DNA from: a candidate division WWE3 bacterium
Lineage (GTDB): Bacteria > Patescibacteriota > WWE3 > JAUXAW01
Assembly: GCA_030619715.1 (NCBI GenBank)
Contig: JAUXAW010000004.1
Coordinates: 1 to 49,598, forward strand
Length of the DNA stretch: 49,598 bases
Direction: 5' to 3'
Both the position numbers and the translations under genes were made by a program. Below are positions 1 to 49,598 of the stretch, piece by piece (position 1 is the first letter of the stretch; the number at the start of each line of letters is the position of its first letter). The notes under the pieces are model-generated. The model was given only the letters and a program-made list of their open reading frames with translations. It searched no databases and was not told the DNA's origin.

Positions 1-3000
1 AAAGTGATGGTTCCGTTAGCCGTATTTAGTCCGATGGTTCCGGTACTAGCGGCCGAGAGATCAATAGTTGTTGCCGAATCAATCGTCACATTCCCGGCAT
101 TAGACGAACCAATGGCAATGACATCGGCTCCCGTCGCTCCAATCCCAATATTGATCGTATCCACTCCGGTACCGGTGCCGAGGTTAATTGTTTTGTCTAT
201 ATTGCTGGTGAAGAGATTACCGGTTAGGGAAGTTCCTCCTCCGGCCGGTAGGTCAAGAGTGACTGCCTCTTCGTTATTAGTGGTCGTGATCAGGAGATAG
301 TTATTGCCCCCTTCAGAGATAGTTAGAGCACTGGCGGTCGCGTCATCAATATCAATATCGGTCGCATTATCCAGGTTAATATTTCCTCCCTGCAGGTAAA
401 GGTCGGCAAACTGGTTCGAAGAACCACCCAAGTCCAACCCACCCCCGGTTGAGGCGGCTAGCTTATTCCCGTCTAGGATTAGCTCTGCCGCGGTACCGAC
501 GGTGAAGGTGATCGTATCTGCCGTCGCCTCTCCTAGATCAATTTCTTCACCGGCCACTCCGAGAATATCTCCACCACTAACGGTCAGATCGGTCGAAAAC
601 CGACCATTACCAATTACTTCCATCGTGTAGGCCGGATTGGTGGTGCCGACTCCGATACTCGTTTCGACAATTAATCCGCCGTCGGGAGCGGTGGCGGTAC
701 TATGATAAACCGATCCCGGGGCGGTGGTTCCAATCCCCACCCCGCCGGCAACGGAGAGTTTCGAGGTCGGTCCGGTGGTCCCGATCCCCACATTTCCGGT
801 ATTCCAGAAAGAAAAGTTTTGGGAATTAAGATCAACCTTGGTGCTGGCATCCAAGGTCATCGCGTCAACAAACTCACTAAAGTCAAGAGAGTCATCGGTA
901 ATATCGGCGGCGGCGATGGCCGAGTAGCTGGGAGTGGTCCCTCCGTGAAGAACCTGAGTAGCGGTGCCAATCCCTAGTCTGGTCAAGACCCCGCCGGTGA
1001 GGTAGTAGATATCGCCGGTCGCGTCAGAGCCCAAGGTCATCGTCACCCCTCCCAAGACATTACTGGAATCGGTCAGCGTTTTATTGGTCAAACTATCGGT
1101 GGTCGCTCGGCCGACATAGGTATCCGTCCCTTGGAAGGTAAGGGTCGTGGCGTCGCTCCCGGCCAGAGTTAAAGAGTGGCTGACGATTAAAGTCTTGCCG
1201 TCGGCGATGGTCAGAGTTGAACCCGAAGCCGGAGCGGTGAGGGCTACTTTATTTATCGAAGTCGCGGTCGCCACCCCCAAAGAGGGAGTAGTCAGCGAAG
1301 GCGAGGTGGCAAAGACTAAAGCGCCCGATCCTTCTTCATCCGAAACCGCATCGGACAAGGCGGCCGAAGTGCCGGTCGAAACCAGATTCTTGGAGGCGTC
1401 GCTAAAGACGGCTCGGGTAGCGGTTAAACCGTCTATTCTCACATTGCCGCCGCCGCCAATCTCCAACGCCACCGCCGGTGAAGTGGTCCCGATGCCGACG
1501 TTGCCGGTGCCATAAAAGCCAAAGTCAAAGCTGTTAAGATCAACCTTGGTTAAAGCATCCAAGGTCATCGCATCAACAAACTCACTAAAGTCAAGAGAGT
1601 CATCGGTGACCGAAGCAGCACCAATCGTTCCCCAAGAAGGATCATTGCCGGTTGAGCCGATTAATATCTGACCATCGGTCCCCACTGCTAGAGGAGTAAT
1701 CGCTCCGGTATCACTACCAACCAGTACTCCGTGATCGGTGAGAGTGGTTGCTCCCGTACCTCCCCGAGCGACGGTTAAGGTTCCGGTTGTCCCGACCACT
1801 ATCGGTAAGCTGGTTGCATCAGAGAGATCAAAGGCGGGAGTGGCATCACTGCCTCCCAAACTGACACTAATCCCACCATAGGAGACGGATGAATTAGCCA
1901 GCTCTGTGTTGTCTATCTCACCGGCGGGTAGAGAGACAGTCCCGGCACTAACAGTTAGTCCATTAGACGCCGTTATTGTTCCCACCACATCCAGAGCCGT
2001 AGAAGGACCTGTTGTTCCTATTCCGAGGTTGCCGGAGCTGTCAATCCTCACCCGTTCCGTGCCGGCAGTAAAAAAGCGTAACTCATCGTTGTCCGCACCA
2101 GGGCTGGTTTCGGCATTGATATATGTATCCTGATCAACATCGATCACTCCCCCCAACGAACCCCAGTTGCTGCTGCCATAACCTTCAAATTGAGAAGTGT
2201 TTGTGTTGTAGCGGATGATTCCCGACACCAGCGAGCCGGGACGCTGCGCGGTGGTGCCCACAGGAATGACTAACCCATCGGTGGCGCTGATGTGTAGTGT
2301 GGTAGAGGGATTAGTGGTCCCGATCCCGACGCTGCCGCCGCCGTCGATGGTTAGGTAGTTGGTTGTGTCGTTGACGTTGTAGATGTAGAAACTGTCATCG
2401 TCAACATTAATATTCCAGCCGTCGTCACCGGCGGTCGTGTCTTCAAATGTCAGAGTCGGGTTAGCATTGCTAATGGTTAGATTGCCAGAGGATGCTAGAC
2501 CGGAAAGGTAAGCGGTGCCGTCAACCTCCAAATCCTCTTGGATATAAAGATCCAGATCGGAATCCATCGCGCCCGAGGCAGACGCGACCGCGTCTGCTAT
2601 CAGATTGTAGGTTTGAGTGCCAGCCGAACCAATTGCTAGGGTAGAAGAGACAACAGCGTTTCCGGAAACGGTGAGTTTTTGATTGACATCCATATTTCCT
2701 TCTACGTCTACATCTCCCTTGAACTCCGACGGCCCGAAAATGTTTCTGCCAAGCGCCTGTAACGAGTCGAACACGCCCGAGGCGGTTTCCAGAACTAGAT
2801 TGGCGGCTTCGTCAAGAAAGGGAATATTGCCCGGCCCGGTGCCGGTATCGTGGCCGTCGAGGAGATCGGCGTTGAGGTCCTTAACTTTGGTATCGGAGTC
2901 AACCTCGAGGGGGGCTTGGCCTTTTTTGACGGTTGAACGCAAAACGGGAACGGAAATCTTGTGGGAGAGAACAACCAGATTGCCATCTTTGTCGTAGGAC

Positions 3001-3584
3001 AAAATGTCGTTGACATCAATAATTTCGGGGATTTTGCCGTTGATTTGGTCGGCCAACTGAGGGAGGACAATGGCGACGAGGTTGGTGATGGCGTTTTCTT
3101 TAAAGTCTCGGACGGCGCGAGCGAGGCGGGTACGATGGAGGGGAGAGAGGCCGGCAAGAGCGGTTGTTCCTAGTAAAACAAGTGCAAGAACAAAAGCGCC
3201 CACCCAAGCGAAGGAGATCCGGGTGGAGATTTGCGGAGCTCTTGCCTCGAGCTTGTCGAGAGGCGTCTTTTCCAGTAACACCTCAATCCTCTCCTTCTCC
3301 AACTTCTCCTCAATCTCAATATTAGAAAGATTTCGTTTCTTGAGGTCTTCGATTTTTTCCAGTGTATCTAGCGCCGATTCGGGGTAATGACCGACGGTGG
3401 CCTCGTTCCACTCAACCGCTCTGCGGGTCATGTGGGGGAGGAGACCGATCTTGGTGTAGTAGCGCAGACGGTTGTAGGGGTCGCCGAAGCCAAAGTTAAC
3501 TCCACGCTCCTTGGCCCGACGGATAAATTCGGAGACGGGGATGAACTTTTCAGATTTTGTTGTTGTAGCAGGTTGGACAGGCAT
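1..3584 (-). CDS. Giant membrane-anchored surface protein (partial, >1190 aa): MerR-like HTH, one TM helix, then G(I/V)GTTxP tail-fibre/adhesin-like repeats
   Basis: Absent from the ORF track because it runs off the window. ATG at 3584 gives MPVQPATTTK...YNRLRYYTKIGLLPH...ISFAWVGAFVLALVLLGTTALAGL...SVGIGTTNP...NLGIGTTGP. Same frame reads sensibly at the window edge (GTIGLNTANGTIT). Confidence 0.88.
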   Translation of the reverse strand, partial: MPVQPATTTKSEKFIPVSEFIRRAKERGVNFGFGDPYNRLRYYTKIGLLPHMTRRAVEWNEATVGHYPESALDTLEKIEDLKKRNLSNIEIEEKLEKERIEVLLEKTPLDKLEARAPQISTRISFAWVGAFVLALVLLGTTALAGLSPLHRTRLARAVRDFKENAITNLVAIVLPQLADQINGKIPEIIDVNDILSYDKDGNLVVLSHKISVPVLRSTVKKGQAPLEVDSDTKVKDLNADLLDGHDTGTGPGNIPFLDEAANLVLETASGVFDSLQALGRNIFGPSEFKGDVDVEGNMDVNQKLTVSGNAVVSSTLAIGSAGTQTYNLIADAVASASGAMDSDLDLYIQEDLEVDGTAYLSGLASSGNLTISNANPTLTFEDTTAGDDGWNINVDDDSFYIYNVNDTTNYLTIDGGGSVGIGTTNPSTTLHISATDGLVIPVGTTAQRPGSLVSGIIRYNTNTSQFEGYGSSNWGSLGGVIDVDQDTYINAETSPGADNDELRFFTAGTERVRIDSSGNLGIGTTGPSTALDVVGTITASNGLTVSAGTVSLPAGEIDNTELANSSVSYGGISVSLGGSDATPAFDLSDATSLPIVVGTTGTLTVARGGTGATTLTDHGVLVGSDTGAITPLAVGTDGQILIGSTGNDPSWGTIGAASVTDDSLDFSEFVDAMTLDALTKVDLNSFDFGFYGTGNVGIGTTSPAVALEIGGGGNVRIDGLTATRAVFSDASKNLVSTGTSAALSDAVSDEEGSGALVFATSPSLTTPSLGVATATSINKVALTAPASGSTLTIADGKTLIVSHSLTLAGSDATTLTFQGTDTYVGRATTDSLTNKTLTDSSNVLGGVTMTLGSDATGDIYYLTGGVLTRLGIGTATQVLHGGTTPSYSAIAAADITDDSLDFSEFVDAMTLDASTKVDLNSQNFSFWNTGNVGIGTTGPTSKLSVAGGVGIGTTAPGSVYHSTATAPDGGLIVETSIGVGTTNPAYTMEVIGNGRFSTDLTVSGGDILGVAGEEIDLGEATADTITFTVGTAAELILDGNKLAASTGGGLDLGGSSNQFADLYLQGGNINLDNATDIDIDDATASALTISEGGNNYLLITTTNNEEAVTLDLPAGGGTSLTGNLFTSNIDKTINLGTGTGVDTINIGIGATGADVIAIGSSNAGNVTIDSATTIDLSAASTGTIGLNTANGTIT
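826..899. repeat. 74-bp intragenic direct repeat, copy 1
   Basis: Near-identical to 1534-1607; encodes TDDSLDFSEFVDAMTLDAxTKVDLN on the minus strand. Confidence 0.9.
1534..1607. repeat. 74-bp intragenic direct repeat, copy 2
   Basis: Near-identical to 826-899. Confidence 0.9.
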
Positions 3585-3602
3585 TTTTCCCGTGACGGGA
3601 TC

Positions 3603-3631
3603 AGTTTACCACCACCTTTTATAGTTGTCAA
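3603..3631 (-). promoter_or_regulatory. Sigma70 promoter of the giant protein gene
   Basis: TTGACA-17 bp-TAAACT with TG extension, 18 nt upstream of the ATG. Confidence 0.75.
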
Positions 3632-3747
3632 GGGGGAATTTAGGCACTAAGCACTAGTGATTAGGCATTAGTTTTTTTGCCTGTTCTATTGCCTTTTGCC
3701 TAATGCCTATTGCCTTGTTTCCTCCTCTCGTGCTACAATCTCCCCAA

Positions 3748-6225
3748 ATGGAAAAAGTTGAAAAATACCAGCCTTCGAAAGTTGAAAAAAAGTGGCAAAA
3801 ATTTTGGGAAGAAAAGAAGCTTTACAAAACTCCGGACAAATCAAAAAAGCAAAAGCTTTTCGTTTTGGATATGTTCCCGTACCCTTCCGGCGCCGGTTTG
3901 CATATAGGGCATGTGCGCATCTACACCGCCTCCGATATTGTGGCTCGCTATTTTCGGATGAAGGGTTACAATGTCTTGCACCCAATGGGTTGGGACGCTT
4001 TCGGACTCCCGGCGGAGAACGCTGCTATCAAAAATAAAGTCCACCCCAGCAAATTAGTTCCCAAAAATATCACCGGCTGCAAGCAGCAGATGCAGTCCCT
4101 TGGTTTCTCCTATGATTGGGAGCGCGAGTTTTCCACCGCCGACCCCTCCTACTACAAATGGACCCAATGGCTATTTCTTAAGTTTTACAAACAGGGACTT
4201 TTGTACCAAAAGAAAGTTCCCATTAACTGGTGCGAGCACTGCAAAACCGGATTGGCCAACGAAGAGGTTCTGCCCGGGGGAATTCACGAGCGCTGCGGGA
4301 AGCCCGTCGTTAAACGGGAGATGAAACAGTGGCTTTTTCGGATTACCGACTATGCCGACCGACTTTTGTGGGATCTTGACGGTCTGGACTGGCCGCAGTC
4401 GATTATTGAGATGCAGCGGAATTGGATCGGCCGCTCCGAAGGGACGGAAATAAAATTCAAAATTCAAAATTCAAAATTCAAAGTTGACGAAATTACAGTT
4501 TTCACCACCAGACCGGACACGATTTTCGGGGTTACGGCTCTGGTTCTGGCCCCCGAACACCCAGTCGTCGCTTCGCTCCTAAGTTCAAAGTTAAAAGTTC
4601 AAAATTCAAAGTTGAGCGAGGTTCGTAGGTACGTTGAGCAATCAAAACGCAAATCGGAATTGGAGCGCACCGAACTTAAAGAAAAAACCGGTGTTGATAC
4701 CGGTCTTTTTGCGATCAACCCCGTCAACAACGAAAAAATTCCTATCTGGGTTGCCGACTACGTCATTGGTTGGTACGGTGGGGGGGCGGTGATGCTCGTT
4801 CCCGCCCATGACCGGCGCGACTACGCGTTTGCCAAAAAGTACAACTTGCCGGTAAGGTCGGTAATTTCGCCAAACAAAGAGGAGGAACGTCTGCCCGATC
4901 GTCAGGAGCAGGCTTTCGAGGGGGAGGGGACACTAATTGACTCGGAAGAATTTAGCGGAATGTACTCGGCCGATGCTCGTCAGCGCATCACCGAATGGTT
5001 GGAGAAGAAGGGTTTTGGGCGGAGAGCTGTTTCTTACAAACTGCGCGATTGGATTTTTTCCCGCCAGCGTTATTGGGGTGAGCCGATTCCTCTGATTCAC
5101 TGCCAAAAATGCGGTGTGGTTCCGGTTCCCGAGGAGGAGCTACCGGTAGAGTTACCTTACGTCGAAAAGTACGAGCCGACGGGGACGGGGGAGAGTCCTT
5201 TAGCCGCGATTAAGGAGTGGGTAGAAGTACCTTGCCCCGAGTGTGGCAAGGGGGCGCGAAGGGAAACGGACACGATGCCCAACTGGGCCGGCTCTTGCTG
5301 GTACTTCTTGAGATTTGCCGATCCGAAAAACGACCGTGAGCCCTTCAGCAGGAAGATGCTTAAGAGATTTTTGCCGGTTGATTGGTATTTGGGTGGGGCC
5401 GAGCACGCCGTTTTGCATCTTTTATACAGCCGTTTTTGGATTAAGGCACTTTGTGATCTGGGTTTGGTCAAGTTTAAGGAACCTTTCTTGAGGTTGCGGG
5501 GGGTCGGGATGGTTCAAGGCGAAGGCGGCCGCAAGATGAGCAAAAGTTTTGGTAATATCGTTAACCCCGATGAGGTAATTGAGGCCTTTGGGGCCGATAC
5601 ACTGCGGGTTTACGAGATGTTCATGGGGCCTTTTGGTCAAGCCATCAACTGGAATACTTCAGGCGTCGAAGGCGCCCACCGCTTCCTAAAGAAGGTTTGG
5701 TCTCTTTCCTCTGGTCCCTCTTACCCTTCTGGTACCTCTGGTTCCCCTGATTCCTCTCCTCTCCGCCGTCAGCTCCATCGCCTGATCAAGAAAGTAGGGG
5801 AGGACATCGAAAACATCAAATTCAACACCGCCATCGCCGCGATGATGGAATTTCTGAACTTCGTCCAGGCGGATGAGGGTGGGATGTCAGCGGAGGAGTG
5901 GGGGATTTTCCTGCGGCTTCTGGCCCCCTTCGCCCCGCATATAGCAGAGGAGCTGTGGCCGCAGCACCCTAACTCCATCCATCTCCAGCCCTGGCCCGAG
6001 TATGACCCCCGCCTTCTGGAAGAGGAGGAAGTTACAATCATCGTCCAGGTCGACGGTAAGGTCCGCGACCGTATCAAGGTCAAAAGAGATACCGCACGTG
6101 CAGACCTTTACAATTTAGCGGTTCGACGGCCGAATATTAAACGTTTCCTCTCCGGTAGGCGGGTGAAGGAAATGTATCTCGTTCCCAACCGTTTAATTAA
6201 CTTCGCCACCGAATCTAAAACTTAA
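3748..6225 (+). CDS. leuS: Leucine--tRNA ligase
   Basis: MFPYPSGAGLHIGH, FTTRPDT editing motif, KMSKS. Start moved to ATG 3748, just after a TGcTACAAT box. Confidence 0.97.
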   Translation: MEKVEKYQPSKVEKKWQKFWEEKKLYKTPDKSKKQKLFVLDMFPYPSGAGLHIGHVRIYTASDIVARYFRMKGYNVLHPMGWDAFGLPAENAAIKNKVHPSKLVPKNITGCKQQMQSLGFSYDWEREFSTADPSYYKWTQWLFLKFYKQGLLYQKKVPINWCEHCKTGLANEEVLPGGIHERCGKPVVKREMKQWLFRITDYADRLLWDLDGLDWPQSIIEMQRNWIGRSEGTEIKFKIQNSKFKVDEITVFTTRPDTIFGVTALVLAPEHPVVASLLSSKLKVQNSKLSEVRRYVEQSKRKSELERTELKEKTGVDTGLFAINPVNNEKIPIWVADYVIGWYGGGAVMLVPAHDRRDYAFAKKYNLPVRSVISPNKEEERLPDRQEQAFEGEGTLIDSEEFSGMYSADARQRITEWLEKKGFGRRAVSYKLRDWIFSRQRYWGEPIPLIHCQKCGVVPVPEEELPVELPYVEKYEPTGTGESPLAAIKEWVEVPCPECGKGARRETDTMPNWAGSCWYFLRFADPKNDREPFSRKMLKRFLPVDWYLGGAEHAVLHLLYSRFWIKALCDLGLVKFKEPFLRLRGVGMVQGEGGRKMSKSFGNIVNPDEVIEAFGADTLRVYEMFMGPFGQAINWNTSGVEGAHRFLKKVWSLSSGPSYPSGTSGSPDSSPLRRQLHRLIKKVGEDIENIKFNTAIAAMMEFLNFVQADEGGMSAEEWGIFLRLLAPFAPHIAEELWPQHPNSIHLQPWPEYDPRLLEEEEVTIIVQVDGKVRDRIKVKRDTARADLYNLAVRRPNIKRFLSGRRVKEMYLVPNRLINFATESKT

Positions 6226-6337
6226 ACCCACTAAAGGTCCTTGGCAATGAGTACGGCTAACTGCCAACCCAACTTTTCTGTGTAGACTAATCCCGTACAA
6301 CATTACTGTTGTAGCCTTGCGGGTTCTCGTTTACCCT

Positions 6338-6347
6338 CACGATCGTG
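6338..6347. repeat. CACGATCGTG palindrome, copy 1
   Basis: Exact core 15 bp upstream of the -35 of the PaaX-like gene. Confidence 0.85.
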
Positions 6348-6362
6348 GGTTTAATACAAACC

Positions 6363-6391
6363 TTGACAAACATGTCTCTGTGTTGTATGAT
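6363..6391 (+). promoter_or_regulatory. Sigma70 promoter of the PaaX-like gene
   Basis: TTGACA (6363-6368), 17 bp, TATGAT (6386-6391). Confidence 0.85.
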
Positions 6392-6409
6392 CTCCCTTGA
6401 AAGTTAGTC

Positions 6410-6421
6410 TCACGATCGTGA
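6410..6421. repeat. CACGATCGTG palindrome, copy 2
   Basis: TCACGATCGTGA between the predicted TSS and ATG 6426. Confidence 0.9.
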
Positions 6422-6425
6422 AATT

Positions 6426-7235
6426 ATGTCTGATCAAACTAAACCACAAAAGAAAAAACGGGGGAAGAAGAAGGGGCGGGCGTATCTTGGGAGAAAGATT
6501 CTTCGCGTCCTTTCCGCCGCCGCGGAGGCCCTTGACACCTTTGGGGACTTTACCTACAATCCCTATCCCTACCTCTACGCCTCGTTGGGGATGTCATACC
6601 GTAAGGAGCACATTGATGAGGCCGTTCGTGATTTGACCAAAAAAGGTTTGGTGGAGGGCAACAAAAGTGAGGGTCTGCGCCTCACCTCCGCAGGTGCGGA
6701 TGTTAAGAAAAGCCTTTACCAAGCCCGTCAGAAGGAATGGGACGGTAAATGGCGGGTGGTCTTTTTTGACATCCCCGAGGTCCAGAGGGATATCCGCGAC
6801 GGTCTGCGCTTTGAGCTGAAAAAACTGGGATTTGGCCTGTGGCAGCGGTCGGCTTGGGTAACCCCTTTTGACATCGCCGTGGAGCTTAATGCTTATTTGC
6901 AAAAACAAGATCTCTCCGAAGTGGTGCAGATTGTGGTGGGGGAGAGGCTTGGCGAATTAAACGATCGGGAGTTTGCCGCACAAATTTGGCCGCTAAACGA
7001 CCTTAACGAGAGATACGCCCGACTCCTGACTGGTTGGGCGGAGGAGCTCAAAAAGGAAAGTACCGCCGAGGAGAGGCTTCGAGCAGTGCTTGCTTTCCAC
7101 GACCGCTACCTTGATATCTTAGCCTCTGATCCGCAATTGCCGCCTAAACTTCTTCCCGGTCACTGGGTTGGTGACGATGCTCGAGAGCTATTCAAAAAAT
7201 TAAAGTCTATTCTGACTGTAGGTAAGCCATTCTGA
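6426..7235 (+). CDS. PaaX-family protein (wHTH + central Cas2-like domain + PaaX C-terminal domain)
   Basis: WDGKWRVVFFDIPE...RDGLRFELKKLGFGLWQRSAWVTP and C-terminal DPQLPPKLLPGHWVG...ARELF. Confidence 0.88.
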   Translation: MSDQTKPQKKKRGKKKGRAYLGRKILRVLSAAAEALDTFGDFTYNPYPYLYASLGMSYRKEHIDEAVRDLTKKGLVEGNKSEGLRLTSAGADVKKSLYQARQKEWDGKWRVVFFDIPEVQRDIRDGLRFELKKLGFGLWQRSAWVTPFDIAVELNAYLQKQDLSEVVQIVVGERLGELNDREFAAQIWPLNDLNERYARLLTGWAEELKKESTAEERLRAVLAFHDRYLDILASDPQLPPKLLPGHWVGDDARELFKKLKSILTVGKPF

Positions 7236-7243
7236 TGGTGGAT

Positions 7244-7267
7244 TTTAATTCACGATCGTGAATTAAA
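7244..7267. repeat. 24-bp perfect palindrome TTTAATTCACGATCGTGAATTAAA, copy 3
   Basis: Between the PaaX-like stop codon and the comEA start. Confidence 0.95.
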
Positions 7268-7278
7268 GTTTCACAATT

Positions 7279-7956
7279 ATGGAGTCTCTGCCCAAAGCCC
7301 TTCTCAATAAATACCGGTTGCCGCTTGGTGTTTTTCTGATTTTGGCCATCGTGGCCGGTGGGGGAATGCTGGCTCTCACGGGGAGCAGGAGGGGTGGTTC
7401 GGAGATCGAGAAAGTTGAGGTTGAGGCGACTGCCAGCGGTGCTCTGTCTCCGGTGACAAAGATCAAGGTTGATGTTGCTGGCGCGGTCAAAAACCCCGGC
7501 GTTTATGAACTCCTTGAAGATGGTCGTGTTGAGGATGCTCTAAACGCCGCCGGGGGATTTTCGGAGCAGGTAGATAAAGATTGGGTCGCCAAAAACTTGA
7601 ATTTAGCCGCTAAACTCTCCGACGGAGATAAACTCTACATCCCTAAAGTGGGAGAGACCTCCACTTCCTCTTCGGCTACAAACGAGCCCGCTCCCGCATC
7701 AGTTCCACCTTCTGCTGGTGTGGTTTCGGGGACTGAAATCTTGGGTCCCTCGAATTGCTCTCGTGTCAACATCAATACGGCCTCCGCAGGTACGTTGGCT
7801 GATTGTCTATCGGGAATTGGGGAAAGCAAGGCTCAGAGTATCATTAAGTACCGTGAGGATCACGGTGGTTTTAAAAGTATTGGGGAGATTCAAGAGGTTA
7901 GCGGTATTGGCCCCAAGACTTTTGAGAAGATTAAGAGCCAAATCACTGTGGATTGA
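7279..7956 (+). CDS. comEA: Competence DNA receptor ComEA
   Basis: TM helix, SLBB (VDVAGAVKNPGVY), HhH (VNINTA...GIGPKTFEKIK). Confidence 0.93.
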   Translation: MESLPKALLNKYRLPLGVFLILAIVAGGGMLALTGSRRGGSEIEKVEVEATASGALSPVTKIKVDVAGAVKNPGVYELLEDGRVEDALNAAGGFSEQVDKDWVAKNLNLAAKLSDGDKLYIPKVGETSTSSSATNEPAPASVPPSAGVVSGTEILGPSNCSRVNINTASAGTLADCLSGIGESKAQSIIKYREDHGGFKSIGEIQEVSGIGPKTFEKIKSQITVD

Positions 7957-9413
7957 GGAAGCGTATGCTTTACCTACTAACCACCTCCTTCATCATCGGT
8001 ATCTTCCTCGGTAGCCTGCTTCCGGTAACATTTCCCACAACGGCTCTACTTTTTGTCTTGATTGGTTTACTTACGATCGTAGTTTTGTTTCGCCGCGAAC
8101 CCCTTGTGTTTAGACTCAGCACGTGCGTTTTACTACTCGTTGCCGGAATCTGGCGTTATCAATCGGTGCAGCCCACATCGGATTCTACCTGGATTCAGTC
8201 GCTGAACGATGGGCCGGAAATCACTCTCCTCGGCCAAATTGTTGGCGATCCTGAGCGGTTGGGGGCCAAACAGAGACTAGAAACTGGAGGCTTGAGGCTG
8301 GAGGATGGAGCCGTGTTGAAAGGCAAAATCCTCGTCAATGCCCGCCGTTACCCTGAGTATCGCTATGGTAATGAAATCGAGATTGTGGGCCGCCCCGAGA
8401 CCCCACCGGAGCTTGAGGATTTCTCCTACCGTAACTATTTGGCCACAAAAGGTATTTATTCACTGATAGACTATCCGGAAATCACGCTGTTATCATCGGG
8501 AAATGGTAATCGTACCCACGCCGCACTACTAAATTTCAGGAAACTGCTTGAGGAAAAAATCGGCCAAATCTTACCCGAGCCGGAATCATCGCTCTTGGCC
8601 GGGGTCATTTTAGGAGTCAAGCGCAGTTTGCCGAAGGATTTTTACGATGCTTTGCAAAAAAGTGGCACCCTCCACGTGGTTGTCGTTTCAGGCACGAACA
8701 TAACCTATGCGATTAGTGCTCTTCTGGCCATTAGCGGACTTTTGGCGCGGCCGGCAAGGCTAACCTTCGCTACTCTAGGAATTTTGGCCTACGCTCTGAT
8801 GGTCGGTGGGGGAAGCGCTGTTTGGCGCTCAACGCTGATGGGTCTGACCGTTTTGCTCGCCGCCGTCCTCGGTCGCCGTCGGTTGGCCCAGGAGGCGCTT
8901 TTTCTTTCCGCCGCGGTACTCTTATTAGCTAATCCGATGGGGCTTTGGCAGATCGGCTTCCAACTCTCGTTCGCCGCCACCGCCGGTATTATCTTTTTAC
9001 AGGACCTTATTAGGTCACAACTACAAGTCCTGCCGAAACTGGTTAGGCGAGGCCTTGTAACAACATTGGCGGCCCAGATTGGCGTTCTACCAGTAATAAC
9101 TCACAACTTCCAAACCCTTTCCATCGTTTCGCCCCTTTCCAATCTTTTGATTTTTCTTTTGGTTCCGCTGATAACCGTTGGTGGAGCCCTCGTTGGTTTA
9201 ATGGCATTAGTTTGGCTTCCTCTGGGAAGGCTCGTGGCACCTCTGATTTATGTTCCGGCCAAACTTTTCGTTACGATCGTGGAATTATCCGCCAAAGCTC
9301 CGTTTGCGCAGATTGAAATACCGCAACTGCCTGTTTTTGTGTGGTTGGCCTACTATTTGGTTTTGGTATATATTGTGATCCGATGCCCGAAAAAAATTCA
9401 AAACGAGAATTAA
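7953..9413 (+). CDS. comEC: ComEC membrane/competence domain (split ComEC, part 1)
   Basis: GTLHVVVVSGTNI, GFQLSFAATAG, many TM helices, follows comEA. Confidence 0.92.
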   Translation: MRKRMLYLLTTSFIIGIFLGSLLPVTFPTTALLFVLIGLLTIVVLFRREPLVFRLSTCVLLLVAGIWRYQSVQPTSDSTWIQSLNDGPEITLLGQIVGDPERLGAKQRLETGGLRLEDGAVLKGKILVNARRYPEYRYGNEIEIVGRPETPPELEDFSYRNYLATKGIYSLIDYPEITLLSSGNGNRTHAALLNFRKLLEEKIGQILPEPESSLLAGVILGVKRSLPKDFYDALQKSGTLHVVVVSGTNITYAISALLAISGLLARPARLTFATLGILAYALMVGGGSAVWRSTLMGLTVLLAAVLGRRRLAQEALFLSAAVLLLANPMGLWQIGFQLSFAATAGIIFLQDLIRSQLQVLPKLVRRGLVTTLAAQIGVLPVITHNFQTLSIVSPLSNLLIFLLVPLITVGGALVGLMALVWLPLGRLVAPLIYVPAKLFVTIVELSAKAPFAQIEIPQLPVFVWLAYYLVLVYIVIRCPKKIQNEN

Positions 9414-10288
9414 GAAAAATCTTTAACAACAAGGTTCTGGTCCTTCTGGTAATCATCGTTTGTGCTATTTGGCTGGCGGTTGCTTCCAGACCGGACAAAT
9501 TGCTTCACATCTATTTCTGTGATGTGGGTCAAGGCGATGCCATCCTGATTAAAACGCCGCAGAATAAACAAATTCTCGTCGATGGCGGTCAAGGAGACCA
9601 AGTGCTAAAATGTCTCTCAAACGCACTTCCGTTCTACGATCGTAGTCTCGATTTGATTATATTGACGCATCCTCACGCCGACCACGTGGGGGGATTAATC
9701 GAAGTTCTCCGCACCTACCAAATCGAAAAAGTCACTTTCTGGCAAGTGCCGTATAAGAGTGCTGATTTCCAAGAATTTGTTGATTTGGTGGGAAGAAAAA
9801 ATGTGCCGGTTTTGGAAGTGACCGCCGGCGATACTTTGGCTCTAGATCAACAAACCCAGGCCGAGGTCTGGTACCCCTTGTCAAACGAAGAGCTTAAAGT
9901 GCTAGGAATCTCAATTGACCCTTATGACGGCGAAAACGTCAACGACTCTTCTATTGTCTTTCAACTGGTCTGCGGAGACTTTGAAACGCTCCTGACCGGC
10001 GATGCTCCCGACACGGTCCAGAAGCTCCTCTTGCGGCGGGGGACGGTAGAAGAGTCGGATGTTCTCAAAGTGGCGCACCATGGGTCTAGAAATGGGCTTG
10101 ATAGGGAATTTTTGAAAAAGATCAGTCCGAAACTGGCAATCATTTCCGTTGGCGAGGCCAACCGTCACGGTCACCCCCATCAAGAAACCCTTGAAAAATT
10201 AAAAAACGCGGGTGTGGAGATCAAACGCACCGACCTCGACGGCACCATCGAAGTCGTTTCCGATTGCAAAACTTGGTGGGTGAAGTGA
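9383..10288 (+). CDS. ComEC-like metallo-beta-lactamase domain (split ComEC, part 2)
   Basis: DVGQGDA, THPHADHVGG, LKVAHHGS, HGHPH. Start uncertain. Confidence 0.9.
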   Translation: MPEKNSKRELRKIFNNKVLVLLVIIVCAIWLAVASRPDKLLHIYFCDVGQGDAILIKTPQNKQILVDGGQGDQVLKCLSNALPFYDRSLDLIILTHPHADHVGGLIEVLRTYQIEKVTFWQVPYKSADFQEFVDLVGRKNVPVLEVTAGDTLALDQQTQAEVWYPLSNEELKVLGISIDPYDGENVNDSSIVFQLVCGDFETLLTGDAPDTVQKLLLRRGTVEESDVLKVAHHGSRNGLDREFLKKISPKLAIISVGEANRHGHPHQETLEKLKNAGVEIKRTDLDGTIEVVSDCKTWWVK

Positions 10289-10292
10289 ATCG

Positions 10293-10368
10293 TGGTCGGG
10301 GTGGCCGGTCCCGCCCCGGCGGCCTCTGGCTCCCGATGCCAGCGCTCTACTAACTGAGCTACACCCCG
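10293..10368 (-). tRNA. tRNA-Pro(CGG), non-canonical D/T loops
   Basis: Cloverleaf with acceptor CGGGGTG/CACCCCG, anticodon arm CTGGC-ATCGGGA-GCCAG, ACCA end; T-loop GGCGGGA. Confidence 0.8.
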
Positions 10369-10369
10369 G

Positions 10370-10447
10370 TGGTACGCCCGGCAGGACTCGAACCTGCAAG
10401 CATTCGCCTTAGGACGGCGACGTTCTATCCAATTGAACTACGGGCGC
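10370..10447 (-). tRNA. tRNA-Arg(CCT)
   Basis: GCGCCCG acceptor, TCGCC-GTCCTAA-GGCGA, GGTTCGAGTCC, CCA. Confidence 0.93.
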
Positions 10448-10478
10448 GTATCTCTCTTTTTGATATAATAGCATAGCC

Positions 10479-11153
10479 GTGAAGAAATCTCAAGCGAAGT
10501 TTATCATCCTCCGTACCCTCGCCAACACCCTGGTCCTAGGGTCGCTGGCCTTTTTGTCAATCTCTCTTTACCCTCTGGTAAAAGACGAATTCTTATATTA
10601 CTACCGCCGTTTTCGTGGGATCGAATACACGCTCGAAGAACCCGCGGAAACTCAACCTCAACCCTCGCCGTTTAGTACCCTTCGCACCCAGCCGACACCG
10701 CTAAAAATCACCCCCAAATCAACCGATTTCGGCATTGTCATCGAAAAAATCGGCGTCAACGCTCCAATTGTTGCCGATGTGGATACCACCTCGCGCGAGG
10801 CCTACATGGGAGCGATGCGCTACGGAGTTGCTCACGCCAAGGGCACAGCCAAACCAGACGAGGTCGGAAATGTCTATCTTTTCGCCCATTCAACCTTGAA
10901 TTTTTGGGAATACGGGGAGTATGCTACCGTTTTTACCACGCTGCACCAGCTGGCCCCGGGGGATAAAATCGTTATCTTTTACAAAGGCAAAAGATACGAC
11001 TACCGGGTTGCCGAAAAGGAAATTGTGCCGGGGTTCGACCTAACGCCGCTGACACGCACATCGAGCCGCAATCTTTTAACCCTGCAGACCTGCGATCCGC
11101 CAGGCACCACCTGGCGCCGCCTAATCATCATCGCCGAGCTTATCTCAAACTGA
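10479..11153 (+). CDS. Sortase
   Basis: N-terminal TM; GNVYLFAHS, LTLQTCDPPG, RRLII (H/C/R triad). Confidence 0.9.
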   Translation: MKKSQAKFIILRTLANTLVLGSLAFLSISLYPLVKDEFLYYYRRFRGIEYTLEEPAETQPQPSPFSTLRTQPTPLKITPKSTDFGIVIEKIGVNAPIVADVDTTSREAYMGAMRYGVAHAKGTAKPDEVGNVYLFAHSTLNFWEYGEYATVFTTLHQLAPGDKIVIFYKGKRYDYRVAEKEIVPGFDLTPLTRTSSRNLLTLQTCDPPGTTWRRLIIIAELISN

Positions 11154-12261
11154 TCGCATAAAGATTCGGAGCCGCGCCTTCGACGAAGCTGGTTAGAATA
11201 ATCAATTTGTCCCCGCCGGGAGTGGGGAAAACCTCGTCGGAGGCCAGATTACCGCTGTAAACCTGCGTTTTATTCGTCCCATCGATCTCAATCAAAGAAA
11301 TTGCGCCGTCCTCAATCAGAATCAAATGCTGGCTGTCGGCAAACCAGGAAATCTTCAACTTCTCCGGTTCCGAAGTCCGTAAAATGAGGTTATTCCGGTT
11401 CCGCGCCACTCCCAGCGGCTCGGTGCCGTCAAAAACCCAGAACTTCGTCGTCCCCTCGCTCTCCCTCCGGTAGATAAATTTATTTTCATCCGGCGACCAA
11501 GGGGTGGCCGAGGCGGTAGCAATTTTTTCCAAATTGCGGGGGATTTTGACCCGTGATGCCATCAGGCGGCGTTTGGCCTGCTGAATCTCATCCCATTCTT
11601 TGGTCGTCGGGGCGGCACTGGAGGTCGCTTCGACCGTCCCCTCAGGACTAAGCCGGAGTCGGTAAAAACCCTGTTGATTCATCTGAACGAGCATCTCCGC
11701 ATCGTTCGGCGACCAAAAAATTTTTTCGGCGGCGGAAAAAGTAATTTCCTTAGTGTCGAGAACGAGGGGATTAATATTAGCGCGCAGAAACCCCAAGAGC
11801 TGTTGCCCGCCGGAAAGGCTCAAAGTATAGATTCCGGACTTTTCACCCGATTTCAAAAAGGCAATCCGGTCACGATTTGAGGATAAGGTTGGACTTCTTA
11901 CCCCGGTTGAGGTCAGCGGGTTCAGGGCGGGGGAGAGGGGAATCAGGAGGGCGTCAGCTTCGGTCACCAGTTCCTCCTTGACCTCAATTTTTTTCTCCCA
12001 CTCGAAAAACCCGTCTTTGGCAATCTTGAGGTTGTATTTTCCCTGCTTTAATCCCTGAATTGGGTTGTTGGTGGCGGTGACGAATTTGCCGTCCAAAAAG
12101 ACTTTCGCCCCGTCGGGCCTCGATTTGGCCAAAATCATTCCCGTTTTCTCCAGGCTGCCGTTGGAAAGATCAAACTTGTATCCCCGGGCAAAAAGAACAA
12201 TGACCACCGCCGCCCCCGCCATTAGGCCAATGATGATAATCAGATACCAAAACCGCTTCAT
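11140..12261 (-). CDS. PEGA-domain membrane-anchored protein with beta-propeller-like C-terminus
   Basis: MKRFWYLIII TM; SRPDGAKVFLDG...GKYNLKIAKDGF; WSP repeats. Start moved to ATG 12261 after TGgTATAAT. Confidence 0.8.
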   Translation of the reverse strand: MKRFWYLIIIIGLMAGAAVVIVLFARGYKFDLSNGSLEKTGMILAKSRPDGAKVFLDGKFVTATNNPIQGLKQGKYNLKIAKDGFFEWEKKIEVKEELVTEADALLIPLSPALNPLTSTGVRSPTLSSNRDRIAFLKSGEKSGIYTLSLSGGQQLLGFLRANINPLVLDTKEITFSAAEKIFWSPNDAEMLVQMNQQGFYRLRLSPEGTVEATSSAAPTTKEWDEIQQAKRRLMASRVKIPRNLEKIATASATPWSPDENKFIYRRESEGTTKFWVFDGTEPLGVARNRNNLILRTSEPEKLKISWFADSQHLILIEDGAISLIEIDGTNKTQVYSGNLASDEVFPTPGGDKLIILTSFVEGAAPNLYAISLR

Positions 12262-12281
12262 CGCACACGCAATTATACCAC

Positions 12282-12328
12282 CTCGCGTCGCTCGGTGTAA
12301 ACTTTCTCGCGTCGCTCGGTGTAAACTT
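12282..12328. repeat. 24-bp-period tandem duplication
   Basis: CTCGCGTCGCTCGGTGTAAACTT twice, between divergent promoters. Confidence 0.9.
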
Positions 12329-12358
12329 CCAAACAATTTCTGATATAATGGTTCCGCT

Positions 12359-13384
12359 ATGTTCAATCTTCCCACCTTCAACCTCTCCCGCAAAGTGGCC
12401 ATCGACCTCGGGACGGCGAACTCCCTTGTTTATGTTGCCGGGCAAGGGATTGTTTTGAACGAACCGACGGTGGTGGCGATTACCACCGATGACAACAAAG
12501 TTGTTGCCGTAGGTACGGAGGCCAAGGAAATGCTGGGGCGAACGCCGGTTAACATCTCCGCCTCGCGGCCGATGCGCGACGGAGTTATCGCCGATTATCT
12601 GATCACCGAGGCGATGCTCAAATACTTTTTGGGAAAAGCTTGCGGTCGGACGCGAATTTTTAAGCCCGAGGTGATGGTCTCGGTCCCCTCGGGAGTTACT
12701 TCGGTTGAGTCGCGGGCGGTCCTTGACGCAACTGTCTCCGCCGGGGCCAAGGAGGCCTATCTTATCCCCGAGCCTTTAGCCGCGGCGGTAGGGGCCAGGA
12801 TTCCCATCAGTGAGCCCTCGGGTAGTATGGTTATCAACATCGGTGGGGGAACGGTGGAGGTGGCAGTGATTTGCCTTGGTGGCTTGGTTGTTTCTAACTC
12901 CGCACGTGTGGCTGGTAATCAAATTGATGAGGCGATTGCCAACCATCTCCGTCGGACCTACAACCTGATCGTCGGCGACCGCACCGCGGAGATGATCAAA
13001 ATCCAGATCGGCTCAGCCCTGCCGTTGGATGACAATCCCACGTTGGAGGTTAAAGGGCGCGACGCGATTGCCGGTCTGCCGCGGACGGTCGAGCTGACCT
13101 CACACGAGGTCACCGAGGCCATCCAGCCACCGCTGAAGGGGATTGTAGGTGCGATCAAGAATGTTCTAGAGCAGACGCCGCCGGAGCTTTCCTCGGACGT
13201 GATTGACAAGGGGATGGTTTTGACCGGGGGGACAGCTCTTTTAAGAAATATTGACAAGTTTTTGACACAGTCCACCGGCGTCCCTGCCCACATCGCCGAA
13301 AATCCAATCTTGTGCGTAGTTTACGGCGTCGGGACGGCGATTGAGAATCTAGATGTTTTCAAAAAGAGTGTCAGAAAGAGATGA
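12359..13384 (+). CDS. mreB: MreB/Mbl paralogue 1
   Basis: AIDLGTAN, EPLAAA, INIGGGT, LTGGTALL. Confidence 0.93.
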   Translation: MFNLPTFNLSRKVAIDLGTANSLVYVAGQGIVLNEPTVVAITTDDNKVVAVGTEAKEMLGRTPVNISASRPMRDGVIADYLITEAMLKYFLGKACGRTRIFKPEVMVSVPSGVTSVESRAVLDATVSAGAKEAYLIPEPLAAAVGARIPISEPSGSMVINIGGGTVEVAVICLGGLVVSNSARVAGNQIDEAIANHLRRTYNLIVGDRTAEMIKIQIGSALPLDDNPTLEVKGRDAIAGLPRTVELTSHEVTEAIQPPLKGIVGAIKNVLEQTPPELSSDVIDKGMVLTGGTALLRNIDKFLTQSTGVPAHIAENPILCVVYGVGTAIENLDVFKKSVRKR

Positions 13385-14505
13385 TCATCGGATTTGACGC
13401 CAGCCGAGCGCAGCTTCCTGAAAGAGCCGGTCCGGAAAATTACACCTATAATCTTTTAAGGGAGCTTTTAAAGATAGATCGTTGGAACCGCTATCGGTTG
13501 TACTGCAACAACCTTTTGGATTTTGAGCTACCCACCGCTAACTACGAGTTGCGTATCATCAGCTGGCCAAGACTTTGGACTCAAGGCGGATTGGCCCTTG
13601 AGTGTTTAAAAAACCCGCCCGATATTCTCTTCGTTCCCGCACATACGATTCCGATTATCCGGCGTCCGGACTTGAAAACGGTCGTGACGATTCACGACGT
13701 TGGTTTTCAGAAATATCTAAAAACCTACCAGCGTTGGTGGGGAAGACTGTATGAAGGCCGGGTTTCCAACTACGCTGCCCGAGCGGCAACTCATGTCATT
13801 GCCGTCTCCGAATCTACAAAAAAAGATTTGATCGAAAAGCTTGGTGTTAAGCCAGATAAAATAACGGTTATCTATGAGGGAGTAGACCATAGGAAATTCA
13901 AAGTGCAAAGTGCAAAGTTCAAAATTGACCACGTGAAACGGGGATATGATATTGGAGGGGAATATTTGTTGTTCGTAGGTACGATTCAACCGCGGAAAAA
14001 TCTGGTACGCCTCATCGAAGCATTCAAAAAAACACGGAGTCCCCAAATCTCCCTAATAGTAGTCGGGAAGAAGGGCTGGTTGTCTGACGAAATCTACAAC
14101 GCCCCAAAGAAGTTTGGGATGGAGGACAGAGTAAAATTTTTAGGCTACGTACCTACGGATGATATTGTTTCGTTGATGAACGGGGCTTTGGCGTTTGTCT
14201 TTCCTTCGCTGTATGAGGGCTTTGGCCTGCCGGTTTTGGAGGCAATGGCCTGTGGCTGTCCGGTCGTTACCTCGAGCATCTCCTCCCTGCCGGAGGTCGT
14301 TGGTGACGCGGGGATTTTGGTTGATCCTTATGATGTTGAGGACATCGCGCGGGGGATTAGCGTGATTTTAGAGCTCGACGAAGCACAACGCCGAAATTTG
14401 GTTGATGCGGGGTTGGAGCGGGCTCGGAAATTCACTTGGGAAGAAACAGCTAAGCAGACGATCAAAGTCCTGGTCCCGGAAGATATGTTTAATTCACGAT
14501 CGTGA
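13381..14505 (+). CDS. Glycosyltransferase family 4
   Basis: [19 protein letters not shown]. Stop codon lies inside palindrome copy 4. Confidence 0.93.
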
Positions 14506-14511
14506 ATTAAA
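14488..14511. repeat. 24-bp perfect palindrome, copy 4
   Basis: TTTAATTCACGATCGTGAATTAAA at the GT4/WecB junction. Confidence 0.95.
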
Positions 14512-14543
14512 ACTACACCCTAACTTGTTGTGTTGGAGGCGTT

Positions 14544-15350
14544 ATGGAGCGTATTAATATCTTAGGTGTTAAAGTTAGCAGAGTTACCTATGAATATGCT
14601 ATTAAGATTATTGAGGGTTTTCTAACCGATGAGGGGAAACACCAAATTGTCACCCCTAACCCGGAGTTTGTTGTTTTGGCCCAAAAGGATTTGGAATTTC
14701 GTACGATTCTCAACCGAGCTGATTTAACCGTTCCCGACGGGGTCGGTTTGCGAGTGGCGGCGAAGTTTCTCTCCCTGCCTACATTTAATTTCACGATCGT
14801 GAAATTTTTTCAGCTTCTATTTCAGGGTCTTCTCGTAGGTGCAGCAGCAGTTTTTAAGCCCTCGTTTCTTGACGTGTTACCCCACACAGTGACCGGAACG
14901 GATTTGATGCTTGGATTGTGTGATCTGGCATCGAAAAAAGGTTATTCTGTTTTTCTTTTGGGCGGTCGGGGTGGGGCAGCGGAGGCGGCGGCTAAGCGTT
15001 TGAAGGTGCGGTTTGCCAATTTAAACATCATCGGCACGTATGAAGGTGGTTCGTGGGAGGAGTTTGAAGGAAAGACAGCCGATTTTCTCTTCGTCGCCTA
15101 CGGTGCGCCCAAACAGGAAAAATGGATCGCCCGAAATCTTCCCAAAATTTCGGTCAAGGTGGCGATGGGGGTTGGAGCAGGCATTGATTTTACCGCCGGA
15201 AGGAAAAAAAGAGCTCCGGGAATTTTGCGCCGTTTGGGTTTCGAGTGGCTCTGGCGTTTGGTGCAAGAACCCTTCCGTCTGAGGCGAATCCTTAATGCCA
15301 CTGTTAAATTCCCCCTGCTGGTTTTTTGGCAGAAGTTAAGTCAAAAATAA
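14544..15350 (+). CDS. WecB/TagA/CpsF family glycosyltransferase
   Basis: IVTPNPE, PDGVG, YGAPKQE, EWLWRLVQEP. Confidence 0.92.
   Translation: MERINILGVKVSRVTYEYAIKIIEGFLTDEGKHQIVTPNPEFVVLAQKDLEFRTILNRADLTVPDGVGLRVAAKFLSLPTFNFTIVKFFQLLFQGLLVGAAAVFKPSFLDVLPHTVTGTDLMLGLCDLASKKGYSVFLLGGRGGAAEAAAKRLKVRFANLNIIGTYEGGSWEEFEGKTADFLFVAYGAPKQEKWIARNLPKISVKVAMGVGAGIDFTAGRKKRAPGILRRLGFEWLWRLVQEPFRLRRILNATVKFPLLVFWQKLSQK
14787..14806. repeat. 20-bp palindrome AATTTCACGATCGTGAAATT, copy 5 (intragenic)
   Basis: Read in frame as NFTIVKF in the WecB gene. Confidence 0.9.
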
Positions 15351-15426
15351 GAACCTGCTCGCTACGCTCGCAGAACCTTGCATTTGAGCATAGTCTCCGC
15401 TTCGCTACGACTATTAGCTCAAAAGT
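15348..15426 (+). repeat. 79-bp dispersed element, copy 1
   Basis: TAAGAACCTGC...GCAGAACCTTGCATTTGAGC...TAGCTCAAAAGT; starts at the WecB stop codon. Confidence 0.92.
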
Positions 15427-15453
15427 AAAAGCCCCGGTGAGAGTCCGGGGTTT
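15427..15453 (-). terminator. Intrinsic terminator, possibly bidirectional
   Basis: Minus strand ACCCCGG-actctca-CCGGGGC followed by TTTT. Confidence 0.7.
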
Positions 15454-15658
15454 ATAATTCCATCCGGTCCCCTCAGCGGGGCTTGAAGGTCGTTAACGAT
15501 CCCTTTAATTTCCAGCCTGCCTCATCTTCAGTATTTTTAATAATTTCAAGAGAGGAGTCTCAAGGGCAATTGGCAGTACCAGAGCACCTTAAAACTTTTA
15601 TCAGGAGGTATCAAACTGTTAAGGTGCCTTCCCATTCGGGCTTTCTGGTCCGCCTCCC
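15427..15658 (-). ncRNA. Candidate ~230-nt structured small RNA, family unknown
   Basis: Own TTGACA-17-AAGACT promoter (15693-15665), a terminator, several stems, no credible ORF. Confidence 0.45.
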
Positions 15659-15725
15659 AATCTCAGTCTTGCACAAATTTTCAGTCTTGTCAAGCGGCTC
15701 GGAATCGTGTAGAATAATCCCGATC

Positions 15726-17303
15726 ATGGTACCCGAATCACTTTTGAAAAAAGCCAAAGGGCTGGTTGTCCCTCCGGTTGATGGTCCACTAAAAATCTTG
15801 ATCGTCGCCCCGGAGGTGTCGCCCTACGCCAGCGTCGGTGGCTTTGCTCGCGTGACCGCCTATCTCTCCCGGGCTCTCATTGACCTCGGCCACGACGTCC
15901 GTCTCTTTATGCCTAAGTTTGGCTTTATTGACGAGGAAAAGTATCCGATGGAGATGGTTCGCAAGGGTCTCAGAGTCCCCACCGGCACCCCCGAAAAACC
16001 CCACCTTATCTGCAATGTCAAGTTCAGTGTAGTTCCCGGCGGCGCTCCGGTTTATTTCTTGGAAAATATGGAGTATTACGAGAAGCGAGCCAATGTCTAT
16101 GGTTACAGCGACGACCCCCTCCGCTGGGCCCTTCTCTCTCGTGGGGCTTTAGAATTCTTAAAAAAATCAGACTGGCAACCCCAGGTTATCCACTGCAATG
16201 ACTGGCAGACTGGTTTTATCCCCAATTATCTGAGGACCGTTTATGGCAAGGACAGAAAGTTGATGCCTCTTTCCACCGTTTTTACGATTCACAACCTGAT
16301 GTACCAGGGGATATTTGACCATCGCACTATCTCCGAGCTCGATTTTGACGACGGCCGCTCGCAAATCGCCTCTTTCTTCTCCGAGCGGCTCAATAAGCAG
16401 AACTTTATGCGCCGGGGGATTATCTACGCTGATGCTGTCAACGCGGTTTCCAAAACTTACGCCAAAGAAATTTTGACCCCCGTGTTGGGCGAAGGGTTGG
16501 ACCGCCTGCTTGTGGAGGTTCGCTCCAAGCTTTTTGGAATCATCAACGGAGTTGACTACGATGAGTTTAACCCCACCACCGACCGGCTGGTGGATACTAA
16601 CTATGATGCTAACCACCTGGAAAAGCGGGTCCGGAACAAGCTGGCGCTACAAGGTGAATTTGATTTGGAACAAGGCGAGAACACTTTTGTGATAGGATTT
16701 GTGGGAAGACTTAGTGAGCAAAAGGGACTGGATTTGATTTTTGAAATTTTGTGGCCTTTCTTGAAAGAGTTTAAAGACGCGCAGTTTTTTCAGGTTGGTG
16801 GCGGAGATGGTAAATATATTGAGATTCTAAAAAAACTTAAGAAGGAGTATCCCGAACAGGTGGGAATCCATCCCCTACCCAACTTTACCCTGCCGCGGCT
16901 TCTTTTCTCCGGCTGCGACGTGATGGTGATTCCCTCCAAATTTGAACCTTGCGGTCAGGTCCAGCTGGAGGCGATGCACTACGGAGCGATTCCGATTGTG
17001 CGCGCCACCGGCGGTCTGGCGGACACGGTGGAGAACTTTGACCCGCTTAAAGATTTGGGTACCGGTTTTGTCTTTAAGGAGTTTGATAAATGGCCGTTTT
17101 TTGCTCAGGTAGTACGAGCCTACGAGGTGTTCCAGCACAAAAGGATTTGGCAGGAGTTGCAAAAGCGGGCGATGCGGGTCGATTTCTCCTGGGAGGCCTC
17201 GGCCAAAAAATACGTTGAGCTTTACAAGAAAGCCATCCACCGCCACCGCCGGGTTCTGATTGTCGAAGGACAGATAGCTCCCGAGGAAGGAGAACAGGAC
17301 TAG
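15726..17303 (+). CDS. glgA: Glycogen/starch synthase (GT5) paralogue 1
   Basis: HCNDWQ, FTIHNL, SKFEPCG, TGGLADTV. Start moved to ATG 15726. KxGGL motif reads SVGGF. Confidence 0.9.
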   Translation: MVPESLLKKAKGLVVPPVDGPLKILIVAPEVSPYASVGGFARVTAYLSRALIDLGHDVRLFMPKFGFIDEEKYPMEMVRKGLRVPTGTPEKPHLICNVKFSVVPGGAPVYFLENMEYYEKRANVYGYSDDPLRWALLSRGALEFLKKSDWQPQVIHCNDWQTGFIPNYLRTVYGKDRKLMPLSTVFTIHNLMYQGIFDHRTISELDFDDGRSQIASFFSERLNKQNFMRRGIIYADAVNAVSKTYAKEILTPVLGEGLDRLLVEVRSKLFGIINGVDYDEFNPTTDRLVDTNYDANHLEKRVRNKLALQGEFDLEQGENTFVIGFVGRLSEQKGLDLIFEILWPFLKEFKDAQFFQVGGGDGKYIEILKKLKKEYPEQVGIHPLPNFTLPRLLFSGCDVMVIPSKFEPCGQVQLEAMHYGAIPIVRATGGLADTVENFDPLKDLGTGFVFKEFDKWPFFAQVVRAYEVFQHKRIWQELQKRAMRVDFSWEASAKKYVELYKKAIHRHRRVLIVEGQIAPEEGEQD

Positions 17304-17336
17304 CACCAATGACCAAATTTTTAGATTAGAAAATTT

Positions 17337-18587
17337 ATGTACTTGGCTCTGTTTCTCCACCTCTATCAGCCTCCCACTCAATTTGCTAAAGTCCTGAAAT
17401 CTATTACCGACGACTCTTACCGGCGACTGCTAACTGTCATTTGGAAGTATCCAAGTGCTAAGTTGACGATAAACGTCTCCGGGTCGTTAACCGAGCAGCT
17501 AGCCGCTCACGCTGATTTGCGCAGATGTCTAGCTGATCTCGCTGATTTGGTTGAGAAGGGTCAGGTAGAGTTGGTGGGGAGTGCGGCTTATCATCCGCTT
17601 TTGACGGAGATTCCCAGAGACGAAATCCGCCGTCAGATTCTTCTCAACGACGCGATCAACAAGAGATATTTTGGTGATATGTATAACCCACGCGGCCTTT
17701 TCCCACCGGAGATGGCGGTTAACCGTCAGGTTCTGGAGGTTGTTGCAGAGATGGGATTCGATTGGATTTTGGTGGACGAATCGGCCATAAAAACTCAAAA
17801 ATCAATCCGCCACTGGCGGATCAAAAAGCAAAAATCTTTTATAAATCAAGGTTTGAGGGTTTTCGTCAGAAATTCCGATCTTTCCATCAAGATCGCCTTC
17901 AGCCAAATCCGCACGGTTGAGGAGTTAAAAAAGGAAATCTCCGCTAGGGAGCTAGGTGCTGAGGGCTATGTGCTACTTGCCATGGACGGCGAAACCTTCG
18001 GCCACCACCGCCCGGAGCAGTTCGAGCTGCTATCGCAACTCTTCGCTGCAAGCTCTAAGGATGAAATACAGTTGGTGACAATTTCCGAGCTTCAAGACCT
18101 CATCAAAACCGAACCTGTTGAAGTTGAACTTCAAACATCATCCTGGGGGCCGTGGAAGAGGTGGAAGAACCCGGAGAACCCCATCCACCAGCTTCAGTGG
18201 AAGCTCTTTCATTTGGCAACCAAAACAGTTAGGGGATCAAAGTATAGTTCGGAAAACTCGGAAAACTCAGTGAGTCAGAAAATCAGTGAGCCAGAGGACC
18301 AGAATATCAGAAGTTCTGACACACCGACACACCGACACACTGATACACCGAGTCGTTCTGAGTTTTCTGAATCTCGACAATGGCTTAAAGCAAGAGAACT
18401 CCTGGACAAAGCAATCCATAGCGACCAGTTCTGGTGGGCCTCCGCCCGCCCCTGCTGGCATTATCAGATGGTTGAGCGGGGGGCGAGGATGCTCAAAAAC
18501 GTTGTCTCGACGAGGCAGGCTAAAGAACTTTATGATAAGATTATCGAAACTGGATTGAAACTTCACGGAAAGCGAGTGATCGAATGA
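17337..18587 (+). CDS. Glycoside hydrolase family 57, paralogue 1
   Basis: HLYQP, FPPEMA, DGETFGHH, HSDQFWW; carries a 44-aa insertion relative to paralogue 2. Confidence 0.9.
   Translation: MYLALFLHLYQPPTQFAKVLKSITDDSYRRLLTVIWKYPSAKLTINVSGSLTEQLAAHADLRRCLADLADLVEKGQVELVGSAAYHPLLTEIPRDEIRRQILLNDAINKRYFGDMYNPRGLFPPEMAVNRQVLEVVAEMGFDWILVDESAIKTQKSIRHWRIKKQKSFINQGLRVFVRNSDLSIKIAFSQIRTVEELKKEISARELGAEGYVLLAMDGETFGHHRPEQFELLSQLFAASSKDEIQLVTISELQDLIKTEPVEVELQTSSWGPWKRWKNPENPIHQLQWKLFHLATKTVRGSKYSSENSENSVSQKISEPEDQNIRSSDTPTHRHTDTPSRSEFSESRQWLKARELLDKAIHSDQFWWASARPCWHYQMVERGARMLKNVVSTRQAKELYDKIIETGLKLHGKRVIE
18248..18371. mobile_element. ~124-bp fold-back element in frame in GH57
   Basis: Imperfect terminal inverted repeats; homologous to 47392-47512; absent from the adjacent paralogue. 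Confidence 0.75.
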
Positions 18588-19936
18588 TTTGGGCCAATTT
18601 TCTTCACATCTACCAACCACCAACCCAAACCAAAAGAATTCTGGAGCGGGTGGTCAACGAATCGTACCGGCGGATTATTGCCGAGCTGAAAAAAGCGCCG
18701 AACGCCAAGTTGACCCTCAATATCACCGGCGGCCTAACCGAGCTTTTGGTCGAAAACGGCTTTGGGGACGTTGTTGAGGACCTAAAGGAGTTAGCTCACC
18801 GTGGTCAGATTGAGTTGACCGGCTCGGCCAAATACCACCCCCTTTTGCCAAAACTTCCCCAGTCCGAGGTGATTCGTCAGATTGAACTTGACCACGAGAC
18901 CAACAAGAAATACTTCGGTAATGCCTACAACCCCAAGGGTTTCTTTCCACCTGAGGCCGCCTACAACCGGGAACTGGCTCAAATCGTCGCCGACCTTGGC
19001 TTTGAGTGGATTTTGGCTGAGGAATTGTCGTATAACGGGACTTTTGGGGCGGTAAAATGGGACCGGTGTTATGAAGTTGAGGGGAGTGATTTAAAAATTT
19101 TTTTCAGAGAACGGGAATCTAGTTTTAAGATTCTTTCCGGTCAATTAGGCACTGTCAAACTTTTTGAGGATTACCTCGGCGAGCGTCTTGAGCGTAATGA
19201 GTACCTGCTGACGGCGATGGATGGTGAGACCTTCGGCCACCACCGTCCGGGGATGGAAAAGCTTTTGTTTGAGATTTACCGATCACCGCACATACGTACG
19301 GTAACGATTTCGCAGCTGCTGGAATTATTCCCTCAGACCGAAAGCGTCAAAACAATCCCCTCCACCTGGGCGTTGATGGAAAAGGATATCGAGAAAAAGG
19401 CGCCGTTTTCAAGATGGGATGACCCGGAGAATGAGATCCATAAGCTGCAGTGGGAGCTGACACAGCTTGCCATTGATAGCGTTCAAAAGACGGAAAAGCA
19501 ATGGTTGAAAGCAAGAGAACTTCTGGATCGAAGTTTGCATAGCGACCAATTCTGGTGGGCTTCGGCTCGGCCCTGGTGGAGTTTGGAGATGATCGAGCGG
19601 GGGGCTAATGAACTTAAGGGTGTGGTCCTCGCGGCACCGGATGCTTCCGAGAAGACCAAAAAGAAGGCGCAGGAGCTTTATTACGCTATTATCACCAAGG
19701 GTTTTGAGTGGCAGCGGACGGGTAAGGTTGAGGAAATCGCCCGCAAGGAGGACGAGGAAATTCGAGAAAGAACCGATGTGGGAATTCCTAAACTACCGCC
19801 GGAAGAGATTGAGAAGATGGTCGCAAACATCCGCCGGGAAATGCTTGAGGTGGTGGAGAAACAAGAATACGAGCGGGCGGCGCAGCTTAGGGATCGGATC
19901 AAGGAGTTGGAGGAGTATGCGGAGGACAAAAAATGA
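18584..19936 (+). CDS. Glycoside hydrolase family 57, paralogue 2, with C-terminal UvrB/UvrC motif
   Basis: HIYQP, FPPEAA, DGETFGHH; tail EMLEVVEKQEYERAAQLRDRIKEL. Confidence 0.9.
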   Translation: MIWANFLHIYQPPTQTKRILERVVNESYRRIIAELKKAPNAKLTLNITGGLTELLVENGFGDVVEDLKELAHRGQIELTGSAKYHPLLPKLPQSEVIRQIELDHETNKKYFGNAYNPKGFFPPEAAYNRELAQIVADLGFEWILAEELSYNGTFGAVKWDRCYEVEGSDLKIFFRERESSFKILSGQLGTVKLFEDYLGERLERNEYLLTAMDGETFGHHRPGMEKLLFEIYRSPHIRTVTISQLLELFPQTESVKTIPSTWALMEKDIEKKAPFSRWDDPENEIHKLQWELTQLAIDSVQKTEKQWLKARELLDRSLHSDQFWWASARPWWSLEMIERGANELKGVVLAAPDASEKTKKKAQELYYAIITKGFEWQRTGKVEEIARKEDEEIRERTDVGIPKLPPEEIEKMVANIRREMLEVVEKQEYERAAQLRDRIKELEEYAEDKK

Positions 19937-20928
19937 AGCTTGAGTGGCTGGGGCTTGGTGAGGCCGAGGAGAAAGTTCGAAAGGCCCTAAAAATTCCTAA
20001 AAAAAAGGCAGTTGAGGTCAAAAATGCCAATTTTGGCAAGATTAAAATCCAAAAATTTTTTGCCACTTTTAACTCCAGAACGGTTCTTGCTACATTTTTC
20101 GCCGACCCCAAAGTTGCTAAGAAAGAAGCCCTAATTCTTGATTATCTCAATTCTGTCAAGAGTTTAACTCTTGATAACACCTTTGTGGCGCCGAAAAAAC
20201 TCTATTTCAGAGACGGACTTCTGATTCGGGAGAAGGTTGCCGGTTCGATCCTGCAGCCGTGGGAGTGTTCCGACCAAATTCTTTTGCAGTTGGCTCAGAT
20301 TCTTCTTGCGTTCAAAAATGTACCTGTTCCCGACGAGCTCAAAGAATACAAGCTAAGTTTCGCCCGAATGAAAAAAGAGGCGCTAACACAGGTTCCTCAG
20401 GCAACGGAGGCCTTCACCCCTTTCCGGGGCAGTAAGGAGGTGTTTGCGCAGTTTTCTAAAGTTCTTTCTTTGGATTGGCAGCCGAGGCTGCCGCGTCTTT
20501 CTAAGGGCTTTGTTCACGGCGATTTACAGCCGGGAAATATTTTGCTTGATCCGCCGGAGGCGGACAAGCTTGGCAAGATTTCCTTGATTGACTTTGACCG
20601 CGGCGGTTACTTTTATCCACTTTTTGACGTGGCCAGTTTTGCGGTGCAGTTTACCCACGCCGCCCTTTTGGAGGGCTATCACCACAAGGAAAAACCCGAC
20701 CGACGAGAAATTCGACGCCGCGTCCAGCTTTTTGTTAGGGCGTATCGTCACGGTGCTCAGGATTTTGACGAGGAGGTTTTTAGACTTTTCAAACTTTTGA
20801 TTATCTTTAACGGATTGGCTTTTTCCACCGCCGGCTTCAGAACCAAGGTAGCCCGTGGCCACAAACACCTCCTTTTTGGTTTATTTCGCCAGGAGTTGGG
20901 GTGGTTTGTGGGTCGAGGTGTGAAGTGA
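19933..20928 (+). CDS. APH/choline-kinase-like phosphotransferase
   Basis: VHGDLQPGNIL and LIDFD motifs. Confidence 0.82.
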   Translation: MKLEWLGLGEAEEKVRKALKIPKKKAVEVKNANFGKIKIQKFFATFNSRTVLATFFADPKVAKKEALILDYLNSVKSLTLDNTFVAPKKLYFRDGLLIREKVAGSILQPWECSDQILLQLAQILLAFKNVPVPDELKEYKLSFARMKKEALTQVPQATEAFTPFRGSKEVFAQFSKVLSLDWQPRLPRLSKGFVHGDLQPGNILLDPPEADKLGKISLIDFDRGGYFYPLFDVASFAVQFTHAALLEGYHHKEKPDRREIRRRVQLFVRAYRHGAQDFDEEVFRLFKLLIIFNGLAFSTAGFRTKVARGHKHLLFGLFRQELGWFVGRGVK

Positions 20929-20971
20929 CAATAAACATTAGTCCTGGAAGGTTGTACTGACAAGGAATTCG

Positions 20972-22459
20972 ATGGGGAAGTCTGGAAAATCGAAAAAGAA
21001 AAAGTTGAAAGTTTTGATTGCGGCGTCGGAGTGTGCGCCATTTGTTAAGGTCGGTGGGTTGGCGGATGTGGTTGGGTCTTTGCCCAAAGCGCTCGAAAAG
21101 ATAAACGTTGACGTTCGTGTGGTTATTCCTTACTACAAGGAAGTGCAAAGTTCAAAGTTCAAAGTTCAAAGTTGCAATTCAAAGTTCAAAGTTAAGTTTG
21201 GGAGAGCCGAAGAGGTCGGCGTTTACGAATCGAGATTGCCTGGTTCCGAGGTTCCCATCTACTTTTTGGAAAATCAAAAGTACCTCTCCGGTGGGGGAGT
21301 TTACTTCAGCAAGGATGCTTTTGTTTCCAGTCAAGAGGAGATTAGAAGGTTTGCCTTTTTCTCAAAAGCCGTTGTTGAGTTTATTAAAGTGAGTGAACGG
21401 AAGCCCGATGTGGTTCACTGCAACGATTGGCACACCGGTTTAGTGCCGGGATTGATTAAAAGTTCAAAGTTGGGACATTCCGCAACTGTCTTCACCATTC
21501 ACAATTTAGCCAACCAGGGGTTCGCTGAATTGAGTATTTTGAAGAATTTAAACTCTATCACTCCTGAATCTGAACTGATAAGATGGGACGCAGAGGATGA
21601 TAACCTCGACCTTATGCTCCAAGGCGTCACCGCCGCCGATGTCGTTAGCACTGTCAGTCCGAGCTATGCTAAGGAGATTTTGACCCCCGAATTTGGCGAG
21701 GGGCTCCATCAAGTGCTAAAAGCACGGGAAGCCCGTCTCTTTGGTATCCTCAACGGAATCGACTACCAAATTTGGAATCCGGAGATGGATCAAAAGATCG
21801 AGTTCAACTACGGGCTCAAGGAGGGTCCGGCAGGCAAAGTGGGCAACAAGATTTATCTGCAGAAAGAGCTGGGTTTGACCGTCAATCCCGAGGTTCCTCT
21901 CATTGGAGTGGTTACTCGTCTGGCCGAGCAGAAGGGCATTGACATTCTCCTGGAGGCTCTGAAGGGTATTTTGGCTTTTGGGGCGCAGTTGGTGATTTTG
22001 GGAGTAGGTGATCCAAAAATTGAGAAAGAATTAAGGATTAAGAACGAAGAATTAAGGGAAAAGGGGAGCTTCAAGGCGATTATTAGGTTTGACGAAGAGC
22101 TCGCTCACCGTATCTACGCCGCTTCCGACCTCTTTCTGATGCCCTCCAAGTTTGAACCCTGCGGTCTGGTGCAGATTATTGCCATGCGCTACGGAGCCCT
22201 ACCGATCGTCAGGGAAACCGGGGGGCTTAAGGACACGGTCGAAGACGCCAAAACGGGGTTTGTCTTCAGGGAATACTCGGCCGAGGCTCTACTGGAAGTG
22301 GTTGAGCGTGCGGCTGGTCGCTTCGGCGTTGAAAATATTGAGTTTCGGCAAATGATTAGCAGAGCGATGCAAGCGGATTTTTCTTGGGAACGTTCGGCCG
22401 GGGAGTATTTACAACTCTATCAACGTGCGTTAGAATATAAGAACCTGCAATCCGCCTAA
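20972..22459 (+). CDS. glgA: Glycogen synthase (GT5) paralogue 2
   Basis: KVGGLADV, HCNDWH, SKFEPCGL, TGGLKDTV. Confidence 0.93.
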   Translation: MGKSGKSKKKKLKVLIAASECAPFVKVGGLADVVGSLPKALEKINVDVRVVIPYYKEVQSSKFKVQSCNSKFKVKFGRAEEVGVYESRLPGSEVPIYFLENQKYLSGGGVYFSKDAFVSSQEEIRRFAFFSKAVVEFIKVSERKPDVVHCNDWHTGLVPGLIKSSKLGHSATVFTIHNLANQGFAELSILKNLNSITPESELIRWDAEDDNLDLMLQGVTAADVVSTVSPSYAKEILTPEFGEGLHQVLKAREARLFGILNGIDYQIWNPEMDQKIEFNYGLKEGPAGKVGNKIYLQKELGLTVNPEVPLIGVVTRLAEQKGIDILLEALKGILAFGAQLVILGVGDPKIEKELRIKNEELREKGSFKAIIRFDEELAHRIYAASDLFLMPSKFEPCGLVQIIAMRYGALPIVRETGGLKDTVEDAKTGFVFREYSAEALLEVVERAAGRFGVENIEFRQMISRAMQADFSWERSAGEYLQLYQRALEYKNLQSA

Positions 22460-22524
22460 GTCGGATTGCAGAACCTTGCATTTGAGCATAGTCTCCGCTT
22501 CGCTACGACTGTTAGCTCAAAAGT
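22438..22524 (+). repeat. 79-bp dispersed element, copy 2 (inner hairpin replaced)
   Basis: Same flanks as copy 1; inner hairpin is TGCAATCCG-cctaagt-CGGATTGCA; supplies the glgA stop. Confidence 0.9.
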
Positions 22525-22544
22525 AAGAGGGAGGAAGCGTTTTG

Positions 22545-23483
22545 ATGACCAAATTCCGCCAAAACCCGATCACCAAAGAGTGGACAATTATCTCCCCGGG
22601 ACGCAAAAAAAGGCCGGTAGCGGTTGGGCCGAAATCAGCCTTGAGCGGAGCCGAAAGGTGTCCCTTTTGCGTCGGCAATGAGGACTTGGCTCCGGTTGAG
22701 GTTTATCGACTCCCCGCGGGTACGAAGGGTAATACCGAGTGGAGGACGCGGGTAATTCCCAATAAGTATCCGATCACTGATTTTCACGAGGTAATCATCC
22801 ACAGTCCCGACCACGAAAAAGACCTCGATGAGTTGCCTTTGGAGCAGGTTGAGCTCGTTCTCCGCACCTACAAGGATCGATACAATTTTTACAAAAACAA
22901 AAGATCCGACTTTTATGTCCATATCTACAACAACGCTGGCAAAGAGGCCGGAGCTTCGATAAGACATCCGCACTCACAGTTGGTGGTTTTCAACCATATT
23001 CCCGAGGAGGTGGCCGAAGAGATTGAGGGGGCTAAAGATTATTTTGAGAGAAAGGGCGTTTGTCCCTATTGCGACCTGGTCAAAAAGGAAATTAGCAGTA
23101 AGGAGAGGGTAGTGCTAGAAGGTGAGTTTTTCGTGGTCTTAACGCCTTTCCAATCCGAGTGGCCCTACGAGATTACGATTTTTCCGAAAAAGCACCAAGC
23201 CGACTTTGGTCAAATTAGCGATGAGGAGCTTGTGGACCTCGCCTCGGTCCTGCAGCAAACTTTGAAAGCATACAACAAGGTTCTTTCCAATCCCGATCGC
23301 AATTTCTGGATTCACTCACTACCCATTCGTGGAGAAGATCCTCGGGCTCAGTACTACCACTGGCACTTGGATCTGATTCCCCGCATCAAAACCCTCGGCG
23401 GATTGGAGCTTGGGGCCGGTATTATGGTCGACGACCGCGTCGGCCCCGAAACCGCCGCCAAGCAGCTGCGAGAGGTTTTGTAA
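22545..23483 (+). CDS. galT: GalT-like hexose-1-phosphate nucleotidyltransferase
   Basis: CPFC, NKYP, HEVII, GASIRHPHSQ. Confidence 0.88.
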   Translation: MTKFRQNPITKEWTIISPGRKKRPVAVGPKSALSGAERCPFCVGNEDLAPVEVYRLPAGTKGNTEWRTRVIPNKYPITDFHEVIIHSPDHEKDLDELPLEQVELVLRTYKDRYNFYKNKRSDFYVHIYNNAGKEAGASIRHPHSQLVVFNHIPEEVAEEIEGAKDYFERKGVCPYCDLVKKEISSKERVVLEGEFFVVLTPFQSEWPYEITIFPKKHQADFGQISDEELVDLASVLQQTLKAYNKVLSNPDRNFWIHSLPIRGEDPRAQYYHWHLDLIPRIKTLGGLELGAGIMVDDRVGPETAAKQLREVL

Positions 23484-23488
23484 TTCAG

Positions 23489-23524
23489 GCTCGGCTCACG
23501 ATTCACTCTTCGAGCATTCGCCCT
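23489..23524 (+). repeat. Dispersed element, copy 1
   Basis: 24 bp GCTCGGCTCACGATTCACTCTTCG identical to 38566-38589. Confidence 0.85.
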
Positions 23525-23531
23525 GCAGGCC

Positions 23532-23921
23532 CTACTTCAGTTCAACTTTCGCCCCCGCCGCCTCCAGCTTCTTCTTGGCCTCTTCGGCGTCTTCTTTCTT
23601 GGCTTTTTCCAAGACCAGCTTCGGGGCCGATTCGACCAATTCTTTGGCTTCCTTCAAACCCAACTGCTGGTTGATTTCGCGAACGGCTTTAATAACCTTG
23701 ATTTTCTGATCTCCGGCGGCAGCAAGAATGACATCATATTCGGACTTCTCTTCAGCCTTAGCCTCACCTTCAGCTTGCTCCGCTGGAGCGGCTGCGGGGG
23801 CGGCCATTGCCGCGGCACTGACACCAAACTTTTCCTCCAAGGCCTTAACCAACTCATTGAGCTCCAACACAGTCAGGGATTCAACGTCTTTGATAATACC
23901 TTCAATATCCTTTTTTGCCAT
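23532..23921 (-). CDS. rplL: 50S ribosomal protein bL12
   Basis: [30 protein letters not shown]. Confidence 0.97.
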
Positions 23922-23927
23922 GATAGT

Positions 23928-24434
23928 TCACCCCGCTTTCAAAACCGTAACCAACTTCACTTGATTCCCCTTCGCCACACTAACCAGTCTGACAATGGGG
24001 GACTGTATCATTCCCACAACCTTTGCCAACAGGACCTCACGACTGGGTAGCGAGGCAATCTCTTTCAGCGTTTCACCAACTGTCCAAACCCCCTCAAAAA
24101 ACCCACCCTTGACCTTCAGCGCTTCGTGCTCTTTGGCAAACTCATACAAAACCTTCAGTGGCTTGATCTCGTCTTCATAACTCAAAACCACCGCAGTTGG
24201 TCCTGCCAACTGGTAATCAGTAATTGGTAATTGGTGATTAGTATCTTTGAGAGCCAGGTTCAGTAAAGTGTTTTTAACAACTTGATAGTCTGCCTGAAAC
24301 TTATCCAATTGCCTCCGCAACACCTCAACCTCGGGCACCGAAAGCCCGTGATAATCGGTAAGAATAACGCCTTTTGCCTTTGATAATTTTTCTTTTAAGT
24401 TTTTAACAATTTGGATCTTTTTCTCGCTAGGCAT
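23928..24434 (-). CDS. rplJ: 50S ribosomal protein uL10
   Basis: DYHGLSV, VVKNTL, LPSREVLLAK. Confidence 0.96.
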   Translation of the reverse strand: MPSEKKIQIVKNLKEKLSKAKGVILTDYHGLSVPEVEVLRRQLDKFQADYQVVKNTLLNLALKDTNHQLPITDYQLAGPTAVVLSYEDEIKPLKVLYEFAKEHEALKVKGGFFEGVWTVGETLKEIASLPSREVLLAKVVGMIQSPIVRLVSVAKGNQVKLVTVLKAG

Positions 24435-24442
24435 TTTGACCT

Positions 24443-24492
24443 CCTACACGGGCGGGAAGCCTTTAAGCTAGGCAGCTCCCGTGGTCTTAGGA
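24443..24492 (-). promoter_or_regulatory. L10 leader-like autoregulatory RNA
   Basis: Minus strand TAAGACCACGGG...TTAAA...CCCGTGTAGG just upstream of rplJ. Confidence 0.65.
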
Positions 24493-24505
24493 ACTAACTA
24501 GAGCC

Positions 24506-24534
24506 ATTTTAGCAAGTCTCAGTTCCCTCGTCAA
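24506..24534 (-). promoter_or_regulatory. rplJ promoter
   Basis: TTGACG-17 bp-TAAAAT with TG extension. Confidence 0.75.
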
Positions 24535-24570
24535 TCCTCGTATTTTTAGCTTTGAGCTGTAGTTTTGAGT

Positions 24571-24993
24571 TTACGTTACCTCTATCCCCATACTCTTCGC
24601 TGTCCCCTCAATGATTTTGATTGCGCTTTCGATGTCCTTGGCGTTTAGGTCTTTCATCTTTTCCTCGGCGATCTTCTTGACTTGCTGCCGCGTTACCTTG
24701 CCAACTTTGTCTCGACCGGTAGAACCTGCGCCCTTTTCGATTCCCGCCGCTTTTTTCAATAGAACCGAAGCCGGTGGAGTCTTGACGATAAAATCAAAAC
24801 TGCGGTCCTCATAAATCGTGATCACTGCGGGGACAACGACATCGCCCATCTCCTTGGTGCGCTCGTTATACTGCTTGCAAAAATCCATAATCGCCACACC
24901 GTGTTGACCCAAAGCAGGGCCAATGGGAGGGGCGGGAGTCGCTTTTCCGGCAGGAATATTAAGTTTGACCTTGGCTTTAACCTTTTTAACCAT
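24571..24993 (-). CDS. rplK: 50S ribosomal protein uL11
   Basis: [25 protein letters not shown]. Confidence 0.97.
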
Positions 24994-24996
24994 CTT

Positions 24997-25584
24997 TTAA
25001 AGCTGACTGACCTGAAGGAAGTCAAGCTCAACCGGTGTTTCTCTGCCGAATATTGATACTAAAACCTTCACCTTTCCCTTCTCATCATCAATCTCTTCAA
25101 CCTTACCGAGGAAATCGGTGAACGGGCCATCGATGATTTTGATGCTTTCGCCGACGGTAAACTTGGCCTCAAACTTCGGTGCCTCCATCTTCATAAATTT
25201 CAAAATTGCTTTGACTTCCTTCTCCGGTAGCGGGGTTGGTTTGGCGCCGATGCCAACGAAGCCAGTCACGCCGGCGGTGTTGCGAACGACCTGCCAAGTG
25301 GTATCGTTAAGTTCCATTTTGATAAGAACATAGCCCGGGAAAAGCCTTTCCTGAACCTCTTTTTTCTTACCGGACTCGATCACAATCTTGCTCTGCGTCG
25401 GCACCAGAATTTCCGCAATCTGGTCCTCTAAACCCGAAGCCTCAATTCGCTGTCGCAAGGTTGTTGCCACCTTATTTTCATGTCCCGAGGCGGTGTGAAC
25501 GACGTACCAGTGGAGCTTGTCCGCTTCTTTTTTAAGGTTTTCTTTGATTTTAGTATCAACCTGTTTCGTATCGGTTTTTTCCAT
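24997..25584 (-). CDS. nusG: Transcription factor NusG
   Basis: WYVVHTASGHE, FPGYVL, KOW motif, FGRETPVEL. Start moved to ATG 25584. Confidence 0.96.
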   Translation of the reverse strand: MEKTDTKQVDTKIKENLKKEADKLHWYVVHTASGHENKVATTLRQRIEASGLEDQIAEILVPTQSKIVIESGKKKEVQERLFPGYVLIKMELNDTTWQVVRNTAGVTGFVGIGAKPTPLPEKEVKAILKFMKMEAPKFEAKFTVGESIKIIDGPFTDFLGKVEEIDDEKGKVKVLVSIFGRETPVELDFLQVSQL

Positions 25585-25596
25585 CCTGCCGCTCCT

Positions 25597-25708
25597 AAAC
25601 TCAAAACGCAAAACCCAAATCTCAAAACCACAACTTAGATCTCAAATCTTTAAAGATTTACGGTTTTGACATGTGGATTTGAGTTTTGACATTTGAGATT
25701 TGAGATTT
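25597..25708. repeat. Inverted heptamer-array element
   Basis: AAATCTC-like units on the left, TTTGAGA-like units on the right, between secE and nusG. Confidence 0.8.
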
Positions 25709-25891
25709 TTACTTAACAATCACTCCCACCAACTTCGTCAACACGTAGTCTAGCACTCCTATGTACAGTCCTACCACCAGACTGACTCCAACCACAATCG
25801 CCGTCAGTCGCAGCGTCTGCTGCCGCGTCGGCCAAACAACCTTTTTCAGCTCCGTCTGGACCTCTTTTAAGAATTTAGTCAGTTTGTTCAT
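25709..25891 (-). CDS. secE: Preprotein translocase SecE
   Basis: ELKKVVWPTR plus one TM; upstream of nusG. Confidence 0.95.
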   Translation of the reverse strand: MNKLTKFLKEVQTELKKVVWPTRQQTLRLTAIVVGVSLVVGLYIGVLDYVLTKLVGVIVK

Positions 25892-25936
25892 AACACGCTA
25901 GGGATTCTAGCATAAGCGGGGGAGGGGAGTAAAGGA

Positions 25937-26010
25937 TGGCAGGCCCGCCCAGATTCGAACTGGGAACGGCGGTTTTGGAGACCGCTATGATACCGTTTCA
26001 CCACGGACCT
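25937..26010 (-). tRNA. tRNA-Trp(CCA)
   Basis: GCGGT-CTCCAAA-ACCGC, TTCGAAT, GCCA. Confidence 0.95.
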
Positions 26011-26015
26011 TTATC

Positions 26016-26094
26016 ACTTTTGAGCTAGTAGTCGTAGTGTAGCGAAGACTACGCTCAAATGCAAGGTTCTGCGAGCGAAGCGAGCAGGTTCTTA
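26016..26094 (-). repeat. 79-bp dispersed element, copy 3
   Basis: Reverse complement of copy 1 with a few mismatches; starts at the rpmG stop codon. Confidence 0.92.
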
Positions 26095-26262
26095 TTTTAG
26101 CTTCTTCTCTTCAACATGCATTGTGTGTTTGCGGCAGTGCTTGCAATGTTTCTTCAATTCCAATTTTTCCTTAATCTCTTTGCTTCTCGAGGTGGTGTAA
26201 TTTTGCTGCCCACACTCTTTGCATTTAAGATGAATTTTGATTCGCAAACTTTTCTTCGCCAT
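26092..26262 (-). CDS. rpmG: 50S ribosomal protein bL33
   Basis: Not in the ORF track. MAKKSLRIKIHLKCKECGQQNYTT...LELKKHCKHCRKHTMHVE, 56 aa. Confidence 0.95.
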   Translation of the reverse strand: MAKKSLRIKIHLKCKECGQQNYTTSRSKEIKEKLELKKHCKHCRKHTMHVEEKKLK

Positions 26263-26280
26263 TTCATTTCCATTTCAATC

Positions 26281-26356
26281 TGGAGCCGACGGTGAGATTC
26301 GAACTCACGACTCCCTGTTTACAAAACAGGTGCTCTAACCGCTGAGCTACGTCGGC
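26281..26356 (-). tRNA. tRNA-Thr(TGT)
   Basis: CCTGT-TTTGTAA-ACAGG, TTCGAAT, TCCA. Confidence 0.95.
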
Positions 26357-26357
26357 G

Positions 26358-26445
26358 TGGTGCGTGGGGAGGGACTCGAACCCCCGAAGCCCGTGAAGGG
26401 CATCAGATTTACAGTCTGATGCAATTGCCGCTATGCGACCCACGC
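26358..26445 (-). tRNA. tRNA-Tyr(GTA)
   Basis: TCAGA-CTGTAAA-TCTGA, long variable arm, ACCA. Confidence 0.95.
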
Positions 26446-26452
26446 GCAGAGG

Positions 26453-26527
26453 TGGAGCTGGGGGCGGGACTTGAACCCGCGACCCCCTTCTTACCACGAA
26501 GGTGCTCTACCTCTGAGCTACCCCAGC
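26453..26527 (-). tRNA. tRNA-Thr(GGT)
   Basis: CCTTC-GTGGTAA-GAAGG, TTCAAGT, TCCA. Confidence 0.95.
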
Positions 26528-26545
26528 TTGTCTTTAGTCTACCAC

Positions 26546-26573
26546 AAAAAATCCCACTTTACAAGTGGGATTT
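26546..26573 (-). terminator. Intrinsic terminator downstream of the 6S-like RNA
   Basis: AAATCCCACTT-gta-AAGTGGGATTT followed by a T-run. Confidence 0.8.
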
Positions 26574-26600
26574 AATGAATCGTTGGATAAAACACCGATT

Positions 26601-26766
26601 ATGGCACCCTGGTGGTGCCGATTCCAGCTAAGGTGACCCTAAGCGAGCCACAAGTGGGCGCCTTCCACCCCGTACCAGACGGTACAGGGCAAGAGAGGCT
26701 CCCCAAGAATTAGTTTGGAGGTTCACTCTTAGCTGGATTTTAAACGTTCACCTCAGGGTTCGCCAT
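26601..26766 (-). ncRNA. ssrS: Probable 6S RNA
   Basis: Rod fold (ACCCTG/CAGGGT, TCCAGCTAAG/CTTAGCTGGA); TGAACC, GGGAGC, GGCGCCCAC and CGGCA motifs in 6S-like order; TTGACA-17-TACAAA promoter (26796-26768). Confidence 0.72.
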
Positions 26767-26847
26767 CTTTGTAACACACTTTTGCAAGTTTGTCAAGCCC
26801 CCTTCAGTTTGATTTGGCATCGCATTTCTGCTAAACTTCCACTTACT

Positions 26848-27063
26848 ATGGCTAAGTGTCAACTTTGCGGCAAAGAAACACGATTGGGAAAAAAGAGCAC
26901 CCACAAACATGGGGGGATGTGGGCCCGGCGCGCGCCGTCGACCAAACGGAAATGGAAACCGAACTTGAGGCGGGTCAAGGTTCAGATTGGGGGCACAACC
27001 AAAACAATGAGAATCTGTGCTAAGTGCCTCAAATCGGCCCGCGTCAAGAAAGTAACGGTCTGA
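26848..27063 (+). CDS. rpmB: 50S ribosomal protein bL28
   Basis: MAKCQLCGK...TKRKWKPNL...ICAKCLKS. Confidence 0.93.
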   Translation: MAKCQLCGKETRLGKKSTHKHGGMWARRAPSTKRKWKPNLRRVKVQIGGTTKTMRICAKCLKSARVKKVTV

Positions 27064-27248
27064 CTAGTCAAAATCTTACACTTCGTGGTAGTCCTCTATC
27101 GTAAAAACACCCCCAAGCTAATAGTCCCTATAACTTAAAGTAAAATCAATATTTTCCCGTGAGAAAAATCTTACTTCTTATATCCCCTCCTGCTAGACTA
27201 CAACTCAGTAATCATTTCTCATGGCTAACCCCTTCATAACACCGTCCG

Positions 27249-28043
27249 CTAGTTTTGAGGGAGGGATCTTTGGGTAGTGGGGGAGAGGTTTTTGGCCACC
27301 AGATAGCCAACACCAAAAGGACCTTCGTACGATAGAAATTGGAGGTTGGAAGTTGGGGGTTGGATAGCTCCAAGTAGGATTACGATTGAGCGCAGGCCAC
27401 ATTCGCCCGCTTCCTCTATCAGTTGGGGGTCAAGATTGATAACGCCCTGAGCATCGTTTTTCTTTAGTAGCTCGACTAAAGTTTGATCAAATTCACGACT
27501 AAGTATCAGTCGGTGGGAGAGGTCGCCGGAGGCAATAATTGCGATGCGGTTGAGCTTATTTTCACAAACCCTGGCAATCATTGCCCCGAACTGATAATGA
27601 TCCTTTAAAGAAAGATCGGTGAAGCCTATGGGGATAAGAGTAGGGGGGTAGGAGAGATTTTTGAGCAGAAAGTAGAGGGGAACGGTGATGCCGTGATCCA
27701 GCTCCGGGGAGGACAAAAGTTTGGTGGAAAGATTATTACCCGCAGCTGCGTGAGCGACTGCGTGGGCCAGTCTACGGTTACCCCTTAATTCAAGTTTGAC
27801 CTCTGGTGCGCCAAACATTGAGAGGTCGCCTAGGAAGGTTTCGGCAAACCTGACGTTGAAGCGATCGGTAAGAATTGGTCCGTGGGGGGAGATGATAATG
27901 ATCGTGTCGACCTTTGCTGCGGCGAAATCGTGCGCCAGCTTTTCCATCGCCGCAATCGTTTTTCTGACTTTGTTGATACTTTCGCCCCCGACCTCAGGTA
28001 CAATCACCGGAGGATGGGGGCAAATGGCAGCAAAAACAATCAT
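27249..28043 (-). CDS. amrB: AmmeMemoRadiSam system protein B (Memo/LigB-like)
   Basis: CPHPP, ISPHG, DHGITVP, ASGDLSH, ECGLRS, YEGPFGVGY. Confidence 0.85.
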   Translation of the reverse strand: MIVFAAICPHPPVIVPEVGGESINKVRKTIAAMEKLAHDFAAAKVDTIIIISPHGPILTDRFNVRFAETFLGDLSMFGAPEVKLELRGNRRLAHAVAHAAAGNNLSTKLLSSPELDHGITVPLYFLLKNLSYPPTLIPIGFTDLSLKDHYQFGAMIARVCENKLNRIAIIASGDLSHRLILSREFDQTLVELLKKNDAQGVINLDPQLIEEAGECGLRSIVILLGAIQPPTSNLQFLSYEGPFGVGYLVAKNLSPTTQRSLPQN

Positions 28044-28044
28044 A

Positions 28045-28080
28045 ATGTTTAATTCACGATCGTGAATAAAAACTCACCCT
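28045..28080. repeat. CACGATCGTG palindrome, copy 6, with conserved flanks
   Basis: ATGTTTAATTCACGATCGTGAATAAAAACTCACCCT, nearly identical to 14485-14521. Confidence 0.92.
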
Positions 28081-28970
28081 CAACAGACATAAACAAATTC
28101 AAGCCCGGCATCTTTGCCGATCTGATAGGCCTTCTTCAGGGTCTCCGTCGGCGTCGGGGGTAAATCTCTCAACCCATTGTAATTCGGCGAAAAACGGCTG
28201 AGGTGCCAGGGGGTTTTTAGTCCCAGATTTTCCTTGATCCAACGGGCCAAACGCTCAAACATCTGCGGATTATCATTATACGTTGGAATCACATTGGTCA
28301 CACACTCGATGTGCATCCCCAAATCTTTGGCCAGAACCGTCACCTCCCGAACACCCTTGCCGGATTTGACTCCACAAATTTTTTGGTAAAACCCGTCATC
28401 CATGCTCTTGATATCCGCCCGAAAGGCGTCGAGATAACCTTTTAAAAGTTTTAGCGCCTCGGGCGTGATAAAACCGTTGGTGACATAAACGGTGTAAAGC
28501 CCCTCTTTTTTGGCCAATTTGAAGCAATCCAGGGTGTACTCCAACCAGATCGTCGGTTCATTGTAGGTAAAAGCGAGGCCGGGAAAGCCCGATTTTTTTA
28601 CTTTATCAATAAGTTCTTGAGGGCTTATTTCCGGTCGCGACTTAAATTCGGCCAAGTTTTCATCCTTGAGCTCCGGCGCACCCCAGGTTGACCAGAAGTT
28701 GCAGCAGTGGGGGCAGCGAAAATTACAGCCAAAACCTCCGATTGAGAAGCAAGCGGTTCCGGGATAAAAGTGATAAAGTGGCTTCTTTTCAATCGAATCC
28801 ACCTGCAAGGTGGCGGGTTTGCCGTAGGTCAGAAGATAAAGCTTGCCAGCAGAGTTCAAACGATTCTGACAAACACCCCGCTTTCCCTTGGCAATCACAC
28901 ACCGTCTCTGACAAACACCACACTTCACCCTTTTGTTATCCAGTTTTTCATAAAGCGCCGCCTCATGCAT
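28080..28970 (-). CDS. amrS: AmmeMemoRadiSam system radical SAM enzyme
   Basis: IEKKPLYHFYPG, GCNFRCPHCCN, FTYNEPTI, VTNG. Confidence 0.92.
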   Translation of the reverse strand: MHEAALYEKLDNKRVKCGVCQRRCVIAKGKRGVCQNRLNSAGKLYLLTYGKPATLQVDSIEKKPLYHFYPGTACFSIGGFGCNFRCPHCCNFWSTWGAPELKDENLAEFKSRPEISPQELIDKVKKSGFPGLAFTYNEPTIWLEYTLDCFKLAKKEGLYTVYVTNGFITPEALKLLKGYLDAFRADIKSMDDGFYQKICGVKSGKGVREVTVLAKDLGMHIECVTNVIPTYNDNPQMFERLARWIKENLGLKTPWHLSRFSPNYNGLRDLPPTPTETLKKAYQIGKDAGLEFVYVC

Positions 28971-29123
28971 ACTTTAATTCTAGCATAAAAAACCCTCGGT
29001 TGGCTTGGTTCAACATCAAACATCAGTCGAACATCGCCTTCCGAGAGATCTTCAGCAATTAACAATTCTTTTTCCTACTGCCTCTTGCTTCAAGCTACCT
29101 TAGAATGTTAAAGTTAAGTTGTA

Positions 29124-30185
29124 ATGTTGAATCGTCTTCTGGGACTTTTTTCACATGATATTGGGATTGACCTCGGTACGGCCAACACGGTGGTGCTGGT
29201 GCGGGGCAAGGGGATTGTCATCCGCGAGCCCTCGGTGGTGGCAATTCACAAAAAGACCAAGGACATCCTCGCCATTGGGACCGAAGCCAAAAGAATGGTT
29301 GGCAAAACCCCGGCCAATATCTTAGCCATCCGCCCTCTGCGCGGGGGTGTTATCTCTGACTTTGAAATCACTGAGCAAATGCTCCGTTTTTTTATCAACA
29401 AGGTTCACCAGACCCCTTCGCGCATCCCCAAAATCCCGCGTCCCCGCGTTGTGATTGGCATTCCCTCGGGGGTGACCGAAGTTGAGCGCCGGGCTGTTTC
29501 CGACGCCGCTCTGAGTGCCGGCGCCCGCGAAGTCCACCTGCTCGAGGAGCCGATGGCGGCGGCGATTGGCGCCGGCCTGCCGATTGAAGAGCCGCAAGGC
29601 TTTATGATTGTTGACATCGGTGGCGGCACGACCGAGATTGCCGTTATCTCTTTGGGTGGTATTGTGGTCGGAAAGTCGATTCGGGTCGCCGGCGATGCGA
29701 TGGACCGCAATATCATTGATTATGCAAAAAAACACTTTAACCTTCTCTTGGGCGAGCGCACGGCCGAGCGGATCAAAATCGAAATTGGATCGGCTTTTCC
29801 GCCAGAGGCGGATTCATCGTCGGAAGAGGATACCCCACGGGAAGCTCTTTTGTGCGGTCGTGATCTAGCCGCCGGTCTGCCTCGGGAGATACCTGTTTCC
29901 GCCGTCGAAATTAGAGAAGCCATCACACCAGCGGTTTCCCAAATCGTTAGGACGATCAAAGACGCGGTTGAGGAAACACCGCCGGAGCTTCTGGCGGACA
30001 TTATGAAGAGTGGGATTATTTTGGCCGGAGGGGCATCACAGCTTAGGGGAATTGATCGGTTGATTGCCCAGGAAACGGAAATCCCCACCACCGTCGCCGA
30101 CGACCCAATGACCTGTGTGGTTCGCGGGGCGGGTAAGGTGCTGGAGGAGCTTGATTTGCTGAAGAGGGTGGAGGTCGGAATGTAG
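29124..30185 (+). CDS. mreB: MreB paralogue 2
   Basis: GIDLGTANT, EEPMAAAIG, VDIGGGTTE; first gene of mreBCD. Confidence 0.95.
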   Translation: MLNRLLGLFSHDIGIDLGTANTVVLVRGKGIVIREPSVVAIHKKTKDILAIGTEAKRMVGKTPANILAIRPLRGGVISDFEITEQMLRFFINKVHQTPSRIPKIPRPRVVIGIPSGVTEVERRAVSDAALSAGAREVHLLEEPMAAAIGAGLPIEEPQGFMIVDIGGGTTEIAVISLGGIVVGKSIRVAGDAMDRNIIDYAKKHFNLLLGERTAERIKIEIGSAFPPEADSSSEEDTPREALLCGRDLAAGLPREIPVSAVEIREAITPAVSQIVRTIKDAVEETPPELLADIMKSGIILAGGASQLRGIDRLIAQETEIPTTVADDPMTCVVRGAGKVLEELDLLKRVEVGM

Positions 30186-30968
30186 ATGGTGATGTTTTTG
30201 CGGCTTGTTTTTTTGAGCCTAATCCTGATTGTCGTTGGTCAGACACCACTAATTAATCCTGTTCGTGAGGTCTCGGCCAAGATAACCAACCCGCTCCAGT
30301 ACGGCGTCTACAAGTTTTCGCAAAACCTGAGGGAAGAACTTGACTTTATCTCGAACCTCCGCCGTCTGCGGGCGGAAAACCTAAACTTAAGCGGGGAGGT
30401 TTTGGAATTGGAGTCCCAGCTTTCGGTCCACAAAGAGCTGAAGCAGGAAAATAGGTTATTGAGGGAACAGCTGGGCGTTGGTGAAGACTCTACCTCTCAA
30501 GAGCTTATCTTGGCCCAGATAATCGGCCGAACGGCCCGCGGGGGTGAGGCGGTGGTAATAATTAATCGGGGCTCAGGTGCGGGCGTGCGCGAGGGGGCGG
30601 CGGTTGTTTTTAAGAATTTTCTTCTGGGAGAAGTTTTTCTTGCCGAGCTTGAGCGGGCCAAGGTTCGGCTTTTGACCGACCCACACTTTTCGGCGGCGGC
30701 CTTGGATCAGGATTCCCCCGACCGCGCCCGTGGCTTGGTCAGTGGTCAATACGGAACAACAATTGTCTTGCAGAAAGTCCTGCCGACGGAATCTTTGGTG
30801 GTCGGGGATACAATTATCACCTCGGGAGAAGACGGAAAATTTAACAAGGGCTTAATTTTGGGTACCGTCAAAAGAATTTTGGGCCAGGAGGCGGAGGTTT
30901 TCAAAGGAGCAGAGTTGGATTTACCAGTGGATATTGGCGATTTGGAAGAGGTTTTTGTCATCAGATGA
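30186..30968 (+). CDS. mreC: Rod shape protein MreC
   Basis: TM, coiled coil, GDTIITSG; synteny. Confidence 0.92.
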   Translation: MVMFLRLVFLSLILIVVGQTPLINPVREVSAKITNPLQYGVYKFSQNLREELDFISNLRRLRAENLNLSGEVLELESQLSVHKELKQENRLLREQLGVGEDSTSQELILAQIIGRTARGGEAVVIINRGSGAGVREGAAVVFKNFLLGEVFLAELERAKVRLLTDPHFSAAALDQDSPDRARGLVSGQYGTTIVLQKVLPTESLVVGDTIITSGEDGKFNKGLILGTVKRILGQEAEVFKGAELDLPVDIGDLEEVFVIR

Positions 30969-31438
30969 AAAATTTGTTGTTGATTCTGCTTCTTGCCATT
31001 ATTGTCCTCTTGGAAACTTCGGTTCTTCCGTTTTTTCCCATTTTTGGCAATCAACCTAGTCTCTTGCTGATAAGCCTCTTGGCACTGCAATTTCTTGGGT
31101 TGGCCCGAGAGTCCTACTACGGTGCATTTTTCGGTGGCATTCTGTTTGATCTTCTGAGCAGCACAATCTTTGGTCTTAGCAGTTTGATCCTACTTTTGCT
31201 AAGCGGAGCGGTTGGTTTGGCGCGGAGGTTTGCCGGAAACTCTCCTCTGATTTTGCTTTTGATAACTTTTACCGCCTCCATCTCTTTTAGAGTTGCTCAA
31301 GTATTTCCAACCCTCAATGTGGTAAGTTTTTTTAGAGGGGGGCTTTTGGATACGGGGCTGATGATTATCCTTTACCCGACGCTGCGTTATCTTTTAAAAA
31401 GCGTTTTTGGGAGGAGGGAGCTGAAGGTGGGAGCTTGA
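30965..31438 (+). CDS. mreD: Rod shape protein MreD
   Basis: Hydrophobic, GILFDLLS; synteny. Confidence 0.85.
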   Translation: MKNLLLILLLAIIVLLETSVLPFFPIFGNQPSLLLISLLALQFLGLARESYYGAFFGGILFDLLSSTIFGLSSLILLLLSGAVGLARRFAGNSPLILLLITFTASISFRVAQVFPTLNVVSFFRGGLLDTGLMIILYPTLRYLLKSVFGRRELKVGA

Positions 31439-31453
31439 AAATTGAAAATTATT

Positions 31454-33424
31454 ATGAACCTTGGTGACACTTTCTTTGACAACCTCATCGTCTCTCGCGG
31501 TAGGCGCCGCTCGTCTTCAACACCCGAGTCCGCCTTTTCCTGGCAGGATGCCCTTTTGCCTCCGCCAAAGGCGGATTTTGTTGCTGAAAAGTCTCGTCAT
31601 TCTTCCGAGGTGAACAAATCCGCCTTTGGCGGATGGCGGCTGCTTCCGTTTTGGCTCTTGTTTTTGATAGCCACTACCATCCTCGTCGGCAAGCTCTATA
31701 ATCTGCAGGTCGTTCACGGCCGCAAAAATCTTACTTTGAGTGAGGTGAATCGGGTTTTGTCTCAGACGATAAAACCCGAGCGCGGAGCGATTTTTGACCG
31801 CCACGGTGAGATTTTGGCACGCAACCAGCCGGGGTTTAGCGTCGTTCTGAATCTAGAGGACCCGTCGGTGGTCGTAAATCGCGGGTCGACAATCGCAAAC
31901 TTGGCAAAGACCCTTTCAATAACAGAAGATGAAATTTTGGAACGGGTTAAGAAAGCTCAGGAAGAGGGAAAGACTTCGGTAACAATCAAGAGCGGGGTGG
32001 ATCGAGACACAATCCTAAAAATCGAAGCGAACTCAGATCTTTTCCCCGGCGTTTCCACCGAAGTTGAGCCGATACGCGATTACGTTGATGGGGAGGTGTT
32101 TTCCCATATCCTTGGTTTCGTTGGCGGAGCTTCAAAGGAGGATTTGGTTAGGCTTTCTGATCTAGGTGTTTATGGCGGTGATAAGGTCGGCAAATCTAAT
32201 CTGGAGCTTTTAAACGAGCAATTCTTGCGTGGAGAGCCGGGCGAGCGGCTGATTGAGGTTGACGCCTTTGGTCATCAGTTTCGTACACTTTCCGAAAAAA
32301 TAGCCGTTTCCGGAGATAGTTTGGTTCTGACCATTGATGCTTCTTTGCAAAAGGCGGTTTTCGACGCCCTCTCCGAGGGTATTAAGAAATCCGGCGCCCT
32401 AGGTGGGACGGCGGTGGTCCAGGAGGTTCAAACCGGGGAAATTCTCTCGCTTTTGAGTCTTCCATCGTTTGAGCCGAATCTTTTTTCCAAGGGAATCAGC
32501 GAGGCGGATTACCGGGGGCTTCTTTCCAATCCCCAAAAGCCGCTTTTTAATCGGGCTATCTCCGGTGCGTTTCCTCCAGGCTCGACTTTCAAACTGGTAA
32601 CCGCCGCCGCTGCTTTGGAAGAAGGTGTTATCAGTCCTAGTAAGACGATTGATGATAAAGGGAGTATTTCCGTTGGCAGCTTTGTTTTTAGGGGGTGGGC
32701 TCCTGAGGGTTTGGGACCTGTCAATCTAATCAGTGCGATTGCTAAATCATCTGATATTTATTTTTACACGGTAGGCGGTGGCTATGGGAGTCAGCCGGGG
32801 GTGGGGGTCGAAAAATTAGCGGAGTGGGCACGGCGTTTTGGTTTGGGTGCCAAAACCTCGGTTGATTTAACAAGCGAAACCTCTGGTTTGGTCCCGGATA
32901 AGGAGTGGAAACTACAGAACCGCGGAGAGACCTGGTACATCGGCAATACCTATCATATGAGTATCGGTCAGGGGGATATTTTGGCCACGCCTTTGCAGCT
33001 TAATAACTTGGTTGCGGCTATTGCCAACGGGGGAACACTTTTTAGGCCCTCTTTGCTCAAAGAAGTTCGTGATAATCAAGGTTCGGTTTTAAAGACTACA
33101 GCACCTGAAATTTTGCGTGCAAACATCGCTTCGCCGGAGACTTTAAGTTTAATTCGGCAGGGGATGAGGGGGGCGGCCTCGCCGGGAGGGACCGCCTACC
33201 CGGTTTACGACTTTAAAGTTGCGGTGGCGGGGAAAACGGGAACTTCCGAGGTTGGTAAGGGTGATCGGACCCACGCCTGGTTTACCTGCTTTGCGCCTTA
33301 CCCTTCGCCGGGCTCAGGGCAAGCTCCAGAAATTGCGGTGACGGTGTTTTTGGAGGAAGGAGGAGAGGGGAGCCACGATGCTGCTCCGGTGGTGAGGAAG
33401 ATTTTGGAGGCGTATTTTGAATAG
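31454..33424 (+). CDS. mrdA: Penicillin-binding protein 2
   Basis: RGAIFDR, PGSTFK, SSD, GKTGT. Confidence 0.93.
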   Translation: MNLGDTFFDNLIVSRGRRRSSSTPESAFSWQDALLPPPKADFVAEKSRHSSEVNKSAFGGWRLLPFWLLFLIATTILVGKLYNLQVVHGRKNLTLSEVNRVLSQTIKPERGAIFDRHGEILARNQPGFSVVLNLEDPSVVVNRGSTIANLAKTLSITEDEILERVKKAQEEGKTSVTIKSGVDRDTILKIEANSDLFPGVSTEVEPIRDYVDGEVFSHILGFVGGASKEDLVRLSDLGVYGGDKVGKSNLELLNEQFLRGEPGERLIEVDAFGHQFRTLSEKIAVSGDSLVLTIDASLQKAVFDALSEGIKKSGALGGTAVVQEVQTGEILSLLSLPSFEPNLFSKGISEADYRGLLSNPQKPLFNRAISGAFPPGSTFKLVTAAAALEEGVISPSKTIDDKGSISVGSFVFRGWAPEGLGPVNLISAIAKSSDIYFYTVGGGYGSQPGVGVEKLAEWARRFGLGAKTSVDLTSETSGLVPDKEWKLQNRGETWYIGNTYHMSIGQGDILATPLQLNNLVAAIANGGTLFRPSLLKEVRDNQGSVLKTTAPEILRANIASPETLSLIRQGMRGAASPGGTAYPVYDFKVAVAGKTGTSEVGKGDRTHAWFTCFAPYPSPGSGQAPEIAVTVFLEEGGEGSHDAAPVVRKILEAYFE

Positions 33425-34508
33425 AGAACTTCAGTATTGGGTCGCTCTCAATAACGTTGACGGCCTTGGTCCGGTGCATTTTCACCAGCTGTTGCAATAT
33501 TTTGACGGCGTAGAGGCAGCTTGGAACGCTACGGTTTCTGATCTTAAGCAACTCAACTTTAGAGAAAAATTAATTGATAATTTTTTGCAAACTCGAAAAA
33601 GCCTTGGTTTAAAAACCAGAATGGACCAGCTTGGCAAACTTGGTGTTAAGTTGATAACGATTAGCAGTCAAAGGTACCCTCCGCTTTTAAAGCGGATTTA
33701 CGATCCACCTTTTGTTTTGTACGTGCGGGGGGAGATTAAAAAAGAGGATGAACTGGCGATTGCTATCGTCGGTAGTCGCAAGATGACCCGCTACGGTCTT
33801 GACGTCACCGAAAACCTGGTTCAAAACCTTGTTGCCCACGGGCTGACGATTGTCTCCGGCCTCGCTTTTGGGGTTGATGTTGCTTCACACCGAGCCGCGC
33901 TGGATGCCGGAGGACGAGTGATTGCCGTTTTGGCTTCGGGGGTGGATATAATCACGCCAACCTCCAACTCTTTTCTGGCCGAGAGGATTCTTGAGGAAAA
34001 GCGTGGGGCGGTTATTTCCGAACATCCTCTGGGGACGACTCCCTTCCGTCATTTTTTCCCGGTGCGGAACCGCATCATCAGTGGCCTTGCTCTGGGAACG
34101 GTAGTGATTGAGGCAACAGAAAAATCGGGGACGGCGCACACCGCCCGAGCGGCTCTGGAGCAGGGGAGGGAAGTCTTTGCCGTTCCCGGCTCAATTTTTA
34201 GCCCTCTAAGCGTCGGTACGCACAATCTGATTAAGCAGGGAGCGAAGTTGGTTAATTCCGTCGAGGATATTCTTGAGGAGCTGCAACTGGAGGCCAGAAG
34301 CTTGAAGCTGGAGGCTCGAGAAGTGGTTCCGGAAACGAAGGAAGAAGAAATAATTCTTGAGATTCTGGGCGACGATGAGCTGCACATTGATGAAATCATC
34401 CAAAAATCAGATCTTTCAACCTCCACTGTTACCGCCACCTTGACAATGATGGAGATGAAAGGCAAGGTCAAAAACCTCGGCAACCAAGTCTACCGCATTG
34501 CCAGATAA
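33417..34508 (+). CDS. dprA: DNA processing protein DprA
   Basis: AIVGSR, VSGLAFGVD, FPVRNRIISG, GREVFAVPG. Confidence 0.95.
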   Translation: MNRELQYWVALNNVDGLGPVHFHQLLQYFDGVEAAWNATVSDLKQLNFREKLIDNFLQTRKSLGLKTRMDQLGKLGVKLITISSQRYPPLLKRIYDPPFVLYVRGEIKKEDELAIAIVGSRKMTRYGLDVTENLVQNLVAHGLTIVSGLAFGVDVASHRAALDAGGRVIAVLASGVDIITPTSNSFLAERILEEKRGAVISEHPLGTTPFRHFFPVRNRIISGLALGTVVIEATEKSGTAHTARAALEQGREVFAVPGSIFSPLSVGTHNLIKQGAKLVNSVEDILEELQLEARSLKLEAREVVPETKEEEIILEILGDDELHIDEIIQKSDLSTSTVTATLTMMEMKGKVKNLGNQVYRIAR

Positions 34509-34519
34509 CCTAGCGTATA

Positions 34520-34543
34520 TTTAATTCACGATCGTGAATTAAA
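34520..34543. repeat. 24-bp perfect palindrome, copy 7
   Basis: Between dprA and topA. Confidence 0.95.
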
Positions 34544-34642
34544 CTTAGTCCTTAGTCAGAAGAGTCTATCGGTTCGAACCGTTGAACTTTTCCGATTGCA
34601 TTTGTTTGTCAATAGACAAGATTGTGTGTTATTCTCAGAGGC

Positions 34643-36772
34643 ATGAAGAATTTGGTCGTGGTGGAGTCGCCGGCGAAGACGAGAACGCTCAAGAAATATT
34701 TGGGTGAGGACTTTGAGATCAAGGCCTCGCTCGGTCACATTAAAGACTTGCCCAAGTCAGAGTTGGGTGTTGACGTCGAAAAAGATTTTGCGCCGCAATA
34801 CGAGGTCGCTCCGAAAAAGAAAAAGGTGGTTAGTGAGCTGAAAGCGGCGGCGAAGAAGGCGGATCAGGTTTTTTTGGCTACCGACCCTGACAGAGAGGGG
34901 GAAGCGATTGCCCAACATGTTTATGAGGTCATAAGCGCAAAGCGCAAAGATCAAAAATCAAAAAGAGTGGTTTTTCATGAGATAACGGAGGACGCTGTTA
35001 AAGCGGCTTTTGCGAATCCGCGTGGAATCGATGCTAACCTTGTTGACGCTCAAAAGGCGCGGAGGGTTTTGGATCGGTTGGTAGGTTACAAGCTTTCGCC
35101 CCTGCTTTGGAAAAAGATTCGCTATGGTCTTTCCGCCGGGCGGGTGCAGTCGGTCGCCGTCAGATTGATCGTTGATCGGGAAAGAGAAAGGGATGCCTTT
35201 AAACCGGACGAGTATTGGAAAGTCGAGGCCGAACTAAAGTCCCAAAGGTCCCCAAACACCCAAACCTTTCCGGCTCTACTAACCAAAAAAGACGATAAAA
35301 AGCTTGAAATCAAGAACAAAAAACAGACCGACTCGATTCTTAAAGATCTGAAAAAAGCCAACTACATTGTCAAAGAAATAAAAACCGAGGAGAAGAAAAG
35401 ATACCCCGCACCTCCGTTTACGACTTCGACCCTACAGCAAACTGCCTTTAACACGTGCGGGTTCTCATCGAAAAGAACAATGCGTATCGCTCAAGCACTC
35501 TACGAGCGGGGACTGATAACCTATCATCGCACCGATTCAACCAGGTTGGCCTCCTCGGCCGTTTCGCAGATTAGAAAATTGATTGCTAAAGAGTTCGGTA
35601 CCAAGTACCTACCCGCAGGTGCGAAAGTGTATAAGACGAAGGCGAAGGTTGCTCAGGAAGCGCATGAAGCGATTCGGGTAACTGATGTTGGTCGCAAACA
35701 GGCTGGGGAGAGGGACGGGATTAAGCTGTACGATCTGATCTGGCGTCGGACGGTGGCCTGTCAGATGAACCCTGCTGTTTTTGACCAGCAGACGGTTGAT
35801 GTGGCTGCTAAAAATTATCTCTTTCGCGCGATTGGGTCGGTGTTGAAGTTTGACGGTTTCCTTAAAGTTTACTCTGGTAAGGTAGGCGAAAAGGACATTA
35901 GGCTTCCGCAACTTACCGAAGGTGAGGAGCTTACTCTGGTCAAACTGACGCCGTCTCAACATTTCACCCAACCCCCAAACCGCTACACCGAGGCGACCCT
36001 GATCAAAGAACTGGAGAAAAACGGCATCGGGCGGCCATCGACCTATGCGCCAACGATTTCGACTATTCAGAGCCGTGGTTATGTTAGCAAGGAGGGGCGA
36101 GCGCTAAAACCGGAGGATGTGGGCTTGGTCGTCAACGATTTGCTGGTTGAGCATTTTCCCGAGATTGTGGACCTCAAATTCACCGCAAGGATGGAGGAGG
36201 ACCTTGACGAGATTGCCGATGGGAAGAGGGAGTGGGTTCCGGTTATCAGGGAGTTTTACGAGCCGTTCGAGAAAAAGTTGGAGACGAAAACTAAGGAATT
36301 GAAGAAGAAGGATTTTACGACGTTGGAGAAAACATCAGAAAAATGTCCGGAATGTAAAAAACCGTTGGTCGTCAAGCTGGGAAAGTACGGAAAATTTTTG
36401 TCCTGTTCTGGATTCCCTAAGTGCAAATATGGCCGTCCGTATGAAGATAAGGACGAGGACGGCAAACCAGATAAGGCAGATAAGAGCCAGCTTAAAGGCG
36501 AGTGCCCCGAGTGTGGGGGAGAACTGGTCTTAAAAGAGGGTAAGTTCGGCAAGTTTATCTCCTGCAGCAAGTATCCGGAGTGCAAATTTACCAAGCAGTA
36601 TTTAGACAAAATCGGGATGAAATGTCCGGAATGTAAGCAGGGGGAGGTTATCATTAAACGTTCCCGCAAAGGCAAAACCTTCTACGGCTGCTCCCGCTAC
36701 CCCAAATGCAAATGGGCCAGTTGGAAGGATCCTCGGAGGAAGCCGTCTAAAGAACGAAATCCTAAATCCTAA
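34643..36772 (+). CDS. topA: DNA topoisomerase I
   Basis: VVESPAK, DPDREGE, SAGRVQS, ITYHRTDS, three Zn ribbons. Confidence 0.97.
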   Translation: MKNLVVVESPAKTRTLKKYLGEDFEIKASLGHIKDLPKSELGVDVEKDFAPQYEVAPKKKKVVSELKAAAKKADQVFLATDPDREGEAIAQHVYEVISAKRKDQKSKRVVFHEITEDAVKAAFANPRGIDANLVDAQKARRVLDRLVGYKLSPLLWKKIRYGLSAGRVQSVAVRLIVDRERERDAFKPDEYWKVEAELKSQRSPNTQTFPALLTKKDDKKLEIKNKKQTDSILKDLKKANYIVKEIKTEEKKRYPAPPFTTSTLQQTAFNTCGFSSKRTMRIAQALYERGLITYHRTDSTRLASSAVSQIRKLIAKEFGTKYLPAGAKVYKTKAKVAQEAHEAIRVTDVGRKQAGERDGIKLYDLIWRRTVACQMNPAVFDQQTVDVAAKNYLFRAIGSVLKFDGFLKVYSGKVGEKDIRLPQLTEGEELTLVKLTPSQHFTQPPNRYTEATLIKELEKNGIGRPSTYAPTISTIQSRGYVSKEGRALKPEDVGLVVNDLLVEHFPEIVDLKFTARMEEDLDEIADGKREWVPVIREFYEPFEKKLETKTKELKKKDFTTLEKTSEKCPECKKPLVVKLGKYGKFLSCSGFPKCKYGRPYEDKDEDGKPDKADKSQLKGECPECGGELVLKEGKFGKFISCSKYPECKFTKQYLDKIGMKCPECKQGEVIIKRSRKGKTFYGCSRYPKCKWASWKDPRRKPSKERNPKS

Positions 36773-36820
36773 ATCCGAAGCTCCAAACAAATTCTAAATT
36801 CGAAATTCTAAAAACCAAAA
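36757..36820 (+). repeat. Heptamer array (AAATCCT-like)
   Basis: Overlaps and supplies the topA stop codon. Confidence 0.8.
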
Positions 36821-36865
36821 CTTAGACATCCCGCAACCACAGCCTTTACAGTTGTGAATTAAACG

Positions 36866-36880
36866 CACGATCGTGAATTT
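36866..36880. repeat. CACGATCGTG palindrome, copy 8
   Basis: CACGATCGTGAATTT, preceded by a degenerate copy at 36845-36863. Confidence 0.88.
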
Positions 36881-37012
36881 AAATAGTTCATCGATCAGAA
36901 CCGTTGAACTTTTCCAAAAACTTTTCCAAACAAAAAGGAGGAGGCGTGCACGAATCTGACACGGAATTCTATGCAGCACCCCCTCTTCTGCTGCTAGGGT
37001 CGATAGCCTTTG

Positions 37013-37396
37013 CTAGACGGGATAGGCTTTTACCTGTACTTCCTCGGGAGAAGCTAGAGCTGTCTTGAGAACTTCGAGGAGAAGAGCTCGAACCCTTAGG
37101 CAATCCTCTTCCTCATCTACCTCCACCGGCAACAACCAGTTGCCGTCGGGGGGACGAACACAGACCCCTCCACCAAGAGCGACTCTCAAACTTCCCTTAG
37201 GAGTTTGGATATCTACTCTTACTTTCGCCCCCTCCGCCCGTTCACATACGGCAGCGAGGAGGTCGGCAGGATCCCGACCGGCCCTAGCACGGATATCGGC
37301 ACGGATATCGAATAGCGAAGATTCACCTCTCCTAACCCAGGCCATTGCTTCCTCACAGACTGTAATGGCCTCATCGACTTTTTGAAGAACCTCCAT
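37013..37396 (-). CDS. Hypothetical protein
   Basis: 127-aa ORF with AAGGAGG RBS and TTGACA-17-TAGTTT promoter (37482-37454). Confidence 0.7.
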   Translation of the reverse strand: MEVLQKVDEAITVCEEAMAWVRRGESSLFDIRADIRARAGRDPADLLAAVCERAEGAKVRVDIQTPKGSLRVALGGGVCVRPPDGNWLLPVEVDEEEDCLRVRALLLEVLKTALASPEEVQVKAYPV

Positions 37397-37558
37397 CTCT
37401 GTCCTCCTTCCCTCATTTTGTGCTCGATTGAAGTCTCTCTTGACCTGTATTAAAAACTACCATATCGTACAAGGGTTGTCAACCCTGAACCACATTGGGT
37501 TCAGGGCAAGGTGGTTAATTGCTAAATTGTTAGCGAGTATGTTAAACTTTCAGTTGCT

Positions 37559-38434
37559 ATGTTAAGTGCGGAAAAAATCACTTTGGAAGAATTGCTGGAT
37601 GCGGGGGTGCATTTTGGGCATCAGCGGAGAAGATGGCACCCGCGAATGGCTTCGTATATCTATACCGAGGAAAAGGGTGTCCACATCCTCGATTTGGCTA
37701 AAACCCGCGAGCACCTCATTGCCGCCGCCAAGTTTCTTTACCAAACCGCCAAAGACGGGGGGACAATTATTTTTGTTGGGACCAAGCGTCAGGCCAAAGA
37801 TATTGTTGAGCGGGAGGCCCAGCGCTGTGGGGCGATGTTTGTTACCGAGCGTTGGCTGGGGGGTCTTCTCACCAACTTCGATAGTGTTAAAATAAATATG
37901 GAGCGGCTCAATGATTTGACGGAAAAACGCGAAAAAGGCGAGCTGGCTCACTACACCAAAAAGGAGCGGCTCGAGATTGACCGCAAGATTAAAAAATTAG
38001 AAACCTTTGTTGGGGGAATTAGGGATTTGAAAGAGTTGCCCGACACCATCGTTTTGGCCAGTGCCCGCAAGGAGCAGGTCGCCGTCCGTGAGGCCAATCG
38101 CAAGGGAATTCCGCTGGTGGCCATCGTGGACACCAACGCCGACCCGCGGCCGATTGACTATCTAATTCCGGGCAACGATGACGCACGTAAGAGCCTCGCT
38201 CTGCTTTTCAGGATTCTCGCCGATGCCGTTTTGGAGGGTGGGGGAGGTGAGGTCGAAGAGGAAGAGGCCAAAAAGACCGAGCTGGATTCTTTGGGTCTTT
38301 CCACCCGCAGCCGGAACGCGCTCAAAAAAGCGGGAATCGAGACAACTGAACAGCTGCAGAGGATGACGGAGGAGGAACTGACGAAGATCAAGGGATTAGG
38401 AAAGAAATCGGTTGAGGAAATTTTGAAAAAATAA
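37559..38434 (+). CDS. rpsB: 30S ribosomal protein uS2 with C-terminal RNAP alpha-CTD-like domain
   Basis: AGVHFGH, RWLGGLLTN, DTNADP, PGNDD; tail LDSLGLSTRSRNALKKAGI...IKGLGKKSVEEI. Confidence 0.95.
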   Translation: MLSAEKITLEELLDAGVHFGHQRRRWHPRMASYIYTEEKGVHILDLAKTREHLIAAAKFLYQTAKDGGTIIFVGTKRQAKDIVEREAQRCGAMFVTERWLGGLLTNFDSVKINMERLNDLTEKREKGELAHYTKKERLEIDRKIKKLETFVGGIRDLKELPDTIVLASARKEQVAVREANRKGIPLVAIVDTNADPRPIDYLIPGNDDARKSLALLFRILADAVLEGGGGEVEEEEAKKTELDSLGLSTRSRNALKKAGIETTEQLQRMTEEELTKIKGLGKKSVEEILKK

Positions 38435-38565
38435 ATTAGCCCGCCTGCCGGGCCACACCCTCAGAGGTGACGCGGCGGCTAGCTATTCTTTCTTGGATTG
38501 TTATCCCGCCGCCGCTAAGCGTTCGCCGAGCACAATCTTAAATTGTGATCCCGGTATCTATACAA

Positions 38566-38600
38566 GCTCGGCTCACGATTCACTCTTCGGGCGTGGCCCT
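38566..38600 (+). repeat. Dispersed element, copy 2
   Basis: 24 bp identical to 23489-23512. Confidence 0.85.
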
Positions 38601-38620
38601 TCGGCGGGTGTTGAGAGGTA

Positions 38621-39067
38621 GTGATGATTGAAGATATAAAAAAACTCCGCTCCGAAACCGGTGCTGCTGTTATGGACATCAAGCGTGCCCTTGAAGAGTC
38701 CGGCGGTGATCTCGAGGAGGCCAAGAAAATCCTTCAAGAACGTGGAGTGGCCAAGGCCCAGAAGAAGTTCGAGCGTGAAGCTTCCGAAGGTCTTGTCTCT
38801 ACCTACGTCCACGCCGTTGGCAAAATTGGGGCAATGGTCGAGCTTTTTTGCGAGACGGATTTTGTCGCCCGCACCGAGGATTTTCAAAAGTTGGCTCATG
38901 AGCTGGCGATGCAGGTGGCGGCAACCAACCCCCAGGACGCCGATGAACTTTTAGAGCAGGAATATATCCGCGACCCATCAAAAACGGTCCAAGACCTTAT
39001 TGGCGAGACGATTGCGAAAGTGGGAGAAAATATTAAAATTGGAAAACTCGTTAGATTTGAGCTGTGA
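38621..39067 (+). CDS. tsf: Elongation factor Ts, short form
   Basis: IKKLRSETGA, CETDFVA, KVGENI. Confidence 0.95.
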   Translation: MMIEDIKKLRSETGAAVMDIKRALEESGGDLEEAKKILQERGVAKAQKKFEREASEGLVSTYVHAVGKIGAMVELFCETDFVARTEDFQKLAHELAMQVAATNPQDADELLEQEYIRDPSKTVQDLIGETIAKVGENIKIGKLVRFEL

Positions 39068-39177
39068 CCAATTTTCAAGCTCCAATTTTCAATGAAATCT
39101 CAATGACCAAATTTTCAAACGTTTGAAAATTGGAATTTGGAGCTTCATTGGGATTTGAGATTTGGGATTTGAGAATT
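39066..39177. repeat. Inverted short-repeat array element
   Basis: CAAATTTTCAAAC/GTTTGAAAATTGG centre with TTTGRGA heptamers, between tsf and frr. Confidence 0.78.
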
Positions 39178-39180
39178 ATT

Positions 39181-39729
39181 ATGCGTATTTCTAAATTCAA
39201 GGAAACCCTTCAGGGCATAGTTGACTACTTAAAATCCGACCTCGCTACTATCCGCACTGGTCGCGCCCATGCTACTTTGGTTGAGGATCTGCCGGTTGAG
39301 GCCTACGGGCAGAAGATGCGACTCAAGGAGCTGGCCGGAATCAGCGTTCCCGACCCGCGGTTAATCGTCCTTGAGCCCTGGGATAAAAGTGTGATTCCGG
39401 ATATTGAAAAGGCAATCAGAAACAGTAAACTAGGTCTCTCTCCGGCTGTTGATGAGGAGCTAATTAGAGTTCCGGTTCCGCCGCTCTCGGAGGAGCGCAG
39501 GCAGGAATTTGTCAAACTTGTCAAAGAAAGAGTCGAGGAAGCACGGCAAAAAGTCCGTCAGGCGCGTCAGGAGGCGATTGAGGAGGTCCGCCGTCAGGAA
39601 AAAGAAAAAGAAATCTCCGAGGATGAGAAATTTAGGCTGCAGAAAGAAATTCAAAAACAGATCGAGAACGTCAACGAGGAGATTAAAGAAGTCGGTGAAG
39701 TGAAGGAGAGCGAAATTTTAAGGATTTAG
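39181..39729 (+). CDS. frr: Ribosome recycling factor
   Basis: IRTGRA, EPWDKS, PPLSEERR. Start moved to ATG 39181. Confidence 0.96.
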   Translation: MRISKFKETLQGIVDYLKSDLATIRTGRAHATLVEDLPVEAYGQKMRLKELAGISVPDPRLIVLEPWDKSVIPDIEKAIRNSKLGLSPAVDEELIRVPVPPLSEERRQEFVKLVKERVEEARQKVRQARQEAIEEVRRQEKEKEISEDEKFRLQKEIQKQIENVNEEIKEVGEVKESEILRI

Positions 39730-39749
39730 TAAAGACTGGGTTATTTTTA

Positions 39750-40820
39750 ATGTTATTAAACTCCACATTTTCACTACTCCGCTTCGGCGCTGTTTTTAGT
39801 TTGCTTGTGTTTGTGCATGAATTGGGCCATTTTTTGGTCGCCAAGTGGCGGAAGGTGGTGGTTGAAGAATTTGGTTTCGGTCTGCCGCCAAGAATTTGGG
39901 GCAAAAAGATTAAGGGCACGATTTATTCTTTAAACTTTGTTCCCATCGGCGGTTTTGTCAAGCTCAAGGGTCAGGATCCGGAGATGGCCGGTTTTGGTGA
40001 TGTTGATAGTTTTTCCGTCAAGTCCAAAAAATCGCGAGCGGCTATTATTCTCGCTGGTGTCTTCGGAAACCTGCTTTTGGCCTGGCTGATTTTTTCTTTT
40101 CTTTTTGCCGTTGGCAACCCCTCTGTCAGTGGCAAGGTTGTTATCGAGGAGGTTGTTTCCGGCTCACCGGCGGAGGCGGTCGGACTCCAGAAAGGCGACA
40201 CTGTTCTCACTATTGACGGTCAAGAGGTTGGTACAACCGAGGACCTGATTTTTAGGGTCAAAGAAAGGGCTGGTCGCGTGACAACCCTCCGGGTTGAACG
40301 CGATGGCCAGAGCTTAGATTTCGAGGTCACTCCCCGCTCCGAGCCGCCGGTGGATGAAGGACCTCTGGGGGTCAAAATTGCGCTGATCGACCCTCAGGTC
40401 AATCTTGTTACCCATCCTTTTTGGCAAGCACCGTGGTACGCGCTGGTTGAAATCAGAGAGATTCTCAAGGATATGGTTTGGGGGTTTGGCTCGATGATTG
40501 CGAGGATTTTCACCCAAGGGCGGGTCCCGACGGAGGTGACCGGCGTGGTTGGTATCAAAGTGCTGACCGATGTGGCCGCCGCAATGGGCAAGCGGTTTTT
40601 CCTGCAGTTTATCGCCCTTTTAAATCTTAATCTTTTTATTTTTAACCTCCTACCGATTCCGGCGCTGGACGGGGGGAGGTTGCTTTTCGTCGGTCTCGAG
40701 GTAGTTCTGAGAAGAGAGCTTGATCCGAAAGTAGAGAGGATGGCCAACAACATCAGCTTAGCTTTCCTCCTCCTCCTTTCGGCCTTGGTAACTATTCAAG
40801 ATATCTCTAGATTTTGGTAG
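39750..40820 (+). CDS. rseP: RseP-like M50 intramembrane protease with PDZ domain
   Basis: HELGH, NLLPIPALDGG. Confidence 0.93.
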   Translation: MLLNSTFSLLRFGAVFSLLVFVHELGHFLVAKWRKVVVEEFGFGLPPRIWGKKIKGTIYSLNFVPIGGFVKLKGQDPEMAGFGDVDSFSVKSKKSRAAIILAGVFGNLLLAWLIFSFLFAVGNPSVSGKVVIEEVVSGSPAEAVGLQKGDTVLTIDGQEVGTTEDLIFRVKERAGRVTTLRVERDGQSLDFEVTPRSEPPVDEGPLGVKIALIDPQVNLVTHPFWQAPWYALVEIREILKDMVWGFGSMIARIFTQGRVPTEVTGVVGIKVLTDVAAAMGKRFFLQFIALLNLNLFIFNLLPIPALDGGRLLFVGLEVVLRRELDPKVERMANNISLAFLLLLSALVTIQDISRFW

Positions 40821-40830
40821 AATATTGCTA

Positions 40831-42276
40831 ATGGAGTTTGAGAAGAAGGAAATTGTTAAAAAGTCAGAGGATTTTTCCCGCTGGTATACCGATGTTATTT
40901 TGAAGGCGGAGTTGGCGGATTACGCGCCAGTTAAGGGCTGTATGGTCATTCGGCCCTACGGTTATGCTCTCTGGGAGGGGGTACAAAAACATCTGGGGCA
41001 GGCGATCAAGGACTCCGGTGTCCCCAACGCCTATTTTCCTCTTTTTATCCCTCATTCTTTTTTGGAAAAAGAAAAGGAACACGTCAAGGGCTTTTCGCCG
41101 GAGCTGGCGGTGGTCACCCACGGCGGCGGTAAAAAGTTGGCCGAGCCGTTGGTCGTCCGCCCAACCTCGGAGACGATTATGTATCCGATGTTCGCCAAGT
41201 GGATTCAAAGCTGGCGCGATCTTCCCTTTAAAATTAACCAGTGGTGCAATATTGTCCGCTGGGAGCTGCGGACCTACCTCTTTCTGCGGACTTTAGAATT
41301 TTTATGGCAAGAGGGTCACACCGCCCACGCGACCCACGAAGAGGCCGAGGAAGAGGCTCTGGCTCGGCTCGAAATGTACAGGAGGTTTGTCGAAGGGGTG
41401 TTGGCAATTCCGACGATCGTTGGCAAAAAATCAGGCGCGGAAAAGTTTGCCGGAGCGGAAGATACTTACACCGTCGAAGCCCTAATGCCCGATGGTAAGG
41501 CCTTGCAGTGCGGGACTTCCCACAATTTGGGTCAAAATTTTGCCAAGGCGTTTGAGATTCAGTTTCAGGATAAGAATGGTCAGTTGCAGCACGTTTATCA
41601 AACCAGTTGGGGACTTTCGACGCGGATAATTGGTGCTCTAATTATGGTCCACGGTGATGACAACGGTTTGGTTCTGCCGCCGGAAATTGCGCCGATTCAA
41701 GTCGTTGTTGTCCCGATTGGAGAAAAATCTCAAATGTCAAATCTCAAATTTCAAAACCACATCTCAAATCTCAAAACTGACTTGGAAACTGCTGGCATTC
41801 GTGTGAAAATTGACGATCGCGAGGAACGCAGTGTGGGGTGGAAATTTAACGAATGGGAATTGAAAGGCGTGCCGGTTCGCATAGAGATAGGTTCGCAAGA
41901 AATTAAGAACAAATCAGTTACGGTAGTCAGAAGAGATACCGGAGAAAAATCCCAAATCCCAAATCCCAAATCCCAAACGGAAATAGAAAGAATTCTTGAC
42001 GATATTCAGCAAAATCTTTACCAAAAAGCCCAAAAGTCCCTAAAGGAAAACACCCACGAAGTAGGGGATTACGCAGAATTCAAAAAGATTATGTCCGGGC
42101 CACGGGGATTTATCAAGGCCTTTTGGTGCGGCTCGGCCGAGTGCGAAGCAAAAATTAAGGAGGAAACAAAGGCGACGATCCGGGCCATTCCTCTCAAACC
42201 AGAAAAAACTTTGGGTAAGTGTGTTTTCTGTGGCCAACCCGCATCCTCCCGTGTTTTCTTCGCCCAGGCGTACTAG
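40831..42276 (+). CDS. proS: Proline--tRNA ligase (archaeal/eukaryote-like type)
   Basis: RPTSET, EFLWQEGH, QTSWGLSTR, C-terminal AQAY. Confidence 0.96.
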   Translation: MEFEKKEIVKKSEDFSRWYTDVILKAELADYAPVKGCMVIRPYGYALWEGVQKHLGQAIKDSGVPNAYFPLFIPHSFLEKEKEHVKGFSPELAVVTHGGGKKLAEPLVVRPTSETIMYPMFAKWIQSWRDLPFKINQWCNIVRWELRTYLFLRTLEFLWQEGHTAHATHEEAEEEALARLEMYRRFVEGVLAIPTIVGKKSGAEKFAGAEDTYTVEALMPDGKALQCGTSHNLGQNFAKAFEIQFQDKNGQLQHVYQTSWGLSTRIIGALIMVHGDDNGLVLPPEIAPIQVVVVPIGEKSQMSNLKFQNHISNLKTDLETAGIRVKIDDREERSVGWKFNEWELKGVPVRIEIGSQEIKNKSVTVVRRDTGEKSQIPNPKSQTEIERILDDIQQNLYQKAQKSLKENTHEVGDYAEFKKIMSGPRGFIKAFWCGSAECEAKIKEETKATIRAIPLKPEKTLGKCVFCGQPASSRVFFAQAY

Positions 42277-42397
42277 TTTGTGTAGTTAAGCCGAATCCAG
42301 TTTTTTGCGGCCTCAATTTCCTTTAACCTCAACACCAACTTTCTCCACCCCGTTTGCCAAAAATTGACGGGTTGGATAAAATGAAAAAGGAGGCGAG

Positions 42398-42793
42398 ATG
42401 GCCGAAAATTGTGTTTTTTGCAAGATTGTTAGGGGAGAAATCCCTTGCTATAAAGTCTACGAAGACGAGGATTTTTTGGCTTTTTTGGATGTAAAACCTT
42501 TAACGAAAGGCAATGCGTTGGTAATCCCGAAGAAACATTATCGTTGGGTTGATGACGTTCCCGATTTTGGCGAATACTTTGAAGTAGCCCGGAAAGTAGG
42601 GCAGGCGACCAAGAAAGCCTTTGGTGCCGAATTCATCTCTTACATAACTATTGGTCTTGAGGTGTCTCACGCCCACATCCGTGTGGTTCCAAGATACAAA
42701 GACGATAAGCATGGGGGTCTAGTCACACTCGAGGTGACCGAGGACTTTTCCGATGAAGAGATGAAAGACATTGCAAAGAAGTTTGATATTTGA
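42398..42793 (+). CDS. HIT family hydrolase
   Basis: CVFCKI, LVIPKKH, HAHIRVVPR (third His of the triad is Arg). Confidence 0.9.
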   Translation: MAENCVFCKIVRGEIPCYKVYEDEDFLAFLDVKPLTKGNALVIPKKHYRWVDDVPDFGEYFEVARKVGQATKKAFGAEFISYITIGLEVSHAHIRVVPRYKDDKHGGLVTLEVTEDFSDEEMKDIAKKFDI

Positions 42794-42830
42794 GATTTGG
42801 AACTTTTTATGATGGGGGGTGTTTTGATGA

Positions 42831-43019
42831 ATGGCAAAAATTACCGTGCGGGAAGGCGAGACAATCGAGCGGGCGTTACGACGCTTTAAGCGCGAGGTTC
42901 AGAAAGCGGGGATTATGGACGAGCTCCGCAAGCGCGAGTTTTACGAAAAACCCTCCGTTGTCAAAAAACGCGAAGAAGCGCAGAAGAAGCGCAAAATTGA
43001 AAAAGAAAGACAAGCTTGA
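42831..43019 (+). CDS. rpsU: 30S ribosomal protein bS21
   Basis: [15 protein letters not shown]. Confidence 0.96.
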
Positions 43020-43022
43020 TTT

Positions 43023-43472
43023 ATGACCTTACCAGAAAAGATTCGTCACAATCTCACAACAGCGATGAAAGCGGACGATAAGGTCCGCGTTTCCACACTG
43101 CGGATGCTTTTGGCGGCTCTACACAACGAGGAGATTGAGCTCGGTCGACAGCTGCGGGGCGAAGATGCAGCAAGGATCGTTAAGCGGTTAGTCAAGCAGC
43201 ATCGTGAATCAATCAGGGAATTCCACCGCGGCGGTCGGGAGGATTTGGTCAAAAAGGAAGAGACGGAACTTGAGATCTTGCAGGAGTATCTGCCGAAGAT
43301 GATGGAAGAGGAGGAAATTGAGGGGTACGCCGACGAGGTGATTGCCGAGGTTGGAGCCGGTGAGCCAAAGGATTTGGGTCGGGTAATGGCGGTTTTGATG
43401 CCGAAGCTGGCCGGGAAAGCCGATGGTGCTGTTGTGAATAGAATTGTTAGGGAAAAACTCTCTGCCAGTTAG
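43023..43472 (+). CDS. GatB/YqeY domain protein
   Basis: AMKA...TLRML, EYLP, GKADG; follows rpsU. Confidence 0.92.
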   Translation: MTLPEKIRHNLTTAMKADDKVRVSTLRMLLAALHNEEIELGRQLRGEDAARIVKRLVKQHRESIREFHRGGREDLVKKEETELEILQEYLPKMMEEEEIEGYADEVIAEVGAGEPKDLGRVMAVLMPKLAGKADGAVVNRIVREKLSAS

Positions 43473-43583
43473 TGCGGCTTTCGGGTCTGCCGCGCTTCAC
43501 TCAGGGAACCCCTGCGCTATTATAAAGAATTAAGGAGCGAACCCTAACGTTCCGCGCCGGCAGACCGCTCAACCCGCTTTGTT

Positions 43584-43826
43584 ATGGACAAACTTAGGAT
43601 TGGTTTGGCTTTCGTCAGTGACAAAAAGATGCAGGAGTTAAATAAAAAGTATCGAAATGTTGACGAGCCGACCGATGTTCTTTCGTTTCCTTTTAACGAA
43701 GAACTTCCCGACGGGACTTATTTTTTGGGAGAAATTGTTGTTAATGTTGATGAGGTGAAAGGCAAGGAAGCGATTTTGGAAAGAATTGTGCACGGGGCCA
43801 AGAATTTATTGAAGGAATTTAAGTGA
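43584..43826 (+). CDS. ybeY: Minimal or degenerate YbeY
   Basis: LNKKYR, PTDVLSFP, LGEIV; only 80 aa, metal motif incomplete. Confidence 0.8.
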   Translation: MDKLRIGLAFVSDKKMQELNKKYRNVDEPTDVLSFPFNEELPDGTYFLGEIVVNVDEVKGKEAILERIVHGAKNLLKEFK

Positions 43827-44299
43827 GATTGATCGTCGGTCTCGGTAATCCGGGTAAGGAGTGTGAGGGAACTCGTCACAACATTGGTTTCTGGATGGTT
43901 GATCGTCTGAAAAAGGAAATTAGCGGTCGGGAGACCTCTTTTTTTAAGAACTCAAATTTTGTCAACGAAGCAGGAAAAGATGTTAAGAAAACTATCAGCC
44001 GTCTCAAAATTCCGCTAGAGGATGTGCTGATTATCCACGACGATTTTGATCTTGAACTAGGCCAGTTTAAGCTCCAATTTAACCGTTCCTCGGCCGGCCA
44101 CAAAGGTGTGCAGTCGGTGATTGACGAACTTGGCTCTCAGGCCTTCTGGCGGCTCAGAATAGGTATCAGGCATCCGCCGGAGGGAGTTGAAGCCGATGAC
44201 TACGTCCTTGCCCGCTTTTCCCCTCAGGAACGGGAGATTCTCGAGGCGACTTTCCCGCAAATCCTCCTCACTGCCCAAAATTGGTTATTGAAAAAATAA
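43823..44299 (+). CDS. pth: Peptidyl-tRNA hydrolase
   Basis: VGLGNPG, TRHNIG, IHDDFD, AGHKG, RLRIGI. Confidence 0.95.
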   Translation: MRLIVGLGNPGKECEGTRHNIGFWMVDRLKKEISGRETSFFKNSNFVNEAGKDVKKTISRLKIPLEDVLIIHDDFDLELGQFKLQFNRSSAGHKGVQSVIDELGSQAFWRLRIGIRHPPEGVEADDYVLARFSPQEREILEATFPQILLTAQNWLLKK

Positions 44300-44329
44300 C
44301 CTCGTTGCTGTTTACTGATTACTGGTTCT

Positions 44330-45757
44330 ATGTTCTACACCAAATACCGCCCACCAAATTTTGATGAGCTCTTCTTCGGGCTGGAGTCGATTGTTAGGGC
44401 TTTAACTTCACAGTTGGAAAAGGGTCGGGTAGGCCACGCCTATCTTTTTTTTGGACCGCGGGGAACCGGCAAGACGACGACGGCGCGGATTTTGGCGAAG
44501 GAGGTCGGTTGCCGCGGTCTGGACCTGATCGAAATCGACGCCGCCAGCAACCGTGGGATTGATGACATTCGCAATCTTCGCGAGAAAATCAGTCTCGCAC
44601 CTACAGAGGGCGATTATAAGGTCTATGTTATTGATGAGGTCCATATGTTGACGAAGGAGGCATTTAATGCTCTTTTGAAGACTCTCGAAGAGCCCCCCTC
44701 ACATGCGATTTTGATTCTTTGCACCACCGAACCGCACAAGGTTCCCGAGACAATTCGCTCCCGCTGTCAAAAGTTTGAGTTTAAACGGGCCTCAATCGCA
44801 GACATTGTCAAAAAGCTCAAACTCATTGTTGAAAGTGAGAAAGCAGAAATATCTGGCGAGGATCTTCAACTTCTGGCTAAGAATGCGGAGGGGGGCTTTC
44901 GGGATGCCGAAACGATGCTCGAGCAGATGATTGTGGGTGGTTTACCCGCTGCTGAGGTTGTAGGGCTTGCCCCGAGCGTAGGCAAGGGGGTGGGGGAGTT
45001 TGTTGAATTTTTATTAAACCAGCAGGTATCAGAAGCGATTAAGTTTGTTAACCGCACGTACGAAAGTGGATCGAACCTTACCAATTTTAACCAAACAATT
45101 TTGGAGTATCTACGCGGCCTACTTTTGGTAAAGAATGGGGTTGGAGAAGAACTACTAGAGGTACCCGAAGAAAACTACAAGCAGATGAAAGAGCAAGCGA
45201 GTAAGCTAAGTGGTCAAAACCTGGATTTTATGATCACAGAATTTACTCAAGTGGGTTTTCAACTTCAAGATTCGGCTATTCCTCAACTGCCTTTTGAGCT
45301 TGCTGTAACAAGGATAGCGGGAAAACTTGAGGCTCAAAGCTCGATGCGGGAAGCTGGAAACGAAAAAGAGACGAACAATCCTCATAAGGTATCCTCGGAG
45401 GATAAAAGATACCCTAAAGACCCAAAAGCTGTATCTGGTATAATTGAAGGATGGGATTCAGTTCTACAGACAGTTAGGTCTTATAACCACTCGTTAGAAG
45501 CGTTGCTTAAATCCTGCCGACCGTTAAAAATTGAGGAGGGAAAATTAATTTTGGAAGTCTTTTACAAATTTCACAAAGAGAGGTTGGAAGAGGCGAAAAA
45601 CAGGAATCTTTTGGAAAAAGTTTTAAAGGAAGTGACAGGCTTGCCTGTTAAGGTACGCTGTATTTTGGGAAAGAAAAAGGATAATCCTAGGGGTCGGAGC
45701 AAGGATTTTGATACGGTGGAAAAATCAGCGCTTGAAGTGTTTAACGGGGAACTATGA
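44330..45757 (+). CDS. dnaX: DNA polymerase III gamma/tau
   Basis: GPRGTGKT, IDEVHML, FNALLKTLEEPP, SRC. Confidence 0.96.
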   Translation: MFYTKYRPPNFDELFFGLESIVRALTSQLEKGRVGHAYLFFGPRGTGKTTTARILAKEVGCRGLDLIEIDAASNRGIDDIRNLREKISLAPTEGDYKVYVIDEVHMLTKEAFNALLKTLEEPPSHAILILCTTEPHKVPETIRSRCQKFEFKRASIADIVKKLKLIVESEKAEISGEDLQLLAKNAEGGFRDAETMLEQMIVGGLPAAEVVGLAPSVGKGVGEFVEFLLNQQVSEAIKFVNRTYESGSNLTNFNQTILEYLRGLLLVKNGVGEELLEVPEENYKQMKEQASKLSGQNLDFMITEFTQVGFQLQDSAIPQLPFELAVTRIAGKLEAQSSMREAGNEKETNNPHKVSSEDKRYPKDPKAVSGIIEGWDSVLQTVRSYNHSLEALLKSCRPLKIEEGKLILEVFYKFHKERLEEAKNRNLLEKVLKEVTGLPVKVRCILGKKKDNPRGRSKDFDTVEKSALEVFNGEL

Positions 45758-46374
45758 TGGTCGTTCCAAAGTCCATCAAAAACCTGATTGAAGCTTTCGA
45801 AAGACTCCCAGGGATTGGTCCCAAGACCGCGGCACGACTGACTTTTTATCTTTTACACGTGCCGGAAGCTGAAGTTGAGGCCTTAGCCGAGGCCGTCGAG
45901 CGGCTCAAAAAAGATACAGTCACCTGTCAAACTTGTTTTAATGTTGCCGAAAGCGACCCTTGCGAAATTTGTTCGTCGTCGCAGCGGAACCGCGCGGTTC
46001 TGGCCGTCGTCGAATCACCTTTGGATGTTCTCGCCCTGGAGCGCGCCGGTTTCAGGGGGCTTTATCATGTTCTTCAAGGAGTAATTGATCCTCTGAATAA
46101 CATCGGGCCGGAGGAGTTGAGGATTAAGGAGTTGTTGCACCGTTTTGCGCCCTCGGCCTCTGCGGTGAAGGAGATAATCCTCGCCACTAACCCCTCCGTC
46201 GAAGGCGAGGCGACGGCAATGTTTATTAAACGAAATCTCAAATCTCGAATCTCAAATCTCAAAACTCCAATCAAGATGACCAGATTAGCTCGGGGGCTTC
46301 CCGTCGGAGGAGACTTGGAGTATGCCGACGATGTAACCTTAGGCAAGGCGCTGGAGGGAAGGACGGAATATTAG
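45754..46374 (+). CDS. recR: Recombination mediator RecR
   Basis: LPGIGPKTAAR, C4 zinc finger, EGEATA, GGDLEYAD. Confidence 0.96.
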   Translation: MMVVPKSIKNLIEAFERLPGIGPKTAARLTFYLLHVPEAEVEALAEAVERLKKDTVTCQTCFNVAESDPCEICSSSQRNRAVLAVVESPLDVLALERAGFRGLYHVLQGVIDPLNNIGPEELRIKELLHRFAPSASAVKEIILATNPSVEGEATAMFIKRNLKSRISNLKTPIKMTRLARGLPVGGDLEYADDVTLGKALEGRTEY

Positions 46375-46375
46375 G

Positions 46376-47848
46376 ATGCTGAAGCTTTACAACACTTTAA
46401 CCCGCCAAAAAGAAATCTTTGAGCCACTCAAATCAGACTACGTCCGCCAGTATGATTGTGGACCAACGGTCTATTGGTACGCCCACATCGGCAATCTGTG
46501 GCGCTACATGATGTCCGACCTTATCCGTCGGGTTTTGGAGTTCAACGGTTACCAAGTCAAGCAGGTGATGAATATCACCGATGTGGGGCATTTAACCGAT
46601 GAGGATTTGGCGGCGGATACCGGAGAGGACAAGATGGAGGTCGCCGCCCGCCGTGAAAAGAAAACCCCGCAAGAAATTGCCGAATTTTACACCCAGGCAT
46701 TTCTTAAGGATTTAGACGGTCTCAATATTCAGCGTCCGCACGTGATGCCCAAGGCAACTGACCACATCCCCGAAATGATTGCTTTGATTCAGCGGTTAGA
46801 GGAAAAAGGTTATGTCTATCGCGCTGGCAATTACGTTGTCTTTGACATCTCAAAATTTCCCGATTATAGCAAGCTTTCCGGTAAAAATCTCGACGAGCTT
46901 CGGGTCGGTGCTCGTCTGGAGCCGGTCGAGGGGAAGAAAAACCCCTTTGATTTTGCTCTCTGGATCGTTGACCCTCAACATCTGATGCGTTGGGATTCGC
47001 CATGGGGAGTAGGGTATCCCGGTTGGCACATTGAGTGCTCAGCGATGTCGATGAAGTATTTGGGGGAGCAGCTGGACATTCACACCGGCGGGGAAGACAA
47101 CATTTTTCCGCATCACGAAAACGAAATCGCCCAGAGCGAGGCGGCGACCGGCAAGCAGTTTGTTAAGTACTGGCTGCATGCGGGGTTTTTGCAGGTTGAG
47201 GGCAAGAAAATGAGTAAGTCTTTGGAGAATTTGTATCGGTTGGATGATTTGATGGGGCGTGGTTTTGTCCCGTCGGCGTTCCGCTATCTCTGTTTGACCG
47301 CTCACTACCGCACCCCGCTTAATTTTACCTGGGACGGCCTCGAGGCGGCGCAGAATGCTCTTAAAAAGTTGAGGGAGTTTGCGCGGTCGATTTCGGAAAA
47401 CGGTTCAGAACAACTCGGAAAACTCAGTGAGCCAGACGGTCAGAAAGTCGGAAAGTCAGATACTCTGGCGCACCGACGCACCGACGCACCGAGTCGTTCT
47501 GAGTTTTCTGAATACCACCAACGCTTCCGAGAAGCTATTAATGATGACTTAAATACGCCCCAGGCCCTGGCGGTGGTTTGGGATTTGGTCAAATCAGCAC
47601 GTGCGGATACAAGTTTGCGACCTGTAGCCTACAAACTTTTACGAGGTTTTGACAAGGTTCTGGGACTTAAATTGACTGAAGTATGTGCGGAAGCGATTCC
47701 GCAGGTGCCGAAGCAATTAGTTGAGGAGCGCGAGCGTCATCGTCGAGAGGGCCACTTCGACGAAGCCGATCAAATTCGCCAAAAAATCCTCGACCTCGGC
47801 TACACTGTCGAGGATACTTCTGAAGGCCCAAAGATTAAGAAAGCCTAA
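46376..47848 (+). CDS. cysS: Cysteine--tRNA ligase
   Basis: [25 protein letters not shown]. Confidence 0.97.
47392..47512. mobile_element. ~121-bp fold-back element in frame in cysS
   Basis: Shares AACTCGGAAAACTCAGTGAG and CACCGAGTCGTTCTGAGTTTTCTGAAT with 18248-18372. Confidence 0.75.
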
Positions 47849-47894
47849 AAGTAGTCATGGAACCTTTCGCACGAGTTTGCGAGTAATGTATTGG

Positions 47895-47923
47895 TTGACG
47901 GGGCGGGGAGGTTGTGCTAAGTT
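47895..47923 (+). promoter_or_regulatory. Sigma70 promoter giving a leaderless transcript
   Basis: TTGACG-17-TAAGTT, 6 nt before ATG 47930. Confidence 0.7.
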
Positions 47924-47929
47924 AGAACC

Positions 47930-48184
47930 ATGAGCGAAGAGAAGTCTTGCTGTATTTTAGACTCTTGGTTTTCCAATCGGCGGCGGATGGGGTTGGCGGC
48001 GCTGGTTTGTGTTATTCTGGCTACTCTTTCGATCCTCCTTCACGTTATCATCTCCCCTTTTTTCGGCAAAAATGATTTGGTCTCTGGTATAGCGATGATA
48101 ATGGCCTTCGTTTTTGTCTCCGGCTTCGCCGTCGCCTTAGCCGTCTGGCTGATTCTTTGGTTGGAGAAGAAACTACGGCGTTAG
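47930..48184 (+). CDS. Small two-TM membrane protein
   Basis: Two hydrophobic segments and its own promoter. Confidence 0.7.
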   Translation: MSEEKSCCILDSWFSNRRRMGLAALVCVILATLSILLHVIISPFFGKNDLVSGIAMIMAFVFVSGFAVALAVWLILWLEKKLRR

Positions 48185-48187
48185 ATT

Positions 48188-49123
48188 GTGCTAAAGATTG
48201 TTTGGAGTCCTCAGTATCTCAAGTATGACTTCGGGGAAGGGCATCCGTTTTGGGCACATCGAGGAAAAGCGTTCCTCGATGAGTTAAAGGTTAAAAGTTC
48301 AAAGTTAAAAGTTGATTACGAAATTGTAGAGCCCCCAAAAGCTTCGGACGAAGATATCCTCTTAGTGCACACTCCCGAATACCTAGACCGTGTCAAAAAG
48401 TTGGCTAAAGAGTCCGGTTGGCTAACACTTGATACCCCCGTAAATCCCGGTGTCCTGGAAGCGGCGTACTATTCGGTTGGAGGATCAATTTTAGCCTGCC
48501 GGTCAGCTCTTTCTGGACAGAAAGTGATTAACCTGCTCGGCGGTCTGCATCATGCCGGGACCTCCCACGGCGGTGGGTTCTGCATCTTTTCCGATCACTC
48601 AATCGCCATTCGCAAACTGCAAAAAGAGGGCCAAAACCTGCCTGCCGGCAGGCAGGTCAAGAAAGTGATGATTTACGACCTGGATGTTCACGCCGGCAAC
48701 GGCACCCAGGAAATCTTTTATTCTGATCCTTCCGTTTTTAACATCTCCTTGCACCAAGATCCGCGGACTTTGTACCCCGGAACCGGCTTTGTCGAGCAGA
48801 CCGGAGAAGGGAAGGGGAGAGGGTTTAATCTGAATATTCCGCTGCCGCCGGGGACAAGCGGTCGGGATTATCTCAAAGCTCTAGACCACATTCTGCCGCG
48901 TTACGATGAATTCAAGCCCGATCTTTTAATTTTGATCCTAGGCGTTGACACCTACAAAGGTGACCCGTTGGCGAACTTTGAGCTTGAAGAGGACGACTAC
49001 TACAAAATCGGCCGAAGATTCTCGAAGTTCAAAAAGTTAGCAATCCTCTGCGCCGGCGGCTACTCCAAGGAGACTCCTAGGCTTTGGTTGAGATTTCTGG
49101 AAGGACTGCTTGGTTTGGGCTAA
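48188..49123 (+). CDS. Histone deacetylase/AcuC family protein
   Basis: GGLHHA, GGFC, DLDVHAGNGTQ, GDPL, GGY. Confidence 0.93.
   Translation: MLKIVWSPQYLKYDFGEGHPFWAHRGKAFLDELKVKSSKLKVDYEIVEPPKASDEDILLVHTPEYLDRVKKLAKESGWLTLDTPVNPGVLEAAYYSVGGSILACRSALSGQKVINLLGGLHHAGTSHGGGFCIFSDHSIAIRKLQKEGQNLPAGRQVKKVMIYDLDVHAGNGTQEIFYSDPSVFNISLHQDPRTLYPGTGFVEQTGEGKGRGFNLNIPLPPGTSGRDYLKALDHILPRYDEFKPDLLILILGVDTYKGDPLANFELEEDDYYKIGRRFSKFKKLAILCAGGYSKETPRLWLRFLEGLLGLG
48636..48657. repeat. 22-bp perfect palindrome ACCTGCCTGCCGGCAGGCAGGT
   Basis: Read in frame as NLPAGRQV in the deacetylase. Confidence 0.9.
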
Positions 49124-49307
49124 AATAGGGGTATGAATCTTTCAATAGGGACAGTCGGAACGCAAAGCTGCCTTTTATACTTCAAATAAGACTTCCAAGA
49201 GCCAAAAAGGAGAGAAGTTTATAAAAAGAGATAGGTTTCGATTAATTCCGCGGAGAAAACCTCCAAGCACGCCGCTCTCCGCTAACTTTTGTGGTAAAAT
49301 TGGGTTG

Positions 49308-49598
49308 ATGGCTCAAGCTATGAAATTAGATGCTTTTAGTCCGTTCAAATTTTTAAATCATATTGACAAGTTTATTGAGCTTGCTGAAGGGAAGGATATT
49401 CTTCCCATTATGGTCGAGCTGCATCCGGTTAATTTCTGTAATCATGATTGTATTTGGTGCCTTGATTCACTACATTCTCCTCTAGTTCTTGATAAAAAAT
49501 TCATTTTTAAACTAATTAAAGAGCTTAAGGGCATTGGAGTTAAATCTGTTTTATTAAAAGGAGGAGGGGAGCCGTTGCTGCACCCTGATATAAAAGAG
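49308..49598 (+). CDS. Radical SAM protein (partial)
   Basis: Not in the ORF track. MAQAMKLD...CNHDCIWC...GGGEPLLHP; AT-rich. Confidence 0.88.
   Translation, partial: MAQAMKLDAFSPFKFLNHIDKFIELAEGKDILPIMVELHPVNFCNHDCIWCLDSLHSPLVLDKKFIFKLIKELKGIGVKSVLLKGGGEPLLHPDIKE

Follow-up and report, generated by a model that had tools for sequence, protein, structure and literature searches.

A PaaX-like gene and a family of palindromes linked to it at the leuS-comEA junction of a candidate division WWE3 bacterium

Why a gene for a PaaX-like protein should lie between copies of a palindrome that recurs at other gene ends is the question raised by a 49,598-nucleotide contig of a candidate division WWE3 bacterium (GCA_030619715.1, JAUXAW010000004.1), here called the window. 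A reading made from the sequence alone had listed eight exact copies of a 10-mer core, CACGATCGTG, and had offered three explanations: an operator regulon, a REP-like element spread by the protein, or RNA hairpins at cistron junctions. All eight copies were found again (6338, 6411, 7251, 14495, 14792, 28055, 34527 and 36866), compared with a mean of 0.02 in 100 dinucleotide-preserving shuffles, none of which reached eight. The perfect 24-mer that three copies were said to share was recovered at 7244, 14488 and 34520, and the copy at 28048 is one base off. The cores at 6338 and 6411 lie upstream of the PaaX-like ORF (6426-7235) and the core at 7251 downstream, bracketing the gene as described, and the gene calls place the remaining copies at gene junctions or inside the WecB/WecG-type gene. 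The features are as follows; the sites carry no strand.

6331..6354, no strand: site 1, exact core with imperfect arms (seven mismatches to the 24-mer, all in the arms); a -35 hexamer lies 9 nt downstream
6363..6391, + strand: promoter-like site TTGACA-17-TATGAT ahead of the PaaX-like gene, 11 of 12 matches
6404..6427, no strand: site 2, exact core; one arm reaches into the ATG at 6426
6426..7235, + strand: PaaX-fold gene, 269 aa, with probable winged helix, Cas2-like domain carrying the beta-1 Asp D115, and PaaX_C
7244..7267, no strand: site 3, perfect 24-mer, 9 nt past the PaaX-like stop codon; comEA starts 11 nt on
7279..10288, + strand: DNA-uptake genes 3' of site 3, namely comEA (7279-7956), comEC (7953-9413) and an ORF with a metallo-beta-lactamase domain (9341-10288)
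14488..14511, no strand: site 4, perfect 24-mer overlapping the stop codon of a GT4 gene (13381-14505); a WecG/TagA-family gene begins 32 nt on
14785..14808, no strand: site 5, with a 20-nt perfect palindrome (14787-14806), in codons 81-89 of the WecG/TagA-family gene (14544-15350)
27249..28043 and 28080..28970, both - strand: LigB/Memo-like gene and radical-SAM gene, with the copy at 28055 between them
28048..28071, no strand: site 6, 24-mer with one mismatch, 9 nt past the radical-SAM gene and 4 nt ahead of the LigB/Memo-like start
34520..34543, no strand: site 7, perfect 24-mer, 12 nt past the dprA stop codon and 78 nt ahead of the called topA start
36859..36882, no strand: site 8, variant arms (second arm class), 87 nt past the topA stop codon and between convergent genes

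Exact copies of the core number 15 in the whole genome (674,026 bases), eight falling on this 49.6-kb contig (binomial P = 3.4e-6), and two additional sites with one core mismatch each and good flanks bring the total to 17; the core read backwards occurs nowhere in the same genome. Fourteen of the 17 sites lie between genes. Six of these 14 have the start of the 24-mer no more than 12 nt from a stop codon, ranging from an overlap of a few bases to 12 nt past it, and the sites are closer to the preceding stop codon than to the following start. The adjoining genes (comEA, WecG, Memo-like, topA, TrxB-like, the gyrB upstream region, Xer-like, dnaJ and tRNA-Arg) have no clear common function. Sites 7 and 8 bracket topA, the 10-mer core of site 8 (36866) being 94 nt past that gene. 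A block of about 40 nt is common to the copies at 14495 and 28055, in opposite orientation relative to transcription, and six sites on other contigs lie within mutually related elements, each about 100 nt long, in which as many as 29 of 38 flank bases are identical. Mismatched palindrome pairs have no sense-strand bias (12 G-T, 8 A-C), which fits a double-stranded DNA site, and an Rfam scan returned tRNAs only.

An in-frame insertion into the WecG gene was considered for site 5 and rejected. Most relatives match the protein in two pieces with about 32 residues absent, and relatives with a long linker carry the segment together with conserved glycines. The segment around site 5 is thus homologous to that of the long-linker relatives, and the site is not an inserted block.

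The product of ORF 6426-7235 has the PaaX fold, yet it is not the phenylacetate PaaX. It matches PaaX_M (PF20803, 80.4 bits, cut-off 24) and PaaX_C (PF08223, 44.8 bits, cut-off 22), and its TIGR02277 score of 91.5 bits is below the equivalog cut-off of 264.55. Residues 1-100 have no Pfam match; in the AlphaFold model (pLDDT 87.5) they contain helices at 47-54 and 60-72 followed by two strands at 76-86. A structure search with this model returned E. coli PaaX (8A39, E 3.2e-10, aligned over the whole chain), Rv0674 (3KFW, 1e-8) and 3L09 (8.5e-4), while Cas2 and VapD chains were matched by the central part of about 80 residues. The family profile gave E = 5e-22 against 8A39 and matched Cas2 chains directly (6JHZ, 3EXC and 8IA4, E about 0.005). 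All 27 family sequences compared keep D115, at the end of beta-1; R124 and S142 are invariant as well, and Q140 is nearly so; this Cas2 signature is kept in the family and lost from E. coli PaaX and Rv0674. Phenylacetate genes, already reported missing by the sequence-only reading, are indeed absent from the window, and a search of the genome (91.8% complete) for PF05138 (PaaA/PaaC) came out empty. Cas1 (PF01867) also had no match in the genome. The family is large (8,903 clusters at an E value of 0.001 or lower) and multi-copy: genomes no larger than 1 Mb carry 3 to 17 matches each. The nearest paralogues within a genome are 36-80% identical, and nine close paralogue pairs showed no consistent pattern of identity across the N-terminal, Cas2-like and C-terminal parts.

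The association of gene with palindrome is far stronger than chance would give, here and family-wide. Among 45 homologues in 13 related small genomes, the suggestion that each PaaX-like homologue might have a flanking palindrome of its own held for 26, in which sequence sharing between the flanks on either side of the gene exceeded the 99th percentile for 1,500 mismatched flank pairs. What the two flanks have in common is a long palindrome, mostly centred on CGATCG and different for each paralogue, and perfect palindromes of 40-50 nt occur in relatives. A downstream copy is the rule even where the next gene is convergent, so plain autorepression does not explain it. The upstream and downstream copies agree at non-palindromic positions as well, and their polarity is mostly kept: the direct orientation was better in 18 cases, the inverted in 6, and the two were about equal in 5. 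This agreement points to duplication or gene conversion rather than to half-site selection alone.

In G010 the core CACGATCGTG itself lies on both sides of the positional orthologue, in G016 it does so around a paralogue, and in G021 it adjoins one. Other paralogues also have one to four solo copies of their motifs (six places in G016, three in G021 and five in G004), and in several homologues, such as that at L018, the palindrome overlaps -35/-10-like hexamers. Two other paralogues in the source genome, on C17 and C11, have no palindromes around them. One relative with no PaaX-like match has five copies of the exact 10-mer, all inside ORFs and none extended palindromically; as each paralogue has its own motif, the abundance of this exact 10-mer among relatives carries little information.

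These bacteria presumably depend on DNA uptake through comEA-comEC, and the gene of the window belongs to a clade seated in this locus in five families. The order leuS, PaaX-like gene, comEA, comEC is found in G000, G021 and G010, with variants in G011 and G001, and the five PaaX-like genes concerned form one clade with support of 97/97. The sequence-only reading had proposed looking for empty leuS-comEA sites in relatives, and 13 other relatives have such an empty junction. On the LeuS tree the presence of the gene at this junction is scattered, with four changes, at least three of which are forced by the starred branches. For another paralogue, an empty-site comparison of G003 with G001 was set aside: the region between the conserved flanks is wholly different, and in G001 the same palindromes lie at contig ends, where absence of the gene is indistinguishable from an assembly gap.

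What, then, would the protein do at these sites? It is somewhat probable, in our judgement, that the palindromes are binding sites of the PaaX-like protein, through which it would repress its own gene, control read-through into comEA-comEC and also work at some 12 other junctions. The 10-mer would be the centre of the DNA site recognized by the protein encoded at 6426-7235, which would bind the palindrome as a dimer through its winged helices. Occupation of sites 1 and 2 would repress the gene's own promoter, and occupation of site 3, between the PaaX-like stop codon and comEA, would block read-through into comEA-comEC. Elsewhere, at some 12 sites that mostly follow a stop codon by a few bases at same-strand junctions, the palindromes may serve as protein-dependent blocks or operators, with sites 7 and 8 around topA as the clearest candidate case. 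The Cas2-like and C-terminal parts may sense a ligand that releases the protein.

Among the three explanations, the operator regulon fits best: a near-consensus sigma-70-type promoter (TTGACA-17-TATGAT, 11 of 12) lies between the copies at 6338 and 6411, sites 1 and 2, and the clade is tied to comEA-comEC in five families. The promoter scan of the 1.2-kb stretch gave 2 such sites against 0.9 expected from shuffles. Site 2 would lie about 13-22 nt past the transcription start expected from this promoter. Several observations count against operators. The solo sites have no good promoter (9 of 12 matches only, some overlapping start codons), their position nearer the upstream stop than the next start is usual for REP elements and not for operators, and the adjoining genes share no clear function. 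Operators would also not usually include three identical 24-mers or, as in relatives, perfect palindromes of 40-50 nt, and the Cas2-type residues conserved in the family are absent from the true repressor PaaX. The overall sequence-only reading stands in part: the link between palindrome and protein is borne out by the flanks of 26 of 45 homologues, the operator option fits best, and the RNA-hairpin option finds no support.

A role for the CACGAT half-site as a -10 hexamer was also considered. In 5 of 34 orientations a -35-like hexamer is present 16-18 nt ahead of it, compared with 1.6% of random positions; four of the five are related copies of one element of about 100 nt and one is antisense, and the idea was kept as a lead only.

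The strongest rival to the operator reading is a REP/RAYT-like activity, in which the Cas2-like domain would cleave or nick the palindrome, whether duplex, hairpin or cruciform, and palindromes would in this way be copied, converted or maintained beside the gene itself and at the ends of other genes; the element would end in the flanking copies, and the solo copies would be its non-autonomous derivatives. Palindromes specific to the gene on both sides in 26 of 45 homologues, convergent neighbours included, are what such an activity would leave, as are flank copies that match at non-palindromic positions with polarity kept. The three identical 24-mers, the 40 nt common to 14495 and 28055 and the six related 100-nt elements on other contigs point the same way. 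So do the clustering of sites near the gene and just past stop codons, the solo copies belonging to other paralogues (G016, G021 and G004), the empty leuS-comEA junction in 13 relatives with scattered gene presence, and the retained Cas2 residues (D115, R124, S142 and Q140) with a profile match to Cas2 chains. This signature is kept, and several copies have the look of duplication and not of evolution in place, which leaves a REP/RAYT-like role some probability, though a low one. The nearest paralogues within one genome are 36-80% identical and form no near-identical pair, the G001/G003 orthologues are syntenic, each motif has 3-17 copies and not hundreds, and site 5 lies in a coding segment homologous in relatives, which argues against block insertion. 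No homologue was found on viral contigs or in true phage records; two records named 'Acinetobacter phage' match through a gene annotated paaX. Moreover, we know of no catalytic activity for any PaaX-family protein.

A farther-reaching form of this idea, which we find doubtful, is that PaaX-like proteins of small (CPR-type) genomes represent a link from Cas2 to PaaX with the Cas2-type active site still in use, acting as site-specific nucleases that keep or seed private CGATCG-centred palindromes at the ends of their own and other genes. If so, they would form a REP/RAYT-like partnership of host and element on a different protein fold, here wired to comEA-comEC.

The arrangement was compared with known systems. 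HIP1, the highly iterated octamer palindrome of cyanobacteria, also has a CGATCG centre but occurs in thousands of copies with no known dedicated flanked gene, whereas the palindromes here are 24-50 nt long, few, and attached to one gene each. DNA uptake sequences (DUS/USS) number hundreds to thousands per genome, in contrast to 15 exact copies in 674 kb, eight of them on one contig. Cas2 aligns by profile with the central domain and has the same Asp at the end of beta-1, but here the domain lies between a probable winged helix and PaaX_C, Cas1 is missing, and the palindromes flank a gene and form no array. Intrinsic terminators also differ: no terminator-like site coincides with any copy, and the stems are A+U-rich (about -10 kcal/mol) with no T run or U-tract. 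The phenylacetyl-CoA-responsive PaaX of E. coli and Pseudomonas (8A39, TIGR02277) shares its three-part fold with the protein studied here, whose PaaX_M and PaaX_C domains score above the Pfam cut-offs. Passages of PMC9493321 describe E. coli PaaX binding two inverted hexamers 27 bp apart and repressing its own promoter, and this long palindrome-like operator with autorepression resembles the long palindromes and the promoter between sites found here. Our gene differs in its low equivalog score, the missing PaaA/PaaC, its multi-copy nature, the retained beta-1 Asp and R/Q-S-V-W motifs, the second site downstream of the gene, the solo sites at gene ends and the CGATCG centre. REP/REPIN-RAYT systems (PMC3116915, PMC3337134) likewise have a single-copy gene flanked by its own short palindromes, the same palindromes outside genes, and several gene/palindrome pairs of distinct specificity per genome. 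However, RAYT is a Y1 HUH transposase and the protein flanked here has a PaaX/Cas2-like fold, REP copies reach tens to hundreds, and the palindromes described here are self-symmetric with mostly direct flank copies.

A third explanation moves the palindromes to the RNA level, as mRNA hairpins cut or bound by the Cas2/VapD-like domain to set cistron boundaries or transcript stability. The sites do lie at cistron junctions on the transcribed strand, PDB chain titles include endoribonucleases among the Cas2 and VapD relatives, and a hairpin of -17.5 kcal/mol (z = -4.6) is computed for 7230-7285. Four other solo hairpins fold only at about -10 to -12 kcal/mol (z -1.6 to -2.2), G-U is not in excess over A-C on the sense strand, some sites lie between convergent genes or upstream of promoters, and the protein carries a probable DNA-type winged helix in the overall fold of a DNA-binding repressor; together with the lack of U-tract terminators at the sites, this makes the RNA-hairpin option very unlikely.

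Also very unlikely is use of the palindromes by another factor (supercoiling cruciforms near topA and gyrB, Xer-like sites, or REPs of a Y1-like ORF) with the PaaX-like adjacency secondary: sites do adjoin topA and the gyrB upstream region, one lies 66 nt past an Xer-like recombinase gene in an arrangement that recurs at locus L071 of another genome, and a Y1_Tnp-like ORF (C33:14685-15458) scores 23.0 bits (cut-off 23), but the bracket recurs with a different palindrome for each paralogue (26 of 45), so a shared trans-acting factor is no explanation, the Y1-like ORF lacks inverted repeats in its vicinity and is separated by more than 8 kb from every site, and the genome yielded no Dam-type (D12-class) methylase and one weak C5-methylase-like match.

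On the operator reading, a family of 8,903 clusters would have probable DNA sites readable from sequence, and its specificity rules and regulons would thus be predictable across thousands of uncultured genomes. To our knowledge, regulation in Patescibacteria is almost unstudied, and their genomes have few recognizable regulators. A dedicated switch for comEA-comEC would give a concrete, testable handle on competence, and natural competence has been demonstrated in Saccharibacteria (PMC10633639). If the Cas2 signature proved catalytic, the family would show either a CRISPR-type domain becoming a repressor domain or a new palindrome-spreading system. Our literature search, which covered articles without their supplementary files, found no description of the arrangement of a PaaX-like gene with palindromes, and no paper linking PaaX with Cas2-like proteins or with Patescibacteria.

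In 134 species of the class, no additional homologue was found at E up to 1e-25, and a metagenome scan for close relatives gave one locus at 39% identity. An exact-pattern scan of species genomes gave 63 stretches, 12 of which carry labels of Patescibacteria-type lineages, with a PaaX-like ORF at only 4 of the 63 loci. Twenty-two of the 63 come from Hungatella, Lachnospiraceae or Clostridium-type records and have the same centre with different arms.

We counted the 10-mer CACGATCGTG in the window and found the eight copies that the sequence-only reading had reported, at the same positions. In 100 dinucleotide-preserving shuffles the mean count was 0.02, and eight was reached in 0/100. A perfect 24-base palindrome is identical at three loci (24-mers starting at 7244, 14488 and 34520), and a fourth 24-mer, starting at 28048, differs from it by one base. 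The genome to which the window belongs as contig C14 (674,026 bases, 36 contigs, 91.8% complete) contains 15 exact copies, 8 of which are on C14 (binomial P = 3.4e-6); two extra copies with good arms and one core mismatch bring the total to 17 sites. The reversed-order pattern of CACGATCGTG occurred 0 times in this genome. DNA sequencing runs from other studies contained 22-77% of the words sampled from this locus. The placement of the sites, with the window's PaaX-like gene at 6426-7235, is as follows.

Sites of the palindrome in the window and on other contigs of the genome
6363-6391: promoter-like site (11/12 match to TTGACA-17-TATAAT), between copies 6338 and 6411
6411: copy just downstream of the predicted transcription start, with an arm reaching into the start codon of the PaaX-like gene
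7244-7267: perfect 24-mer, beginning 9 nt past the PaaX-like stop codon and ending 11 nt before the comEA start
Window: site spanning the stop codon of the GT4 glycosyltransferase gene
Window: site within the WecG/TagA-family gene
Window: site between the radical-SAM and LigB/Memo-like genes
Window: two sites, one on each side of topA
Other contigs: sites before or after genes for a TrxB-like oxidoreductase, an RNase T-type exonuclease, an RsmD-like methyltransferase, DNA polymerase III delta', a Xer-like recombinase and DnaJ
Other contig: site about 640 nt upstream of the GyrB gene
C22:25317-25566 (locus L136, 5318-5567): a pair of sites separated by 88 nt, lying 86-174 nt ahead of a tRNA-Arg(CCG) gene
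C4:79060; C22:25317, 25405; C33:3312, 24091, 31360: sites in related ~100-nt elements that carry phased AAACTTTT-type repeats

With ORFs outside the window called by a simple custom script, well-supported genes contain 2 of the 17 sites, one host gene being threonyl-tRNA synthetase (identified by eye in the translated sequence). Six of the 24-mers begin close to a stop codon, the nearest overlapping it by a few bases and the farthest beginning 12 nt past it. A scan of the solo sites, those away from PaaX-like genes, found no good promoter or terminator coinciding with them. The stretch of C22 near the tRNA-Arg(CCG) gene separates divergently oriented genes. Block insertion was considered for the site within the WecG/TagA-family gene and rejected, since the surrounding coding segment is homologous in long-linker WecG relatives.

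The link between gene and palindrome was examined across the family. Protein matches were obtained in 13 of 41 related genomes, with up to 17, 11 and 6 per genome of 1 Mb or less, and the nearest paralogues are 36-80% identical. For all homologues with both flanks (n=45), the upstream 250 nt were aligned to the downstream 250 nt, and the threshold was set at the 99th percentile of 1,500 mismatched flank pairs. Flank similarity exceeded it in 26 of the 45 homologues, or in 29 when either orientation was counted (direct better in 18, inverted better in 6, about equal in 5). The common stretches, about 17 to 150 nt and mostly 30-50 nt long, are long, often perfect palindromes with a sequence distinct for each paralogue and, in most of them, CGATCG or GATC at the centre. 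The window's own core flanks both sides of the positional orthologue in G010 and of a paralogue in G016, and adjoins one PaaX-like gene in G021. Motifs of other paralogues also occur as solo copies, at six places in G016, three in G021 and five in G004, each count including the two flank copies. On contigs C45 and C8 of G001, the first 130 nt (L066, L067) hold palindromes like those flanking a PaaX-like gene in its sister species G003; such repeats may interrupt assemblies, so that the short genes lying between them go unseen. The 10-base centre of the window's sites, with other arms, lies in a 24-base palindrome in 22 records whose labels are Hungatella, Lachnospiraceae or Clostridium-type (L074, L077, L080, L086 and 18 more); because none of these loci (8 kb each) contains a PaaX-like ORF, that palindrome probably serves a factor unrelated to PaaX.

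The 269-aa product of the ORF at 6426-7235 contains the PaaX central Cas2-like and PaaX C-terminal domains, both above the Pfam cut-offs, and scores 91.5 bits on the PaaX equivalog model, far under its cut-off of 264.55. Its AlphaFold model (input alignment of 27 sequences; pLDDT 87.5) matches E. coli PaaX 8A39 (E 3.2e-10), Rv0674 (1e-8) and 3L09, with weak matches to Cas2 and VapD chains restricted to the central ~80 residues. The family comprises 8,903 clusters with an E limit of 0.001 and 599 with a limit of 1e-30. The family alignment (n=27) shows no variation at W105, D115, R124 and S142 or in a C-terminal D-P-x-L-P motif; in the model, D115 is placed where the first strand of the Cas2-like domain ends. 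When aligned to the family profile, E. coli PaaX has a two-residue gap and no Asp at the place of D115, as well as other residues at the positions of the family Q-x-S-V-W motif; Rv0674 likewise has no Asp there. The profile also reached three Cas2 chains (E about 0.005). As judged from these alignments, the presence of the Asp and the motif in the family, their absence from PaaX and the Cas2 matches mean that a Cas2-type signature is kept in this subfamily and lost in the characterised repressor PaaX. The genome (91.8% complete) encodes two further PaaX-like paralogues, on C17 and C11; PaaA/PaaC and Cas1 were not found in it.

The strongest fact is that each paralogue is associated with its own palindrome. 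The simplest explanation is that the protein binds the palindrome in a sequence-specific way, and we lean slightly towards the palindromes being its predicted binding sites. PaaX is described as binding inverted hexamers 27 bp apart and repressing its own promoter (PMC9493321), and the promoter-like site between two palindrome copies at the window gene is in keeping with this. On the basis of this precedent and promoter placement, the PaaX-like protein would be a self-repressing regulator that also gates comEA-comEC.

A REP/RAYT-like role, in the sense outlined for REPIN/RAYT (PMC3116915, PMC3337134), seems unlikely but keeps some probability, since regulation does not account for five features: a downstream copy is nearly always present, flank copies agree even at non-palindromic positions, perfect long palindromes occur, sites lie directly behind stop codons, and the Cas2 signature is retained. 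Beyond the 24-mers that are identical at three loci, further observations point to copying. Copies 14495 and 28055 have about 40 nt in common, partly outside the palindrome, and lie in opposite orientations relative to transcription. Six sites (C4, C22, C33) lie in the related ~100-nt elements with phased A/T repeats, whose flanks agree at up to 29/38 bases. In these elements the half-site CACGAT is preceded at 17-18 nt by a -35-like hexamer and might itself serve as a -10 hexamer. The same 22-base centre, widened to a 38-nt palindrome, is found at solo sites in other Patescibacteria-labelled genomes, where two genomes carry one such site at matching, orthologous places (L073, L095) and another site (L071) follows a Xer-like gene, an arrangement also present in the genome of the window. 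A borderline Y1-transposase-like ORF of 257 aa (C33:14685-15458; L189 1180-1953, minus strand) scores 23.0 bits against a cut-off of 23 on the IS200-type Y1 transposase model, with no inverted repeats nearby and no palindrome site within 8 kb.

The hairpin at 7230-7285 has a folding energy of -17.5 kcal/mol, and the remaining hairpins about -10 to -12 kcal/mol (z between -1.6 and -2.2). Read in the gene sense, the mismatches among 485 arm pairs of family palindromes were G-T in 12 and A-C in 8, a small sample with no G-T excess over A-C, which argues against selection for RNA stems and for double-stranded DNA sites.

The genes leuS, comEA and comEC are adjacent in most relatives. Empty leuS-comEA junctions, which the sequence-only reading had proposed to look for, do exist: at 13 of the 30 comEA loci examined, comEA directly follows leuS. 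Twelve of these gaps measure 0-45 nt and one measures 137 nt, and no palindrome lies in any of the 13. A PaaX-like gene occupies the gap at three loci (G000, the genome of the window, G021 and G010), precedes comEA in G011, and lies between comEA and comEC in G001. In G030 (L181) and G036 (L180) the gap is filled by a gene for a 23S-rRNA-intervening-sequence-type protein (four-helix bundle, PF05635), and insertions of small genes seem to concentrate at this junction. All five PaaX-like genes linked to comEA form one clade (support 97/97), which also holds three G021 paralogues. In a quick tree built from the last 290 residues of LeuS, which approximates the host tree roughly, the four carriers for which LeuS was available do not group together, giving four changes, with starred branches forcing at least three. 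This pattern makes the PaaX-like gene a long-standing associate of the DNA-uptake genes, yet an accessory one with several gains or losses.

A literature search (supplements excluded) found no paper linking PaaX-like proteins to Patescibacteria, Cas2-like domains or such palindromes. The protein is of a known kind, a PaaX-family DNA-binding protein; as far as our searches reach, the arrangement of gene and private sites is undescribed in print.

Other features of the window were also noted. A 1,194-aa open frame at 3-3584 (minus strand), running off the window end, matched no Pfam family at E up to 1e-5. A C-terminal tail of ~60 residues (232-291), encoded by the ribosomal protein S2 gene (37559-38434), matches RNA polymerase alpha C-terminal-domain models. 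In the glycogen synthase/GH57 region (genes at 15483-17303 and 18584-19936), the glycogen synthase has ~100 additional N-terminal residues ahead of its GlgA match, and one of the two GH57 genes, which are arranged in tandem, has a UvrB/UvrC motif at its end.

Follow-up and report, generated by a model that had tools for sequence, protein, structure and literature searches.

The window, the whole 49,598-nt stretch of DNA that was analysed, comes from a candidate division WWE3 bacterium and contains two fold-back copies, e1 and e2, one lying within a gene for a GH57-family glycoside hydrolase and the other within the gene for cysteinyl-tRNA synthetase (cysS), for which the best match among solved structures is 8qhp (E 1.2e-109). 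The features are collected in Table 1. An earlier note had taken the two copies to be members of one fold-back family with a common left block and an identical right end, and this holds. The longest exact string at the right end measures 26 nt (27 nt by BLAST extension, which adds one base) and gives 2 matches against 0 expected from 100 shuffles, while an 18-nt left motif matches the places of e1 and e2 only (0.06 expected). Folding returns a long imperfect hairpin for each copy, with energies of -43.9 and -52.6 kcal/mol on the + strand (z -4.0 and -5.0) and -56.2 and -57.5 kcal/mol on the - strand (z -5.1 and -5.2); none of 200 shuffles folds as well. The arms consist of 8-9-nt units, as had been noticed by inspection and as the TRF period of 8-9 bears out. 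Rfam places no family at either copy, and its sole matches across the window are 6 tRNAs.

Table 1. Fold-back copies, their conserved blocks and their host genes in the window.
Feature	Coordinates	Strand	Remarks
Fold-back copy e1, 124 nt	18248..18371	+	in frame within GH57 gene; 41-residue coding
Fold-back copy e2, 121 nt	47392..47512	+	in frame within cysS; 40-residue coding
e1 right terminal block, conserved	18346..18371	+	identical to 47487-47512
e2 right terminal block, conserved	47487..47512	+	identical to 18346-18371
e1 left block, conserved	18255..18279	+	24/25 nt shared with 47412-47436
e2 left block, conserved	47412..47436	+	24/25 nt shared with 18255-18279
Host gene 1: GH57-family glycoside hydrolase, 416 aa	17337..18587	+	Pfam PF03065, E 7.9e-40
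GH57 paralogue without insert, adjoining host gene 1	18584..19936	+	internal control
Host gene 2: cysteinyl-tRNA synthetase (cysS), 490 aa	46376..47848	+	Pfam PF01406, E 8.8e-102

A search for more copies found five in the 674-kb genome, four short (121-142 nt) and one long, and others in further genomes of the candidate phyla (CPR). Three copies lie in frame, in the GH57 gene, in cysS and in a GT4 glycosyltransferase gene (e3), and e4 is intergenic. A profile built from the four short copies and run on the genome matches those copies and both arms of a longer element at C17:7360-7870 only (E 3.6e-7, 1e-6 and 2.4e-5), the next match beyond the family having an E of 0.51. The first 24 nt of e1, once reverse-complemented, match the right end of this long copy exactly, e2-e4 have exact strings of 14-18 nt in common with its left end, and the terminal inverted repeats TTCRGAAAACTCAG ... 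CTGAGTTTTCYGAA are conserved across all copies. Judged by sequence, the family relationship between the short copies and the long one is established. [quoted passage not shown] The Rfam 23S alignment breaks there at model position ~2529/2530, in domain V, around an insertion of ~800 nt that we describe as group-I-intron-like; its match to Rfam Intron_gpI (22.1 bits, E 0.0032) lies under the gathering score of 50. A DUF2693 RNA match in the same insertion (Rfam E 6.5) was dismissed as chance. This full-length relative, absent from the earlier note, is the most informative piece of the family.

The reading frames of the coding copies follow a consistent pattern. Both e1 and e2 sit inside uninterrupted ORFs and are read, as had been claimed, in the same frame counted from the element's first base, and e3 is read in this same open frame. 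Stops per frame number 5,0,1,1,1,2 in e1, where the +1 frame alone is stop-free, 3,0,0,2,1,1 in e2 and 2,0,1,3,1,2 in e3, such that the stop-free frame is single in 2 of the 3 coding copies; the intergenic e4 has 1-3 stops in each of its six frames. In the GH57 gene the spacing from HxLQW to HSDQFWW is 77 residues compared with 33 in the neighbouring paralogue, and these 44 extra residues are the same difference that the earlier note had given as 49 versus 5. All three inserts are placed between Pfam domain matches, that of e2 falling between the catalytic domain of CysRS (residues 15-326) and its DALR domain (383-431). The insert peptide is low-complexity, and in the CysRS structure model it appears as a disordered inter-domain loop, with pLDDT below 50 at residues 344-372 and confident helices on either side. 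In-frame placement, placement in linkers and a reading-frame filter are direct properties of the three coding copies. Together with the five copies and the presence and absence of the insert in cysS, described below, this filter upholds the proposal of a dispersed, coding-tolerant, selfish-like repeat family.

The two host genes record different histories. A GH57 orthologue with 65% identity (P0007) carries the insert at the same site and in frame, and its insert shares the first 9 and last 6 residues with that of e1, compared with 12 of 28 residues in the interior (manual count). This copy, at least, is old and was retained by vertical descent, a history as compatible with a tolerated resident as with an active element. 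In genomes of the same order, GH57 genes of 39-48% identity have other sequences at the insert site, and the relatives G002 and G007 have different in-frame hairpins there. When DNA of the insert-bearing GH57 orthologue was sought in metagenome contigs, the best of the 80 loci kept was 41% identical.

Alignment of CysRS orthologues had been set beforehand as the comparison that could overturn the proposed family, and the proposal withstood it: at the insert site the orthologues have short, variable and unrelated linkers. The insert is present in 5 of 12 close CysRS proteins, a proportion that is not a prevalence since these were the top-ranked by a region including the insert, and requires 5 changes on the tree, which is the maximally scattered outcome; the pairs P0002/P0014, P0011/P0017 and P0013/P0020 are each discordant. 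The closest protein to the CysRS of the window, P0014, forms a sister grouping with it and is 94.9% identical upstream of the linker, yet the linker it has is unrelated and shorter by 23 residues. In two runs of the source's study, contigs join 47366 to 47552 by 116 letters instead of 185, which is the same 69-nt difference, and contigs from another study span both element junctions. Presence and absence of the insert between near-identical cysS alleles is observed, the insert-less allele being represented only by a protein and the 116-letter contig segment. Four other CysRS proteins retain the insert in frame, and the similarity of these inserts does not track that of their hosts, in that the insert of P0002 is closest to that of P0013 (79%) while their host N-parts are only 52.8% identical. 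Part of the scatter on the CysRS tree could reflect repeated decay, because several "empty" linkers hold faint traces (e.g., ...SEY), and part could reflect chimeric metagenome contigs.

The same arms recur with the same protein elsewhere. Among PF05635 homologues from five other genomes, the two closest (66% and 68% identity), from two other CPR genomes, both have the arm type of our long copy. One of them lies in a 23S insertion that is homologous to ours and shares its flanks, and the second is a frameshifted pseudogene that is not in rRNA. Homologues of at most 46% identity have other units in their arms; across this set the arm type travels with the PF05635 protein subfamily. A two-ended pattern scan of other CPR genomes gave 20 matches, 12 of which are true period-8 fold-backs, 4 of these 12 being in frame inside long ORFs. 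Searching 1.84 billion protein representatives with the insert peptide returned 6 matches at E <=0.001, three of them true (one GH57 orthologue and two small ORFs) and three unrelated repeat proteins. No target-site duplication was shared, by eye, among the flanks of the 5 own and 12 foreign copies. Copy-specific covariation of the arms gave no signal: in just 1 of 16 copies did the left arm pair best with the right arm of its own copy, and duplex energy is about equal within (-31.5) and between (-29.6) copies. Because the arms lack copy-specific compensatory change, maintenance of the stem is demonstrated no further than the shared unit consensus.

We consider it probable that the fold-backs in the window are gene-less, coding-tolerant derivatives of a repeat-armed cassette of the intervening-sequence (IVS) type, and that they are translated through. 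The full-length cassette resides in the group-I-intron-like 23S insertion, and short copies would have spread to at least four other sites. A short copy landing in coding DNA would survive only in a stop-free frame and in a tolerant inter-domain linker, where translation would turn it into a hydrophilic, disordered loop of ~40-46 residues; its arms would then acquire and lose units over time, whereas the outermost ~25 nt would be preserved. The coding short copies are presumably translated. We infer that the short copies derive from the cassette through loss of the ORF rather than in the opposite order, in which a hairpin would have come first and the ORF been added later. Spread probably followed a DNA-level route: copies and alleles may have exchanged sequence by recombination or gene conversion, or an enzyme acting on hairpins may have mobilised the elements in trans. 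We know of no mobilising function for PF05635 proteins, a large family with no function known to us.

The abundance of short repeats in this genome raises the alternative that the hairpins formed in place without mobility, when short units slipped during replication and template switching created quasi-palindromes in the already variable linkers of a repeat-prone lineage. Strong tandem arrays of period 7-9 number 134 in the genome (98, 18 and 18), against at most 3 arrays for any other period, and 77 of the 134 lie within crude ORFs; right arms hold locally homogenised units that are unpaired with the left arm (e.g., GACACACC x4.2 in e1), unit-size indels separate strains in the contigs, and the different in-frame hairpins of G002 and G007 occupy a single GH57 site. 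We nevertheless judge a local origin quite unlikely, as it cannot explain the matching terminal and left blocks at unlinked loci, the same ends on the 23S cassette, the same family in other CPR classes and other contexts, or inserts of cysS alleles that resemble copies elsewhere above the inserts of their closest relatives. An element useful to its host, either as a structured RNA signal (an RNase III site, a determinant of mRNA stability or a translation pause) or as a selected flexible linker, would accommodate the greater conservation of the terminal parts over the interior in the comparison with P0007, the persistence of the GH57 insert through divergence to 65% identity, and the stabler hairpin of the - strand in 15 of 16 copies (by a mean of 7.7 kcal/mol), an asymmetry unexpected from neutral decay. 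Such usefulness seems improbable to us in light of near-identical cysS alleles that do without the insert, the unrelated host genes, a peptide that is low-complexity and modelled as disordered, the Rfam result in the window and the orientation of the copies, the intergenic one being antisense to its flanking genes and the coding ones sense.

Two further proposals concern the machinery involved. The elements might be REPIN-like, that is, non-autonomous hairpins moved as single-stranded DNA by the genome's own Y1 (HUH) transposase of the RAYT/IS200 kind, with the four-helix-bundle gene a passenger in one copy. The search for an enzyme found one Y1_Tnp-like gene (G000:C33:14688-15458, 257 aa), whose score of 23.0 bits on Pfam PF01797 equals the cut-off. 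In NCBIfam it matches "REP-associated tyrosine transposase" best, with 43.5 bits, under the cut-off of 80 for that model. It is established that Y1 enzymes work on hairpins and produce no target-site duplication, which the lack of visible duplications fits; a search of this 92%-complete genome revealed none of the DDE/rve, DDE_Tnp_1 and TnpB-type domains, and 49 of the 134 genomes in the class have homologues of the Y1-like gene, often several each. However, the gene lacks the arms of this family, standing ~13 and ~49 nt from its neighbours in a pilin-like cluster, and across the 134 genomes it shows no evident correlation with period-8 arrays: G007, the richest in such arrays (17 pattern matches), has no homologue by this query at 85% completeness, whereas G001 has 3 homologues, G002 has 6, and neither has a period-8 pattern match. 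As 3 of the 5 copies are intragenic, unlike REPINs, and the model leaves unexplained why arm type is inherited together with the PF05635 subfamily, we regard this route as unlikely. Removal at the RNA level had been suggested in the earlier note; the stem would be excised from the mRNA and the ends rejoined, or the ribosome would bypass it, leaving the proteins uninterrupted. The elements do fold strongly, and the long copy is built like the ORF-bearing IVS whose stem is cut by RNase III in Coxiella, where excision leaves two 23S rRNA fragments (PMC4990558). This suggestion finds no support in our data and we hold it to be extremely improbable, for it gives no reason why each of the three coding copies, along with the inserts of the GH57 orthologue and of four further CysRS proteins, should be stop-free and in frame, when the intergenic copy has stops in all frames, and the lengths of the coding copies at the hairpin boundaries (124, 121 and 140 nt) are not multiples of three. 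Ligation is not known to follow such IVS excision, and an mRNA cut in this way would be destroyed.

To our knowledge, in-frame selfish palindromes have been thought nearly exclusive to Rickettsia. We found no description of such a family for CPR bacteria in the literature, and to this extent it is new, as the earlier note had proposed, with the Rickettsia palindromic elements (RPEs) as precedent (Ogata et al. 2000, 2002, as summarised in the MITE review PMC10969869). The analogy drawn with them is apt: as outlined in that review, RPEs are palindromic repeats of ~100-150 bp, read through in frame in unrelated housekeeping genes at sites where the fold tolerates an insert, and have no transposase of their own. 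It is an analogy of function only, as the phylum differs and the sequences are presumably unrelated; here the arms are tandem 8-nt units, a full-length relative contains the PF05635 gene, and the genome has 5 copies, compared with 44 RPE integrations in R. conorii genes (PMC10969869). With MITEs the family shares terminal inverted repeats, but its same-ended partner encodes a PF05635 four-helix-bundle protein and no known transposase. The long copy resembles the S23p IVS of Coxiella burnetii and Leptospira, in which a PF05635/S23p-type gene lies in a stem loop within 23S; in Coxiella, tandem heptamers of strain-variable number adjoin a decaying ORF (PMC4990558). It differs from the Coxiella IVS in occupying a group-I-intron-like insertion in domain V rather than helix 45, and e1 and e2 differ from S23p IVS in having no ORF and in lying in protein-coding genes rather than rRNA. 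Its setting matches the 2024 survey of CPR rRNA, in which 82% of 23S genes have insertions, over half of them group-I-like, and 23S_rRNA_IVP ORFs occur in 16S and 23S insertions; the available text of that survey makes no mention of repeat arms or of gene-less derivatives in protein-coding genes, and "inverted repeat" has 0 matches in its main text (PMC11270868). REPINs and RAYTs, as presented in PMC3337134 and PMC3116915, provide a parallel in non-autonomous hairpins of ~100 nt with two inverted repeats and long vertical persistence, and the single Y1 transposase-like gene of this genome adds to the likeness; here, however, that gene is free of flanking repeats and the arms are unit arrays rather than single REPs. 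The heptamer direct repeats (TAACTGA) abundant in Beggiatoaceae and cyanobacteria (MacGregor 2015, PMC4679880) are likewise 7-nt-class units with CTGA, abundant between genes and present in ORFs only in the stop-free orientation, mostly at protein peripheries, and possible mobility and a possible binding protein are raised for them. They differ in being direct repeats with a proposed regulatory role rather than 8-nt-unit hairpins with conserved ends, and the text of PMC4679880 gives 0 matches for "intervening sequence", "four-helix" or "S23" as a link to PF05635.

A broader reading, which we put forward tentatively and consider rather doubtful at present, is that hairpins with repeat arms, whether or not they enclose a PF05635 gene, belong to a single undescribed class of mobile DNA in bacteria. 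The four-helix-bundle protein would be a factor that the element itself supplies and that recognises the unit arrays cognate to it, and the elements would home or convert between alleles and copies while living in rRNA introns, in intergenic spacers and, as gene-less hairpins, in frame in essential genes. If true, this would account at once for PF05635 as an orphan family, for intervening sequences in rRNA and for the surplus of 7-9-nt tandem repeats that many bacterial genomes show. CPR genomes are among the smallest known, and purging of such DNA might be expected; despite their tiny genomes, CPR bacteria now show Rickettsia-like in-frame selfish palindromes. What is new here is the sequence link between the full-length cassette, with its "23S rRNA intervening-sequence protein", and gene-less hairpins that are presumably translated within proteins, along with the presence/absence pattern, and if protein and arms cooperate this would offer a testable handle on the function of PF05635 and the origin of rRNA intervening sequences. 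The inserts also enlarge and diversify protein linkers, giving strain-level alleles of essential genes such as cysS, and may seed assembly or recombination chimeras in metagenomes.

The two fold-back stretches described in the earlier note, one (e1) in a GH57 gene and the other (e2) in cysS, proved on inspection of the sequence to be real and as described. They share a right end of 26 identical nucleotides (two matches against none expected over 100 shuffles), or 27 nt by BLAST with the next base counted, and their left blocks are identical at 24 of 25 nt by BLAST. Folding predicts a long imperfect hairpin for each, at -43.9 and -52.6 kcal/mol (e1 and e2) on the plus strand and -56.2 and -57.5 kcal/mol on the minus strand, with z-scores of -4.0 to -5.2 and none of 200 shuffles folding equally well. 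The minus-strand hairpin is the stabler in 15 of 16 copies, with G·U pairs on the minus strand where the plus strand has A·C mismatches; no compensatory pairing specific to a copy was found between the arms. As claimed, both elements use one reading frame if frames are numbered from where each element begins, and the paralogue control holds, with 33 residues between two conserved motifs in the neighbouring GH57 versus 77 in the e1-bearing gene.

The proposal that these stretches belong to a dispersed repeat family is borne out within the organism's own genome, an assembly of 674 kb in 36 contigs (92% complete, 48% G+C) of which the window is contig C14. A search by BLAST and by a profile of the short copies gave five members and nothing else, the best match of the profile outside the family having an E-value of 0.51. 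In addition to e1 and e2, these are a short copy (e3) in a GT4 glycosyltransferase gene, an intergenic short copy (e4) and a long copy. The frame used by all three coding copies is the sole frame open in all three, and e4, under no need of translation, carries stops in all six. The inserts in GH57, CysRS and GT4 are all located between Pfam domain matches.

Locations of the elements and associated features (C9, C17, C19 and C33 are contigs of the organism's own genome, G000; L numbers are loci; stops are counted in frames +0, +1, +2, -0, -1, -2)
Feature	Location	Context	Stops per frame	Basis
GH57 gene hosting e1	window 17337-18587	uninterrupted ORF		Pfam
CysRS gene hosting e2	window 46376-47848	uninterrupted ORF		Pfam
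e1	window 18248-18371	in frame in GH57 gene	5, 0, 1, 1, 1, 2	inspection
e2	window 47392-47512	in frame in cysS	3, 0, 0, 2, 1, 1	inspection
e3	C19:4761-4900	in frame in GT4 glycosyltransferase, frame as in e1 and e2	2, 0, 1, 3, 1, 2	BLAST/profile
e4	C9:18476-18617	intergenic, rplS/rnhB; orientation opposite to both genes	3, 2, 1, 2, 3, 3	BLAST/profile
Long copy	C17:7360-7870	family matches at both ends		BLAST/profile
23S rRNA gene	C17 (L010 4375-8410)	rRNA operon
PF05635 pseudogene locus	L109 1440-1797 (genome G134)	outside rRNA
Second PF05635 gene	C19 (L011 3669-3705 and 4085-4195)	directly upstream of e3-bearing GT4 gene
Hairpin in GH57 of relatives G002 and G007	L210 2425-2586; L213 and L219	in frame, same GH57 loop site
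Y1/RAYT-like gene	C33:14688-15458 (L222 2186-2959)	minus strand, prepilin-like gene cluster
Fold-back with heptamer arms	window 25597-25709	between start of minus-strand gene and cluster of four tRNA genes
Tandem duplication	window 12282-12328	overlapping ends of opposite-strand ORFs 11140-12402 (-) and 12359-13384 (+)		TRF
Heptamer arrays	window 4452-4482, 4581-4613, 21141-21193, 41725-41775, 41947-41977, 46233-46272, 48282-48313	inside long ORFs

The long copy lies in an rRNA operon (16S, two tRNAs, 23S and 5S), in a 23S gene of 4036 nt set against a model of 2925 positions. The alignment is interrupted after model position ~2529 and picks up ~800 nt further on, and inside this insertion family-type arms enclose a 122-residue ORF that matches PF05635, '23S rRNA intervening-sequence protein' (E 2.1e-19), and TIGR02436, 'four helix bundle protein'; the entire unit is predicted to fold with its arms paired. 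Reverse-complemented, the right end of the long copy matches the first 24 nt of e1 exactly, and e2, e3 and e4 have exact strings of 14, 18 and 17 nt, respectively, in common with its left end. At the level of sequence, a link is demonstrated between the short fold-backs and a cassette of the intervening-sequence (IVS) type in the 23S gene. The 3' part of the insertion gives a weak match to the group I intron model (22.1 bits, E 0.0032, the gathering score being 50). The surplus of the 23S gene over its model comes to ~1100 nt, ~800 nt being the cassette-bearing insertion, which leaves roughly 300 nt of additional insertion for other parts of the gene.

Arm type was compared by searching the C17 protein against five genomes containing foreign copies of the hairpin family. 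Its two closest homologues there, at L108 and L109, both have the C17 arm type, and the arms of homologues with identities of 46% or lower are made of other units. The L108 homologue (66% identity) is located in a 23S gene, within an insertion that shows visible homology in its flanks to our genome's 23S insertion, yet apparently occupies a different 23S position. At L109 (68% identity) the PF05635 gene has been pseudogenised by a frameshift and stops and the family arms remain, making this locus a plausible intermediate between cassette and gene-less hairpin. In the own genome the Pfam cut-off is exceeded by eight PF05635 genes; judged by eye only, seven of them have arrays of tandem 7-9-nt units no more than 140 nt away, on one flank or both, with a separate unit for each gene. 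At the second of the PF05635 genes listed in the table, direct copies of its left arm stand on either side of the ORF, and after them comes a small but complete fold-back with units of a different family.

The reading of the cysS stretch as an insert holds in an orthologue alignment of the query and the best 11 of 2074 CysRS homologues, ranked on residues 270-440, which favours insert-bearers, so that counts are not prevalences: the insert is present in five of the 12, and in the other seven the linker is unrelated and 24-51 residues long. On trees of these 12 proteins built without the linker, the insert label needs five changes for the N-part and for both parts together and four for the C-part, of which well-supported branches force at least three, at least two and at least one, respectively. 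An insert-bearer is paired with an insert-less protein in P0011/P0017 (support 97/99, starred) and P0013/P0020 (100/100, starred), and the window's CysRS (P0002) groups with the insert-less P0014 on the N-part tree (80/99, not starred). Upstream of the linker, P0014 and the window's CysRS are 94.9% identical; the linker of P0014 itself is unrelated and 23 residues shorter. Two runs in the source's own study contain contigs (~96% alike) that join window position 47366 to 47552 with 116 other letters replacing 185, a 69-nt difference that equals P0014's linker shortening and constitutes independent evidence; in a run of another study, contigs span both element junctions in cysS. The insert is present or absent between near-identical cysS alleles. 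Across the CysRS set and the own-genome copies, insert similarity is out of step with host similarity: the window's cysS insert has its nearest counterpart (79%) in P0013, a protein 52.8% identical in its N-part, and its next nearest (72%) in the own genome's GT4 copy. P0012, P0013 and P0020 have distant N-terminal catalytic parts (53-61% identity), yet their C-parts resemble that of the window's CysRS as closely as near relatives' C-parts do; this pattern suggests that recombination occurred close to the linker or that the metagenome contigs are chimeric.

Of 1.84 billion representative proteins, six matched a profile made from the three insert peptides at E <=0.001, and three of the six are real. 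Among these is a GH57 orthologue with 65% overall identity; its insert lies at the same site, with identical terminal residues and a diverged interior, and the GH57 copy is therefore old. The relatives G002 and G007 have a different in-frame hairpin, with heptamer arms, at this GH57 loop site, that of G007 with a GC-rich perfect palindrome nested in its left arm, and within the order the flanking motifs are 33 to 103 residues apart. In an AlphaFold2 model of CysRS built with 11 orthologues (mean pLDDT 85.5, pTM 0.79), residues 344-372 fall below pLDDT 50 and form only a 4-residue helix (347-350) between confident helices 319-343 and 374-389; alignment gaps against the solved CysRS 8qhp fall in the same stretch. 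The earlier suggestion that the inserts are removed at the RNA level is unsupported, and we argue instead that they are probably translated, given the frame filter, the placement in linkers, the age of the GH57 insert and the disordered loop model.

When one genome per prokaryote species was scanned with a two-ended pattern, 20 loci came up, which on inspection comprise 12 true period-8 fold-backs, one ambiguous case and seven that are probably chance. The 12 lie mostly in Patescibacteria MAGs (Woese-, Levy-, Microgenomates, Saccharimonadales), the other labels being Acidiferrales for two loci of one MAG and Gammaproteobacteria for one locus of a bin. Long ORFs span four of them in frame: three occupy the same site in orthologous Wzy_C-type membrane proteins, in a frame unlike the window's, and the fourth lies in a 783-residue protein in the frame of the window's copies. 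The remaining eight are intergenic or at gene ends on a crude ORF map. A generic period-8 pattern reached three or more matches in only four of 134 class genomes (G000 9, G003 9, G007 17, G004 3; at most 2 for the reversed pattern as control), all within the organism's own order of eight genomes, and the relatives' arrays have different units, many being single arms. The own genome contains 134 strong arrays of period 7-9 (98, 18 and 18), of which 77 are within crude ORFs; no other period gave more than three arrays.

The description of the family as a selfish, coding-tolerant element is largely right, in that five copies, use of the open frame and presence/absence in cysS speak for it; on the other side, no target-site duplication is visible by eye at own or foreign copies, and PF05635 proteins are not known to mobilise DNA. 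Domains of the rve, DDE_Tnp_1 and TnpB types were not found in the own genome. One Y1/RAYT-like tyrosine transposase gene (257 residues), wedged among the prepilin-like genes, scores at the Pfam cut-off and below that of NCBIfam REP_Tyr_transpos; no arms flank it, and its homologues, found in 49 of the 134 class genomes at up to 8 per genome, do not track with period-8 arrays across relatives. The scatter of the cysS insert, at a single site throughout, can be explained by recombination or gene conversion between alleles no less well than by repeated transposition, and conversion between copies would explain how an old GH57 copy and the cysS copy have a perfect 26-nt end in common. Comparison of arrays and contigs indicates that the arms change by gain and loss of units.

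These elements are related to known kinds, namely in-frame palindromes like the Rickettsia palindromic elements (RPEs) and ORF-bearing IVSs. RPEs are presented as the outstanding case of in-frame palindromes in the relevant part of a MITE review (PMC10969869), and the corresponding passages on the Coxiella IVS (PMC4990558) describe a 28-bp terminal stem, excision by RNase III, a decaying S23p ORF and, next to it, tandem heptamers that vary in number. For candidate-phyla (CPR) bacteria, Tsurumaki et al. 2024 (PMC11270868) report 23S_rRNA_IVP ORFs in rRNA insertions, and a word search of the main text of that article does not return 'inverted repeat'. A passage of MacGregor 2015 (PMC4679880) describes abundant TAACTGA heptamers that occur within ORFs only in the stop-free orientation. 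No literature match found for in-frame palindromic elements of the Rickettsia type named Patescibacteria, nor did any paper among the matches listed for RAYT, and the literature searched yielded no description of a hairpin element of the e1/e2 type in CPR bacteria. What is new here is the link between the fold-backs and the IVS cassette, together with the finding that near-identical cysS alleles differ in having or lacking the insert.

The window also holds other short repeats. Tandem heptamer arrays of 4-8 units occur inside several of its long ORFs, among them the gene just upstream of cysS. The fold-back beside the tRNA genes has tandem heptamer arms, AAACTCA-type on the left and TTTGAGA-type on the right, of a unit family distinct from that of e1 and e2, and the tandem duplication at the overlapping ORF ends is perfect (24-nt unit, 2.0 copies, 100% match).
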